Assembly (NCBI GenBank): GCA_044892505.1
Contig: CM097882.1
Location: 542,190,001-542,254,000, forward strand
Direction of reading: 5' to 3'
Origin: Schmidtea nova
Lineage: Eukaryota
DNA length: 64,000 nt
Part shown: positions 1 through 64,000 of the stretch, in pieces
How positions within the stretch are numbered: position 1 is the first letter of the stretch
Layout: each line of letters opens with the position of its first letter
Notes under the pieces: generated by a model
What the model was told of the DNA's origin: nothing
Seen by the model: only the letters and a program-made list of their open reading frames with translations
The model's database searches: none
Program-made: the position numbers and the translations under genes

Positions 1-84
1 TTTGTATTGTATTTTTATTTTTTTATTATTTGAAATTGATGTGATTGTTTATCTTCGTTAGTCCTGCACGTATTTTGCATATCC

Positions 85-1700
85 ATTCGATAAAATATCA
101 AAAATGTAATTGTTGGGCAAAAACTGAATACCATCAATTTGGAAGCATGCGCTGGCATAGCATGAAGAGACTGCGTAAGGACTATTCTCAAATATCTGAA
201 CAAACACCAAGTAAACAAAAATAATTAGAAGCACAGGAAAAAATTAATTAAAACAAAAGTTAATTTTAAAATGAACAAAAGCAAGAAGTAACCATGAAAA
301 ACCCAAACATATATTGTTTGGCTGGTAAAAGTAGGGCTCAATTTTGTTTTAATACATCAAAAAATAATACTTACAAAAAGAGGAGAATTAAAAGCGCGTG
401 ATAACACATAAGAGCATTAAATAGGAAAATAGCATGAAAGTATATAGGATATTGAAGCATAAGTAGTAGGCATACGAACCGCATAAGCCCAACGAGTTTG
501 GGAGAAAACGATAAAAAATGTATCTCAAAAGAGAGCACACAATTTGAATGCAGGTCAAATTTACTTGCCAAAGATCGCATGAGAATTGAATGTGGAAGGT
601 CATTGCTAATAAAAAGCATAATTGAAGAATAAAGTTAGAATCAAAATAAAGAGAATAATTTATTAAAAATTATAGAAGAAATCCCAATTAAAATATCGTT
701 AAAATAACAGAGATAGGAATGAAAATAGAATAGAAATAATTTGAACTTTTTAATCAATCAATTAACGCACCCAAAAAGTGTATACACACATTATTTAATA
801 GAATTAAAAATAAATATTTAGAAAATAAACAAAATTAATTATAAAATTAAATTTGCTGAAAATAAATAAATAACCATTTATTAAAATAAATAATTTATGT
901 ATTAAAATAAATATATGAATTAAATTTTAAAGGTTCTTGTTTTAATGAACGCCACCACAGGTGTCACAAAAGATCAGACGCTGAAAATTTATAAATTTAC
1001 TAGAACTAGAACTAAACTGAAACTAAGAGAACACTCTCTTAACCATTACTTTTACTAACAGGCGTTTAAAGATATGTGAATCACCTTCCCATATATCGCC
1101 AGTTAATTGTATTTAGTGATTCAAGCAGAACGATTGTTACAAGTATGTTTTCTTTTGCTGTAAAAATTATAATTGTTCGATTTTATAATATGATTAATAA
1201 ATATTTTTGAAACATAATTGTGTTGTTTTCTTTTGCTATGTTTCAATTTGATTTTTCCTGATTAAAATGATTTTAATAGGGGCTTTGTTGGCTCACCAGT
1301 TGCGTTTTTCCAATAGTTAAAAGTGTCTGGACCATCTTTTTCTCAAATTATATAATATTAAGAGGGGAAAGAAAATTAAGGGGTGTTATTTAATTATTTT
1401 TAGAATATATAGGTGTAGATTTTAAGATAAAATAGAGTAAGGATATAGAAAGTTAAGAATTGATAAAATTAGATGACCTTTAGTAGTAGAGAGACATTAG
1501 ACGCGTAAGACTTTTATCAGTAGCAGGGACCCTTTCAGAATGACAAGCGGTGAGTAGTGCTAACACAGGTGCTCACCTGCCAACTTGCATTCGACTGTCT
1601 TGTACAGTACCAACGTGTATATAGGGAATTATATACGGGTATACGCACAGAGAACATTTATGTGTTGTGAAGTGACCTTAGATTTGAAAACAATAACAAA
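85..1700 (+). repeat. LTR-like long dispersed repeat, copy A (boundaries approximate)
   Basis: Aligns by eye with 13975-15070, 62611-64000, rc(36640-38390) and rc(59735-59975). Shared blocks include gagagcacacaatttgaatgcagg, aataaatatttgaaa and gctcacctgc. Confidence 0.7.
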
Positions 1701-1714
1701 TTTAAATGGCTAGT

Positions 1715-2311
1715 ATTTAATTGAGCATTTATAATATATTGAATGAGCATTAATAATATATTGAATGAGCATTAATAATATATTGAAAAGGCATTAAAAA
1801 TATATTGAATGAGCATTAACATAATAAAGCTTTGGTGTGTGGAAGACAGGTACTTGTACTGTCCTGCATTTCTAAAGAGCTACATTTGCAAACATGTGGT
1901 TGGTATGGCGATAAGATTTAAGTATTGCAAACCACAACCAGAGGCAAAAAATGTTTATATTGGAACCAAGATTAAGAGAGAAAGACCTTTGAAATCTTTA
2001 CTAAGACAATGACAATTTTATAAATGATGATCTGTGATTTTTTTCAATTTCAAAATAATATTATATAATGGTCTTTCTTTGTCTAATGTTTTTTCTTAAA
2101 TTGATTCATGTATTTTTTAATTAAAATTAATGTAGTTCTTTTAATTAACTAATGCTCATAAATAATTTCTATAATGCTATTAAGTTAATACTAAAGCTTT
2201 ATTATGTTAATGCTCATTCAATATATTATTAATGCTCATTCAATATATTATTAATGTTCATTCAATATATTATTAATGCTCATTCAATAAATTATTAATG
2301 CTCAATTAAAT
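1715..2311 (+). mobile_element. Foldback Mutator-like (MULE) derivative with SWIM zinc-finger fragment
   Basis: Inverted arms 1715-1833 and 2193-2311 are built of 22-bp tandem units (atatattgaatgagcattaata). The interior encodes CPAFLKSYICKHVVG, a SWIM C..C..CKH remnant. Confidence 0.75.
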
Positions 2312-2759
2312 TTTTCTGAATTTAAATCACCACGTCCAGCCGCTGTCACTCATATCTAAGTTTATATAAATTCAAAAAATGCGACCGTCATTTGAAAAAA
2401 TAAAATCTAGTTATTAATAATAATCGGTAGTATATGTCTAATAAATTTTAATGTATTTTAAAGTGCATGTCTAAAATTAGAATTTGCATCAAAGTCAATC
2501 TGAAATAAAAGTCAATCTATAATTCACAAAAAATATTGAATATCAATTAAAAACTGTTCTAAAGTTCTAACCACTTACATGTTGGGAAGTAAATGTCAAT
2601 AGACAACGACAGTGGATAGTATTTGGACTGATGATAAACCAAAGGAAAACTATTTGCATGGAGAATTTGCCTGTCTCCTCAGTTGATAAGCGCAAAATAA
2701 AATTTTTCAAAAATGGCAATATATTTGTAATTACAATTTTAACTGATTTTTAAAGTTAT

Positions 2760-3960
2760 TAGACTTTTAAAATTAGTTTTAATTTAACATGGAATAAAAG
2801 TGGCAGATTGGTTTAAATTCTTAATTCTAGCTTGTAAACCATTATACTTGCCAGCCATATTAGCTGCATTGTCGTAACTTTGCCCACTGCAATTGTTTAG
2901 ATCTAATGACAAGTTACTTAACATTTGAATTATATATTCTTCAAAATATTTGGATTCGTGACTCTTAATTTCCAAAAAGCCAAAAGATAGTTCTTTTGTA
3001 CATCGCTCTTTGTCAACGTATCTTAATATAAATGTTAATTGATTGATATGGCTTACGTCTGGCGTAGAATCAACAATTATTGAATAGTAAAAAGCTTCCT
3101 GAACCTCTGAGATTAATTTCTATTTTACATCAGTTTCCATTAAATTAATAAATTCATTAATAATAAATTCCCATTAAATTAATAAAATTCCAATATTACC
3201 ATCTCTCTCTGAGTGATTTTAAGGAAAATCGTCGAACTGAGCCAAATATTCTATACATGTTATAAAATTTCCTTTTCTATGTGAGTCAACATTTTCTCGA
3301 TGTCCTCGACATGCTATACCCAAACTAGCTAATAATTTGACTGTTGCAAAAATTCTCTTTAAAACTTCTCGCCAATATTTTTGTTCGGTTTCAATTTGTT
3401 GAACTAATAGGAAATCAAAGCGACCAGTTATTGATAATCGTTTTTTAAGCGTTATCATTGAAGAAAAATGGTATTTAAAGCATTCATTTTCTTTTAATGC
3501 ACGATTAATATTTTTCCAGTCATTAAAGCCTATTATAAATTTAGTATTAGAACGTATAAAAAGTTTACAAATATAAAAGAAAACACATTTACTTGTTTCC
3601 GAAAAAACTAACCAGTCGCGAAATTCTTTTCTGTCGTTTGCTTTAACACAATAAAAATTATTATTTGAAACATTTTTAAAATAGCTTCTACCTTTATGAT
3701 GATATTTAACTCTTAAATTCATTATATCCCCGATATTACATGGTTTGTTAAGTAAATAATAACTACAATTTTTTTTGATATTGTTAATGGCCATCTTTGG
3801 AAAAATCATTTTTTCTCTATTTTTTCACTATCGTCTGGTCCTTCCTCTTTCTTGAATACAATTTCTGAATTTTCTCATGTTTCTGTTGTATCCTGTTGAG
3901 TTTCCTTTCCTTTCCTCTTCAGTTTCCTTTGTTGCCGAATCTTTATTTGTTTTATTGTCT
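2760..3960 (-). pseudogene. Degraded hAT transposase (ZMYM1-like, TTF zinc finger/DUF4371 type)
   Basis: ORFs 3219-3809 (RDWLVFSETSKCVFF..LGIACRGHRE..GNFI) and 2784-2975 (GQSYDNAANMAGKYNGLQARI) are typical of this hAT group. The frame is interrupted by stops. Confidence 0.8.
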
Positions 3961-4510
3961 GTTGTAAAAATGCTAACATCTCATTTTTGATTGCGTAATA
4001 TTGATTCTTGTTCTTGTTCTTTTGTTTCTTTTTAAGGCCCCAGATATGTATGTTCGTTTCATGGCTTTTATAAAATAAAAATAAATAAATATACATAACC
4101 GTTTAACTAAATGGGTAAAAGTAACTAATACTCTTATGATGCCAACTCAAGCTTCTAAAGTACACAAAACTCAAAAGTATTATTTTTCGAATATTCGATG
4201 CAAAGAACAGCATACTTTTACTACACCCTAACTCCTCAGCAATCCAAGCAAGCAATGTAAGCTTTATTATCAATCAATAATAAATAATTATGAGGATGGG
4301 GAAAATAATAGGCTAATTTTTGAGTCTTTATTTTGTTATTTTAACCCTTAATTTAAAATGTAAAAAAGGAAAGTAAGAATTAATTGTTACTAGTTTGAAA
4401 CACAAATTAATCCTAAAAACAACAATTAGAATATGTTTATAGTATAGATATTAACATATTAAACAAAATACCGCTTAATTCTTAACTGTTTTTTGAATGT
4501 TTATTGTTTC

Positions 4511-4705
4511 ATTAAAAGGAAATGATTTTTTTTAATAAAAAATAAAACAAATAATTAAATATATATAATTAAATATATTAAAAGGAAATGATTTTTTTTA
4601 AATAAAAAATAAAACAAATAATTAAATATATATAATTAAATATATTAAAAGGAAATGATTTTTTTTAAATAAAAAATAAAACAAATAATTAAATATATAT
4701 ATAAT
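4511..4705. repeat. AT-rich tandem repeat, 66-67 bp unit, about 3 copies
   Basis: attaaaaggaaatg recurs at 4511, 4577 and 4644. Confidence 0.9.
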
Positions 4706-5960
4706 CAAATAAATAAATAAAAAATATAATAATTTAAAATTATTAAATAAGAAATTAAAGTAACTTTTCTACTAAAACCATATATTATTCCAAATAAATA
4801 TAAATAAAACACAATAATTTTTTTTAATTATGAAATTAATTGCAAACTTTTGCTTTAAACAGAAGAATGCTTGAGCTGTAGCTTGTGTAGCTTATGATTT
4901 TTTATTGTAGTTCAGGGTTCCCTGACTTGCGGGGACCGAGGCGCTAGCCTCCTGTGCTTGTGCGGAAATCCGCCACAGATCAGAAATAATAAGCTAATTA
5001 TATTAAATTAAGTTAAATATTCAAGATAAAAATAGGGAAAGGTGGAAATAATTAAAGTAATATAATAAAATATGACAATTAAAAAAATATTATATTAAGA
5101 TTATTAATACATCTACATATTATTATAGTCTTTTAAATACATCCATTTCACTTTTAACATAGAGAAAAACGCATATTTTCAGTTTACTCCAAAATCCATG
5201 TTACATACAGGTAATAAACACATAAAACAAAACCAAGCATCACAATCATGGCTAACAAACGTCAAACTTTTGCAAAGTATTCGGAAAATAGGTTCCCACT
5301 TCTCGCTAAGCACTTTCGTGATTGTGTTCGAGGCGAGTATAGTCGAATCTACGATGTATTAAAAACAAATTGACATAAATTTCACTCATTATGGCCCTAA
5401 ACTTTTATGAAAAATGAGTTAGTTCAATTTTTCAATACAACGCATTCGTTTTTTTGGCTAGAATAACCACAAACAAAAGAAAATTTTATGCATTCATTCT
5501 CATTTTTAAACATACATTTTGCGACTCAATTTTTAACGAAGTGTGGGGGTTAAAAGTTCAAAATTAAAGAAAATTTTGTTACGCTATAATAATATGACGT
5601 ATCAACAATAAATAATATGGAATTTGGACGTCTTTTCTAAATTATGTTTGTTAAAATCGATTTTCGGGTTCTTTTCTTTAGATATTCCCATTTTCACTGC
5701 TAAATTAGGGCTAATATAATAAATTTTGGTGCCTGAATTTTTATTTTTCATTAAAAGTTTCAGTTTTTAAGTTCGGACTGCCAAAAAATATCAATTAAGC
5801 GGGATTGAAAACGAGAAATTCTAGTTTACGATTGCATTTTAATAAGATTGTATTTAAGTGAATGTTTATTGTGGAGGAATTGTAGAGCCCAGAAGTCTCC
5901 GGTAAAAAACAGTAGTGGGACAGTTGGGCTGTGTACTGTGCATATCTAGATGTTTGATTG

Positions 5961-6089
5961 ATTGTTTTTGATGTGCTTATAATCTTTTACTAATTTGTTA
6001 TAATAAGCACACAAAAGCACTCAATTTGAGTGCTTTTGTGTGTTTATTATAACAAATTAGTAAAAGATTATAAGCACACCAAAAACAAT
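5961..6089. repeat. 129-bp near-perfect palindrome (64-bp arms, 1-nt centre)
   Basis: 5961-6024 is the reverse complement of 6026-6089 with 2 mismatches. Confidence 0.95.
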
Positions 6090-6679
6090 ATTTATAATGA
6101 CAAGTTTTATTTAATAAACAAATAAAAAATAACCAATACTCACAGTGGATAAATTGTCATAAACAATTGTTCTTATTTGAAAATTTTGGTTTTCTTTTGA
6201 ATTTTGTAATTTCTTTTCTTTAAATTCCTATTTCAAATTCGATTTTTTAACTCAATTACGCGTTGGATATTCATTTAGTTTTTTGTTTTCCATAGTCATT
6301 GTTTATTGTCCTATAACTTCAAATTGTGATTGACAATTTATTTTTTCTACAATTAGAATTTCTTAATTTTTAATTATTATTTTCAGGCATAATTGCCGTA
6401 AATAACCAAACAATAAGAGAGGGTCTTCCTGTGTCCGCAATGGCACCCTTATTATTAACAACCGTGACAGGGAGCATAATAATAATAATGATAAAAACAA
6501 TAATAATAATAACAACTATATTGATGTAACCTTTACAATAATAAAAATAATAAAAATAACGAAAATGTTGATAAAACATTTACATAACTTCCCCTTTAAA
6601 ACCGGAGGTTATCATTATAAAACAAGCTATTAAATAAAATGGCAATTTATTCAAATAAATAAAAGAGCACCATTTTTTA

Positions 6680-7560
6680 AAATATATTAATGCAATATAT
6701 TTCAACAGCTTAGCTGTCATCATCAGGCTTTCCACAATCTCAATAAAATAAAAATGGATCTTATTTATACGCTTAATAGTGATTACATAATCACATGTAC
6801 ACAATCCAATAAAATTTTATTTATATTAGTAAAATTAATTACAAAACTCTCAAAATGCATGTAGATATTGCATTTTGTATGTTTATTTTAGGATTAAATG
6901 ATTTTATCATCAAAGCCTCACAATTCACACATTCATAATAAATTTTTAAAACCCTAGAAAGTATTTTGAAATTAGAAATATCAATGCTCTTCTTGCAAGT
7001 CGTATGATGTTCAATAATGTTACTCTTTCCGCTCTTTCTGGCATGTTCTTGAACTCGTGTACAGAGATGACGGGCAGTTTCTCCAATGTATGTGGCCTTA
7101 CATCCATTACAAGTAAAACGATATATGAGATCAGAACACAAACCAAATGGCGTCACATATTTATTACTGAACATGTCCCGAACTTCGCAATACTTAGAAA
7201 TTATTTAACATTAGTATTTCCAATATATTTTATAAAAAATTTTTTAAAATTTACAAATCCCTCAGAAAACGGTAAAACTATAATAGAACCAATATTATCA
7301 TTCAAGTTACTTTTATTTATTTCATTATTATTATTACAATCAACACCATCATTCATTCCCATAAAAACATCACCAGTTTCAATCAAAGGAGCCCTATCAG
7401 GGATATTAAACGGATCAACTAGGATTATACGCGGAGAAACCATCACATCACCCAACGCTCAAGTGTTCCTAGCAGATAGATCGATACTGCAAGTAAGCCA
7501 GAGTAAAGCAGAAATCAAATTAGAAGGAAAGTACTTTATCATTGACTGTTTCATTTTTTA
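6680..7560 (-). mobile_element. Penelope-like element 3' remnant: RT-linker, GIY-YIG endonuclease and hammerhead-like motif
   Basis: 6839-7174 encodes LIYRFTCNGCKATYIGETARHLCTRVQEH..EALMIKSFNPKINIQ. The upstream in-frame linker IVLPFSEG lies at 7201-7455. A CTGATGA..GAAA motif is at 6700-6726. Confidence 0.85.
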
Positions 7561-10375
7561 GAAAAATGATAGCGGGGTATGACATCATATTAAGTATGAA
7601 CGCCATTATAGCACTAGGAGGCGTGACAATCAGTGAAGACGTCAGATTCGGATGTTAATTGAAATGTTTGATGGCTGTAAACGGAAACGAAGTTCAGAGT
7701 TTTTTAATTCAAAGGAAGAACTTCGAAGCAAAGTTCAACAAAGAATGGATGGTATTATGGAATTGGAACACAGAACCCCAAGTATCAATGTCAGATCGAT
7801 ACTCCAAGTTAGATCCAGATAAGCCTAAAGCAGGCCAGGCACTCAACGTCATCGAGCAGGGGGTCAAAAATGGATGGTTAGTAGAATATGGCGAAAACCG
7901 GTTCGGTGAGCCTGTTGGAGCAGTAACTTTACTTCTGGTTATGCAAAAGAACAAGAGCAAAATACGGCCATTGTTCGATTTTAGAGCTTTTAATCATTAT
8001 TTAGACGTCTATAGTGTTGAAGCAGTAGTTTGCAATGAAACAATAAGAGATTGGAGAAATAAGGGAAACAAAATAGCAATTTTGGATTTATCTGATGCGT
8101 ACAAGTAAATCCGGGTTGATGAGAGTATGTGGAAGTACCAGTCATGCATTGTAAACGGAAGGCAATATGCATTGACAAGACTAAGCTTCGGAATCAATAT
8201 CGCTCCCGGTATTATGACAGGGATCGTTAATTACGTGATGGGTTTAAATGAAAGAATAAAACAAGGAGCCAGTGCGTACATAGACGATATTTTTATCGAC
8301 AAAGAAGTTGTCCCAGCTCAAGAAATAAAAGCCTGGCTAAGTAAATTTACCTTAATGACGAAAGAAATTGAACGCCCTTCATCAACAAAAGCTTTAAGAA
8401 CACTCGGATTATCAGTACATATTGAGGATAACGTATTAAAATGGAACCGAGCCAATGTCATCCGGTACGAATTTGAATAAAAGAGAATGGATAGACGAGA
8501 GCTGTATTCATTATGCGGTCAATTAACCGGAATTCTTCCAGTTGCAGGTTAGCTACGACCCGCGTGCTCTTATCTCAAACGATTAGGCGAAGGAGAATGG
8601 GATTGGCCAATCGACGTAAAATTACTAGACAAAGTTAAATGGTTAATAAAGGAGGTTGAAAAGAATGATCCGGCTCATGGTATATGGAAAGCACCAATGG
8701 ACAGAGGAAACATTTTATGGTGTGATGCCAGCTCTATCGCCATAGGAGCAGCGCTAGAAATCGACGGAAATATCATGGAAGACGCATGTTGGTTGAGAAA
8801 GGAGAAGGACGTTATGCACATTAACCTGTGCGAACTTAAGGCGATCGTTAAAGGCATCAATTTATGCATCAAATGGAATATAAAAAAGGTAAAATCATGC
8901 CGGATAACAAATCCGTGTTAAGTTTGGCGCATAATTCCTTGATATCTGCGAGAAAGGTTTCAACTAAAGCTTCCTCAGAAATGTTAGTAAAAGGAAGGCT
9001 CAACATTATTAAAGAACTAATTATTGAATATGAGTTAAAGGCTGAAATAGAATATGTTCCAAAAGACAAACATAAATCTGATATATTAACCAGAATTCCC
9101 TCAAATTGGATTAAAAAACATACGTGTAACACGGCGTTACTAGACCCGGGTGAAAATCCCATCAAGAACGCAGTTGAAATACACAAATTAAGTAATTTCA
9201 GAGGAGACCGGTTGAGGTTTTTAACCGAGGAAGCAGGAATTAATCTTTCTCAAAATGAGTTAAAAGAGATTGTCGAGAAGTGTGACAAATGTTATTCAAT
9301 AGACTCTCATCCAGTTAAGATCAGCAAAGGGCAATTAGAGGTAAAAGATTCTTGAAAACGATTAGCTATCGATGTGGCTAAATTAAATCAAAGAAATTTT
9401 TAACAATCATAGATTGTGGGCCTTCTTGATTGGCGATTTGGCGAGAAATACGAAACGAAAGCGCAGAGGAAATTTGCAAACAGTTGGAACAAATATTTTA
9501 TGAAAGAGGACCTCCTGACGAGCTTCTCTTGGACAATTACTTATTGTTTAGGTCAGAAACTTTCACTTCTCTAATGAAAAAGTGGAGAATTATAACTGAA
9601 TTCAGATCCGCTAGTAGACGAGCAGGCAACGGCATTATTGAGAGGAACCATAAAACAATAAAAGCTGCAGTCATGAGATCGGAATGCTCAGTGCAAGAAG
9701 CAATTTACTGGTACAATAATACACCAATAAATGGTTCTTTCAGACCCCCAATAAAAGGCATTTACGCTTATGACCTAACCCTTTCTAAGGTGGTGGCAAT
9801 ATACTGTACACCATTTTTTTCACGAATAGCTTATCCCGGAATTTCTTGATGCAATGTCACTGAAAGGTAGTGGCAATCATATTGCCACTCTTTCTCCCTA
9901 AAAGACTCTTTTGTTTTTTTCTATGTTTTTATTTTTTTATGATCATTTGTAACTATATAATTATTATTAATAAACTTTGAGTTTTACATCACTTTTAGTT
10001 TCCTTTGCCTTAGAAAGGGCTAAGACTTCGATTTAATGAAACGAAAAAAACGGATCAACAAATAGACAATGGTTTTCAGATTAGCCACAAAGTGTGGGGG
10101 AAACCCACGCAAAATCAACCATGTACATCTTCCTGGATGAGAGGAAGAATCATGAAGCTGCTGTCTCCGCATAAAGCAATCGTCGATTACAGAACCATGG
10201 CAATGCCGTGTCATATAGCCGACCTAAGACACAGGAATGAAGATTTGTTAGAATCTTGGGAAGATGTATAAAGAAGAAGAATTTAAAATAATGATATTTA
10301 AAAGAAAAGAAAGTTGTTTAAATAAGTTGATTTATTGAATGAATATATATTTGAATTAGCTTGTTATCTCACACA
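7560..10375 (+). mobile_element. Degraded LTR retrotransposon pol (PR C-term, RT, RNase H, DDE integrase) with possible short 3' LTR
   Basis: RT motifs KIRPLFDFR, LDLSDAY, RLSFGINIAP and AYIDD; RNase H WCDASS..HINLCELKA; integrase LAIDV..DELLLDN..GNGIIERNHKTIK; C-terminal KVWGKP..CHIADLR at about 10070-10230. A purine run and TGT..CA at 10265-10375 may be the 3' LTR. Confidence 0.85.
9779..10019. mobile_element. piggyBac-type MITE, 241 bp, CTAA target duplication
   Basis: Perfect 12-bp TIR CCCTTTCTAAGG / CCTTAGAAAGGG with CTAA at 9775-9778 and 10020-10023. Removing it restores the integrase frame (AYDLRLRFNE). Confidence 0.9.
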
Positions 10376-10419
10376 ATGTTTTTTGTTATTATTTGTTTGT
10401 TTGTTTGATCGTTGCTTTT

Positions 10420-13400
10420 TATGTTTGTTTTAAGTGAAGGTAGGTTTGATTTTCTGTCAAATAGTTTGTATGCTGGACTTTCGTTGTCGATTGAGTTCGG
10501 TGTGTTTTTCAGTCCCAGTAAGATTGTCGGGAGATGAGTTAGACAATTTCTGTCGTCTACTTTAGTTCTGACACTTTCCTTTAGTGTTCTGTGCAGTCTT
10601 TCGATGTTTCCGTTTGCTTTTGGGTTGTGAGCGGTTGTTCTGTTCTGTTCTATATTGTATTTAGTACGCAGAGTACTGAATAATTCTGATTCGAACTGTC
10701 TCCCTTGGTCTGTTATCAGGATTTTTGATTGACCGTAGCGAGCTATCCAATTGAACTCGATGCTGCTACAGATGTTTTCGGCTGAAATTTATTTTAACGG
10801 GATTATCTCGAACCAGTTTGTTTTTCTATCTATTATTGTTAGAAGATATTTGTAATCTTTGTTTAGTGGAAACGGTCCGACTATGTATATATGTATTATT
10901 TCAAAAGGTTGGCTACTTGGGAAATTGACTTTTTGAGGTGTTTCTTTTTTTGATATTTTGTTCATTTAACAGCTATTGCATGTTTTTACGAAATCTTTGA
11001 TTTTTTTTCTCATATTTGGCCATATGTATTTGTTGTGAATTGTTTCGTAAATGTCTCTGCTTTCTGGATGACTGATGTCATGGATTTTCGAAATATATAT
11101 TTTCCCAAACTCTTTTGGTAAGAGTATTCTTGGTGTGTTTCCGTTGCTGACATCGTACCAGAGATCGTTTCTTTTCTCTAATTTCAGGCTGTGTTTTATG
11201 GGAAGCTCTTTTAGATTTTTTGATTGTTTGTTTTTTATTTGTTCATTTTCTATTATTTCTTCAAATTCCAAGGAGTTTATGTCACTTTCTATTCTAGATA
11301 GAGTGTCTGCGCAATGTTTGATTTTCCAGCTACATAATTTATGGTGCAATTAAATTGTGAGATAAAATTTAATTGTCGAATTTGTCTTGGAGATGGATTC
11401 TTCATCGCTATTGCGTTTATTAGGGGTTTGTGGTCTGTATATATCTTTAAGGTTTGACCTTCTAGCAAGTGTTGAAAATGTTTAATTGCATCATGTATTG
11501 CTAGGAGTTCTCTGTCGAATATCTGATTTCTTGGGACTTTAGGTTTTTGAAAAGAATCCTATAAATTGTTTTCCGTATTGATTGTCCTGGTAAATTGTTG
11601 CACCCATTATAAAACCCGAACAATCTGTTGTTAGTTGATATTCTAATTCTGGATCTGGATATCCGAGTAATGTTGCTTATGAAAGGCTTTCTTTAGCTTT
11701 TTCGAATACTTCGGTTGTTTGTTGTGTCCAATTGATTTTGACATTTCGTTTTGTTTTGCTGAAGTTATTTAGTGGTGCCAATAATTTGCTACAGTTAGAA
11801 ATGTAAGAGTGGTAAACGTTTACCATTCCCAGGAATCTTCTCAGTTCCCTAATGGTAATTGGCAATTTGTAATTTGTAATTTGTAATATTGTTTATTTTG
11901 TTTTAAATTTGTTTTGTTCCTTTTTCGTTTACCCTGTTTTTTGGTTATAAGGTACTACTCCCTTCTAAGGTACGACATTATTAAAGTTTTTGGAAACCCA
12001 CGATTTTTGTACTATCTTTACAAAGGTACCACTTTTTACTAAGGTACTAATTCTACGTTATAATATTTAATAAATTAATTTAAAAAAAATTAAGATACTA
12101 ATAATAAATCAATAATTTTTTTAAATTATATAATTAATTTAACAAATTCAAATCAAATTGAAAAATGGCAGACAAAAAACGAAAAACATATACAATACAA
12201 TTTAAAGAAGCTGCTGTGAATTATGCTTTGAATTCATCCATTTCAAAAGCAGCTGAACATTATGGCTGTCACATTAACCTCATCAAGCGATGGAAAAAAC
12301 AAAAAGATCTTCTGCAATCGATTGGGAATAAAAATGCATAAGTAGTAAAAAGAATTCGACCCATTCAATGGCCAGCATTGGAGGATCATTTGAAGAAATG
12401 GGTTATTCAGCAAAGAAAAATGGATTTCCAGTTTCTGGAACATCAATTTTGCGAGAAGCCCGAGCACAGGCAATACAAATGAAAATTAACAGCTTCAAAG
12501 GATCTTTATATTGGATTTTCAGTTTTTTGAAAAGAAATAGACTCACAGTTCGAGCTGTTAGTTCAGTTGGCCAGAAGTTTCCAGATGATTGGGAAATAAA
12601 AATGAAAAGTTTTGTTAATTTCATTACATATTTCTTGATGGAGAAAACTTTCCTAGTGAAGAGGAAGTAGAATTTTTTAAATAAAAATTTTTAATACTTT
12701 TTATATTTTCTGAGTATAAATTTTTTTACCGTTTTTCTAAGGTTACACTTGATACTAAGGTACTATTCTTTACTAAGTTACCTTTGGGCTCCAAAAAAAA
12801 CTTTTAAAGTTTACTAAGGTCGTACCTTATAACCAAAAAACAGGGTAACGTATGACCAAGGAAATTTATTTCGGTTTTCATGAATTCGCAATTTTGTGCG
12901 TTGATTTTTAGTTTTGTGTTTTTTAATGTCTCGAATACGTTCTTTATGTTTTTTACATGTGTTTCCTTGCTTGGGCTGGTTTTTAAAATGTCATCCAAAT
13001 AGGCGATTGTGTTTTTGTTGCTTTTCATGGTTTGATCCATAAATCGATGGAAAGTTGCTTCTGCATTTCGTAGACCAAAAGGCATTTTGTTGTATTAGAA
13101 CATTCCAACCGGTGTTGTTATTGCAGTCTTTTTTATGTCTTCTTTCCTTATTGGGATTTGATGGTATGCTTTTTGCAGATCTATTTTTGAAAAGTATTTT
13201 GCTCCCTTTATTTGGTTAATTATGTCTTTTATAATTGGTAATGGGTAGCTGTCTAGTTCTGTAATTTTGTTTAGAAGTCTAAATCAACCCAGACTTTCCA
13301 TTCATAATTTGCCTTTTGTTTTAACATCAAAGAGGAAGACCATTCTGAATTCGAATGTTTGACAATAATGTTTTCCAATAATTCGTCGAAAATGTTTTTC

Positions 13401-13516
13401 TTAATTTCAATTTTTTTGGGATCCAGTGGCCTTTCTTTTGAGTGTACTGGATTTCCATTGGTTATTATTGCATGTTCAGTTATGTTATATAAAGTAGAAA
13501 ATATAAATATACTCAC
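10420..13516 (-). mobile_element. Degraded Ty3/gypsy pol (RT-RNase H-integrase), interrupted by a pogo element
   Basis: RT fragments 13271-13516 and 12804-13085 (MPFGLRNAEATF..AYLDD), RT/RH 11677-11865 (LRRFLGMVN), integrase H2C2 zinc finger 10966-11349 (HDISHP..CNSC) and core toward 10420. Confidence 0.88.
11932..12845 (+). mobile_element. Internally deleted pogo/POGK-like DNA transposon, 914 bp
   Basis: Perfect 24-bp TIR CCCTGTTTTTTGGTTATAAGGTAC with TA TSD (11930-31, 12846-47). The interior encodes MADKKRKTYTIQFK (Brinker-like DBD) and WPALEDHLKKWV..FKGSLYWI (CENP-B HTH) with a stop; there is no DDE domain. Subterminal TAAGGTAC motifs are repeated. Confidence 0.93.
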
Positions 13517-13974
13517 AATATATTAATAATTGTTTATAAATAAGATAAATGGATTCTTGTTTTTCTGTTAAAATTTATTTTATTTTTTGTAAAAATAGTT
13601 TTTTAAGTAGCACAAAATTATCACTTCTAAACTTTAATAAAAAAAAGAAAATAATGTTTGCTAATACACACATAATAACTTTTTTAGTGAAAGAAATCTC
13701 AACGCCAACTTTGCAATGAAAATATTTAAATTTTAAATTTATTTGTTGTTTTTAAATATAGTGTCATCTATTAATTAGGTATCAATAAAATTAATTTTTT
13801 GATTCCTAATTAACAAACGGTTCTATAAACTACAAAAAAATTAACAACCAGTTCTATAGAACCGGTGCGAACCGGCTACAGCTCATCACTGTGTTTAGCC
13901 TATATCTATTTGTTCCTATGCTATAGTCTTCATCTAACTCAAATGTTTCTACTATTTTCCCTGTCTCTAACAAT

Positions 13975-15070
13975 ACAAAAAGCATAATCAAAAAATAAAA
14001 TCGTTATTAGAATAAAGAGAATAATTTATTAAAAATTGTAGAAGAAATTCTTATTGAAATACCGTAAAAATAACAGAAATCGGAATGAAAATAGAATAGA
14101 ATTGAAATTAAATTTGATTCTTTTAATCAATCTATTAACACGCGGAAAAGGTGGACGCACACAATTTTAAGAGAATTAAAAAATAAATATTTAGAAAATA
14201 AATATAATAAATAATAAAATTAAATTTACGGAAAATAAATAAATAATCATTTATTAAAATAAAAAATTAAATATTAAAAAAATGAATTAAATGGTAAATA
14301 TTTTTGTTTCAAATAACAATGCGAAGGTGTCACAAAAAACAGTATACATAGAAGCAGAAATATCATAATTTTAACACAATGTTATCAGTAAACTACACAG
14401 AACACATTTTTAAAATTTTGTTTAACAGAGAGTGATTCTATCAGCCAGAACCAGTCATTGTATTTTGTTATTCAAGTAGAACGGTTTTCGCAGAACCACT
14501 TAAGTAGATTTTATTTTGTGTAATTTAAATTAGAAAATTTTATATTGTACGTAATAAATATTTGAAATATCATTATTTTTGTTCGTTCAAATGATTCCCG
14601 ATTAAAGTGATTTTAGGAGGGGCTCTGTTAGTGCATATGGTACGAGTTCCTGATCGGTTGGAGGTACTGAACCGAACAGTCAGTTAAGAGACTTCGTGCC
14701 ATCGTTGGTTAAATTGTATGAAATGGCGAGGGATAGCGGAAATTAAAGGATGATTATTCAGATGATTTTGGGAATAAATAAGTGTAGATCTCAGATAGGA
14801 TAAAGGGATAAAAAGCTAAAAATTATTCATACGACAGAACCGTAACGTAAATATGTGCGTTAGTCGTTCTAACGGAAGCAAGAACCCGAAAGAAAGAATG
14901 TAGTGAGTAGTTTTGGCAACGAAGCTCACCTGCTTACTAGATTATCACCACCATGTACATAACCAACATAGTACCAAGGAGTAACCATGGGTACACGAGA
15001 GAGGTTGTTTAACATTTATGGTGGGGTTTGGGTTGTAGTAATCCCTAGAAACCAATAATAATTGCGTAAC
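13975..15070 (+). repeat. LTR-like long dispersed repeat, copy B (partial, approximate)
   Basis: Collinear with the 3' two-thirds of copy A, for example aataaagagaataatttattaaaaattg and gaagctcacctgct. Confidence 0.7.
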
Positions 15071-15620
15071 AGTTCATACTCGCCAATAGGAGTCAAAGAA
15101 AGAAATTTAATTATATTGTAATTAAATTATTAATTCTGGAAACAGAGTATTAAGCAGAAAAAATAGATGAAAATTGAAGGGACTCGAAAGATAAGTGTAA
15201 TAATACCTTCTATCGGTGGTAGCTCAACCCAATGAATTGCCCTGTGATTACGATACTCATTGTGATCCCTTTCTTATAACCTAGAAAAACCTTACTGCAG
15301 ATTAGTATTAGTAATTTATCGAAGCATACTTATTGTATTTAGTCACTAGGTTATTGCAGAGATTGAAGAAACTATTGAAATTTATTGAACTGTTTAAGAA
15401 TATGTCAACATAATTGTGATAAATTGATTGATTTGAATTTTTATGTATTATTATAAAAATAAATATTTATAATCATATAAATTTTAAACATAAATTTTTT
15501 GATTAAAAATTAGTACATTTCTATTTAAATTTAATTAAATTCATATTAAAATTAATAATTTACAATTTCTATATTATTTAGAAAATGTTTTAAAAAGGTT
15601 ACAAAGAAAACATTTTTGAA

Positions 15621-15657
15621 ATGTTAAAAAATTCTTTGCGAACATTATATAAATTAG
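15621..15657 (+). CDS. NDUFS3: NDUFS3 exon 1 ([13 protein letters not shown])
   Basis: ATG at 15621 and phase-1 donor GTTAGC at 15658. The 51-bp intron ends TTTTAG at 15708. The frame joins exon 2. Confidence 0.75.
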
Positions 15658-18600
15658 GTTAGCGTGTTACGTAACGATCAATATATTATTTTAATTTTAT
15701 TCTTTTAGGAATTTTTAAAAATGTAGCATCGAAATATTGTGTTTCAACATTATCCACAAATTCACCTTCAGTTTCATCATTTTCTAATACACGTAAGATC
15801 TCGTTTTTATTATTTGAATGATTAATAACATAGATTTTTAATGATTATCATAATATATATTTCAACAACAATATTTTCAGCAACAATTCGTCCAACTGAT
15901 GAAGTAGCTAAGAGTTATTTATCTGATTTCGGATCATATGTAGGATCTTGTTTACCGAAATATGTGCAAAAAGTTCAAATTACCTCAACAGATGAGTTGG
16001 AAATATTGATTCATTACACGGGAGTTTTGCCAGTATTGACATTTCTCAAGGATAATCACCTTTCTCAATTTGGCTGTCTTGTTGACATTGCTGGCATAGA
16101 TGTGCTTTCTAGGCAATATCGATTCGAGGTTTGATTTTATTATTACTATTTTTATATTTTTTATTATAATTAATAATATTATTGCTGATATATTATTATT
16201 TATTATCATTATTTTATTACTTTATTTTTGTTTTTATTGTTATTAACCTTTATACCGTCTTTTTCAACCAAAATCCAGATTATTTTTTAAATAACTCTGA
16301 AATTATACTAATGACTCACCTAAAGTTTTTGACATGATTCAATTTACTAAAAATAAGCTTTGATCAAGAAGTTTGAGAAGCTGGTCTAGTCCGTCATGCT
16401 TCCACAAATAAATTTGAATGTAGAGAAGACTTTTACAAGGTAAGTAGCATTTTACTCATGTCGTTTGAAAAAATAAACGAGAACAGTACAAAAGCCTAAA
16501 TTGCAATTTTAGAATCGTCAACAACCACACCAATTAATTTATAAAAAATAGAACAAGAAAACAATCAACACAAGTGTTAACCTTGGAATTTCATCGAAGT
16601 AATGATTTGACAATACAAATTCTTCGTAGACACAAAGAAATAATACAAAGTAAAAAATAACTTGATGATTCAGACGCTTTGCATTTGTGATTATTTAAAA
16701 AAAAATTTACTCGAATCTTGCATTAGCAATACCTAGCACTGCCTCCAATTGTGATTCATTTTGCTCCCTATTTATAATTAATTTTAGAAAAAAAATTATT
16801 ATCATAAACATACTCACTACACTTAAAAAGTCACAAAGCCTTATAACATAAATAATTAATTTTAGGAAATTATTGCAATTTCATTTTCATTTCGGGTCCA
16901 ATGGACCCGGGCGGTAGACCGAGAGTTAAATAACTGTGTGTTTTGTGTTGTAAACTGTGTTTTTGATTAAATTATGTTTTTTGGAGAATATATTTCATTT
17001 TTTAAATTTTGGGTTCCTAAAATAAAAAAAGTTTTGTTTTCAATTTTGATTAAAAATTAAAATTTTGATTTTTTAAAAATTTAGTGTGTAAAGATATATT
17101 TTAAAAATTGAATTTTGATACAATTCGAGGATGATTATTATTGATTAATTTTTTTAAACTATTTCGTATTTCGTATTTTTTATTTATTATTGATTATCCG
17201 GGCTGCTAGTCTGCAGAACAATTATTCTATTTATACTGAAATTGTTTTCCCGTTTGCTAATTTGAGGGTTAACATTTTTATAATTTATCATTAAAAATGT
17301 GTTTTTATTCTACAACTTAATTTGTTACTTAAAAACAAATTTGCTCTTTCATGGCAATCAATTTCATTTGTAGGTAGTATATATACTTTTGTCTCTTCGA
17401 TTCAATAGTCGAATTAAAATAAAAACATATGCTGATGAGTTGACTCCGATCGATTCGGTTTATTCAGTATTTAAAGCAGCGAACTGGTTTGAAAGGGAAG
17501 TCTATGATTTATATGGAGTTTTCTTCAATGATCACCCTGATTTAAGAAGGATTCTAACTGATTACGGCTTTGAAGGTCATCCGTTCAGAAAAGATTTCCC
17601 TTTATCGGGCTATGTTGAGGTAATTAATTTACTTATTTCATATAACATAAACTACAGAAATGCCACAATCCCGTTATTATCCCATAATATCGAATCCGCC
17701 ATTTTCCTATTTTGAATATTGATTCATAAACTGAGTTCTCTTTTTTTAAACAAACAACTTTTTCAAATTTTAGTAATATTTAATTTTTAATGAAAAATGT
17801 TAGCTCAGAATTTTGTATTTCGTTTTTTTCAAAATAGTTCCTCTACAAAACATTTATTTTTGATATTCCTAATACAATAGACGTTCCTTTCCTTGTCAGA
17901 ACAAAAAGGTGATGCTTATTAGATACAAACATGTAACATTCTACTTTAACCCTCGCGTACCTGAATATAAAAAAATTATGTGCCTATGGTACATATATGT
18001 ACAACTCGGGGCGAAAGGGTTAAGAATGGAACAAATGAAATCGCCAATTCGATATCTTTTTGACAATTAATCAAAGATTGAATTTATAATAATTTTAACC
18101 AATCAACAACGGATTACTATCCAATCAAAATACAGATAATAAAATGAAAAGGAACAAGATAATATTACTTTCTTTGTCGAAAATCATCAATTTATTATTA
18201 ATTAAACTTTAAATTTGCTATAAAGGCTTATAATATTATTTATTTACAATTAAGTAAAGATTAAATTTATAATAATTTTAACCAATCAACAAAGGATTAC
18301 TATCCAATCAAAAGAATATTAATATTAAAGGCTTATAATATTATTTTTTTACAATTAAGTGAAGATTAAATTTATATTAATTTTAACCAATTTGCAACGG
18401 ATTACTATCCAATCAAAATTCAGGTAATAAAATGAAAAGGAACAGGATAATATTTTCTTTGTCGAAAATCATCAATTTATTGTTAATTAAACTTTAAATT
18501 TGCTATAAAGGCTTATAATATTATTTATTTACAATTAAGTGAAGATTAAATTTATAATAATTTTAACCAGTCAACAAGGGATTACTATCCAATCAAAATT

Positions 18601-21600
18601 CAGGTAATAAAATGAAAAGGAACAGGATAATATTATTTTCTTTGTCGAAAATCATCAATTTATTGTTATTTAAACTTTAAATTTGCTATAAAGCCTTATA
18701 ATATTATTTATCAACCTTTCGAATATTAAGATAAAAAATTTTCATATATTACCAAGATTGTTCTAATTGTAACACATAGAAGGAAACGATGTGTATGACT
18801 ATTAAAAGGTAATTAAAGTTGGAATGAGGTGTTAAAATTAATATTTATTTCGAAATTGTCTTTAAAAAATTTATCAAACATCTCTAAAAATAAATGCCGT
18901 TGCTGTTAGACGATCAGTTGATTTTGCTTTTCCAAAAATTTAGTATATAAACTTAGCTGTCTAAAGTGTGACTCAACTTACATAGGAGAAACACATAGAA
19001 CTTTTTGCACCTGACCTAATGAACACTAAAAATAAAACCAGTAATTATTACGAACACTGGGAGAAAGTACATAAAATGATCTCATTTATAGACGAATCAA
19101 AAAGTCAACTTTTACAAGACCGATTCAAAAATTCATTACAAAGATTAGCTTCTGAAACTTCTTTTATCAAAAAACAAATACCATCCATCAACATTCAATT
19201 CGCACAAAAATCATTTTTAAAAATTTTAATTAAATTAAAATAAAATTTATCCAATAAAATCATTTTAAACTAATAAAATAAATAATTAAATTTCCTACTT
19301 AAGATTAATTTAATATTACGATTGAAATACACATTTTATAACGGCTGTATCGAAATATCGTGTACCTAACAACCAAAAAAAATTTCATCTAGTCTTACAA
19401 ATTTAAATATGAAAATTATTGAATTTAATAAAAAAATATGTTACATTTAATTATTGATTACTGTGAATAAGTTTTTATACATAAAATGGATCCAATTGAG
19501 GAAAACGAAATATTAAGAGAAATATCAGATATTGATGAGTAGATTATCTCTGAAAGTGAGATAAAATACGATAAAAGTGACGGAGAATATGTAGAAGGAA
19601 AAAGAAATGATGAATAATGTCGCAAGAGATAGAATGACATTGAAAAAGAAACAAATTTTTACAGCACATCATAAATACTATAAAAGAAAGGAAAGGATCC
19701 GTATCTTGCGTAAATACATCAAGTATAAAATCAATATTTAATTATTTCATCGCTGATGACGTAATGAATTTGATAATTGAAGATGGGAATAGAAAAGTGC
19801 ATCATTAATAGAAAATCGATAAGCGATCGATAAGATAACACTAGTGGCATTAATTGAAAGTTTTTACCTACTCAAAATAGCAGGACATCAATTGTATCAC
19901 TTTGGAAACAAGATGATCCGTTTGATTTATTTATATTTACAGCATCTCTTTCAAAAAATCGTATGCAAGAAATATTAAGAGCAATAATATTTGAAAGAAC
20001 GAAGATAAATTAGCAGCAAATAAAGATGATTGTAATTTAGTCGTGGATAAATTTAAAAGTGAATATATTCCGAGATTAAATAAAAAAAGTTGTCTGAACT
20101 TAGATATAAATTTTACTGATGCCGATTTCGAAATAGTTTTGCTCACAATCTCAACAATTTTACCAGTAAAATTAGCAGTTGAGTCGCTATGTCGTGAAGA
20201 CGCCAACTTACTCTCCGCAGATGCTACATTTATATTTATGTTTGATGCTTTAAATGAAATTAAATAATCACTGAACGAAGAAATTGTAAGTGTAGTTTCC
20301 CTCATGTTTTGAAACCACAAACTCTCAATTCACTGTTGGTTGTTGTAAAATAAATGGGACTTTTGGATAAAAATCCAGTTCTAGAAGAGCACAATGAAAC
20401 CGAGTATTAAGCATAAAGTAATACACCTGAAAATTCACTGAAGAGGAAGTTGGACGAAGCAATTCTAAAACGAATAAATTATAAAGTTGTCGCCAAAAAA
20501 CTTGAACACGGCATCTGCTGAAGTGATTAAAAAAGAAATGAGAAAATTTTAAGATGAAGTTGTACAGAGAAAATATCTTCAGCAAGTTTAAGAATTACTA
20601 TTAGATTTCTTTGAATACCGGTATTAATACCTGTATTCCTGCATTGTTATTCCTTAATACCGGTATTGATTTTCCTTTCGGTTTTTGATTCCATAAAAAT
20701 AACAAATAGAGTGAAATATTGAGTTAGTAGTTGTTTTTATTGCGATCTTGACACAAGAAAACTTTCTAGATCAAAACGCGCTGTTTGCGAAAAGTTTAAA
20801 TGTCTCTCACTTTTTAAAATCTATTTTGTGTCTCGACTGTTCAACTTAAACTGTCAGTGAATAAGTAAAAAAAAGTTTTACCAGCCATTTTTTGTCTAAT
20901 TTTTCAACAATTTAAATTTTTTATTAACTTAATTTCATAAAATTAACATCATACTAAAACTCTGTAAACTCACTTTAACCCTTGTTTCGATTGTACTGAT
21001 TATTGATTCTTTAATTCTATATAAACATTCAATCTTATATTTATCATTTAGTAGTTTTATTACTAAGGCTACATTATCTCTGTTTCAATTGTCCTCATCG
21101 CTTTAAATCTTAAATAAATGCAATTTAATTAGTCATTACTATTAAACGAAACGAAACTTATAACACGTTAAAATTTGATCAATATTTGTATTTCAGAAAT
21201 TATGGTTTAAAGGCAAGACCAAAAAGATAATTTTGATCTATTTCTGAAGAAAAAATAAAATAGTTTAAATCAATAATTTTCATATTAAATTAAAATTTTT
21301 TGACTGTTAGGTACACAATGTTTCGACACAGTCTTTATCAAGTGTGTATTTAAATTGCATTTTTTCAAGGTTTAAAACGATGAGGAGAATTGAAGCCGGG
21401 ATAATGTAACCTTAATAATAAAACTAATAAAAGATAAGGGAATGATTGAATGTTTATATAGAATTAAATAATCAATAATCAGTAAAATCAAAACAAAGAT
21501 AAAAGTCTGTTTTTACCGTTTTAGTATGATGTTAATTTTCAGAAATTAAGTTACTAAATTAAATTATTTATAACATTTTTTTTGTAATCGATTTTTTTAC

Positions 21601-24600
21601 TTACAATTTATAAGTATTATAAAATAATAAACAAATTATCTAATATTTGAGGTATTTTTTCTCCTTAAAATTCTGTAGCTTGTATTAAAATTTAAACTTT
21701 TTGAACCAAAAATGGAAATTAAAGTGCATTTGGTGAAAACTATCTAAAATTATATATTTGCTTATTTATTAAACAAAAATTTTAGAAATTTCATTTATCA
21801 TTAAATTTCTTCACGTTTGATCTTTTTTTGATTTGATTTAGTTTACTGTTTTCTAATTTAGAAATTCTGTTAATAGAAATTATTTTCTATTGAAAATATC
21901 ATTAAACACCTCAAATATTTTGTGATAAATTTTATTTAAATCGTGACATCAATATATAGATTTTGTATTGCACATTATTTGAATATTGCAAAATTTACTT
22001 CTAGTTTTGAAAAAATTTTATGTGCGCAATATTTTTCATAAAGTTATTAATTATTAATATTCTGTTCAAAATAACCAATAAAGTTTAAAAAAAATCCCAT
22101 CAGAATCAGTAATTGTATGCATTGGATAATTTTATAATTCCGTGTTTATTGAATCGATGATGAATGGAATTATATTTATTGGTTTGAATTATTATCCCAA
22201 TGACATATAGATTGACAAGATAATTTGGCTTATAATTGACACGAGAGTTGGCCTGTGAAGAAAAAGCGAAGCGTACTGACAGTTACTGTAATGATGGATC
22301 GATAATTGACACAGTCGATGTGCATTTAATAAAGCGCGAGTGCGCTGATTCGGCTGTCGCATTCGAGTGAGCGCGGGGTTCTTCTATATGCATTCTCAGC
22401 ATTTTGATAAAATTATGTGCAATTTTTTTAAATGACAACCTGTCTCGATAGCATTAACTTTGATTTGAGAAATCGATACTCAAACGGATGATGAATTACC
22501 CATGGGTAGAATGGGGATGAGAATTTTCTTTCTCTCATTTTGTATATGATTCCAATAAATTAATTCCTTTGATGTCACGACTTGATTAATAATTCAGGGG
22601 CTAAACTTTGCATTTTATTCCATATTTCTTCATTATTTATTCTATCTATAAATTATCATTAATTTACTGTTTGCAGAATGTTTTTTTTAAGAGAAACTTG
22701 TTTTAATTTCATTTTCTCGCATAACAATGTGAAATCTTAAAATGTTCTTTGTATTGTAAAACGCAGAAATGATTTATATTTCATCATTTATATTTGCTTA
22801 TTTATTTTCATGAAATTTTCTGTTCGATATTCTTGGTTATAAATAATATTTTTTTTTGAAATTTAATTAATTTTTAATATTTGCGCATTTTCGATTTGTT
22901 TTTTCTTCTGTTGCATTAGATAAATATCTAATTTTCTTGGCAAAAAATATATTTTTAAAGTAGTCTTAATTCTGAATGTTATGCTACCAGTTACCGTACA
23001 AGTTCTGTTGCATTGTTTTCATATTATATATTTTCATCTGAAAATAAAAAGTACTTATGTAATAACATTAGCACTAGTTTGTCAAAATCAATATATTATG
23101 AAATATGAATTTTTGAGACTTATAGAGCATAATATATTGAATTATTGGAACAATATTAAATTAGTAAACATGTGGATCTATTTCATTTTTTACTAATTCC
23201 TTGCAATTTAGAATTTTTTACATTAACCCTTAAATGCATTGTGATGGAAATTTCCATCGTACCAAATATTTAAATATAATTATTTATGATTAATGACAGC
23301 GATATATTTTTTTAGTCTGGCAATAAGATAAACAGTCTGTTTATGGATTCAAGTGAAAATAAAAATAAAATCTATGTTTCTGTCTATGTTTTTTGTCAAT
23401 AATAATTGTGATAGCACATGGTCAGTGTTCTGGGGTTTTATAAAGTTTTATTTTCAAATTTCCCAACTATTACTCATCTTTTCAAGGAGAAAAAAAATTC
23501 AAAATGTTTAGCAAAAATGTTAGTATTTATAAATAAATATTTTATTTTTCTTAAAAATATAAAATTCAATGAAAAAGCTGTTAATTATAGTATGATTGAA
23601 ATTTACATCATCATGCAATTACTGTCATACTCTTTCATATGGAGTATTGCTATATTGAATAAAGTTTGTGAGGATATTTAGACATGTTTTTAGCGAGTAT
23701 TAAATTTAAAATTAAATAATTATTTGGAGATAGCTAAAATAAGTTTTAAATGTTTTATTAAAAATTTTATATTAAATAGAATAATAATTTAAGTAAATTT
23801 TATAAAATAATTTTTAATTAAAAAAGTTTTATCTTTAAAAAATAATAAATATGAATGAAATTTTATAAGTATTTTAAATAAAAATGCTCGTTTTTAAATT
23901 TGTTTAAATATCCTCAAAGAGACAAACATTTTTCTATTTTTAAATAAATATTTTGGATGACTTTAGAATTCGAGTTAACCGAAGATGTTTGAACAACATC
24001 TAACATGACAACCACGTCAATCGAACTATTATTGCGAAAATTAACGCCGGATGAACTAACGAAAGAAGGCGATGTTGAAATATTTATCCAACAATGCGAG
24101 AAATATTTTAAGATTGAAAAATTAACTGGCTTCCGACAAGATATCCTGGTAGGACTCTGAATCCACAAGTAGATCAAAGAAAAATATTTCCAAGTTGATC
24201 CGTCTATTAAAGATTATAGAGAAAGACTTAGGATAGCTTATACAAAAAAGACCACGATAGCGCGGGATATTAAAGCCGCGTTTAAATATAGGCAAACTAA
24301 CGAAGAACCAGAGGTTTATTTTGGAAAAATAAAGAGTCTGGTGGACAAACTTATGAGTCATGAATGGATAGCAGAAAAATTAGAAGAAAAATGAACAAAT
24401 TTTAATTGAAAATCGTCAAAATCATGACGAGGAAGGTCCTCCTTTGATTGGAAGGCAAGAAACTGCAGAAAGCGAGATAGCACGCATTCCATCAAATAAT
24501 TTGATAGCTGACTTTCAGAATAAAAGAAAACTAGTGTGGAAAAAAACCAATATGGTGCTTGATGAAAATAAAACTAACTTCAAAGGAAATTCTGATTTTA

Positions 24601-27600
24601 CGTATGAATTATCACAACTAGAAACTCCCTATCGATGCTTCAACTATTTTATTACAGATAGTAATAATGCAACACATTTTGGATGAAACAAATCTGTTTG
24701 CTATTCAAAAAATGCCGAAAGCCCAATTACTTGTTCTGAAAAAGATTTTTAAAAATTCTTGGGTATTTTGTATATGTCTGTACAAAATTTTCCTAGCACA
24801 AGGTTATATTGGTCTCCAAAATACGGATATAAACCAATCAGTTCAGTGATGTCAAACAATAGATTTGAAAAAATTAAATGTGTTTTACACATCAATAATA
24901 ATCAGCACAAGGCAGTAGGTGATCCTGGACACGATCGCTTATTCAAGATTCGACCTGTTATTCATCATCTAAACGAGAGATTTTCAACCATTCCCATGAA
25001 ACAAAGACTTTCCGTTGACGAACAAATGTGTGCTACAAAAGTAGCATACTATATCAAGCAATATTTGCCCAACAAACCTAACAAATGGGGATTCAAATTA
25101 TATGTTCTGTGCAATTTAGATGGCATTACTCATAAAATTGAAGTTTATGCTGGCCAAGATAATTAAAGCAGACCTGAAAATGAACCAGATATAGGAGCTA
25201 CTGGCAATGTCGCGTACTACTTAGCACCACAGGGAATTCAGTGTGTTGGTACTGTGCTGCAGAACAGAATTCCAAATTGTAAATTACCATACAAAAAGGA
25301 ATTCATGAAGAAAGCTATCCGAAGAGGGTCTTTTAATGAAAGAATGACATCACATCAAGGTATAGATATTGGATTGAACATGAGCTGGAAGCTAAAAAGA
25401 AGCGAGCGAAAATAGCAGTAGTACCTGGAAAAGACGTACGAAAAGATGGAGTAGAACATTGGCCAGAAATATGAAATTCACTTTAGTGTAAATTGCCTCT
25501 TTGTAAAGGATATTCGACAGTTCGATGTTCTAAATGTAAAGGTGATTTGTGCTTAAACAAAAACAATAATTGTTTTTATAAATTTTCATTCTGAATAATT
25601 TTTTCATTTATAATTATACAATATCTCATTACAAATCTGATTCTAGTTGACAGACCATACTCACATTATAATGGAAATTTACATCATACTATTTTTTCTT
25701 TTAAAAATATACTTTTTTTGACTTTGATTTTTTAAATTATATTTCCCTAAGACTTCACCTTAAAATACACCATAAAACATTGTTTTAATGCAATACAAAA
25801 AATCATGTATTTAAGGATTAAACATTTTAAAATAGAAATGTGATAACTTTTAAGAGATTTGAAGATAAGTGATTTATTAATTTCAATATAGAAGTCACTT
25901 CTACATGTCTTGGTACATAATTCATGTTTTTATATTAGTTTTTGTTTATTGATAATAATTATTAACTTGATGAAGTTTGTCACTTATTAATCAAAATATA
26001 TTAGTGCTTTAAAATTATTAGGATTTTCATCCTTTAAAACATTAGAATCAGTTTTACAACAATTTGAATCCATAACTTTTATTTCAGAAAAATATAATTA
26101 TCAAAATAATGTTTTCTTAATAATTTGTTATTTAAACAAATTTTCAAAAAATATTTATCTAATTAAAACTATTTTTATATTTTAAAAATCAATCTTAAAA
26201 TTAATTTTTAAAATTTTTCATTAAATATTTTTCATTGAAAATTTCTTAAATCTTCCAACTTCCTTATATCCCCCTTCTTAAGAAATTTTTAAGTTTTTCC
26301 ACATTTCTTTCAATCATTTTACCATTTTCATTTCTTAAGATGTATCGTCTGTCATGCACTTTCTCGATCACTTTCTATGGACCTTTATATCTGTCCTGGC
26401 TTTTATTGCGTGTTTCTAATTTTACTAGCACTTCTTCTTCTACATTGAATTTTCTCCTTGTTTGTTCTTCTAGTTCTTCCTTTACCGGTATTTCTTTGGA
26501 CCCGTACCATTTTCCCCTACTAATCTTTTTTTTTTTAAAACTATCTCTGCTGGGCTTTTTCCTATCGTTTTTTGTTTGGTTGCTTTTAATGTGAATTCGA
26601 CTTCTGGTAATATCTCTGTCCAATCCGTCTTCCTTCTATCCTGTAAAGTAGCATTTATCAGCTCCCGTATTGTCGAAAAACATATTTTAATATATAGAAT
26701 CTTTGTGAATTCTCTCATCATTCCTGATTCAAACGCCTTTCCGCAATCAACTCTTATCTCCTTTGGGCATCCAAATCTTAAAATCCACTTTTCTAAAATC
26801 GTTTTCTTTATTGTTTCTTCGTCTTTTTTTGTTATCGCTGTCAAGACTTGATACTTACTATACTGGTCTATTATACCCAATATATACTTCTTACGTCCTT
26901 TTGTTTCTTTCAACGGTCCACATATATCCACGAATATAATTTCGAACATTTCATTTGATTCTTGTTTCTTTACTGGTTCTTTCGTTGTTATTGTTATAGC
27001 CTTGGTTTTTTGACAAATCTCACAACTTCGAACAATTTCCTGAATCTGACTCCACAGGTGTTTTCCAACATATCTATCTTTCATATAATCGGCTATCTTC
27101 TCGACTCCCGCATGACACAATAGTCTATGTATTTCCTTTATTGTTTCTTGTAACTCATTTTCAGGTATCATCGTTTTCTTTCGTACTTCTTCTACAATTC
27201 AATGTTGGTCGTTGCTTCTTCCTTCTTCTCTGATCGAGTCTAGTAATCTGGTTTTTATCTTTCCTTTCTTAGCTTCTTCGTGGGCCATTTGACACTGAAC
27301 ACATGTGTCACATTTAGTGATTAATACATTTTCTGTATTCTACGCTTATATCTAAACTGCTCAAATAATTGATCCATGTTTGGAATTGTGAAGTAATCGG
27401 CTTCTTGGTTGTCATCATAAACGTGATTGCTTTGTGGTCTGTCCTGAGCGTGAATCTTCTTCCGTAGAGATAGTGCTTAAAATAAATGCAAAAATAATAT
27501 ACCGCCAATAGTTCCTTTCTTGTAATACAATATCCTTTCTCATGGCTCGTCATCGAGTCTGATCCATACGCAATTACTCTTTCCTTTCCATCTTTATCTC

Positions 27601-30600
27601 TTTGTGAAAGTACTTCTCCGATGGTATCAAAACTAGCATCAGTATCTAAAATGAACTCCTTTTTCAGATCCGGAAAACATAAGATTGGCGCCGTCGTGAG
27701 TGCTAATTTCAATACCTCAAACACGCTATTCGTTCCTTCAGTCTATTCTAATTTTTTGTTACTCGGTCCGCTACACTATTGTTCTAACATCCTTGCCTTC
27801 TTTGCATACTCACTGATGAATCTTCTATAATAATTGCAAATACCTAAAAAGCTTCGGAGTTTCTTTACGCAATTTGGCTTCCCAAAGTTTTGTATGGCCT
27901 GAATCTTAGATGGACCTGTCTGTACTCCTTCCTTGCTGATTATGTGTCCTAAGAATCTGATTTCTTTCTTTATTATTTGACACTTTTCTGGATTAGTCCT
28001 TAGTCCTGCTTCCTCAATCGCCTTTAACACTTCTCCGAGTATTGTATAGTGTTTCTCTTTACTGCTTGAATAAATCAAGATGTCGTCCAAATACACCATT
28101 GCTCCATTTATTTTGCCTAATACTTTTGTCATCATTTCTTGGAACGTACCTGGTGCTGCTTCAATTCCAAAAGGCATTCTGTTGAAACAATATTGTCCGT
28201 TCTTTGTTGAGAAGGCTGTTTTCTCTTGTGATTCTTCTAATTCCACTTGGTAATATGCATTACCTAGATCGATTGAGCTGAAAAAGACGGATCCTCCTAA
28301 CAAATCCAGCATCTCTTCTATGTTTGGCATTGGAAATTCCTGCCTCTCTGTTACCGTGTTCAGCTGTCTGAAATCCAAGCATAGTCTAATATCCTTTTTC
28401 TCTTTTTTCCATACACATATTAACGGCGTGTTCCATGGAGACTTACATTTCCGTATAATTCCATTTTCGTACAAATTTTGTATTGCTTCTTCAATCTTTG
28501 ATTCCAAATTTAATGGTTGGCGATATGGTTTTATGTTTATCGGCTCACCTCTTGTAACTATCTTATGTTTTACCAAATGTGTGAGACCCACATCTCATTT
28601 ATCTGCCATAAACACGTTTCCACTGTTTGTTATAATTTCCTTTAATTTGCTATCTTCATTGATCTTTAACTGTTCCAACGCTCGTATCAATCGTTCTTCA
28701 TCCTTTATTTGTCTGCCAAATTTTGCTTCAATGTTGCAAATATAGTTCTTGTTTTTTTCACTAGCCTCGATATCTTGAATTTTTAACAGTCTAAATCCAA
28801 ATGTTTCTTGTAATTCGACTCCTCCAATCACATCTGGTGTCACTTTCTCCGCCACAATGAATATAACTTCCTTCGAAATATTTCCAATGGTTACTTTCAC
28901 CTTTGTTTTTCCTATTGTCTCGATCGTACTCTCGTTTGCGCATCGTAACTTATCGTCACTTTTCGTCAATTGTTTTCCTCGTAACTTGTTAAAACAGTTC
29001 ACACATTACATTGATTCTTGCACCAGTGTCTAATAAACAGTCGAAATTTTCCCCATTCATCCTTACTGTTATACTAGGCCTTCCTTGCATTTTTTAATAC
29101 AAAATATTAACAGCCTGCTCCGTTTTAATGGTTCCAATTCTTTCCACTTCCTCTTCAAACATTTTTCTCCTTAGGAACCTGTATACTTTCTCGCTTACCC
29201 TTCCTACATTCTCCCACTTTCCTGCCCCTTGAGGATATCCCATCAAATTTTCTGTTAGTATATGGCTCCAATCAATTCCTCTACTGGTGGAGCCCTGTTG
29301 TTTGGGTACATCTTCCTAAAATTATCTTCATTTGTCTCTACACACGATTCCCTCACTTCTTCTTCCTCGATATCATTTATCCGACTGTATCTGTTTCCCG
29401 TGAGTCTTTGCCTCTCCATTGCTCTCCTGTAACTCATTTTTGTATAACACTCCTCGGATCTATGACCATTTCTACTACATCTTTCACAACGTATTTCCTG
29501 ACACAATCTTCTTATATGACCTTCTTTCCCAAAACCAAAACATTTTGGAGTTTTTTTATCTGGACAATTTCTACTTATATGTCCGCTTCTATGACATGTC
29601 CAGCACTCTATTTTACCTTTTTTTGGACAATCAATTTTCGTGTGTCCTATTTTGTGGCATAACCAGCAATCTGGTCTTTCTCTTCAAATACTTTCTTCTC
29701 TCTGTTCTTTCTGCTTGTACTGTACTCTTCTCTGTGGCTCCTGATAGACCACTCTGACGTTTATCCGATATCTTTGCTTGTCCACTTTATCCATAAGAAT
29801 TAGTGTTTTCTTTATTTCTTCTGTGCTTTTTATCTTCCGTAGTATTACTTCTTTCTCGACTTCTTTATTGTCAGCACATACTATCAACATCTTTGCTGTT
29901 AATTTCTCTTTCGTAAATTCTTTATTTTCAAACAAAGTTATCAACAAGGTCCTCCACCTTTTTAAAATATGTTTCTATTTCTTCACCCTTCCGCTTGTAA
30001 TTCAACAAGCTTTGCAGATCCTTTAATACATCTCTTTCGCGATCGAATGCCAATCGCAACCTAGCCTGGAATCCTTCTGCTTTTTCAGGGTTTTGGCATA
30101 CACTTCTAAGAGATCCTCATCAATCATACAAGATGTTAATCTTTCCTGATCTCTCTTCTGCTTGATTCCCTTGGCATCGAAATAAATTTCGCATCTTTTA
30201 ATAAACTTTTCCAAGTCGTCACCTTGGCAGAACACCCTTGGTATCAATCTTTCGGGGATTGCGTCAGTGTTTACCGCTGCCACCATATTAAGATTTTCAT
30301 CCTTTAAAACATTAGAATCAGTTTCACAACAATTTGAATCCATAACTTTTATTTCAGAAAAATATAATTATCAAAATAATGTTTTCTTAATAATTTGTTA
30401 TTTAAACAAATTTTCAAAAAATATTTTTCTAATTAAAAATATTTTTATATTTTAAAAATCAATCTTAAAATTAATTTTTAAAATTTTTCAATAAAAATTT
30501 CTTAAATCTTCCAACTTCCTCATAAAAATCATTAATTTTTAATCTTTTATTCGTTTTACGATGTTGTTAATTTTAGACAATAGAACAAATGTTTTCCCCT

Positions 30601-33600
30601 ATTTTGCGCAAATTTTCGGCACTGCCTTTTTAAAAATATTTAATAACATTTGTTAAAGATAATTCTGTAAATTTGTGTTAAATCAAAACAGGAAAACTTT
30701 GATCCATTGTTTAAAATAATAAAAATAAACAAAATCATTAAAAATTTTAATGTTTTTGTTTTGGCCATTTTGTTGGTGGATTGTTATTTTTATTCAAAAG
30801 ATATTTAACTTTGAGATAAATTTTTTAAAATGAGGATAATTATGAAGTCCTCAGTGAAGTTTTCTATTTAGTAGTTCAAAATATATAGTATATTTTCGAT
30901 AAGTATTAGGGTCTGAATCAATTGTTCTAAAATCCAAATCCATTTTTATTAATTTATTTGAAACTTAAGAATTTACGTAATTTTTCAGTGAGAAAAGATT
31001 TTCTAATTTTTTACGTTTATCAGTATGAGATGTAAAATTAAAAATATTTTAATATATAAAATTTATTATAAATATATATTTATTTTAAATATTATATATA
31101 AATACATAAAGTTGGTCAAGATATCCAAAAGTTTATTGTGAAAATCTAATGACTTTTGTAATATTAAATAGCGAATAGCGTTTGAAAAACAATTTTATCA
31201 GAACATTTTTGCCTGGTAAAGCTTTAGGAATATGACGTAAACTCTGAAGATGTGTATAAAAACAACTTATTCGAGTATTTCACAATCACTCAACAATTAA
31301 GAAAATTTGCAGAAAGCACTGAATAATAATAAAGGTGAATAAAATGTAATAAAAAACTTTTGGAAAAGTTTGAATAAGCTGGTTGAAATATTCTAAATCA
31401 TAAACGCTAAAATTAAAACAACATTTTAAACATAGAATAAACAATACTGTTTTAATAAGATAAAAAAATAATTAGAAAAATAATTAATAAGGTACTGGTA
31501 GAGCTGAACTCGAAAGATGCAGTGGTATATTTAGATATTTTAATTGTTTTTCAAGATCTGTTCAATAAAGTTAGGAAACATTTGGCCTTGGAAACGTTTA
31601 AATAGACTCTTAAAATCTTTATCTTACACAAGTTTTGTATCTAAAATTTCTCTATTTCTAGAAAATTATCGTGTGGCCCTCCAAAAATATTAATTTTCAT
31701 TAGGCCCTCGGCACAAAAGGTTGTCCACCCTTACTATAGAAAAACATTGTAAGGCAATAGAAAGAATTTTTAGAAAAATAGAGAAAGCAGAATTAAAATA
31801 AAGATCTTCAATATACCATTTTTATAAAAGAAATAAAATTTGTTAGACACGTCAATAAAGAATTAATTAAAATATCCAGATAAAATAAAACTAACAAAGA
31901 TAATGAAATATTAAAATACTTAAAAAAATTAAAGAGTTTCTGGGGTCTGGACAATTTATTCAAAAGTTTACAAAACAGTGGAAAAAATCGTTGGAAGCGT
32001 TCTGGAACTAATCAAAAAAAACTAATATCTACTGACAAGTGTGAAACGAGTTTTGAAAATGTTAAAAAATAGACTAAGTTAAACCATAGTTTTGATATAT
32101 CAAGATTTCATAAAAATGTTATATTAGATACAGAAGCAAGCTTCGATAGAATTGGAGCCGTACTCTATCAAATACAAAAAAACGATAATTAAAGAATTAG
32201 TCTATGGTTTTCATGTAATAAGTAAACGCGAAATAGGTTACTGCATTTCACGAAAAGAATTGCTTGCTAATTATTATTTTTAAACATTATGTGTATGGCA
32301 AATCATAAGGCAAATTCCTTCATAATGAAAACCAAGAAACTGTTGACACCACAGTTTCAAACATTAATGAATTACTTAAGTAGTTCAGATATTGATTTAC
32401 ATTAAGGGAAGAAGAAATCTATTTGAATGTCAAATCTACATGATGTCAAGAAGTAATGATCAATATGTTTTCAATGTTAAATGATGCACTATGATCTTAA
32501 AGTAAGGAAACTAAAACCAAGTATTATCAATGATGATTGATGATGCAGAAAATACGGCTAAAGGAGTGAGATAAAAAAAGTGATAATCACAATGAAATAT
32601 CAGTAAAATAGGACTAGTCAAATTTTTCATTGATTATGGAATAGTAAAATTTAAAAAGGTTAGATATATATGCAAGAAATTAAACGAGAATATATCGAAA
32701 ATTACTGCAAGAAGCTATTTTATTTGTGAGATGTTTTATCAGAAACATTGAATTGCTAAAACTTCTTAAAAATTTGGAATGTGAAATGTAAAACTAAAAA
32801 CACTTATATATTAAAAAAATTTAAATAATTAAAAATATAAGCCTCAGTATGTTGTGTTGAATAAATGACTGAAATCTTTCCTTCACACTCATTCACACAC
32901 ACACACACACACATAATATAATATAAATCTGTATATCAATATCATATTTTGTGGAGTTTTTGTGCACAATTCAAAAAATATGCGCATTTATCATCAAAAG
33001 TTTACCCTTCAATTGACAAAAATATTTCTCGGAGAAAAGATATAATTATTATCATAAAATTTGCACCATTTTACAATTTACAGTGACAAATAAATAATAT
33101 GTATATGTAAGATGTGTAAATAACACCTATCATTATTTCAATATTTATTAAATAGTGATAAATATTGAAAAAAGTGGTTTAAATATTGTGATTGAAATAA
33201 ACAGATTTGAAATTAGTCTATTTTAATTAATTAATTATTATTAGCCAAATCCGAAATATTACTTGGCGTCACGAGCAGGATAAGATTATCTGCACGAATT
33301 TCTATTTAAAGAAAGTATTTCAAAGTTAATAGTATTCAAACGTGGATGATCAATTTAAATATCCTTGGAAAAGCACACCGAGCCGGCAAAAGATATTGTC
33401 CAAAAATTTAATGATCAAGAGTTGAACAGACGAAAAATTGGATTTATTTTTAAAATTTTATGATGAAGATATTATTAAGGAAATCAGCAGTAAAAAGAAA
33501 TCTGACGAGAAATCGACAATAGAGTATTATTCCGAAAGATTTTTAAACTTTGAAAAAAAATTTAGAAGCTGACAATATTATTGAAATAATCGATTTTATG

Positions 33601-36600
33601 CGAGTTGAACGTTAAGGTGTTGTAGAATTTGCAGAGGTATGTATAATAAAACTATGCTTTTGCACTTAAGGTTTTGAAACAAAAATCGTTGGAGAAAGCA
33701 GCAAATAAAATCAAGAACCAGTACAATATATTTGGAACGCCAGAATAAGAAAAATATCAATTAATTAAAGTTAATTTGCCAGCTAATGAAACTATAACTT
33801 CACTTAAAAAAAGAGATTTAAAGATTACGTAAGATTATAATTGAGATGTCACAACAATTACAGAAAGAATCCGCCAGACCGCAGCAAAATAAAAGTAAGT
33901 CAATCTATAATTGTAGAATGATTGGATATCTAACACGTTTTTATCTGGCAAAAATGACGGAACACGTCATAAATGATAAACAAAAATAGTAGAAAACCAA
34001 CGACTGAGGAGAAATATACAAATTACATCAATGAAATTGGAAATGGAACCAAACCAAAAGAAAAGTAACAGAAATATAAACAGGCAGTAATTTCAAAAAG
34101 TGGACCATAAAAGCGGGGAATAAATCACAGAATTTCAAATTGAAAATCAATTAGTACGAGTAATGTTAAATGCAGGAGTAGATCTAAACGTAATCAATCA
34201 AGAGTTTGAAAAGAAATTACAAAAAAATAATCCGACTTCGAATTTACGACTCAACTACTAGAGTAAAATGTGCTTACGTGCCGCTGTTAATTGTGTGGAA
34301 AAACTACAATTAAATATCGCTATTGGGCCTTTACTTACCGACCACATGTTTGGCATTATGTATAATATCTTCCCTCGTGTATTTATTGGTATGCAAAGTA
34401 TGAAAAAGTTTGATATAGCAGTAAATGCGTCCGAAGACTCTATTGAGCACTGTACCGTCGTTAAACTAATAACCGCTGTGTTAGCGAGTCATAATGACGA
34501 GGTAATATTCAGGAACTAGATTTTGATAGTTTTTTTAAAAGATAATATTAAACTGGATAATATTTATGCTGGAGGATTTTTTATTTGAGGAATGATTTTT
34601 GATAAAAGGAACAATAGAATTGAAAATTTGGATCAGTCCTGTATATTCAGAGAAGGCAAAATAAATATGGCGAAGAGATATTTTAATCAATGATTGTACT
34701 GTAAAAAGTGAGAACGAAAACATATTTACTAGGATAAAGATGTTGGAAGGGGAATCAAAGAATCTGCATACAAGTACTATATCGAAGAATTAGAAGAAAA
34801 AAGCGTTAAGTTTACTTAAACCGTAAATGGGATGACTAGAACGAAATTAGTGGAGTAGAATAAAGCAGTTAATGGAATATTACCAAACAAAGGCAGATGT
34901 GTGCAAAAACGTTGATAGTAAAGGAAAAAGAGAATTGATGACTATTTGAACAGAAATATAGGTATTTAACAAATTTAAGATAGATATTCGATGTACAGAG
35001 ATGGTGAAACATAATATTAATAAAGGAAAATAAAACCAATTGCGATCAAGTCAATAAAAACATTTGTGGGATTAGAACTTTGGGTATATGATATGGTTTT
35101 TGATTTCTAAAAGCAGGAGGTATTAGACCAAGCACATCACCACGGAATTTACCGATTATGATTTTCAAAAAGAAAAACGGGGACATAAGAATGTGCCTGG
35201 ACTATACTCCAGTAAAGGCTTAAGCAACTAGTCCGATATTTTCCTTTTAACACAAAAGAAAGATCGAGGTACTTTTTAACACTCAATCTCTCAAGTGGGT
35301 ATTACTAAATTTCAATCTAGGAAAAAGATAGGGAAAAATAGAATTTAGTACAAAGTTCTGACACATTTTAAATTTAAAGGAATGTCTTTTGAATTATGAT
35401 CAGTTCCTGAAACATTTTGAAAACCTATAAATATGATATTAAGAAAGACGTATATTTGGATATTTGGGTAAACTATTGAAGAACATAATCTAGAAACTTG
35501 AAAAAGTGATTAATAGAGGCAGCGTTAAAGTTATGTCTTTTTCTTAACGCAGAAGTTAATTATTTAAGACATATAGGTAATTCTAAGAGTGAAAATAGAT
35601 CCAGCCAACATTGAAGCTATTCACAAAAGATAATTTTAGGATTTTGTAATTATTATCGAAGATTTATTGAAAATCACAAAAACGTCTGAAAAATTAAGTG
35701 CAATGTTAAAGGAAGATAAGTAAAAAGACTCATGTGGAAAATCTATACATAAAATTCAATTCTCACTAAAAGCCCTAAAATTTCAAAGTAAAAAGCTCTT
35801 ACATAAACAAAAATATTCACTCTCAGATTTCATTTATGTAAATATTTTAAGTATATAGACTCTCATGCGGTAAATTTATAAGTAAAAATGAACATTTCTC
35901 AGGTTTTTGTCTTTTAGAGGCTGGTTGTTTTTCATAATCTTCACTACTACCGCAAGTCTGTTTTTCACTTCTGTTTCCGAAATCTCCTCACTACTTTCTT
36001 CAGCCAAGTCTTCTGTGACTGATATTCACTTAGAATAATTTCACTTTTTGGATGAATCCCTTGTATATATTTTTCTGGCGTGATAATCTACTTTCTTATT
36101 TATTGAAATCTACAGCCCATAGAATTCTCCGGTTTCTCAGCACAACCGTTCTCCTTTCATCTGTTACATTAAACATCTTAGTAAAATCATTGTTGCCGGG
36201 TCTTTAATTATGTCTTTCATATTTTTTATAACATTTTCAACTGTTGATTTATCTTTTTGAATTGCCAAATTCAGCTTTTTTCACAACTGTTTTACTTCAC
36301 CTGCCATCAGCACAATTCTGTTCTACATTTTACATCAGAATCAAAAAGTTATATATCTATGATAAGGTGTTCCATTGGAAATTTTCCCGTTTTATCAAGA
36401 ATCAGTAGTAGTATACTTTCTTGATATCCTGCGTTTTTTGGAATTTTAGACACATCTATTGTACATATAGTCATGTCAATTAAAAAGTTTGGATGGCGTC
36501 TTTTCTTAAGAGTTAAAAATTTTTCTAGATATTTTCTTTAGAGAAATGACAAATATCCACTCTTGGTAGTACGGGAATAAAAAATCCCATAAAACTTTTT

Positions 36601-39600
36601 ATAGTACTATATATTTATATATTATTGGTGTATAGGTGGTTAAATATGATTGTTTCTATGAGTACAGTTACCATAACATTACCACCTTTATAATAGCTAC
36701 TTTTTTTGTAACCAAATTGAAATTGTACGTTGTGGTATGGAAATCAGTGAGCAGGTAAGCTTAGTTACAAAACTATTCTTCATTGTATTTCCCTTTCAAA
36801 TTCATATTTGCCGATACGAGGTCTTAAACACACATTCACTTTACATTTCTAAAGCATATTCGTTTTTCGTTTAATCTTTTTTACAAATATGACAAATTGT
36901 TATCAATTGTTTATAACAACTTTTGAATTTACATCCATAAATCTTCCAAATTTTTGAGCAGCGCGTTGATCAGACTTTATGAGTTCTGATTCGAAATATA
37001 CCATGTTGATTAGATGATTTAATTTACTGTTTAAAAAATCGCTCACGGATATAACTTAATTGTTAAACTTTGTTTCTAAAATTTTAAGTCATTTTGGTCC
37101 TTTGGGGAATTTGTGTAGAGATCTGCCCATATTTTCTGTTGAAAATCCCTAGGAATTGTTTTTGTGGTTTTGTTTTACCCAGCACCACTAATTCATCTCT
37201 GAATGTTTGATTAACCAGCCTTTAGGATAAATAAACTTAATGAGGACAAAAATCCTTATCGGGGTCTCTTTTATCCCAGGTGCAAGTAAACAAAACCTCG
37301 CCTTCTTAAGCGATATAATTTACACTGAATACGATTCAATAACAAGTTTGTGACAGGGAATGACAAACGGAGCCTATGTCGTAGAGGCTACAAAGAAAAT
37401 AACCTATTAATAATTTGTTTCAAACCACCTGCGTTTCAACCCTAAGCCAACTTTAAACGGTTTTATCTGAATGGGGATCATATGAGACAGAGTATTACAA
37501 AATAGAAAATAAAATATAAACTTGAGAATATTTATTGTCATAAAATTACCTTTAAATTACAATTACAAAAAGATTAGAAATCCTTATATTTGTTCTTGGA
37601 TAGCAAATAATTAAAATATAATTTTATAAAGAGTTCTTCTTACTCATGAGATAGCGAAGTTAAAATAAAGATTTCGTCTTCCTATTTATACTAAATTCTA
37701 TGTGCATACCACACAATCTACTTTTTTGTTTCTTGTGATGTTTGCAACAAATATCAAGCAGATCATTCGTTGCAGAGTTTTATAATTTCAACGCATGCCT
37801 ACTTAGGAATTGATTTCTATTTATAAGTATTCAACTTATTCAGAAATATTTCTCAGTGTATCGCGATTACATAGAGTTTGTCCATTAAATGGTCGTGTGC
37901 TAGGTATTATCACGTATAAATCGATTGTCTAAACAATCAAGTTTGAATTAATATAAGTTTTCTCTGTTTTTACGATATTTCGATAATTTTAATTAAATTC
38001 TTCCGTATTTTATACTTTGATTATGCTATTTTGCATTTAAATGCGAGTTATAATCATCGTTTTTTATGTAAATTTGCTCTCTCTTGGGTTGCTTTTTTAT
38101 GGTTTCGCTATCATGACAATCTCAAGAAATACGGGTTTGTATGCCTAGTGTATTGGTGCTTGCAACCTCTTGATTTTTAAGATTTTATTTACTCGTGTTC
38201 CAATGTTATTTTGTTATTTATTTGGTTTTTTTATCGTGTTTTTTAAATTAACTTCTTGTAGGTGCATGTGTATTTTCGACGCTTTTAAACAAATCAAGAA
38301 TTTCACTTCTGTCAGCTCACCTGTTTCTTTTGTTTGAGAGTTACGTCGCCGTTTCTCCTTAGCACTGCGTCTCTCTAGCTCTTGATGTTATTATTATTAT
38401 TATTATTATTAGGCAACAAATAAATGATCAATATTTTAGTAAAAATGATCAGTATTTTTTAATGTTTTTGATCAGTATTTTAAGTAAAAAATGATCAGTA
38501 AACAATTTTTTTTGATCAGTATTTTATTAAAATGATCAATATTTTAATTAAATTATCAGTATTTAATGTCATTTAATCGGTTAAAAATTAATAACTGATT
38601 AGTATTGAAATCGAATTTGATCAAACAAAAATTAACAAGTGATCAGTATTTATTCAAATAATGATTGGTAAAAGGTGATAAGTAATTTACTAGTAATGCT
38701 TTTGTTGTTTTCTTTGGTCTTCCTCGCTGACGTTTCTCTCCGATTGGTATTTGTTTGGCAGCAGGTGGTGGCCTGACATATTTTAGACGAATAGATACAC
38801 CAATTACATGCTTATACATGTATTCTTTTTAAAAAGATGGACAATTACATGTACCTTCCTTCCATTTGGCACCGTCTAACAAAATATTTACTATCCACAC
38901 AACCAAAGATCTTTTTCTAAATTGATCGAATGTATTCCAACGCATGTCTTTCACATTTGTATCTGATCCTCTGATACTTTTGATTCGTTTCCTGCAGAAC
39001 ATTAGTAGTCTACACAATTGAAAAGAGTTTTAGATGTTATTATTTTACTACTTTTGGCCCAATGGTAACCATCTGTCCATTTTTTAGATCAATCGAAGGA
39101 GATTCGACGAATACTTTGTTATTGTTTTCATAAAGATTTGATCATTTTTTAACAGAATCGTAAAAGCGTCTTAATTTCTTCTTTCATCTCTTCAGTTAAT
39201 CTATTATTATCTAATAAATTGTCGTGCATGTGATCTGCTTCAGTTCGATATAAATCAACGTATTCATTGTTAAGGTGTATCTGAAGTAAAAGGCCAGCTG
39301 GACATTGTTTTCCTCTTAATTTTGCTTTGTTACACCTATAATAAACTTTTTTAGAATCAGCAGTTCTATTTTCATAATGATAACTCCTAGTATTTTCGGA
39401 TTTAATGAAATCGATCGCTTTATCTGTATTTGTATGTCATTTCAAACTTCCAATCACGTGATCTTTTTTCATTCGATTGGTACCCCTGTTAATATTTTCC
39501 TTATCTTTATATATTTCATTTTCGAAATCATCTTCTGATTCTGAAGATTCGTAAAATGGGATTTTTATTTAGTTTATAAATTTTTTTAAAATTTAAAATT

Positions 39601-42600
39601 GTTAAGATTTAAAAATGTTAACGTTTTTAATAGTCAAACAATTAGTTTTTAAACAATAACTAATTGACTACTAATCAAATTAATTAGAATACTGGTCAAA
39701 TAAAATTAAATATTGGTCATAAAAAATAATTTGCTTTTCATTCTAATAAATTACTGATCAAGTGATACTGATCATTTTATTAAAAAACTGATCAAATTAA
39801 TAAAATACTGATATTTCATATTAAAAAATACTGATAATTTGTATTAAAATACTGATCATTAAAACCTAAGCCTTATTATTGGTATTTATAATATTCACGC
39901 TATCTATTGTTTTGTTGATTTCTTCGGTTGTTTTTATAGCGATTTCCTTGTGCCTCTAACACAACCTGTTAGTAAACATTTTTCAATTTATTCTTTCCGA
40001 TTATTGACTGCTAATCTTTCTGCCATTGTTTTTAGAATTTTTTATAAAGACTCCCACTTATCCATTCCATTATGTGTATTCCAAAATCTAAGTTAAGTTA
40101 TCTATCAGCGTCGTTGGCTTTTTGAAGGCTACTCTCAACTTTTGGTTTAATGTTTTCTCTTAAAGTTAAAAGTTTTCTCTTAGCTGCCTAAATTTCTTCT
40201 ATCAGATCACCGTCGATCATTGTATTTATGAGAGACGACTACATTTTAATTGGAATTTTTGCCATTTCTAAGAATCTTTGACTTTTCTGGTAAAGTCTCA
40301 AATATTTTTATTTGAAATCCCAACTTGGGGATGATTCTTAGATAATTAGTAAATAAGTCTTATTGAACAATAAATATTTTCTTTTTACAATGTACAAGTC
40401 TTCAGATAATCAAAAATCAGAATGTAACAAAATGCTCGATTTAACAAAAATGTCGATATTAATTTCTTAATAGATGCTGTCTTAAATTTCAATTAAAATA
40501 TGATAATAATCTTATTGGGTGCGTGTTGTGTTATCCGTACAAAAATTACGTGTAAATCAATTGTATGACTGATTTAGGTTTTAGAAATTGGTTTAAATTA
40601 CCTTAAACCAATTTATTATTTTTTTATCGTTATATTTTAGTGCAAAAATATTTTTTGTGTATTTTGTTATTTTTGGTGATTATATTTATCATAAATTTTT
40701 GTATGGGACATTCTTTAATTATATATTTTAATTTATTTCAACTATACACTTTTATTGTTATTAAATGTGTTTATTTGTTTATAATTGTCTTAAAATATAA
40801 TATTTTTAAAATTAAAGTGTTTTAAAATCCAAGCATGTTTTGATATATGTTGGTTTTATATTTCAGAAAACAACCTAAAATTAAAATAATCAATACTCAA
40901 ATTAAATTAGCACATGTTGAAATAAACAATTAAAATAATTTTTTTTTCAAATAAATTATTTTCATTTAAATATCATTATGAATCATAAATAATAACTCAG
41001 TTGATGAATTCTCAAAATCATATATCAGTTGAAATATACTTTCTTTACATAATAAAATACCATACGATAAAATAATAAATTGCTAAGTCAATGTTTTCAA
41101 GAAATCTGCCCGGGTTAGATATTGTTATGGATAATTAAATAATTTTCAGATTACTGGGTTGATTAGGCTTGAAAATTGATGTGAGGATTTGGGTTGTTTG
41201 ATAGTTGATGTTGGGCTTAAGTTGAATGAACTTGAGGGTCAGTGTGAGGATTTGAGATATTTGATGATTGTTGAATTGATTACGATGGGTGTCTAATCAT
41301 TTTTCTGAGTGTATATTTACTTTATATTTGTTCGACTCTGTCTTATAATATTTTGACAAGACGAATGTGTCGATAAGGTTACCTTCATCATCCAACATTC
41401 AGTTAATGAACTTTTCAATATTATATCTTACAAAATGTTGTCAGTACTAATCTCCCAACCAGTATATCCGTGGATCTGGTCGCAATGTTAGTTCCAATTT
41501 CTTCATTCATTGTACGTTGTTAATAATAAAATAAGTTCATGTTTAAATAAACTTATAATTTCTATGTTGTGATTATTCAAATTATTTTAATTTTCAAACA
41601 TTTTTAACATACTATACAAATATTTGCATTTAGAAATTATTTTAAAATTAAAATATTTATCAGACAAAATTTAATTTTAATTAACAAATTTAAATTTTTT
41701 TAAAATTCTCTAAAGTTTCTCACAAATTGTATACCCATATTTTGTTTCAACACTTATTTACAAGGTTTTTAATAATAAACACAATTCTCCATTTCATATC
41801 TCGATTTTTCATATTACTCTGACTCCATTTCAATATGGAAAATGTATCTTTTTTGCTCGAGATTTTTTGCAATGTTTTGTCCAGGAACATGTCAACAGTG
41901 TAAAAAAGGTTTGCGTTGTAATGAATGTGACCCATCATAAAATCGTAAACTTGCTTAAAACACTGAAAATTTTATATACTTATTTGATTTTTACAAATTT
42001 GTGCGGTTTCATCTTGTACTAAAAATATATAAATAAATAATGAAGTTAAAAAAGGTTGGAAACCCCTGACCTAGATTATTCTGCTCTTACCTGCATGATA
42101 AGTTTATTTCAAGTATAAATGTTATTCTGAATAAATATTTAGTGTAAAATAGTGTAATTATGGTTAATACTGAATTATTAAGAATTGCTGAATGCTGATA
42201 CCTGTAGATGGTCTGTGAAGTAAATAAAATACGATATATACAACATCAATAACAAAAAAACTATAAATTGCACCAGTTGCAAGCAAAGTCCTAGCCGGAC
42301 TCCTGTCATTTCTGAAACATCTAGTCCAGTGGAAAGCGCACTGGAAGCTGAGAATCTTAATGTATATTTTGTATATCCTTCGCCTGTAACGTTATAACTT
42401 TTGAATAAGTTTCTTTACCTGTCCAGGGCGAATCCACGTGCCTTTGAGTGGTGTCCGTGGTGTCACTTTCACTAGATTCTAAGTCCTTAATACACCGACT
42501 GAGAAAATATGTTATATAATAGCAAAACCAAACAAGCTCACAATTAACCACCCTTTTTAAAACTCTCAGTCATTGATCACAGTACAACCATATTTGACGA

Positions 42601-45314
42601 AAAGCGGGGTGGAAAGGTTGAATTATAGCAGTTAATTGTTATAATATTTAGTTACAAACATAATTTCATTAAAATTAAACTCTTACTGGACTTTGGAAAA
42701 TTATTTAAATCAAAAAAATAATATTTATGATAACTTTTACAAATATTAATTTAAAATAAATTAATGTGAAAATTAAGGTAATCCAAGTAATACAAACGAA
42801 AAACAAATAACTATTTCTTTTAGAATATAATTTTCATCCTAGATCTTATAAATTATTTTAATAGTTTCAAAATTATATACACTTTTAGAACTAAATATTC
42901 ATTTACCAAAATATTGATATCTTATATGTGAAAAATAACTAACTTTATTTTATCTTTCCAAAAAGTAAATATGCTGCGATCCATAAAAAATAAGTAATGG
43001 CAACGCATATTTATTCATTTTCTTGTATTCAGTTTTATATTGATTTCAATCCTCGGATTTCGCTTTGTATTTCAGCATCATTTTATTATTTCTTACTACT
43101 GGTGAATGAATTGGGATATCAAACCAATCATAAAACCGAATTCTCATCTCATCGTTTACTGCGTACGACATTAACATGACAAAAACATGTTACTGCTTGC
43201 CTGCGATAATACATCAATTGTTATTGAATATTTGATTTATTATTCCAATTTATAGTCGAATTCACCATTCTCTCATTGGAAATGAACCTAAATCCATTAA
43301 GACGACTAATATACACACTCAAACACATGTTGTATTTGTAAGGTTCGGAATTAAATGTCTTGCTGTATAAGTCAATGTTTCTTTTTTGTTAGGAGATAGA
43401 TTCTCAGTCATCCAATCAAATACCCCGCAAATTTCTGAATTTTCTTTCCATCTCAATTACTTTTTTGTCGAATTATTTATTTTCCCATCAATAATTTGTT
43501 TCAATGTAATTGTCTAATATGCGCCATTTACTTTTGCTCAAAAATGTCAACCTGCAAATAAATCACAAATTCACTTATTTCTATAATAAATCTATTTCAC
43601 TTCTTTATTCTAATGTCGCGGCTGGTGCTCATAATTTTTCAATTCATCAATTGGCTGTTGCGATTTTGTCTCAATCATCTTAATCCGTTGCTTTATCTAG
43701 TTTGCATCTATACATCAATAACAATAATTAATGATCAAACTTCATTGATTGATTTGATGTTTTTTTCCATATCTCTTCTCAGCAATGAGTTCTCATTCTT
43801 CATTTCTGTCGTGTTGTCTTTCTCTTAATTTTTTATCTCGAACATTTTTTTGTTAAAATCACAAATAATAATATAATATTTTAATAAATTTAATTCTTGA
43901 TTACAATGTCTGTTCTCTCTTCAATTCGACAATATCATTCATTGGTGATTCCATCTTTTGACGTAAATAGTTGCCCAGTACAATCAATAATTTGCTATTG
44001 AGTTCTCATTCTTCATTTTTGTCGTGTTGTCTTTCTCTTAATTTTTTATCTCGAACATTTTTTTGTTAAAATTACAAATAATAATCAAATATTTTAATAA
44101 ATTTAATTCTTGATTACAATGTCTGTTCTCTCTTCAATTCGACAATATCATTCATTGGTGATTCCATCTTTTGACGTAAATAGTTGCCCAGTACAATCAA
44201 TAATTTGCTATTGAGTTCTCATTCTTCATTTTTGTCGTGTTGTCTTTCTCTTAATTTTTTATCTCGAACATTTTTTTGTTAAAATCACAAATAAAAATCA
44301 AATATTTTAATAAATAAATTTACTTCTTGATTACAATGTCAGTTCTCTCTTCAATTCGACAATTTTATTCATCGGCGATTCCATGTCTTGACGTAAATAG
44401 TTGCCCAGATCAATCAATAATTTCCTATTGAGTTCTAATTCTTCATTTTTGTCGTGTTGTCTTTCTCTTACTTTTTCATCTCGCATATTTTTTGCTAAAA
44501 TCACAAATAATAATCAAATATTAATCAAATACTTCTTGATTGCATCGTCAGTTCTCTCTTCAATTCGATAATTTAATTCTTCGCCGATTCCATCCCTAGA
44601 CGTAAATTTTTGCTTAGATCAATCAATAATTTGCTATGGAGATAATTATTCTCATTGAGGGCATTTATCATTCCATTATTTATCACTTCATTCATTTCAC
44701 ATCCAATTTCATTGAATGAACCGTTGATCGGCTGTTTTTTGTCATGCGATCTTTTATATATTTGTAACTGGTCTTTAAATTCACAATTTATCTTAATATT
44801 TGATCATAATTTCTGAATTTTGAACGGAAGACCAATGGTAATATCTTTTGGATTTATCATTTTCCTTTGATAAATCTCTAAATAAATTCCTTTTGATGTT
44901 CCTAGACTGAACTTATCATATCTATTTAAATAATGCTCAATGCAATCATAGCAAAAGTGACATTCACAAAGACCATTGTAAGCTGTTATCATTAATTCCC
45001 CATGTTCCTAAAGAATTAAATCAAAGTAACTGAGTAAAAATATTTTTATATATTTTAAAAATTTTCACGAAATACTAAAATTCAGCCTGCGACCTACATT
45101 TTGAGAACCTTCGTAATTGATAATAAATGACAAATAAAATATTTATTAACTGTAATTTAGTTAATTAATATGATTTAAAAATTTATGAATATATGTGAAT
45201 AAACAAACCAATAGATTATGTACTAGAAATGAAATAAAATTCTTTAATTGGGCAATGTAGGCTTATAAATTTTTTAACATTTCGTTACACTTTGGTTATT
45301 ATAATTATCTTAGC

Positions 45315-45397
<83 letters not shown>

Positions 45398-48300
45398 AAA
45401 AGATATGTCGCCCAGTCATAAAACTCCTCCTCAACGGTGAAAAGTAGCAAAGTCACATTTGTATCAGTTAACCAATTTACACTCTTACTCGCTGATATTC
45501 GCAATAAAATGAACTGCTACCTACCCCAAAATCCAATCCTGGTTCTTAACTAATGTAATCAAATGCAACGCGCGGAAGCAGATTTTTGGTCACCTACGTC
45601 ACCTTTTCTAAAAAGTCCTTGAGGATATTTACTGCTTGCAGAAGATTGATTTGGAAAAGTTCTTTGTTGTTGATTGCAGTAATCATCCGTTGTACCAACA
45701 CTAACTTGTATTGGTGCTTTATGTTTTGAATGACTATCGCATCATAGGCTGAGTATGTGACGTGTTGTTTGGAGGTAGGAAGAACAGTGTAATGTTCACC
45801 AATCCCTCGTTCGTCGGATGAGCAACAGTTATTGAGGATTAAGGCAATCTTACGCTTGCCTGTAGCCATGTGTCATCTAGGAACGACTGTTTGCTTCAAA
45901 CATTAATGGGACATGTTCTCCTCCGAAGCATCGTGGTATTTGGGAATTTTCAATCACGATTAATGGTTATTTGTATCCCAATGCGCTTCATGGCATAGAA
46001 CTGTAATCCGCTCTTTTGAACGCTTTACTACACTGCATTTTGTGATTTTGAAATTATTAGTGTTATTTAGTAGGATGTACTAGAATATCTTATCAACGTT
46101 GAAAATATTACTAAGGCTGAGTACATACAATATTACTGGAAGGAGATTATTTCACCAGTCTCCATAACATAATTCGTTCATCAACAGCCGCTGCTTCGCC
46201 ATGGAGTTTTTTTGCAACAACAGAATGGCATATTTTCGAACGATTAATCCATTTTTTGTCTATCTTCGTGCTTAAACTACAGTTTTCTTGCGAACTCTTG
46301 GGGTAGATCTCCGCATATTCGAGGTCTACCGGCAGCACAGTTCTGCACCACTCAAGAAGAACTGTGTAATCTTCTCTAAGAAAAATGACTTGTTGCACAT
46401 AACTCTCGTGTTCATACCACTTATTGTGTCTTTAAGGCTGTGAGTGGAAATGGAGGGTAGAAACAGCATGGACTACGTATATAGAGGGCATCTAAAATAT
46501 ACTGCTTTGTATGCACGTTTTCCTAACAAAGGCCTTGCGCTAATAAGAGTTCTGTACTGAACAGAACGCATTGATAATGTATTTCGATGCTCACACGCCA
46601 ACTTAATCTTGCTAATAAGCTAATAATTTCATATTTGTGATTGAGAAGTTCTTGGTATAAAACAAATCTTGCTTTTATGCGACATTCTTTTAGACAACCT
46701 CAATTGTGCTTAACAACTTGATAATAGGTGAATTTTTCAATCTCCTTGAGAGTTTGAAAATAATATTGTGATATAAATTTTAGTTTAATTTAAATTGTTT
46801 ATGGATGTAATAAATACTAGGAGTTCTAAAAAGAATAGTAACTTTAAAATCAATTCTTCGATTCGAAATTTTTGTATTTTTTTAATTTTAATTACAATAA
46901 AATTTAAACGTACGCATATGTTATCATTATAATTTCCGATCTTTTTTTCCACTTTTGATCTTGTAATAATTTCTTTTTCTTACAACTCAGATTTTTATCA
47001 TTTTATTTTTTACTGATGAAAATTTGATCCGTTTTCTGAAAAAAACGAAAACTCAGAAGTACATGTCAATAATCCTGAATACGTTAATTTATATTTAATG
47101 TTTTCTTTTTTCGTCATTTTTCTGAGGATAAATACGATTTGATGGAATTATTTTAATACATTTATCACCACGGGGTTCTTAGGTATCCCTGTCGATAATG
47201 CTAGAATCTTTTCTTGCCTTGAAAGTATTTAAGTCAATTATTTTAATTTAGTTTTCTAGCTTAACCTCTTACGCGGTTTGATGCATTGTTTGAAGCATAT
47301 ATTCGTCATATCCATTCTATTCATCTTTTTATGAATATGTTTTACATTTTGCACAATATTTGTTGACAAAAATGAAATCTTATCTTTATTATTTTAGTTT
47401 ATATTTATAACAGCTTATAAAAAACTGAAATAAAAGTTACAAAAAGGAGGGAGAAGTTATAGGATTGTAATTATATTTATATTTTTTGTGAAACAAATTA
47501 GATAACATAGAATTTGTTCTTTTGTATAATAAATTTTAAAACACGGAACTGAATACAATCCTGTTTTATACTCTTCGCACCAATACCTCGCATTCACTCG
47601 ATTTAATTTTTTTGATGACACACATGACAGTGTTTCGTTGGTTTAGCATTTTGCCGTTGATGGTAAAAACAAAGGGAAATGTCTTTCACCAAGTCTAGAT
47701 GGTTTCGGCGTTATTGAGATCTTCTTGTAGATGAAAATTCAAAAAGATTTTTAGTAAATTACGTTTCTTAATATAAATTAAAAATACGACACCTAAACAA
47801 TTTGCAGTTTGCAATGCGTACATCCTTTTTCTATTACTAGGATCGATTTCGCGTATATATTCGACATAATCATTAAGAATACAAAGCAAATTCATGATGC
47901 GAGTATATTCGTCATAAACACTGCAATACATTAGACCAGACCTGCACAACATACAGTCCGCTGGCCGCATTCTTAAATTCACATTAAATTTGAAATAATG
48001 TAAAAAAAGCGAATTAATGTAAGTATAAATGTTACTAATAAAAAAATTTTCTTTTTATTTCTTTTCGGCCCTCAACTATTTTCTTTGAAATTATTAACAA
48101 GTTTCTAATGTGTTTAATTTTTGTAATTCAATCGATTCGTGTGGAGCCCATTTCTGAATCTTTTTGACCATTGTAATTGTCTTTAAATTGTTATGAACGG
48201 CTGTTTTTGAGAAAGACAGGTTTATAGCAAGTTTTCGAACAGATCTTGTGAAAATTTGAGCAACAGCTTCACGTAAATCTTCCTCCGACAGCTTGATATC

Positions 48301-50456
48301 AGGTCTACTGCGAGCAGGGATACCATCTTCGAGATTTAAATATGCGAGACAAAATCTCGAAATTGAAATAAAGAAAAAACACATAATTTGAATATTTCAA
48401 ATATTCAATGTATATATATTATTATAATATTTATTATAGTCACAAATAATGAAAAAATAAAATAAAAAAAAATTATAAAAAACTAAATAATAAAAAAATA
48501 TATGCTTAATGAAAAATTAACAAATTAACAAAACATAACGAAACAGAAAAAAGGAATACAACCATAAAATATAAACTTAAAAATGAGATCAAAAATTCAA
48601 AAACAATAAAAGTAAAAAAAATTAAGATTAATTTATAAATATCAATGGTATTTATCTTTAGATTTTATTTCTTTTACAATTGAATCATCCTCTTTCAAAA
48701 ATTTTTGAAATTGTATGCAGTTCATTCCAAAATTTTGTTTCACCATTAATTCCGCTTCTAAATTTTCCAATAATAAACGATTTCTTTCTTTCCGCCAAGC
48801 ATTAGTCATAAGGCTAAAAATCCTTTCAGGTATAGCATTAGAATGCGGAATAGAAAATATTACTTGCACAATTTTAGTAATATTTGGAACATTATACTTC
48901 TTATAAAATATTACCCATTTTTCTTCAATAGAAAATTCTTTTTCTGTATTACTTAATTCGCGAATAAACTTTTTCAAATAAACATATTCCTCATACAGCA
49001 AATCTTCATTGATATAAATTCTATAAGCTGCAACAATATCTTTGATCTCTTGAAATTCGGGAATGGACCGTAAATTTAAGTGATATAGTATTTTTAATTT
49101 ATTGTCGTTAAAATCAAACCATTTATCAATATACTTTTTAGCAGCATCAAAAAAATTGTTGGCATCTATTTTAAATCGTTTTTTAATACTTTCATTATCA
49201 CAATTATGAAGGATTTTAATTGCAATAGATCCATAAAAATTATCATTTTTTCTTGCTATTAACGATTGCCTTATGGAATCCATTATTGTGTAAATATCTA
49301 AAATCAATAATTCGTTCCCTTGAAGTTTTTTGAGTGCCGGTTGAAAGATTGAACACGCATTCATTACAAATCCAAGATAAGCCTCAGCTAGCTCGTCGTC
49401 AAAAAACATTCGTTTACAAGTTGAAACACTATTTTTGCTCATAAAATACGACTTGATTGGTTTGAAATTTAATAGCAACCTCTCGATAGCTGGTAAAAGT
49501 GTTAACCATCTTGTGGGAATATGCTTCAACATCTCGCACCACTCGGTTTGAGTCCATACAAAGTTTGCGTGTGGGACGCGAGAAATATCTTAGGTGTGTG
49601 GGACAATCCCACCTAGGGCGGTACAGATGGTAACCCTGACTGCGAGGCATATTTTCGAGATCAATTTCTCCGTCATTAAATCATTTAAACCAACGCCTAA
49701 TAGTTCTTTCATTAACTGTATCGCTCCCAAAAGCATTATTAATATTCCTCTCCGCCTCAACTGAATTGTTATTCGATTTCCACTCATATAAATAAAGAAG
49801 TCTCAAATCATGATTTTCTAACTTGTACATTTATATTTGAAAATGAAATTTATAGTAATGAAATTATTATAAATCTTACTTAATATTCGAATATGAAATA
49901 AGCGTTTTCTAATGAACTTTAAAATAAAGAAATACGTGTATATAAAAAAAGTTATCATGATTTAAAGTTATTATAAATTATTCGGACATTTCATTCCGGA
50001 CAACCTAATAATAAAAATTTTAATTCTTTTGCTTAAATCACATGCAGTCGTTTCGGCAGTCAACTATTTTCTTTGAAATTTTCGGTCCTCGACGCTTCTG
50101 AAGTTGTGCAGGCTTAAAGGGATAAAATTTATTGATTTTTTGTTAATTCCAGGTCTTTTTGAAGGCAAATATTAACGTGATTGTGAATTTATTTGTGGCG
50201 ATTTGTATTTTATTTATTATAACTGTATTTTTTGAACTAATGTAAATTTTGCTTTTTGCAGTATCGTTACGACGACACGTTGAAAAGAGTAGTTATTGAG
50301 CCGTTAGAACTTGCTCAGGAATTCAGAAAATTTGAATTTAATTCGTCATGGGAAAATTTTCCTCAATTTAGAGATCTAGAGAAAAATAAAAATCACATTA
50401 TTGATTCGACATCTATTGAAAAACCGAAGGAAATCGAAGACAAAAAACCTGAATAG
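15621..50456 (+). CDS. NDUFS3: NADH:ubiquinone oxidoreductase core subunit S3 (complex I 30 kDa, NuoC family); spliced gene, 5 exons, 269 aa
   Basis: join(15621-15657,15709-15792,15881-16128,17374-17619,50262-50456) = 810 nt. All four introns are GT..AG and the frame is preserved. The product has an N-terminal presequence-like segment, then [18 protein letters not shown]|[63 protein letters not shown]|[24 protein letters not shown], recognisably collinear with animal NDUFS3. Confidence 0.95.
15709..15792 (+). CDS. NDUFS3: NDUFS3 exon 2 (Ser/Thr-rich targeting peptide part)
   Basis: Open between the acceptor (15708) and donor GTAAGA (15793). Phase 1 joins exon 3 to give P-T-I-R-P. Confidence 0.8.
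15881..16128 (+). CDS. NDUFS3: NDUFS3 exon 3
   Basis: Acceptor TTTTCAG at 15880, conserved sequence TIRP..RFE, donor GTTTGA at 16129. Confidence 0.95.
16247..16925. mobile_element. Possible TTAA-flanked MITE in NDUFS3 intron 3
   Basis: TTAA at 16243-46 and 16926-29. The ends (CCTTTATACCG vs rc CTCTCGGTCTACCG) match only imperfectly. Confidence 0.4.
17374..17619 (+). CDS. NDUFS3: NDUFS3 exon 4
   Basis: Acceptor TTTGTAG at 17373, complex I 30-kDa signature [22 protein letters not shown], phase-0 donor GTAATT at 17620. Confidence 0.97.
17950..18019. mobile_element. 70-bp piggyBac-like mini-element
   Basis: TTAA-CCCT...AGGG-TTAA (TTAA at 17946-49 and 18020-23). Confidence 0.6.
18070..18710. 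repeat. About 180-bp tandem array, roughly 3.5 units with one internally deleted
   Basis: aattttaacca recurs at 18091, 18274, 18379 and 18559 (spacings 183, 105, 180). Confidence 0.9.
18930..19375 (+). mobile_element. Second Penelope-like GIY-YIG remnant
   Basis: [28 protein letters not shown], then a frameshift into [23 protein letters not shown] (ORF 19019-19243). Confidence 0.75.
19860..20660 (+). pseudogene. Degraded hAT-type transposase fragment
   Basis: [23 protein letters not shown] resembles hAT catalytic-region sequence. Palindromic AATACCGGTATT motifs at about 20614 and 20655 look subterminal. Confidence 0.55.
20905..21570. repeat. Inverted repeat, arms about 225 bp (20905-21130 / 21350-21570), spacer about 220 bp
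   Basis: rc of the left arm matches the right arm at an estimated 80-85% by eye (gttttagtatgatgttaatttt; gattgaatgtttatatagaattaaa). Confidence 0.88.
23227..25817 (+). mobile_element. Degraded piggyBac element, 2591 bp
   Basis: TTAA TSD (23223-26, 25818-21) and TIR CCCTTAAATGCAT with 2 mismatches. Transposase fragments at 24444-25166 ([22 protein letters not shown]) and a C-terminal Cys-rich domain at about 25486-25600. Confidence 0.9.
24005..24394 (+). pseudogene. Ty3/gypsy gag N-terminal fragment inside the piggyBac
   Basis: [29 protein letters not shown] aligns with [15 protein letters not shown] of the gag at 30023-30286. It has two in-frame stops. Confidence 0.7.
26016..26268 (-). repeat. 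3' LTR (253 bp), termini TAT...ATA
   Basis: Direct repeat of 30286-30525 with about 6 substitutions and a 13-bp indel. It is preceded on the minus strand by PPT AAGAAGGGGGA (26269-26279). Confidence 0.93.
30273..30285 (-). promoter_or_regulatory. Primer-binding site complementary to tRNA-Leu 3' end
   Basis: TGGTGGCAGCGGT is complementary to ACCGCTGCCA-CCA, the 3' end of animal tRNA-Leu(AAG/TAG) as recalled from vertebrate sequences. Confidence 0.85.
30286..30525 (-). repeat. 5' LTR (240 bp), termini TAT...ATA
   Basis: Direct repeat of the 3' LTR, abutting the PBS. Confidence 0.93.
31750..32600 (+). pseudogene. Heavily degraded Ty3/gypsy RT/RNase H remnant
   Basis: [17 protein letters not shown] and [11 protein letters not shown] match the RNase H of 27314-27724. 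Confidence 0.75.
33106..35800 (+). mobile_element. Degraded Ty3/gypsy element: putative 5' LTR, tRNA-Ser PBS, gag, protease, RT remnants
   Basis: TGTAA..TTACT (33106-33263) is followed by TGGCGTCACGAGCAGGAT (33264-33281), complementary to a tRNA-Ser 3' end. Protease-like [11 protein letters not shown] at about 34165; [21 protein letters not shown] at about 35130-35205. Confidence 0.75.
35900..36520 (-). pseudogene. Degraded gag remnant next to LTR-like copy D
   Basis: Purine-rich, stop-riddled sequence resembling the gag at 29400-29950. Confidence 0.5.
36640..38390 (-). repeat. LTR-like long dispersed repeat, copy D (approximate)
   Basis: rc contains aagcttacctgctcactg, gtataaatagg (TATA-like), gacaataaatatt (polyA-like) and taggcatacaaacccg, all matching copies A/B/C. 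Confidence 0.65.
38411..39873 (-). mobile_element. Foldback Mutator-like element with degraded SWIM-containing transposase
   Basis: Arms are rich in TGATCAGTATT (left) and AATACTGATCA (right). Termini are AGGC..GCCT, flanked by TATTATT on both sides. The interior encodes [41 protein letters not shown], homologous to 1830-2010. Confidence 0.75.
39900..40330 (-). pseudogene. Degraded gag N-terminal remnant
   Basis: [13 protein letters not shown] resembles [12 protein letters not shown] of the 30286 gag. Confidence 0.5.
43015..45007 (-). pseudogene. TRAF-family pseudogene (RING, zinc-finger remnant, coiled coil, MATH/TRAF-C)
   Basis: Acceptor TCTTTAG at 45008, then [27 protein letters not shown] (RING-like). 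Coiled-coil exon(s) follow, with GT-AG introns at 44495-44532 and 43552-43600. A MATH-like stretch reads [33 protein letters not shown]. Multiple stops and frameshifts. Confidence 0.78.
43787..44640. repeat. 213-217 bp tandem repeat, 4 copies
   Basis: gagttct recurs at 43787, 44000, 44213 and 44430. Confidence 0.93.
45317..45394. repeat. (TA)39 microsatellite
   Basis: Direct inspection. Confidence 0.98.
45530..46420 (-). pseudogene. Degraded Tigger/pogo (CENP-B HTH plus DDE_1) transposase
   Basis: 46147-46398 ([25 protein letters not shown]) and 45594-45869 ([33 protein letters not shown]). Confidence 0.8.
48094..48384 (-). pseudogene. Mariner transposase N-terminal fragment
   Basis: [34 protein letters not shown] is a variant of the mariner WVPHEL region. 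Confidence 0.8.
48642..49790 (-). pseudogene. hAT transposase C-terminal part with dimerization domain
   Basis: 296-aa ORF with [14 protein letters not shown] and [22 protein letters not shown]. Frameshifted upstream catalytic remnants lie at 49590-49787. Confidence 0.88.
50262..50456 (+). CDS. NDUFS3: NDUFS3 exon 5 (terminal)
   Basis: Branch-point-like ACTAAT at 50236 and acceptor TTTTTGCAG ending 50261. Phase 0; encodes [38 protein letters not shown]-stop, the conserved NDUFS3 C-terminus. Confidence 0.93.
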
Positions 50457-50521
50457 ATATTAATAATTTGTCATAGAGTTGTCGATTATATTAGCTGGCA
50501 CTAGTTCATTCTAATTATTGT

Positions 50522-50527
50522 AATAAA
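50522..50527 (+). terminator. Candidate polyadenylation signal of NDUFS3
   Basis: AATAAA about 65 nt after the stop codon. The motif is common in AT-rich DNA, so support is positional only. Confidence 0.45.
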
Positions 50528-52084
50528 TGCTTTTTTGATTTTCTTTCTAACTATTTTATTTTATTATTTATTTTTATTATTGGAATTATAATTTTTCAAA
50601 GATGTTAACTATAACCATAAGTCTTTCATTGGATAGGGAAATTGAGAACCTCATAGGAGTTGGAAAATGGGAAGAGTGACTCCTTGAACCGGATTTAATT
50701 AGATAAATAAAATTTTAATTTATGATTTTTGTAAATTCTTTAAATTAGTAGTTGTAAACTTTTTGTTCGATTTACCATTTTCACCATTTCCATAACAACT
50801 GAGCGCAAAATAAATTTGTAAAATATATTAATTTAATCTAGCCAATCTTGTTCTAGGTATTACCTGATTGCATGTATTGGGGCTAATCTTCTCGTTGTTC
50901 ATACGTACTTAATAGGTGAAACATTAAACCCGCCTCTTAGTTTCCTTTTAATTTAGCTGAAAAGAAACATTATTTAATTTAAGGTAATTGAATTCAAAAA
51001 ATGAGATCAGAGGTAAAACCAAAATATAATTATGAATTATTTTAATAAAATAAGTTTGTTAAATAAACAAATTTTGGTAAGGCTAAGAATTTCAGAGGTA
51101 GTAAGAAATTTCAAACTACTAGGTTAAAAAATCGGAATTCACTGTAAAAAATAAATGCAACGTAAAATATCTTCAGACGTAATTTTTAAAAATATGATGT
51201 GCTTGCTTGTTTGTTTATTTTATAACTTTTAGTAAAAAAATTTATATGTACTCGAGAATAAGACCATGGTCTTTGTAATGTACTAAATTTTGTTGTTATT
51301 ATTATTTTTTTTTCTTATTGTTACGATTCGTATAGTGATGTGTGGGTATTGTGACCCCCCCCCCTTCTTTTTTTGTTATTTTATTCTTACATTTTTTATT
51401 TTACATGAAAATTAAATTAAAATTCAATAAGACAATTTCTATAGAAATTGCAAAACCAAAATAAAATAAGAAAATTGTTTAGAGAATTTCAAAATTAAGA
51501 ATTTAACCGAGAGAAAATTAAAACAAATTGAAAATATCTAATAAACTAAAGCAGAGGTGTCCAAACTACGGCCCGCGGGCCAAACCCGGCCCGTCAGGCG
51601 ATTTTATCCGGCCCGCCAAGGATTTTGAAAAATTTCGTAAAATATAAATGTAGCGTGGCGCGCGGTATTAGATCTCGCGCAGATGACGAGCGCATTCGGT
51701 TAGAATGAACCTGTTATCACACTCGAAAAAGTACAGTCTGGTATTCAAGTTTTTTTCGGTAGTCGGCGATGCGAATCAGTCGCTCGACTACAATAATGAT
51801 TTTGTACTCTGACTGTACATAGGCGGGGCGGAGCGGCAGACTGCACTCAACTGCAGCGCCAGCAAAGCTACGAGATTGTCCACAAAAAAAACAAAAACTT
51901 GTCGGCCGCGGAGCTTTTTTACATTATTTACAGTTGATATATTGTAAATTAGTATGTTTAAAAAAAATACAACTTTAGTCAATCATAATAACAAAAAAGC
52001 AATCCCCACAAATTAGTATGTTTAGATTTATATTTAATCTATTATAACTTAATTAAAATAAAAATTTTTTTTTTAAAGTTGAAC

Positions 52085-53899
52085 ATGGAAACAAAAAGAA
52101 GAAAAGTAGATGACGAGTGCCGCGTTTTTAAAGAAGAATGGGGATTTAAATATTTCTTTGTGCAATCGCAGTCAAAGAATGGCAAAGCTATATGTGTAAT
52201 TTGCAATGACACTATTGCTGTAATGAAGGAATACAATTTACGTCGACATTATGAAACAAAACATGCTTCAGCTTACTCGCAATTTAAGGACAAGCAGCGT
52301 ACTGAAAAATTTGAAAAAATGAGTCGTAGTTTGTCTTCTCAGCAAAATTTATTTAGGAAAGCAAACTCGGAAAATGAATCATTGACTTTAGTTAGCATGA
52401 AAGTTGCTTATTTGTTGGCGAAAAAAGGGAAACCCTTTATGGATGGAAACATCGTTAAAGAGTGTATGATGGAAGCTGTTGGGGTATTATGTCCTGAAAA
52501 GTTGAAACTTTTCAAAACGATAAGTCTTTCCCGCAATACTGTTGCTCGTCGAATTGACGATATTGGGAATAATATACTCCGCCAGATTTCTGGGAAAGCA
52601 CAGCGTTTCACTCACTATTCTATCGCGATGAATGAATCGGCCGACGTTAGTGACACCTCACAACTTTTAGTATTTATTCGTGGAGTTGACGACGATCTTA
52701 ATGTCACCCAAGAATTAGCATCGGTTAACAGCATGCATGGCATTACAACTGGAGCAGATATTTTTAAGGAACTACAACAAACGTTGACCAAATATAACTT
52801 GGACTGGAATTGACTCCAAGGTGTGACAATTGACGGAGGAAGAAACATGTCTGGTGCAAATATTGGGGTGGTTGGGCTAATAAGAAAAGCTTGTGAGAGC
52901 GCAGGAGCAACAGTACCAATTTTTCAGCACTGTATCATCCACCAACAAGCCCTATGCGTAAAACATGTCGACATGAGCTGCGTTTTGAAACCAGTTGTTT
53001 CTGTCGTAAACTTTATTCGATCACGTACACTCAATCATCGCCAATTTCGATCTTTTCTCGAAGAAACTGAATCCGAGTCTGTTGTCTTGTCGTATTATAC
53101 AGCAGTTCGATGGCTTAGCTGTGGAAAAGTGTTATTGCAGTTCTTTAAGCTCATAAAAGAAATTAAACTTTTTCTTGCGGAAAATAATCACCCTGAACCG
53201 CTTTTATCGGATGCAGAGTGGCTCTGGAAGTTGGCAATTTTTGCAGATGTCGTAACACACGTAAATAACTTGAATTTAAGGCTCCAAGGTAAAAACAACT
53301 TAATTTGTGATTTATTCGAGCAAATCAAAGCATTCAGAGCCAAGCTGATATTGCTCGAAAGTCATATGAATGAATGTGATTTTTCCCATTTCACGTGCTG
53401 TGAAAAATTTAGTACAAAAACTGACGAAAGATTTCCCACCATATTTGCAGTAAAAGTAATCGCGGATTTAAAACTAGAATTTCAAAAGCGTTTTTCTGAT
53501 CTTGACATAAATTCGAGGGAAATTCGGCTGTTTCAAAATCCATATGACTGCAACGTCGGCGACGTTTCAAGTCAGTTTCAAATGGAAATAATCGATCTTC
53601 AAGCTAGCGATCAAATCAAGAACAAATACAAGGAAGGAAACCTGATCAATTTTTACAAATTTTTGGACGCAAAAGAGTTTCCAAATTTAAAGCAATTGGC
53701 CAGTAAATTTATTTCTATGTATGGCACTACCTATGTGTGCGAACAAACCTTTTCCAGGATGAAGTATCTGAAATCTAAATATAGGGCAAATTTATCGGAT
53801 GATCATTTGCAATCGTTGCTAATAATTGGTGTTTCCGATTTGAATCCCAACTTTGAAGAAACTCTCCAGGAAAAAACCCAGTTCCACCATTCCCATTAA
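52085..53899 (+). pseudogene. GTF2IRD2-like Buster hAT transposase, one in-frame stop
   Basis: The two ORFs are in frame across TGA 52811-13. Motifs: CVIC..RRHYETKH zinc finger, TIDGG, HCIIHQQALC, VRWLS, YVCEQTFSRM. The first catalytic D appears as N (AMNESAD). Confidence 0.9.
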
Positions 53900-53994
53900 A
53901 AATTGCATGAAATAATTTTATAATAATATAATTTAGACATGTTTGTTTAGTATTGTTATATCTGTAATTTACTAAAAAAATAAAAGGCTCCGTC

Positions 53995-54770
53995 TTTTTT
54001 GATATTTAAAATATTAAATTTATTTTCAAAAAGTCTACATTTTTTCAAAATATCTACAAAATCCCCCAAAATATCCACAAAATCCCCCAACACAAAAAAT
54101 GAATTAAAACAGATAAAAATTAAAAAACATTAAAAAAAAAACCACATTAAAAAGGTTATAAAAAACATTAAAAAACATAAAAACCCCAGAATAAAAACTT
54201 CGAAATTAAGTTTTATAATTTATCCCTAATTTGATAGAGATAAAACAACCGGGCCCGTCTTAACACGTGGGTAAATTCTCTTAAAAATTATAAGATCGAA
54301 ACGGTTCAACAAAATATTTATTAATACAAGACTTACTTAGTGCTAGACTGCATAAAATGAATTTATTTATTTCGAGATAAAATTTGAAGGGGGGTTATTG
54401 TTTTTTAATTATGTAAAGCGGAAGATAGTTAAAACAATTAATAAAAAGGCGGCAAATTATTTTAATCATTTAAACTTTTGCTTTCGTAAATTGTATTTAT
54501 GTTTTAATTTTTGTTTGCTGAGAAATAACAAAAATTTAAAAATACAATACTTTGTTTTTTATACCCTTTTTAATGCTGGTTGTAGATTTTGGGATTTTTA
54601 CTTTTTTTTAATTTTTATCTTTTTTAATTCATTTTTTTTGTTGGGGGATTTTGTAGATATTTTGGGCATTTTTTTAAATGTATTTTAAATATTCTGGGGG
54701 GATTTTGTAGATATTTTGAGAAACTGTGGATTTTTTGAAAATAAATTAAATATTTTAGACATTAAAAATA
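53995..54770. mobile_element. Foldback/MITE-like insert inside the hAT 3' region
   Basis: 53995-54140 is inverted relative to about 54600-54770, with repeated caaaatatctacaaaatcccccaa / ttgggggattttgtagatattttg. Confidence 0.75.
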
Positions 54771-55201
54771 TATATAACGAAAAATAAAATTCAATGCTGC
54801 TTTACTTGTAATAAGGTTTTTTAATCCACATATTTACAATGCTTGGCCCCCGCTAATGAATTTAGATACCAAACTGGCCCTCGCAGCAAAAAGTTTGGAC
54901 GCCTCTGAACTAAAGAAATCTACAAAAAAAGAAAAGACTGTAAATTCTAACGTACTAAAGAAAAATTATATGGCTCACTTTATGATTATTGGACAAATTG
55001 AAGAGTTGAGTAAATATTTTTAATAATTGTTCAAATAAAATTATTATAAAATTTGGTTTGTTTTTTATCTGTTAATTATCACTGTAAACACTCTTACAGA
55101 CATATACACACACATACGCATGCATACAAACAAATATATAACTAACATGTCATTCACCCCATCAGTCTTGATAAAATTTTTATTTTATTTGAAAAAAAAT
55201 T

Positions 55202-55278
55202 GGGGTATCAATTGTCGGAGGGATTAATTTCGTAGGGGATCAACTGTCGGGTGATCAACTGTCAGGGGATCAACTGTC
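55202..55278. repeat. About 15-bp degenerate tandem repeat (GGGGATCAACTGTC), probable orphan DNA-transposon subterminal array
   Basis: Five degenerate units. No inverted partner was found in the window. Confidence 0.6.
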
Positions 55279-58208
55279 AGCGATCGTAAAACCTATATCA
55301 GTCTTATTCTCAAATTTGCAATTAAAGAAAAAAAGGGTCTAAAAAATTCATGTCTTTTTTTCGAGAAAATCCGGTTATGTGAAAGAAAAGGGACCGAACA
55401 TCGAAACGAGTACATATCTTTTATCAATAGCTCTTGAACCCATTGAAATTATTCGATCAATTATAGTTCTGGTATCAGCACTCACATTCTCTGAGTATTT
55501 TGCCAAATAGTTACATTTCCAAAAATGCTTGAGACAGGTGACTACTGGTTAAAACAATAGTTACCTGGTTACCATAGAATTAGATCCTGCTATGGTACCA
55601 ACAATTACTTTTAATTTTGATATTAACAACATTGCATTTCCTTGTTACCTGAAAATCGACTTTTCTCTAACCGATGACGTATAATTTGTTCAGTTTCAAA
55701 AAATATAATGTTTTAAATATTTACTTGTTAGTATCCGTAACTAAATATTGAAAATAATGTAGGTTCTATAGCTAATCATTTAATTATTCTAAACAGTAAT
55801 TACAAACTTTTAATAATTATTACTTGCACTTAAGGTTACGAGATTTATAAGAGTAGAAATCAAGATTTTTTTGAATTTAAAGTCATTTTTTAAAACATAT
55901 TCCTAGATATAAACGAACTTTTTTATAAAAATACCTTAACAAATATGGCAAAGATTAAATGAAAAACGTCACTCTTATAAAATTTGTACTATATTTCGAC
56001 AGACTCCATGCTATCTTCAAATATCCAGAAAAACTGTTAAATTGAATTCATTGAAACAAATTATAAAATATAATTAGATACATTTAAATTTAAAATATTA
56101 TTTCAATATTTAATTTTAATGTATTAAAAATTAATCTAAAAATTATTTTTAAAATGATTAACAAATTTTTAATTATTGATAAATATTAAAATATTAAAAA
56201 AATTATTTAATTTTTAAAAAGATAATAAAAATTTTTCAAAAATATATTATTTCATTTAAAATTAAAATAAATAAAACAGAAATTATAAATTTCCAAAAAA
56301 ATAAAATTTTCTTAATTGGTATAGCAAGAAATCGATAATTTAATTTTCCCAAATAATCGATTGCATTTTTTCGTAATGAATACTGATTTTTAGCTCAACC
56401 GTCAAATGACAAAAAATGTGATGGTTTTCGAAGGCTTCAAAAGAAATTCATGACACAATTTGATAAAAAATGATTTTCCTCATCAAAGCAGGATGCACAA
56501 ATGCAATAATATAAAAATAGTTTAAAAATGCTTGCTATTGTTAATAGCAAAAATTTAGGGTTCTCAACTGGGAATTCACGGATTTCAAGTAGAAATTTAT
56601 TTTACACTTATCATGCATCGATTCCATTTAAATGAACCAAATTTGATTATAAATTAAAACATTGTAACGAAATAGATTTGAAGGAATTACATTAAATTTT
56701 ATTTTTATCCAACAACACGATCATTTGCCTGTTGATGGAACATTCAAAGTTGCACTAATTTTCTATTATGGAAGAACAAAAGAATGAATTTTCACACGAT
56801 TTTGCATGCGTCATGGTTTGAATTTATTGTCATCTTTTATCGAAGCCATAACAATTAAAGTTTAAATATTTATTTGTATAAAAAACGCCGAAAATTAAAG
56901 GCACAGAAAAAATACAGTAATTAAAAATCAGTTATATAATAACTATTCACAGTTAAAAATTAAATCCTTAATAAAAAAACTTTTCGCATAATAAAATTGG
57001 TGGGTTGTTGACCGTCAATATGATCTTGACGTTTTTATGACTCACATCAACTACTCAACATGCAAAACGTTAGTTTAACCATCTTGTTGTCCGTCACAAT
57101 GTAACGTTGGTAATGCAACATATGGGTTAATGTCCGCATACAGTAAGCGTCGAAAATTTCGAAACAATGATTGACCGAACCTCTCCTGGGTTCAAGGGCT
57201 ACTGATAGAAGGTTTTGCGCCAATTTTGTCCCTTATTTGAGATTACCCCTATGATTTGCTGCTGAAGTTTGAAACGACGATTGCAAGAAAGAAAATCATA
57301 CCACGGTAATTTGTTTCAAGATCTATGACGAGTTGTTATCAAGCGGTTTAATTAAAAATAAGCGAAGCAAAACATCTTTATCATTTAAAAAATATTCCGT
57401 TGTTTACCGAATTTTGTTGTAACATCATTCAAACAGTCACGATATCAATCAATCCATTCATTCAACTTGAAAATAACTTTTTTGAAAATAACATTTTCTC
57501 TAAAACAATTTTATTTTATATTTTTCTGAGCTTTTAAGGTAAAAATCGAAAATTTCATCCAGAAAATATGTTAATTTTTCTTAATCTGTAATTTTATTCC
57601 ATAATTGATGTTTTTATGTTATATATGTGTTTTTCACGTGTATATTTGATGTGCTTTTGTTCAGTTTGATTTTTAAACGTGCTTTAATTAATTATTAAAT
57701 TAATTATTAAAATTATTAAAATAAAATAATTTTTTTTGAAAATTATAAAATTACTAAAATAAAATTTCTTTTTTGAAAATTGCATATTTTTCTCGAAAGT
57801 AAGACCATGGTTTAACTTTTAAGTGTTCTTACTTTAGAGAAAATCCGGTAATTCTTAAACATCCTATTGTTTTATTGGTAATTTGTTTTTCCCCGAGAAT
57901 CTATGAAAATGCATTTGTTTAATTGAACAGAGATTTAATATATCAATGCTCAAACAATTATACACCGTACCTTTGCTATCCATTCATCATCCCTTAATGT
58001 TATAATAATTACCGTAAAATTCCTAACGATTAAATCCTTTTATCTGCTTAAATTATTCGTGAACTTATGAAGTGTGAAAATAAAGATGGGGTTGAGTATA
58101 AATTTATTATATATAATTTTATTATATATGTATCCGAGTTGCATAAATAAATGATATACACACTACAATGTATTAAGTATAAAATCAATTTATCGCATTA
58201 TCCATTAG

Positions 58209-58446
58209 TTTGGTTACCAATCACGACCTACATTGCAAGTTATTGATTAAACATTTTCTATGTAGCCGTGATTTAGTGAAACGGTAAGTCTAATTTGTTA
58301 TTTAATATATTTATTGATTTTTTAAAAAGTTTTTTAGGATATTTTGTTCGAGAAACCACCTTGGACTGCCCATACTCTTTCTTAATGATCCATCGTTGGA
58401 ATTTCTCATCGTTAAAGGGCTTTATCATGATATCTATGCAACAATT
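58209..58446 (+). other. Candidate pair of spliced exons of an unidentified gene (58209-58283, 58338-58446)
   Basis: Strong donors GTAAGT at 58284 and 58447, a 54-bp intron ending TTTTTTAG, and an open frame across the junction. No recognisable homology. Confidence 0.4.
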
Positions 58447-59734
58447 GTAAGTTTCAATTTAAATATATGCTTATTTTGATTTAATTCTTTGTTATTTTTT
58501 AAAAATAAATAAATTTTTAATATAAATATCCTGCGTTAAATAAAATTATTTATTAGATAATTAATCGTTTCAACTATCGTTCCTTCATTCTCTCGTCTTC
58601 ACTAATTTTCACTTCATGAACTCGCGTTTCCATCGTCACTACCTTTACTGATCTCGCGTTCTCTTTACCTTTAATAATTCATATAGGTTCCTGATGTAAT
58701 GTTTTAGTTAACTCATAGTTCTTATTTTATCATTTTCGAACACTACTCTTTAAGAAAAATACTTTTCTATCATCTTTTTCTGTTTACAACATCTCTCATT
58801 TTTATGTAGTATATATATAAAGAAAACTTGTTCCCGATATTTAAATACGAACAAAAAACAAAAAAATTAATAATTCTTTAGGGAAATAAATTTTATAATA
58901 ACAATCTTGCGCATGAACCTTCGATATCGCGTTGACAGTTCAAGATAATTTACTCCAAACTCGTGATCTCACTCTGACTACCTGCATCGCAACTAACTTG
59001 GATACCACAGCGAGTTAGCAACTCGGAAGAAGAATAAAATATAAGATTAAAAAATTAATTTTAATGTATCTAATCATTTTATTTATCGATCTAGAACACA
59101 TTGATCTATCCTTTCTCAAATTTGTATTTTTATCATGTAAACAAAAGACAACCAGGGCATGGGCCGGTGCCGAATAAAATTTAATCAGGACGAGCAAATC
59201 ATTAAACTGACATACCTTGTATGCACAGAATGATGCCGTCCCTCCAAAAATATAAACAGCGATGGACCTCAAATGTTCTGTTTCTCAACCGTAGAGTCTC
59301 ATTCCTTTGAAGATAAGTATTTTCAAAATTTCCAGAAAGAACCTTGATTATTAGTAAAAATTTCTCAAATTCTCAAAAAAAGTGTTAAAAATAATAGAAA
59401 ATTGTATTTCTATTTATACCATTATCAGATCATTTAATTTAATTGATGCAGTAAAATAAACGTTTCTAGAATGATCTTTCTGTTTAATTTAATTTAATTT
59501 AAAAATTTTATTTTTACTAAAATAAGTTTATATTTATACATACAAATTTATCAATTACTTTAATTAATTTAATTTTTATCAAAATTTTATATTTTTCATA
59601 AATTTTAGCTACTTTTATTTTAATTTTTTCAATTTACTTTTTCATTTTCACATTTATACTATTCAAATTAAGATAATTAATTATAAAATTTTATGAATTT
59701 TTATATTTATTTTTATCTTTAATGCGTTTTTTGA

Positions 59735-59975
59735 TAATTTGTTTTGTTTGTGTTTTTTCGTGGTTCCTTCTTGCTCTTGTTCAATTTAAATTTTGCTATT
59801 GTTTTAATTCATTTTTCCTGTGCTTCTAATATTTTTGTTTATTTGGTGTTTGCTCAAATATTTTAGTATACTTCTTGCGTGGTCGCTACATGCTATATCC
59901 GCGCTCGCTTCTGAATTAATGGGATTTAGTTTTTGCCCAACATTATTGTAAACTTTTAATTTTTAGATTGTCACA
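59735..59975 (-). repeat. LTR-like repeat 5' fragment (copy F), begins TGTGAC
   Basis: rc aligns closely with 85-310 (tgttgggcaaaaact; aaacaccaa.taaacaaaa; attagaagcacaggaaaaa). Confidence 0.8.
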
Positions 59976-60599
59976 TATAATAGTTATTTGCTGTGTATTA
60001 TTTTGTTTATTATTTTGATTCAGCTGGAATGTCTTAAAAGTGACTTAAAGTTCAGGTCTTTATTCATACTCATTACCGGAAGTTTTTACAATTTAATTGA
60101 ATATTTTATAAAGATAAAATGTCAGAAGTTAAAATATTCAATTTTATGTAGTTACATATAAAAACTTCCATCACGATTGCTAAAGTAAAATTTTCGACAT
60201 AATCTTTTATATATCTTTAAATAGAAATCTCTATTTTTATTATGTACTCAATTAATTAGAATGACTTATAATTTGTACATTTTAATTAATAAATACTTTT
60301 AAATTTTTATTTTTTTTAAAGTTTGTTTAAAAATAGAATACCAAAAGTTAAATGATAAATCGTTTAACGTGTAGCCCTGTTCACTTTTGCTTGTAAAAGA
60401 ACTTTAAAAGTGCCAAATATCACTTCACTTGTAATAAAACATTAATTTTCTCAAATCTCAATCATTTAATCATCGATAATTTAAATAATTTTTAAAAGAT
60501 TTGGAAAGTGAATATAGTGATATTATTTATAACAAAGTACGTTAGTTGATCTATGCTAAAAAGAATATATATCTTAAAAATGATATTCAATTGTTTGTG

Positions 60600-61030
60600 G
60601 AAAAGAATGGATGTGCCATTTTGCCTTTCTCGTTGATATAATTTGTCATCTGAATGACTCAGATATAGAACTTCAAGGAAAAAACAAGTTTATACATAAC
60701 ATGTTTTATAAACTTAAAGCTTTTGAAAGGAAACTCAAATATTAAAACAAAATTCTGTTGACAAGCACGTCGTATTTTCCATATTTAAGGAAGAAAAACT
60801 CTTTCAGAAACACGAAAATATGCAAAACAAATATAAGAATTAATAACCGAATTTGAATCTCTATTTAAAATATTTAGATCTGAAAAATGTTCTTAGTTTT
60901 AACATTTTTTCCTTGACATTTAATATAGACGTCGAAAACAGTTCTGGATAAGTTACAAATGAAATAGATTGATTTACAAAACAACACTTATTTGCGAAAT
61001 AAATTTTAGAATGTGGACATTCAAAAGTTT
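60600..61030 (+). pseudogene. Degraded Buster-type hAT transposase fragment
   Basis: WMCHFAFLVDIICHLND..LQGKNK..KLKAFERKL is homologous to WLWKLAIFADVVTHVNNL..LQGKNN at about 53220-53340. Confidence 0.75.
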
Positions 61031-61330
61031 TATCAAAATTACATTATTTTGTTGAGCAAAAACTGAGCGAAACTGATTTTTGTTTCAAGTGAACAATAAT
61101 ACCACATGTAGAGACCGTGCAAGAAATATATTCAAATAATTGAGAAAATAACAAGTAAATAAAAGTAAGAAAAAAAATAATAGAAAAAAAATAATTTAAA
61201 AAAAGTAAAAGTTCACCTGAAAAAGAAGCAATAAGTAAACTCGAAGAAATATAAATATAACAAATTAACAATAAAATAGGTAAATTCAAAGAATTTTATA
61301 AATAATTATTTTAATTTTAATAGTTTAAAT

Positions 61331-62603
61331 CAGGGGTCTCAAACTCCAAATCTAACGTGGGCCGTGTGTGACTAAAAGCATAACCACAGGGGCCGCACTA
61401 CTTAAAATTTTTTAAACACTATTCTTCTATGGGTTAAAAAATTTTTAAATACGCAAATTATTATTAATAAAACAAATGAAAAATTTTAAAGAATAAATAA
61501 ACTGTTTTCAATAATATTATTAGAATTACGTAGTGAAGCTTTTATTGAGTTGTAAGCAGACGCAATCGTTCAAATAAAAGTAATTTAAAAGAAAGTTCTA
61601 AATTTTAAAGCTAATGTTGAGGTCTCAAATATGTGTATTTGAAATCTCAACTAGGGGTGGTGGTTCCTATATAAATAACTAAGACAATAAACGTTTGTTA
61701 ATAAGATTTATTTAATAACAAAATTATTACCAAAAAATTGTATACAGATAAATGTTTTACACTGTCACACTTTAGCTTCAAAGTTCAAATTTTATATGTT
61801 TTTGACCAACTGGTCGATTTTAAAAGCTCTACAGGATTTGTACCTGAGAGAGCAAAATTTAATCGCAAAAATTTTTACTTGATTTTATGGCAATTTGACT
61901 AAATTGTTATTGCCTTATATACTGAAATTTGTGCTGACATTGATTTTTATTAAAATTGTTTTATTTAAAAGTAAATTCCGTTTGTAAAGTTCACCTGGAA
62001 AATTAAATCGATTTATGCCACGACATTTAATAAATTTTGTTTGCGAAAAATTAATTTACAAAAATAATAAAATTTAACTAATAATAAAATAAAATTTTAA
62101 ACTACAAAATTTTCCATAATTCAATAATAATAAAATAACAGTTTCGATTGTTTGTGGGAGTAAAATAAAATTCACTAATTAGTCAGATTATGATCACAAA
62201 GATAGGGTTGTAAATTGTTAGACAATGATTTAAATGATGATCACAAATGAAGGATTGTGAATTGTTAGACAGGTTTTGAGTTTGATTGATGACAGACAAT
62301 AGTTAATGATTGATCTCAGAGTTATAGTTATTTTTTGAAAGGGATTTCGGACGATTGGGACGGACAGTTGATACTTTGAATGATTGAGATTGAGATAACT
62401 GAGATTTGATCGGCGGTTACTTTTCTAGATATATATTTATTCGGTATCTATTGTTGCCAATATGATAATATTTATTGATTTTGAATGCTTCTATGAGTCT
62501 TCCCTCGTCATCCAACACTAATCATGATTTTAATTGTTATAAAAGTTTGGTTAAATTACAAAATCCATGTGCTTCGTTTCGGGCCGCGTGTTTGAGACTC
62601 CTG
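61331..62603. mobile_element. Non-autonomous Buster-type hAT element, 1273 bp
   Basis: 14-bp TIR CAGGGGTCTCAAAC / GTTTGAGACTCCTG with 1 mismatch. 8-bp TSD GTTTAAAT / GTATAAAT. Confidence 0.88.
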
Positions 62604-62610
62604 GTATAAA

Positions 62611-64000
62611 TGATAACAAACCAAAAGAAAATAGTAAGAATAAAATTTAAATTATATTAGTAAAAATTAGTGGTGTTGAGCTGGTAGAATCAAAAATAAA
62701 TTTTGTTTAAATTCATCGAAAATTAAATGTAAACAAAACGAAACGAAGTCAAAGCGCATGATAGAGAGTTAGACAAAAAAATAACACAAAAGAATATAAA
62801 ATATTAAAGTACAAATAATACTCATATGAACCACATTTCATAAGTTGGTCAAGATAAGGATGAAACGATAGAAAATAAGCATTTCAGAAGAGAGCCCACA
62901 ATTTGAGTGCAGGTTGGATTTACATACAAAAGACCGCACGAGAATTAAATTGGGAAGATCATTACTTGTATATTGAATACGAAAAAGTATGATCAAAGAA
63001 TAAAATTTGTATCAAAAATAAAGAGAACAATTTTTTAAAAATTGTATAAAAAATTCCCATTGAAATATGTTAAAAACAATAGAGATAGGAAGGAAAATAG
63101 AATTGAAATTAAATTTGATTATTTTAGTCATTCAATTAAGGCCCGCAGAAAGTAAATACATACACAATTTAGTGGAATTAAAAATAAATGTTTAGAAAAT
63201 AAATAAATAAACTATAAAATTAAATTTAAGGAAAATAAATAAATTAAATATTAAATTAAATATATAAATTAAATTGTAAATGTCCTTGTTTAATGAACAG
63301 AATGTGTGGGCTTTATTTAAAATCAATATAAACAGACTGAAAAAAATCATAACTACACACTTTTTTAGAAACACATTTTTTCCACCATAAATTTCACGGA
63401 TAGACCATTGTATCAGCCACCACCAGTGGCAATGGAATTTATTCAGTGGAGCAAATGGAACGTAGGTAAACATTATGATGCTAATTATTAAGCTGTGATT
63501 TGCAATTTGTTATTTAATGAGCATTTCTATTTATTGAGCAAAATGTGTAAGCTTAACACTAAAACAGTATAAATAGACGCTGAAAAATAATAATTTATAA
63601 CGTTTAACCGTTACTTTTGTGGACAGACAATTTAACTTTAACTTTTGCGATAATCACTTTGTCAGCCAACATCAGTTAATTGAATTAATTCACTCTAGTG
63701 GAACATTTTAGTGAATTGCGAACATGAACTAACAAGTATGTTAATGTGTTTTATGCTTTGTTGTATATATTGTAATTACTAAGTTTTGACAATAAATATT
63801 TGAAATATGATTATTTTTGCTCTGTCTTTATTTCATTGTCCCGAATTAAATTAATTTAGGCGGAGCTCTGCTGGCTCATAGGCCACAAGTTCCCGATCAC
63901 TGGAGATTCTTGAACCGAATAGTCGGGTGAAGTCTTCTAAACAATGTCATATTAAATTACATAAATTGGTTAGAGTAAAGGAGATTAATGGGTATGTGCA
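62611..64000 (+). repeat. LTR-like long dispersed repeat, copy C (runs off window)
   Basis: Collinear with copy A (gagagcccacaatttgagtgcagg, cagtataaatagacgctgaaaa, aataaatatttgaaa). Confidence 0.7.

What the first reader, a model, noticed from the sequence alone, without database searches (positions are those of the whole stretch)
17620..50261. NDUFS3 last exon is separated by a 32.6-kb transposon-filled intron
Seen: exon 4 ends GYVE|GT at 17619, and the missing conserved C-terminus ([13 protein letters not shown]) appears only at 50262, behind a branch point and CAG, in the same phase. The intron is 32,642 bp, about 94% of the coding span, while introns 1-2 are 51 and 88 bp. It holds more than a dozen TE remnants in both orientations, including LTRs with poly(A)-like signals, plus a nested pseudogene. 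Known: NDUFS3 is a core, highly expressed complex I subunit. Inference: the host must splice over a roughly 600-fold range of intron sizes and avoid premature polyadenylation, possibly by recursive splicing or exon definition.
Basis: partly seen in the sequence, partly recalled or inferred. Interest (0 to 1): 0.8.

Follow-up and report, generated by a model that had tools for sequence, protein, structure and literature searches.

The report
Transposon-bloated last intron of NDUFS3
The last intron of this insect-like complex I gene (NDUFS3) is 59-257 bases long in relatives but 32.6 kb here, at least partly through transposon insertions; the structure looks real, but it is a well-known kind of event.

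Summary
The core observation holds. Exon 4 (17374-17619) ends GYVE|GT. The only sequence in the window that encodes the missing NDUFS3 C-terminus starts at 50262, behind a CTAAT branch-like site, a pyrimidine tract and CAG, in phase 0. Against Drosophila NDUFS3, exons 3, 4 and 5 match residues 48-129, 130-211 and 213-250, so they abut. The five exons add up to 810 nt (269 codons plus stop). Six contigs from relatives carry a GT-AG intron at exactly this codon boundary, 59-257 bp long. The intron is therefore ancestral and is 127-550 times larger here. About a third of it is identifiable repeat: a Ty3/Gypsy-type LTR element with LTRs 2.5% diverged, piggyBac, hAT and pogo-like fragments, a TIR element and two tandem arrays. 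"More than a dozen TEs" and the "nested pseudogene" were not confirmed. The mechanistic ideas have no sequence support. The intron has no ratchet-type AG|GTAAGT site, no depletion of AATAAA on the sense strand, and no complementarity between its ends. The likeliest mechanism is ordinary single-step splicing of a long intron. TE-expanded introns in housekeeping genes are well documented, for example on the Drosophila ananassae F element. No transcript evidence could be reached. Interest is low.

The parts
15621..15657 (+). NDUFS3 exon 1 (ATG at 15621; start of the presumed mitochondrial presequence)
   Evidence: Read. It is followed by GT, and the reading frame closes with the later exons (810 nt in all). 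Homology does not support it, because presequences vary.
15658..15708 (+). Intron 1, 51 bp, GT..AG
   Evidence: Read.
15709..15792 (+). NDUFS3 exon 2
   Evidence: Read; unique in the window.
15793..15880 (+). Intron 2, 88 bp, GTAAG..CAG
   Evidence: Read.
15881..16128 (+). NDUFS3 exon 3
   Evidence: Codons 15883-16128 match residues 48-129 of Drosophila NDUFS3 chain 8esw_S3, E = 9e-29.
16129..17373 (+). Intron 3, 1,245 bp, GT..AG
   Evidence: An intron sits at the same boundary in L001 (2,743 bp), L006 (321 bp) and L008 (204 bp). It is absent in L004 and L005.
17374..17619 (+). NDUFS3 exon 4, ends GYVE
   Evidence: Pfam PF00329, E = 1.3e-33, profile positions 42-123 of 124. Matches residues 130-211 of 8esw_S3.
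17620..50261 (+). Intron 4, 32,642 bp, phase 0, GTAATT..TTTTTGCAG
   Evidence: The same codon boundary carries a 59-257 bp intron in six contigs from relatives.
50262..50456 (+). NDUFS3 exon 5, coding part with stop codon (YRYDD...)
   Evidence: Matches residues 213-250 of 8esw_S3, E about 2e-12. All 23 columns that are invariant in the relatives are kept. It is the only such sequence in the window.
50522..50527 (+). AATAAA hexamer 66 nt after the stop codon; likely poly(A) signal of the gene
   Evidence: Read. This is an inference.
18053..18711 (.). Tandem array inside intron 4 (periods about 105/180/285 bp)
20920..21558 (.). Pair of 212-nt inverted repeats, 84% complementary, 215 nt apart (MITE-like)
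24753..25412 (+). piggyBac-type transposase fragment (sense strand): truncated at both ends of the domain and interrupted at least once
   Evidence: PF13843 DDE_Tnp_1_7, E = 1.2e-27, plus a weak second piece.
26016..30524 (-). Ty3/Gypsy-type LTR retrotransposon, antisense to the gene. LTRs are about 250 bp and 2.5% diverged, with one 14-bp indel.
   Evidence: LTR pair. A tRNA-primer-binding-like site and a polypurine tract sit next to the inner LTR edges, and a possible 5-bp target duplication is present (read).
26485..30367 (-). gag-pol of that element (zinc knuckle, RT, RNase H, integrase). Broken into at least eight stop-free pieces, so at least seven interruptions: at least four of them in-frame stop codons, plus one to three changes of frame.
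   Evidence: PF00098, PF00078, PF17917/PF17919, PF17921 and PF00665.
38422..39860 (-). TIR element with subterminal 20-21 bp repeats in inverted orientation and a weak FLYWCH-like zinc-finger hit inside
   Evidence: PF04500, E = 5.6e-4, is below the Pfam cut-off.
43786..44641 (.). Tandem array, 213 bp x 4, 91% matches
45420..46719 (-). G+C-richer island with a weak pogo/Tigger-type DDE_1 hit; decayed transposase, tentative
   Evidence: PF03184, E = 0.0013, is below the cut-off. GC island.
48645..49589 (-). hAT transposase C-terminal part (dimerisation domain). The N-terminal part is not recognisable. It ends about 670 bp upstream of the exon 5 acceptor.
   Evidence: PF05699, E = 3.4e-10.

Best explanation
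This is one intact nuclear NDUFS3 (complex I 30-kDa subunit) gene of an AT-rich, insect-like genome.

Its last intron is an ancestral phase-0 U2-type intron between the codons for GYVE and xRYDD. In relatives it is 59-257 bp long. Here it has grown to 32.6 kb, at least partly through successive insertions of DNA transposons and an LTR retrotransposon plus the growth of tandem arrays. The gene sits in a window that is transposon-rich on both sides.

The intron is most likely removed as any long insect intron is. The donor at 17620 and the acceptor at 50261 are recognised by exon definition. Exon 4 is defined across its 246 nt. The terminal exon is defined by its branch site, pyrimidine tract and CAG together with the nearby poly(A) signal. 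The two are then joined co-transcriptionally in a single step.

Shown: the exon boundaries, collinearity with orthologues, the conserved intron position, the intact and constrained exon 5, the identified transposon content and the absence of ratchet-type sites. Inferred: that the intron is actually spliced, that the unidentified two thirds also arrived by insertion, and that splicing takes one step.
For: - Exons 3, 4 and 5 match residues 48-129, 130-211 and 213-250 of Drosophila NDUFS3.
- Exon 4 hits PF00329 at E = 1.3e-33.
- Exon lengths are 37+84+248+246+195 = 810 nt, so the frame stays open to the stop.
- Each exon occurs only once in the window, and the window has no N.
- Six contigs from relatives have GYVE|GT...AG|xRYDD with introns of 65, 59, 257, 164, 164 and 164 bp.
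- Exon 5 keeps all 23 columns that are invariant in the relatives, and the window-specific changes in exon 4 are conservative. The transposon genes around them are broken or truncated.
- The LTR pair is 2.5% diverged, with primer-binding-like and polypurine sites, which indicates a genuine and fairly recent insertion.
- The intron has no AG|GTAAGT-type site.
[quoted passage not shown] Long exon-defined introns are spliced fast and accurately in flies (PMC5762160).
Against: - No transcript evidence for the 17619/50262 junction could be reached. The species itself was not found among fragment proteins (best identity 68-75%), and the joined-exon search was left out.
- Only about one third of the intron could be assigned to repeats. 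The rest is anonymous AT-rich DNA.
- Contiguity rests on the assembly alone.
- A second, compact NDUFS3 copy elsewhere in the genome cannot be excluded from one window.
- Exon 4 carries eight residues that differ where all five relatives agree. This may be lineage divergence or slightly relaxed constraint.
Confidence: 0.8

Rival explanations
1. The intron is real but is removed stepwise by recursive splicing at internal ratchet points.
For: In Drosophila, recursive sites occur in most introns longer than 40 kb (PMC6110457). At 32.6 kb this intron approaches that size class.
Against: [quoted passage not shown] On the sense strand of the intron, AGGTAAGT and YAGGTRAGT occur 0 times. AGGTAA occurs 7 times against 6.8 +/- 2.4 in shuffles, and none of those has at least 70% pyrimidines in the 19 nt upstream. 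The host's own donors are weak (GTTAGC, GTAAGA, GTTTGA, GTAATT), so a cryptic weak site cannot be excluded.
Confidence: 0.1
2. Assembly artefact: exon 5 and exons 1-4 are not really 32.6 kb apart. This could be a chimeric join through repeats, or a haplotype-specific or collapsed repeat region.
For: The interval is repeat-rich, and such regions are the ones most often misassembled. No read-level data are available here.
Against: The window has no N runs. No long near-identical repeats in it could mediate a false join; the only pair above 95% identity is the LTR pair of a single element. No second copy of any exon exists. Order, strand and phase are exactly those of the orthologous genes.
Confidence: 0.07
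3. This locus is a duplicate on its way to becoming a pseudogene, its last intron swamped by transposons. A compact NDUFS3 copy elsewhere does the work.
For: Exon 4 has eight window-specific substitutions at positions where five relatives agree. The locus lies in transposon-rich, gene-poor DNA.
Against: All five exons are open and all splice sites are canonical. The window-specific substitutions are conservative. Exon 5 keeps every invariant position. The neighbouring transposon genes, by contrast, are broken or truncated.
Confidence: 0.07
4. The two parts are separate transcription units joined by trans-splicing, or exon 4 is normally joined to an unrecognised closer terminal exon that gives a different C-terminus.
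For: None from the sequence. It is merely not excluded without RNA data.
Against: Same strand, same order, canonical cis signals and a conserved cis intron in the relatives. The C-terminal 38 residues are conserved from insects to mammals, so a protein lacking them is unlikely to function. Read-through of the donor adds 31 codons and then stops.
Confidence: 0.02

Closest known systems
Transposon-expanded introns of genes in heterochromatin-like domains, e.g. Drosophila ananassae Muller F-element genes (PMC5555453)
   Same: Housekeeping genes, including a complex I subunit gene (ND-49), keep tiny introns beside a subset of introns enlarged by tens of kb of LTR, LINE and DNA transposon insertions. 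The median gain there is +32.5 kb per gene, and here it is about +32.4 kb in one intron. Coding exons are unchanged.
   Different: The organism here is unknown. The chromatin state and recombination context cannot be seen. Only about one third of the intron could be assigned to repeats without a repeat library for this genome.
Recursively spliced long introns of Drosophila (PMC6110457, PMC8605326)
   Same: A long intron (tens of kb) in an insect-like gene whose other introns are very short.
   Different: The defining juxtaposed acceptor/donor (AG|GTAAGT-like) site is absent from this intron. Known recursive introns lie mostly in developmental genes and are mostly longer than 40 kb.
NDUFS3 / ND-30 / NuoC family (Pfam PF00329; PDB 8esw_S3, 8b9z_C, 5xtb_P and others)
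   Same: Exons 3-5 are collinear with the whole mature protein. Exon 4 is about 74-80% identical to arthropod-like relatives.
   Different: Nothing unusual in the protein. Only the gene structure differs, in the length of intron 4.
Antisense bias of LTR elements in introns (PMC1794541, human ERVs)
   Same: The only LTR element here is antisense to the gene, and five of the six protein-bearing transposon remnants are antisense.
   Different: With six elements the bias is not significant (one-sided binomial about 0.11). That study concerns human introns.

Membership tests
NDUFS3 / Complex1_30kDa (PF00329) | Pfam domain match above the gathering score | tested here: met
   Exon 4: 116.7 bits against a cut-off of 22.5, profile positions 42-123 of 124. 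Exon 3 covers profile positions 5-39 weakly.
NDUFS3 / Complex1_30kDa (PF00329) | Collinear, gap-free coverage of a solved orthologue by consecutive exons | tested here: met
   Residues 48-129, 130-211 and 213-250 of 8esw_S3. The first residue of exon 5 takes position 212.
NDUFS3 / Complex1_30kDa (PF00329) | Open reading frame across all joined exons | tested here: met
Checked by arithmetic and exon-by-exon translation only: 810 nt, each exon stop-free in its phase.
U2-type spliceosomal intron (intron 4) | GT..AG termini, branch-like site and pyrimidine tract | tested here: met
   GTAATT at 17620. CTAAT at -25..-21, a T-rich tract and CAG before 50262.
U2-type spliceosomal intron (intron 4) | Intron at the same position and phase in relatives | tested here: met
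   L004, L005, L006, L007, L008 and L009 all read GYVE|GT..AG|xRYDD, with introns of 59-257 bp.
U2-type spliceosomal intron (intron 4) | Spliced junction seen in transcripts of this species | not testable with these tools
   No transcript data. Fragment searches did not find this species.
Recursively spliced intron (ratchet points) | Internal juxtaposed 3'/5' splice-site motif around AG|GT with an upstream pyrimidine tract | tested here: not met
   The intron has 0 strong motifs. Weak AGGTAA occurs at the chance level, and none lies behind a pyrimidine tract.
Recursively spliced intron (ratchet points) | Sawtooth nascent-RNA profile or recursive junction and lariat reads | not testable with these tools
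   No RNA data.
Transposon-expanded intron in a repeat-rich domain | Identifiable transposon insertions account for the added length | tested here: inconclusive
   Roughly 11 of 32.6 kb could be assigned to repeats. The rest is unclassified without a repeat library of this genome.
Transposon-expanded intron in a repeat-rich domain | Flanking DNA also repeat-rich and gene-poor | tested here: met
   The only family hits outside the gene are transposon domains (RT, integrase, GIY-YIG, hAT). Neighbour genes of the relatives' loci are absent from the window.
Ty3/Gypsy-type LTR retrotransposon (26016-30524) | Two LTRs flanking gag, RT, RNase H and integrase in that order | tested here: met
   LTR pair. 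Domain order on the minus strand.
Ty3/Gypsy-type LTR retrotransposon (26016-30524) | Target-site duplication | tested here: inconclusive
   A 5-bp match at the outer edges is possible. However, the LTR ends are not sharply defined, and the flanks are AT-rich.

The most novel reading that the evidence does not exclude
Exons 1-4 and exon 5 are no longer processed as one cis transcript. After the transposon invasion the C-terminal exon would be supplied from its own transcription unit and joined by trans-splicing. Nothing in the sequence suggests this; it is only not excluded without RNA data.
Probability: 0.02. Interest if true: 0.7.

Novelty: new member of a known kind. Interest (0 to 1): 0.2.

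Why it matters
If the junction is confirmed, the locus is a clean natural example of an essential, highly expressed respiratory-chain gene that tolerates a 127-550-fold expansion of one ancestral short intron, apparently without ratchet sites. That makes it mildly useful as a test case for splicing accuracy and premature termination in transposon-laden introns, and for gene prediction. An annotator that caps intron length would truncate this protein at GYVE. It does not open a new question, because the same pattern is documented genome-wide in Drosophila heterochromatin-like domains.

Tried and rejected
- Second copy or closer terminal exon: tblastn of each exon against the whole window found only self-hits.
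- ncRNA or tRNA genes nested in the intron: none.
- Nested pseudogene: 40 stop-free segments were scanned against Pfam, 39 inside the intron and one in a hAT element downstream of exon 5. Only transposon domains or sub-threshold noise came back.
- Source record through an exact look-up of the intronic hAT ORF: not on record.
- Fragments from this species or a very close relative that might span the junction: word searches with exons 3 and 5 gave 11 and 6 hits, at most 68-75% identical.
- Synteny: neighbour genes of the relatives' loci (MFS transporter, HEAT-repeat, GT4, RPL3 and others) give no hit in the window.
- Complementarity between the two ends of the intron that could loop it out: only 11-18 nt matches of the kind expected by chance in AT-rich DNA.
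- Relatedness of the intronic and downstream hAT remnants: none.
- P0010's contig could not be read because the file was too large.

Full report
**What is there.** The window is AT-rich (about 28% G+C) and has no N runs. Reading the + strand gives a five-exon gene.

| Feature | Coordinates | Size and notes |
|---|---|---|
| Exon 1 | 15621-15657 | ATG at 15621 |
| Intron 1 | 15658-15708 | 51 bp |
| Exon 2 | 15709-15792 | |
| Intron 2 | 15793-15880 | 88 bp |
| Exon 3 | 15881-16128 | |
| Intron 3 | 16129-17373 | 1,245 bp |
| Exon 4 | 17374-17619 | ends GYVE |
| Intron 4 | 17620-50261 | 32,642 bp, GTAATT...CAG, phase 0 |
| Exon 5 | 50262-50456 | starts YRYDD; TAG stop at 50454-50456 |

An AATAAA lies 66 nt after the stop. 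The exon lengths sum to 810 nt, which is 269 codons plus the stop. Intron 4 is 93.7% of the ATG-to-stop span and 640 times the length of intron 1.

**Is it NDUFS3, and do the pieces belong together?**
- Exon 4 matches Pfam PF00329 (Complex1_30kDa) at E = 1.3e-33.
- Against solved structures, exon 3 matches residues 48-129 of Drosophila NDUFS3 (8esw_S3), exon 4 matches 130-211, and exon 5 matches 213-250 starting from its second residue. The three exons therefore abut without gap or overlap in the orthologue.
- Exon 3 scores best against the Drosophila chains, so the genome is probably an arthropod's.
- A tblastn of each exon against the whole window finds only the exon itself. The next best hit for exon 5 has E = 0.38. 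No closer alternative C-terminal exon exists, and no remains of a second gene copy.
- Reading through the exon 4 donor adds 31 codons and then stops.

**Relatives.** Word searches were made exon by exon, by reference, and returned only exon-sized ORFs from metagenome and read-archive contigs, at most 68-75% identical. The species itself is not among them. Their contigs were informative all the same. Six loci (L004-L009, at least four different organisms) carry a GT..AG intron at exactly the same codon boundary, GYVE | xRYDD.

| Locus | Orthologous intron (bp) |
|---|---|
| L004 | 65 |
| L005 | 59 |
| L006 | 257 |
| L007 | 164 |
| L008 | 164 |
| L009 | 164 |

The intron is thus ancestral and normally short. 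Here it is 127-550 times longer. Intron 3 is less conserved: it is present in L001, L006 and L008 and absent in L004 and L005. Exon 5 of the window keeps all 23 columns that are invariant in the five relatives aligned. Exon 4 keeps 55 invariant columns, and its eight window-specific changes are conservative. By contrast, the transposon genes that surround exon 5 are broken or truncated. I infer from this that exon 5 is still under selection, and so is still used.

**What fills the intron.** The following were identified.
- A piggyBac-type transposase fragment on the sense strand.
- A Ty3/Gypsy-type LTR element at 26016-30524 on the antisense strand. Its LTRs are about 250 bp and differ by 6 substitutions in 238 aligned positions (2.5%) plus one 14-bp indel. 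A primer-binding-like site and a polypurine tract sit at the inner LTR edges. Its gag-pol is split into at least eight stop-free pieces, with at least four in-frame stops and one to three changes of frame.
- A TIR element with subterminal repeats and a weak FLYWCH-like hit, at 38422-39860.
- A weak pogo-like DDE_1 island at 45.4-46.7 kb.
- The C-terminal part of a hAT transposase at 48645-49589.
- A MITE-like inverted-repeat pair at 20920-21558.
- Two tandem arrays, at 18053-18711 and 43786-44641.

Together these cover roughly 11 kb, one third of the intron. The rest is anonymous AT-rich DNA that I cannot classify without this genome's repeat library. Five of the six protein-bearing remnants are antisense to the gene, which is suggestive but not significant. 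I did not confirm "more than a dozen" remnants or a nested pseudogene. No Rfam family and no tRNA is present. The flanks of the gene are also transposon remains, and none of the genes that neighbour NDUFS3 in the relatives' compact loci is in the window. The gene therefore sits in repeat-rich, gene-poor DNA.

**Mechanism.**
- Recursive sites are juxtaposed acceptor and donor motifs around AG/GT, and in flies they occur in most introns above 40 kb (PMC6110457). In this intron AGGTAAGT and YAGGTRAGT are absent. AGGTAA occurs 7 times on the sense strand, against 6.8 +/- 2.4 in dinucleotide shuffles and 8 times on the antisense strand. None of them follows a pyrimidine-rich tract.
- AATAAA is more frequent than expected on the sense strand (113 against 70 +/- 8, and 83 on the antisense strand). 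The hexamer alone cannot be a sufficient signal in this genome, and it shows no sign of purging.
- The two ends of the intron share no meaningful complementarity.

The best-supported reading is ordinary one-step, co-transcriptional removal with exon-defined splice sites. In Drosophila, long exon-defined introns are spliced fast and accurately beside 60-70 nt introns (PMC5762160).

**Comparison with what is known.** The pattern is tiny introns kept, one intron inflated by tens of kb of transposons, and coding exons untouched. Exactly this is described for genes in heterochromatin-like domains. [quoted passage not shown] The antisense position of the LTR element fits the known antisense bias of intronic LTR elements (PMC1794541, human data). 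This is a new instance of a known kind, not a new mechanism.

**Limits and rivals.** No transcript of this species could be reached, so the junction itself is inferred. Misassembly (0.07) is made unlikely by the lack of N runs, by the lack of long near-identical repeats other than the LTR pair of one element, and by the perfect order, strand and phase. A decaying duplicate with a working copy elsewhere (0.07) cannot be excluded from one window. Recursive splicing (0.1) lacks its defining motif. Trans-splicing or another terminal exon (0.02) has no support.

- The large representative-protein search and the third word search were not used.
- No contig looked human.

Noticed in passing
window 26016-30524: A Ty3/Gypsy-type LTR element whose LTRs are only 2.5% diverged. 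It is probably the youngest insertion in the intron, so the intron may still be growing, and the insertion could be polymorphic in the population.
   Followed up: partly
window 51992-53896 (+): A nearly full-length hAT-type transposase just downstream of the gene (Spin-doc/BED-like zinc finger plus hAT dimerisation domain), interrupted once. It is unrelated to the intronic hAT remnant. Inverted repeats follow at 53996-54167 / 54553-54768.
   Followed up: partly
window 506-971, 13972-14337, 62863-63274: Three copies of an unclassified repeat of about 300-400 bp, 78-80% identical, all outside the gene. A further inverted pair lies at 107-309 / 59745-59945.
   Followed up: no
window 6842-11349: Upstream of the gene there are decayed retroelement remains on both strands (weak RT and integrase hits on +, an integrase zinc-binding domain on -) and a GIY-YIG-like ORF at 6842-7204 (-) just below the Pfam cut-off. 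The last could be Penelope-like.
   Followed up: no
window 2787-3824 (-): Two long stop-free segments (201 and 111 aa) with no Pfam hit. By eye they look transposase-like, but they remain unclassified.
   Followed up: no
window 17620-50261, sense strand: AATAAA occurs 113 times against 70 +/- 8 in dinucleotide shuffles, and 83 times on the antisense strand. This is an excess rather than the depletion expected if the hexamer alone triggered premature polyadenylation.
   Followed up: partly
L004, L005 against L001, L006, L008 and the window: The intron between exons 3 and 4 (after RFE) is present in some relatives (204-2,743 bp) and absent in others. The intron after GYVE is present in all six loci that cover it.
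   Followed up: partly
L005 (Logan SRR19334605 contig, 8.8 kb, 29% G+C): A relative with a very compact locus: about nine recognisable genes in 8.8 kb, with NDUFS3 reduced to two exons and a 59-bp intron. This contrasts sharply with the window, where one gene occupies 35 kb.
   Followed up: no
window 45317-45394: A perfect (TA)39 microsatellite inside the intron, next to the pogo-like island.
   Followed up: no

Follow-up and report, generated by a model that had tools for sequence, protein, structure and literature searches.

The LTRs of the Ty3/gypsy element in the window (the whole 64,000-nucleotide stretch of Schmidtea nova DNA that was analysed) begin and end with TA rather than with TG...CA, and examination of sister copies confirmed that these TA...TA ends are real and family-wide in the lineage of the element. 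Based on sequence comparisons, we consider it about two-thirds probable that the element is a broken copy of a multi-copy TA...TA lineage with 5-bp TSDs, in which the integrase of the clade needs the terminal A but accepts C as well as T at the position preceding it. The decayed copy is on the minus strand at 26016-30524, is ~4.5 kb in length and is flanked by a 5-bp TSD. The initial annotation had given the limits as 26016..30525; the start is retained, but AAAAT occupies 30525-30529 and the element therefore ends at 30524. Its parts are as follows.

26011-26015, no strand: left copy of the TSD, AAAAT on the plus strand; register set by 33 insertions
26016-26268, minus: 3' LTR, 253 bp, TATAAGGA...TCCTAATA; LTR alignment
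26269-26279, minus: PPT AAGAAGGGGGA, adjoining the start of the 3' LTR; the commonest form (14/27 3' LTRs)
26485-27339, minus: integrase remnant (H2C2 and rve); Pfam, and tblastn with a sister-copy ORF
27317-27742, minus: RNase H remnant; Pfam RT_RNaseH, E 7e-31
27779-28594, minus: reverse transcriptase remnant with premature stops at both limits; Pfam RVT_1, E 2e-32
28595-29100, minus: protease region, frameshifted, limits approximate; translation, and aspartyl-protease Pfam matches in related pol proteins
29258-30343, minus: gag remnant, interrupted by 4 stops and holding four zinc-knuckle-like motifs; Pfam zf-CCHC
30273-30285, minus: PBS TGGTGGCAGCGG, 0 bases from the end of the 5' LTR; its complement is the 3' end of a tRNA-Leu(TAG) found in this genome
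30286-30524, minus: 5' LTR, 239 bp, TATGAGGA...TCTTAATA; LTR alignment
30525-30529, no strand: right copy of the TSD, AAAAT on the plus strand; LTR/flank comparison

As originally proposed, the boundaries are set by the PPT and PBS, which adjoin the LTRs, and by the AAAAT TSD on both sides. Both LTRs of this copy read TA...TA. They are separated by 6 mismatches plus an indel of 14 bp, and their local alignment, performed with 30 flanking bases on each side, halts exactly at the TA...TA ends. The window copy alone has a second 5-bp TSD candidate, TAAAA, with ends TG...AA, but this register is eliminated because the TSDs of sister copies fit the TA|TA ends. The element has the two direct LTRs, PBS, PPT and TSD within 4-6 bp expected of Ty3/gypsy, and the pol order in which protease is followed by reverse transcriptase, RNase H and then integrase, with RVT_1, RT_RNaseH, H2C2 and rve found in sequence on the minus strand (the Pfam search of window ORFs gave no match for protease in the window ORF itself). 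Its closest matches of solved structure are the foamy-virus and Ty3 integrases, and named matches read ‘412’, ‘17.6’ and ‘Ty3-I’. A further ~65 relatives, at 46-59% identity, bear no element name. The copy is not an intact, autonomous element: its coding regions are interrupted by stops and frameshifts, and part of the integrase core is missing. The integrase remnant contains one stop, is shifted in frame towards RNase H and lacks ~17 codons, among them the stretch that would hold the third catalytic residue.

The sister copies of the same family (family 1) have nearly uniform ends: 78 of 81 LTRs start with TA and none with TG, while 78 of 81 end with TA and a single one with CA. An exact 5-bp TSD flanks the TA|TA ends in 23 of 33 insertions (31 of 33 if up to one mismatch is allowed), compared to a mean of 0.99 and a maximum of 6 in 5000 shuffled pairings, and none of the 33 has an exact TSD of 3, 4, 6 or 7 bp at these ends. 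Among related sites chosen by the PBS alone, 44 of 45 end with TA; in a second, diverged family (family 2), TA...TA is found in 24 of 30 LTRs; and genome-wide the PPT is followed by TGT 239 times and by TAT 165 times, with controls at ≤1. The initial annotation had argued that the ends were probably already TA...TA at integration, had proposed tabulating the termini and TSDs of other copies, and had named two outcomes that would speak against it, namely sister copies that are mostly TG...CA or other ends with an equally good TSD. Neither was found, as no LTR starts with TG and TSDs of full length are seen at the TA|TA register alone; integration with TA...TA ends, and their inheritance, are upheld. 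As candidate TG...CA members of the TA families, we examined seven genome matches to CA plus 0-3 bases plus the PBS. CA lies directly at the PBS in three (L105, L108 and L107); we read the CA ends of L105 and L108, although not that of L107, as single-copy changes, because both start with TA and the other LTR of L105 ends with TA.

Changes from CA to TA and from TG to TA are of the RIP type. The same termini might thus have arisen from TG...CA ends that decayed after insertion by RIP-like loss of CpA/TpG, or the true ends might lie elsewhere, for instance at the TG at positions 3-4, and the type of the changes, the TAAAA duplication permitted by the window copy alone and the 71% AT content of the genome window would agree with such an artefact. 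However, the adjacent TG at positions 3-4 is kept in 78 of the 81 LTRs, none of which starts with TG; one family in the same genome retains CA in 30 of 30; and TATGAGG aligns with the TGTGAGG of relatives at an equal distance from the PPT. The termini of the 81 LTRs, the TSDs of the 33 insertions and the CA-keeping family together rule out decay with shifted boundaries, to which we assign a negligible probability.

Relatives of the TA...TA lineage differ in their ends. Within the same genome, family A has TG...CA in 27 of 30 LTRs, and family M has TG...TA in 22 of 28, with an exact TSD at 9 of 15 LTRs classed as solo. Among metagenome relatives, six (L168, L169, L170, L173, L174 and L178) have TG...CA, L202 has TG...TA with both LTR copies ending in TA, and L165 has TA...CA in the one LTR that was assembled, such that its TA start may be a private mutation. 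In a tree whose rows were anchored on a TA-family protein, the two TA...TA families, with LTRs only ~67% alike, group together on a single branch (FastTree 0.997, SH-aLRT 99.5), whereas M and L202 are placed among TG...CA lineages, and therefore TA at the U5 end was gained more than once. The node that unites all relatives with an Arg-type PBS had a value of 97.4 in IQ-TREE but of 0.355 in FastTree. Families of the clade with TG...CA, TG...TA and TA...TA ends have the same PPT, the same length of TSD and the same preference for targets. Relative to a background of 0.118, AT is found at positions -3,-2 outside the TSD in 50/94 half-sites of family 1, in 22/46 and 16/41 of two further sets of half-sites, and in 20/36 half-sites of a TG...CA family; this equal preference in a TG...CA family rules out a tie between TA ends and target choice.

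The initial annotation had suggested that this lineage may have an integrase with altered end recognition, and as worded that suggestion is not borne out. The equivalents of HIV Y143, Q148, G149, K156 and K159 are identical in the TA...TA and TG...CA families, and TA is found at one end in relatives with ordinary residues (M, L202 and L165). We favour tolerance of C or T over a re-programmed integrase because relatives mix their ends and share the same end-contact residues. The alternative, that the integrase of the TA...TA lineage co-evolved with its ends and now prefers TA-3' ends, is less probable, at something under one chance in three, and it draws on the presence of TA at both ends in two families of such dissimilar LTRs, with no reverted subfamily seen, and on the conserved integrase columns, 20 of 111 of which differ between this lineage and those with TG...CA ends and leave room for a shift in preference. 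Two of the 20 lie close to the active site: one is 6 residues ahead of the catalytic Glu, and the other follows it by 8. This second column corresponds to HIV K160, for which a role in specificity is reported (PMC3185514), and is Glu both in the TA...TA lineage and in L165 with its TA start; however, Glu is found in 16 of 62 clade relatives and the match to L165 is thus unremarkable, while the Gln 6 before the catalytic Glu is an ordinary residue of gypsy elements and foamy virus. No residue diagnostic of TA ends survived this comparison. Moreover, where a family has TA at one end and CA at the other, a single integrase must serve both, and of the 20 distinguishing columns, most of those that can be read in the integrases of M and L202 show the residue of TG...CA lineages.

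Between the two TA families the integrases have diverged further than decay accounts for, chiefly at third codon positions (between families 0.119/0.105/0.208; within them 0.066/0.060/0.081 and 0.119/0.105/0.153), a codon pattern that shows the lineage's own integrase gene to have been formerly under purifying selection. This result largely refutes the idea that TA...TA copies are passengers mobilised in trans by the integrases of TG...CA families, which we regard as very improbable. Such mobilisation would be consistent with the lack of an unbroken pol in any copy examined (the longest stop-free stretch among 37 loci is 549 codons), with the TSD length and target preference as in TG...CA families and with the existence of one chimeric copy, L162. 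Nevertheless, the TG...CA families examined are likewise broken, the lineage encodes a gag and pol of its own that branch separately in the tree, and integrases acting in trans would need to tolerate TA ends in any case.

The TA...TA ends probably originated from TG...CA through one C-to-T change at U5 and one G-to-A change at U3, each of which would have been copied onto both LTRs by reverse transcription. The Gag frame starts in U5, at an ATG that lies 19 codons within the 5' LTR, and the last A of this LTR is the A of an in-frame ATG. In 14 of 15 lineages the frame stays open over at least 16 codons of U5 (chance 0.12 for each), and in every one of the 24 copies read the codon that precedes the in-frame ATG is AAC, AAT or CAC. 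Thus the C-to-T change at the U5 end, at the third base of this codon, would be silent and free of coding cost. More speculatively, since no base separates the PBS from the LTR, the cDNA might have a U5 end that is born ready to join and needs little or no 3' trimming, the step in which CA marks the cut. Two-LTR circle junctions with untrimmed ends were sought, and the 2 matches, compared to 3 in the control, included no junction. Equally speculative is a contribution of the His found at the foamy-virus Pro214 position in all 62 readable clade relatives, which could loosen base reading; in foamy virus, Pro214-Gly218 intrude at the viral DNA end (PMC6784120). Most members of this His clade with both ends seen keep TG...CA, which suggests that C before the terminal A is still favoured. 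A broader proposal, which we consider doubtful, is that a widespread Ty3/gypsy clade with trimming-free cDNA ends and His for the conserved Pro of the end-gripping loop reads only Y-A and has left TG...CA repeatedly (to TG...TA, TA...CA and TA...TA), with the U5 end held by the Gag frame. If true, it would provide a natural four-state series on why CA is invariant elsewhere. In a poly(A) run with the same species label, 748 reads fell over the element on both strands, 2 of them at ≥99% identity, which is a low family-level signal and uninformative on the window copy or its activity.

For integrases of the retroviral type, a terminal CA is regarded as near-invariant. The TA...TA exceptions on record belong to Copia of plants, whereas the gypsy lineage described here, for which at least 165 exact PPT-TA junctions were counted, has kept TA...TA across two families. 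AtRE1 of Arabidopsis and the TATA, TGTA and TACA elements of lotus are plant Copia (10.1101/137141; PMC9804982), and the lotus elements mix end types inside one clade (PMC9804982). The element described here resembles them in its family-wide TA...TA ends with a 5-bp TSD, in the several end types of its clade and in its short LTRs (~240-285 bp, compared to 229 bp for lotus TATA), but it has the Ty3/gypsy order rather than the Copia order with integrase before reverse transcriptase, as well as a Gag that begins within U5 and priming by tRNA-Leu. Tomato TARE1 (TA...CA; PMC3701649) and AcCOPIA1 (TG...TA; PMC5659011) are similar as cases of a single terminal mutation spread to both LTRs by reverse transcription; however, these are Copia elements with one altered end, while both ends are altered here and one-end states are found in relatives.

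The animal Metaviridae Mag A/C, CsRN1, Sushi and rGmr1 have TG...CA ends and share with our element the superfamily and an inverted repeat of ~7-8 bp, such that TAT-AGGA / TCCTAATA parallels their TGTTRNR...YNYAACA (PMC3601003), except that the second base here is A and the penultimate base is T. The view in the initial annotation that non-canonical ends are found mainly in plant copia holds for TA...TA but overlooks the errantiviruses gypsy, ZAM and Idefix, long known to have AGT...AnT ends (PMC5408687). These are also animal gypsy-group elements without terminal CA and with a palindromic target preference, but they have lost the terminal A, use strict 4-base targets and often carry env, whereas our 4.5-kb element lacks AGT...AnT termini, keeps the terminal A and has a 5-bp TSD with a loose target preference; no env-sized ORF is present in the window element, in which the PPT directly follows the integrase region.

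Literature searches found no verified animal gypsy family with TA...TA ends and nothing usable on C-to-T tolerance at ends. The nearest case is the annelid Lamellibrachia, in which LTR_retriever listed TATA and TACA motifs in an animal genome dominated by Gypsy elements, with neither a family-level check nor a superfamily in the part of the text cited (PMC8220671). While the TA...TA finding does not show new chemistry, the TA...TA, TG...CA and TG...TA relatives in one genome are matched natural pairs for the role of the penultimate C. The expectation that LTR finders would miss such elements is right only if TGCA is strictly required and no more than one mismatch is allowed; the LTR_retriever library lists TATA (PMC8220671). 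Strict TGCA filters thus undercount intact-looking elements in genomes like that of Schmidtea nova.

The two LTRs of the decayed Ty3/gypsy copy in the window (239 and 253 bp, with 6 mismatches and one 14-bp indel between them) align from TAT(G/A)AGGA to TC(T/C)TAATA, and both its PPT and its PBS adjoin the LTRs. This bears out the TA...TA ends, the PPT and PBS at the boundaries and the AAAAT TSD described in the initial annotation; the element end placed there at 30525 is one base too far, because a TSD copy occupies 30525-30529.

26016-30524, minus strand: gypsy element, bounded by LTR alignment and TSD
26011-26015 and 30525-30529: TSD AAAAT, flanking both sides of the element
30286-30343: start of the Gag frame inside U5, also in 5' LTRs of the clade, from reading-frame count

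Pfam places a zinc knuckle, RT, RNase H and then integrase on the element, the order expected of gypsy. The copy is dead, since its gag carries 4 stops, its pol further stops and frameshifts, and its integrase a gap of ~17 codons that covers the third catalytic residue.

The TA...TA ends are genuine and inherited, and their boundaries are well defined. The species' own genome (1.25 Gb) was searched twice with LTRs, giving 765 and 668 first-look candidates, and 40 were scored from each search; 97 loci gave 85 distinct LTRs, of which 4 were dropped (3 with alignments missing an end, 1 duplicate). The remaining 81 family-1 LTRs, the element's own family, start with TA (78) or AA (3), never TG, and end with TA (78), CA (1), TT (1) or AA (1), so that a TG...CA majority is absent among sister copies. 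A 5-bp TSD is exact in 23 of 33 insertions (19 paired and 14 classed as solo, one of these actually a 3' LTR), compared to a mean of 0.99 in shuffled controls, and has at most one mismatch in 31; other lengths gave no exact TSD among the 33. Divergence within LTR pairs is 0.8-4.4%, and the insertions were therefore spread over a period. Because the 81 LTRs had been ranked by similarity to the query, we added a sample chosen by PBS alone (60 sites fetched, one not oriented, 59 read): 49 of the 59 were related, and the 45 not picked for CA end with TA in 44 cases and TT in one. A diverged second family, with LTRs ~67% alike to family 1, has TA...TA in 24 of 30 (TA start in 26, TA end in 28). TAT also follows an identical PPT in contigs from two other organisms' runs (loose ends in X9 and X17); thus the U3 change is not limited to the Schmidtea nova assembly.

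An artefact, whether of decay or of shifted ends, has almost no probability. TG at LTR positions 3-4 is kept in 78 of the 81 LTRs, none has TG at positions 1-2, and the CA end is kept in 30/30 LTRs of the TG...CA relative family A. These counts uphold the earlier view that the ends were present at integration, and post-insertion decay from TG...CA is ruled out. TATGAGG lines up with the relatives' TGTGAGG at equal distance from the PPT, and TA therefore stands in place of TG rather than having been added before it.

After the shared PPT, the genome has TGT 239 times and TAT 165 times. Forty TG-starting sites comprise several families, with integrases of ~50% identity and another PBS, TGGCGACCAC, putatively for tRNA-Arg. 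Family A has TG...CA in 27 of 30, families B and C have it in copies with both ends visible, and family M has TG...TA in 22 of 28 (2 dropped), with TSDs. From the close members with both ends visible among 78 metagenome loci, TG...CA was read in L168, L169, L170, L173 and L174, as well as in the more distant L178, and TG...TA in L202; TA...CA in L165 comes from one LTR only. In a tree of RNase H-integrase sequences, built from 48 of 51 rows (L151, L297 and L302 left out for low cover) with a TA-family protein as anchor, both TA...TA families fall on a single branch (0.997; SH-aLRT 99.5, 28 rows), M lies beside the TG...CA lineages C and L173, and L202 beside L174; a deeper node has support by one method (97.4) and lacks it by the other (0.355). 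TA at U5 would have been gained at least three times. TG...CA is likely ancestral, because outgroup L178, which has the Leu PBS in common with the TA...TA lineage, ends TG...CA. L162 (G000:C1:394427400-394433600) is a chimera of a TA...TA-family 5' LTR and gag with another family's pol and TG-starting 3' LTR. L293 (G000:C1:67960720-67966720) carries an ORF of 1224 codons that lies upstream of a PPT of family M and matches neither gag nor pol of the window element.

Integrase positions were mapped on foamy-virus integrase, with the loop in HIV numbering. The equivalents of HIV Y143, Q148, G149, K156 and K159 are identical in TA...TA and TG...CA families; the suggested comparison of end-recognition residues gave no difference at these five positions. 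Of the five, Y143, Q148 and K159 are DNA-end contacts in HIV (PMC3185514). Among 111 columns conserved in TG...CA lineages, 20 are different in the TA...TA lineage, two of them near the active site. Six residues ahead of the catalytic Glu, the TA...TA lineage has Gln in place of Asn, and Gln is usual there in gypsy and foamy integrases; eight residues past the catalytic Glu, at the HIV K160 position, a listed specificity determinant (PMC3185514), it has Glu in place of Asp. L165 has this Glu too, but so do 16/62 relatives. M and L202, each with a single TA end, retain Asn and Asp. A co-evolved integrase preference for TA ends is the less probable reading. We favor, at roughly two chances in three, a clade-wide tolerance for Y-A ends: the clade's integrase would accept them, and two point changes at the LTR ends could then have spread through reverse transcription, much as in the model for terminal changes in TARE1 (PMC3701649). 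Across the clade, His occupies the position of foamy-virus Pro214 (62 of 62 readable among 65 relatives), part of a segment intruding at the DNA end (PMC6784120).

Trans-mobilisation of TA...TA copies is very improbable: the integrase gene was under purifying selection between both TA...TA families, and the lineage therefore used an integrase of its own to move. The TG...CA family has the same TSD length and likewise an AT preference 2-3 bases beyond the TSD. Flanks of family copies (L031-L097, L317-L406) show a loose palindromic target, approximately AT-N-[R-T-N-A-Y]-N-AT, as do those of TG...CA relatives; trinucleotide-repeat-like half-sites occur in 8/94 in family 1 versus a 0.5% background.

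The family PBS matches a tRNA-Leu(TAG) of its own genome. The tRNA complement is usually 13 bases and reaches 16-19 in five copies (L043, L107, L141, L152, L356), as primer copying into DNA would give. These tRNA genes form a tandem array of 664-bp period on G000:C1 from ~149.1 Mb (L313-L316), and the tRNA-Leu 3' motif has 824 matches in the genome. Eight PBS-like 12-mers lie 1.5-2.6 kb apart at G000:C1:361225169-361240140, and the same 12-mer follows different upstream sequence in two other repeat families (L109, L111, L115; L121, L132, L153, L155, L161).

An in-frame ATG spans the LTR-PBS junction in 24/24 copies read: its A is the last base of the LTR, and its T and G are the first two of the PBS. 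The codon before it is AAC, AAT or CAC in all 24, so that a C-to-T change at U5 leaves the amino acid as it was; the terminal A, also part of the ATG, is likely doubly held. The last 19 LTR codons are stop-free in the Gag frame in 77/81 LTRs and in the other two frames in 0/81. This frame is open for at least 16 codons into U5 in 14/15 lineages (chance 0.12 each; the exception is L172/L177); two copies had the frame open but showed no ATG upstream. The PBS adjoins the LTR across the clade, and distant relatives have 1-3 spacer bases following CA. In foamy virus just one end undergoes trimming (PMC6784120), a precedent for the ready-made cDNA ends that these elements may have; no two-LTR junction turned up when they were searched for.

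The element extends the known class of non-canonical ends, here in Ty3/gypsy. TA...TA ends are described for AtRE1, and Gypsy makes up 11% of classified non-TGCA plant elements (10.1101/137141), whose Table S2 may include Gypsy TATA cases. Lotus Copia elements have TATA, TGTA and TACA within mixed clades (PMC9804982), Rosaceae have TG...TT and AA...CA elements (PMC5659011), and TATA is listed for an annelid and in the LTR_retriever motif library (PMC8220671). Animal gypsy groups are given as TG...CA, errantiviruses excepted (PMC3601003; PMC5408687), and Saci2-like tapeworm elements as TGT...ACA with 4-bp TSDs (PMC12471100). Among the papers that our literature search listed, no animal gypsy family with verified TA...TA ends came up. 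This case gains in usefulness from its matched relatives with TG...CA and TG...TA ends.

The window also holds hAT-type transposase remnants (Dimer_Tnp_hAT and zinc fingers by Pfam; 48642-49589 and 51992-53899) and more distant gypsy-like gag/pol remnants (7929-8297, 10450-13283, 24023-24391 and 31920-32531). Dispersed, inverted and tandem repeats at 111-223/59830-59942, 611-925/13977-14301/62983-63283, 1715-2321, 20920-21558, 43786-44641 and 53996-54768 are probably MITE-like elements and minisatellites.

Follow-up and report, generated by a model that had tools for sequence, protein, structure and literature searches.

Within an intron of the NDUFS3 gene, on the opposite strand, lies a stretch of sequence that resembles parts of a TRAF protein and is broken by stop codons and frameshifts. 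We asked whether this stretch derives from a TRAF gene, whether that gene is dead, and whether it was copied as DNA or through an mRNA. Judged from sequence, the locus is, with a probability of roughly 0.85, a TRAF pseudogene of non-processed (DNA-level) origin that belongs to a lineage-restricted family.

Genomic position of the remnant

The window, that is, the whole 64-kb stretch of DNA analysed here, is 71% A+T, contains zero N, does not resemble human DNA and is rich in transposon remnants. NDUFS3 is encoded on its plus strand. The ORF at 17389-17712 matched Pfam Complex1_30kDa (E = 1.9e-30), and the exon within it stops at 17619, just ahead of GTAATT. The last exon (50262-50453) is preceded by TTGCAG and matched NDUFS3 chains in complex I structures (E = 1.2e-12). 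With both flanking exons checked, the donor at 17620 and the acceptor end at 50261 delimit the host intron.

17620..50261, plus strand: NDUFS3 host intron, 32,642 nt, GTAATT...TTGCAG, containing several transposon remnants

The TRAF-type remnant occupies positions 45007-43046 of the minus strand, antisense to NDUFS3 and inside its 32.6-kb last intron, and aligns colinearly with a small protein family built of RING, TRAF zinc finger, coiled coil and MATH domain. The first-pass annotation had proposed a TRAF pseudogene antisense in the NDUFS3 intron, with its domains in TRAF order; the verified flanking exons and the colinear family alignment bear out the first point, and the second held as well, with RING core, TRAF zinc finger, coiled coil and MATH domain all aligned in that order on the minus strand. 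The short strings that it had quoted were all located on this strand: CECHFCYDC at 44968-44942, in the frame running from 45007; FDW at 43420-43412; a 20-residue MATH-like string at 43370-43311, in a second frame; and GEFD at about 43266-43255, in a third. Rfam and tRNA scans of the whole window found nothing, and an exact look-up of ten window ORFs against the protein collection gave no match.

Family assignment

Queries were contiguous single-frame pieces of the remnant, with X at stops, and relatives were aligned to the DNA directly. Generic profiles gave the TRAF reading partial support at best. Among ten stop-free pieces scanned against Pfam, the single weak match was the TRAF/meprin MATH model PF21355 (E = 0.05, 14.4 bits; 43224-43388, minus strand), so that MATH was weakly detected by this check, and the RING models of Pfam matched none of the ten pieces. 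Comparison of three single pieces with PDB sequences returned nothing relevant, the two weak matches of the RING piece being designed DPBB proteins, and a word search with a 55-aa MATH piece yielded zero candidates. Generic profiles are therefore nearly blind to this remnant, and the significance of the assignment comes from lineage-specific relatives.

The first of these was found with the 67-aa RING piece (44807-45007, minus strand), which matched four proteins among 1.84 billion protein representatives. One of the four, P0002 (214 aa), is a genuine relative, with E = 1.5e-5 and 54% identity over residues 4-64 (pairwise E = 4e-15). The matches to the other three, P0001, P0003 and P0004, were driven by repeats and were rejected as false; these are a beta-helix/PKD protein of bacterial type, a protein with EGF repeats and a lysin with GW domains. 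In Pfam, P0002 comprises a C3HC4 RING and a TRAF-type zinc finger (PF02176, residues 84-124), and the adjacent 76-aa piece of the same frame (44576-44803, minus strand) independently matched its residues 89-161 (E = 9e-11). P0002 appears to be a short isoform, in which the N-terminus is joined to the last third of the P0008 MATH domain.

Word searches from P0002 and then from P0005 recovered 13 more relatives, eight of which are full length (434-523 aa); all are identified by UniParc or MetaClust ids only. Jointly, the seven relatives scanned in Pfam carried the RING model PF00097, the zf-TRAF model PF02176, the MATH model PF21355 (E about 1e-17) and PF22486. In about 430-520 aa, members of this family combine a single RING and a single TRAF zinc finger with a long coiled coil and, at the C-terminus, a MATH domain. 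A profile of 14 family sequences matched the solved structures of TRAF3 (5e-26) and also of TRAF1, TRAF2 and TRAF5 over the coiled coil and MATH domain, and that of TRAF6 over the RING and finger (3e-15). The relatives are therefore true TRAFs, each with a single zinc finger.

When the relatives were compared with the whole 64-kb window by tblastn, matches were confined to 43177-45124 of the minus strand and were all colinear. The best of them aligned P0005 residues 31-182 to 44998-44546 (E = 2e-30, 50% identity). The MATH pieces were matched by P0017, P0009, P0012 and P0008 with summed E values between 2e-9 and 2.5e-6 (2e-9 for P0017, 3e-7 for P0009 and 2.5e-6 for P0012), and a family HMM scored 119 bits on 44429-44998. 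Frameshift-tolerant alignment extended these matches over nearly the entire locus: P0015 residues 7-409 aligned to 45064-43154 with 43.7% identity, 8 stops in matched codons and 5 frameshifts, and P0017 residues 1-316 aligned to 44683-43052 with 45.5% identity. Close full-length relatives scored 413-523 in these alignments and the most distant one (P0016) 218; four shuffled versions of P0015 scored 105-127, roughly one quarter of the value for the true sequence.

The family assignment rests on one small set of unnamed database proteins, because the generic profiles barely detect the remnant, and the closest relative is only 49-56% identical to it. A tree of the N-terminal block was an unresolved star in which the nearest row was P0005 (56% identity over 143 columns), and we therefore name no parent gene. 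The terminal branch of the remnant measured 0.92, about twice the family median of 0.47.

Domains of the remnant and their decay

The alignments divide the remnant and its upstream edge into the following features, listed in the direction of the minus strand; the tandem array overlaps two of the domain blocks.

45008..45100, minus strand: upstream edge; no homology beyond 45007, where an acceptor-like ttctttAG adjoins
44546..45007, minus strand: RING core (Cys3-Cys6), followed by a linker, a single TRAF-type zinc finger and the first part of the coiled coil, in one uninterrupted frame
43786..44641, minus strand: tandem array, four units each 209-217 bp long (TRF: period 213, 4.0 copies, 91% matches, score 1326)
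43741..43824, minus strand: upstream exon end, coiled coil, 28 residues (BLASTP P0014 209-230, 64% identity, E = 3e-7)
43697..43740, minus strand: retained intron, 44 nt, phase 0 (GT 43740-43739, AG 43698-43697)
43457..43696, minus strand: second coiled-coil part and linker to MATH, with several in-frame stops (BLASTP P0017 87-105, E = 2e-5)
43049..43456, minus strand: MATH / TRAF-C remnant in three frames, running to the C-terminus of the family
43046..43048, minus strand: TGA stop codon, coinciding with the end of the relatives

The N-terminal block carries two stops, a TGA at 44806-44804 and a TAA at 44575-44573, so that 45007-44576 reads through 144 codons of one frame with the TGA as its only stop. 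A RING-like sequence is present there, as had been proposed, but it does not form a separate exon: one unbroken 453-bp block runs from it through the zinc finger into the coiled coil. Four of the eight RING ligands are kept; Cys1 and Cys2 were not recovered, and other residues stand at Cys7 and Cys8. The zf-TRAF stretch aligns to the zf-TRAF region of P0002 with most of its ligands mutated. From the relatives to the remnant, the zinc-ligand changes are CPG to SLG, HMRTC to SHDKK and SCPF to NGSF, and the first finger Cys is deleted together with two neighbouring residues in a 3-codon deletion.

At the 5' end, the first approximately 30 codons of the relatives, which include the Met and the first RING Cys-x2-Cys, were not detected upstream or anywhere else in the window, and tblastn with residues 1-30 was blank. 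We considered an in-place 5' end, in which KFLKYIKIF would correspond to WKFMKENKFE, and rejected it as chance-level: with the family matrix, the best upstream 10-mer ranks 1436 among the 127,942 positions of the window.

Downstream, P0017 residues 85-188 were aligned by tblastn to 43702-43394, spanning the second coiled coil and the linker. The MATH remnant is frameshifted at least three times, near 43390, 43290 and 43177, and adjacent stops at 43242 and 43239 replace the WP of the relatives. Its C-terminal piece matched P0017 residues 287-316, the end of that protein, with E = 6e-4. In total, the disabling lesions amount to at least 8 in-frame stops, 5 frameshifts (relative to P0015) and the loss of most zinc ligands.

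These lesions also bear on whether the damage is real. Long-read assemblies produce indel errors in A/T runs, where some of the frameshifts lie, and a working TRAF gene could in principle be disguised by errors of assembly or sequencing. Such errors would also have to account for at least 8 stop codons of substitution type, the replaced zinc ligands, the finger cysteine lost by a 3-codon deletion, the double stop in place of the WP of the relatives and a 213-bp duplication that is out of frame, and we regard this explanation as the least probable of all those considered. Given its stops, its frameshifts, the undetected first 30 codons and the lost ligands, the TRAF copy is dead and does not qualify as a functional protein-coding gene. 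Presumably no TRAF protein is produced from it, and it serves no function itself.

A tandem array within the coiled coil

The first-pass annotation had listed a coiled-coil region and short GT-AG introns. It overlooked a fourfold tandem duplication of 213 bp in this region, which was identified by TRF and by unit alignment. The array was also recovered by a repeat search and has the properties of a minisatellite (period above 10 bp, head-to-tail order, high identity). Each unit consists of a copied coiled-coil segment (NE..KLLIDL..ELKRE.T), a spacer and 17 residues, and residues 146-182 of P0005 were matched four times by tblastn, once for each array unit.

In the frame of the relatives, all four units contain the same TAA (K-[KN]-stop-EKDNTT), and the units join out of frame. 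Between units 3 and 4 the identity is 98-99%, and these two have an additional TGA in common. Since the TAA is common to all four units, the array grew after the death of the gene. It is a minisatellite that arose from dead coding sequence and does not represent an adaptive extension of the coiled coil. Among intact relatives, coiled-coil length varies through internal duplications; P0009 is about 78 residues longer than P0012, to which it is 90% identical.

The AT-rich spacers of the 213-bp units have GT..AG-like ends and were considered as candidate introns. We rejected them: the distance from ELKRE to QKICEM equals that in P0010 and P0011 without a gap, and the unspliced frame matches the relatives on both sides. 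A 38-nt GT..AG stretch in unit 1, whose removal would open the frame into unit 2, was likewise discarded, as the unspliced frame matches QKICEIESNEMENRGEI of the relatives. In genomes of this kind, AT-rich GT..AG stretches easily pass for short introns, which calls for caution in annotation.

A probable retained intron and the mode of copying

One interruption did behave as an intron. The two pieces on either side of the 44 nt at 43740-43697 match residues that are adjacent in the relatives (E = 3e-7 and 2e-5), and removal of the 44 nt joins INE to IKQRIKMIE, as in INEIKQ of P0014, restoring both the frame and the alignment. With P0009 and P0013, the frameshift-tolerant alignments jumped over exactly these 44 nt, 43740-43697, and with P0011, P0014, P0015 and P0017 the placement of the jump was equivalent. 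The short introns of planarians peak at 45-85 bp (PMC13594981). We therefore accept the 44 nt as a probable retained intron; by our estimate, the chance that a later insertion would show GT..AG ends is about 1%.

The proposal of several short GT-AG introns held for this one alone, because elsewhere the spacing of the remnant equals that of the coding sequence of the relatives. The block at 43457-43696 differs in length from its counterpart in the relatives by a few codons at most and thus holds no additional intron. A 49-nt GT..CAG candidate at 43600-43552 was rejected for want of room, the distance from NKEV to KQII being 32 codons in the remnant and 28 in three relatives.

Could the copy nevertheless be a processed pseudogene, that is, a retrocopy of a TRAF mRNA in which the 44 nt were inserted later? 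Save for the 44 nt and the tandem array, the coding sequence runs colinear and unbroken for about 1.3 kb, and AATAAA motifs occur downstream of the stop. The proposed insertion, however, has GT/AG ends, lies between codons and is of a size typical of planarian introns (PMC13594981), and its removal restores frame and alignment; moreover, the scarcity of introns may be normal for the TRAF family itself. No poly(A) tract was found 3' of 43046 on the minus strand. Retroposition thus appears improbable. With one intron kept and no poly(A) after the stop at 43048-43046, a DNA-level origin is favoured over retroposition, in agreement with the first-pass annotation, which had called the locus a DNA-level duplicate.

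Capture and transport of a gene fragment by a transposon, a route suggested in the first-pass annotation, is another alternative. The host intron is packed with transposon remnants, the gene lacks its 5' end, and just upstream lie a (TA)39 run and an ORF with a weak pogo/Tigger-type DDE_1 match (45597-45869, E = 0.0015). Nearby transposons are, however, to be expected in any long intron of a transposon-rich genome. A search around the TRAF remnant found no terminal, inverted or long direct repeats that would bracket 43.0-45.1 kb, and the window holds no second copy. We judge such transposon-assisted spread to be, if anything, slightly less probable still than retroposition.

The preferred reading remains that of a non-processed pseudogene. 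The copy is colinear with the family from residue ~31 to the C-terminus. It has gathered nonsense codons and frameshifts and lost zinc-binding residues while keeping one 44-nt GT-AG intron. With at least one stop already present, a 213-bp piece of the coiled coil was then duplicated out of frame, leading to the four tandem units. The remnant may have entered the intron as a duplicate, possibly 5'-truncated, or may be a former working nested gene that died in place.

Comparison with known TRAFs and implications

The relatives share with TRAF2, TRAF3, TRAF5 and TRAF6 the order of RING, TRAF-type zinc finger, coiled coil and C-terminal MATH/TRAF-C domain. Human TRAF2, TRAF3, TRAF5 and TRAF6 have four or five zinc fingers each, whereas in the relatives there is just one. 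Their RING also carries a Cys where canonical RINGs carry His (CGCRFC); among the relatives with an N-terminus, this motif is CGCRFC in 11 of 12 and CGCIFC in P0006. Compared with the human TRAFs, the copy in the window is broken and cannot work as a TRAF.

An expansion of TRAF/MATH genes has been published for S. mediterranea, with 121 MATH domains and a large lineage-specific set (PMC6109357). Pseudogenes like the copy in the window are to be expected from a birth-and-death family, and the remnant would be a single dead member of such a family. The locus is an example of gene death within a lineage-specific TRAF expansion and an ordinary by-product of an already known expanded family. It resembles duplicated, non-processed pseudogenes nested in introns in its kept intron, its lack of poly(A), its many lesions, its position on the opposite strand and its long host intron, and it differs from typical duplicated pseudogenes in its missing 5' end and in the minisatellite grown from coding sequence.

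The kept intron suggests that at least this TRAF family spreads or decays at the DNA level, and the array shows that a minisatellite can be seeded by a dead coiled-coil segment. The locus is best annotated as a pseudogene and not as TRAF or NDUFS3 exons. Generic Pfam models miss the remnant, and lineage-specific relatives alone reveal its TRAF identity. A regulatory role is conceivable, in which the remnant would still be transcribed, its RNA would overlap the NDUFS3 pre-mRNA and alter its splicing or expression, and a polymorphic copy number of the array would modulate this effect; we consider this putative role highly improbable.

Neighbouring elements in the window

The 71% A+T of the window and its piggyBac and pogo-like DDE_1 transposons agree with the published genome of S. 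mediterranea (PMC6109357). The truncated 5' end of the remnant has a perfect (TA)39 microsatellite (45317-45394) immediately upstream of it. This is adjoined by the pogo/Tigger-like DDE_1 ORF, which is on the minus strand and whose match falls short of the cut-off for acceptance.

Two other transposase sequences lie inside the NDUFS3 intron. One is a piggyBac-type fragment at 24759-25163 on the plus strand (DDE_Tnp_1_7, E = 1.2e-27), and the other is a hAT C-terminal ORF of 296 aa at 48645-49532 on the minus strand (Dimer_Tnp_hAT, E = 3.4e-10). A further hAT-type transposase at 52079-53899 on the plus strand looks nearly intact, consisting of ORFs of 244 and 358 aa in the same frame with one stop between them; Pfam assigned it a Spin-doc/BED zinc finger and a hAT dimerisation domain. 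By eye, ORF runs at 26482-30343 (minus strand) and 7659-9849 (plus strand) resemble LTR-retrotransposon gag/protease/RT/RNase H/integrase.

At 38423-39860, inverted repeats of 48-60 nt, 83-88% complementary, stand about 1.2-1.3 kb apart. Between them lies a FLYWCH-like ORF (39152-39436, minus strand; E = 5.6e-4, below the Pfam cut-off), and the whole element is possibly a small DNA transposon.
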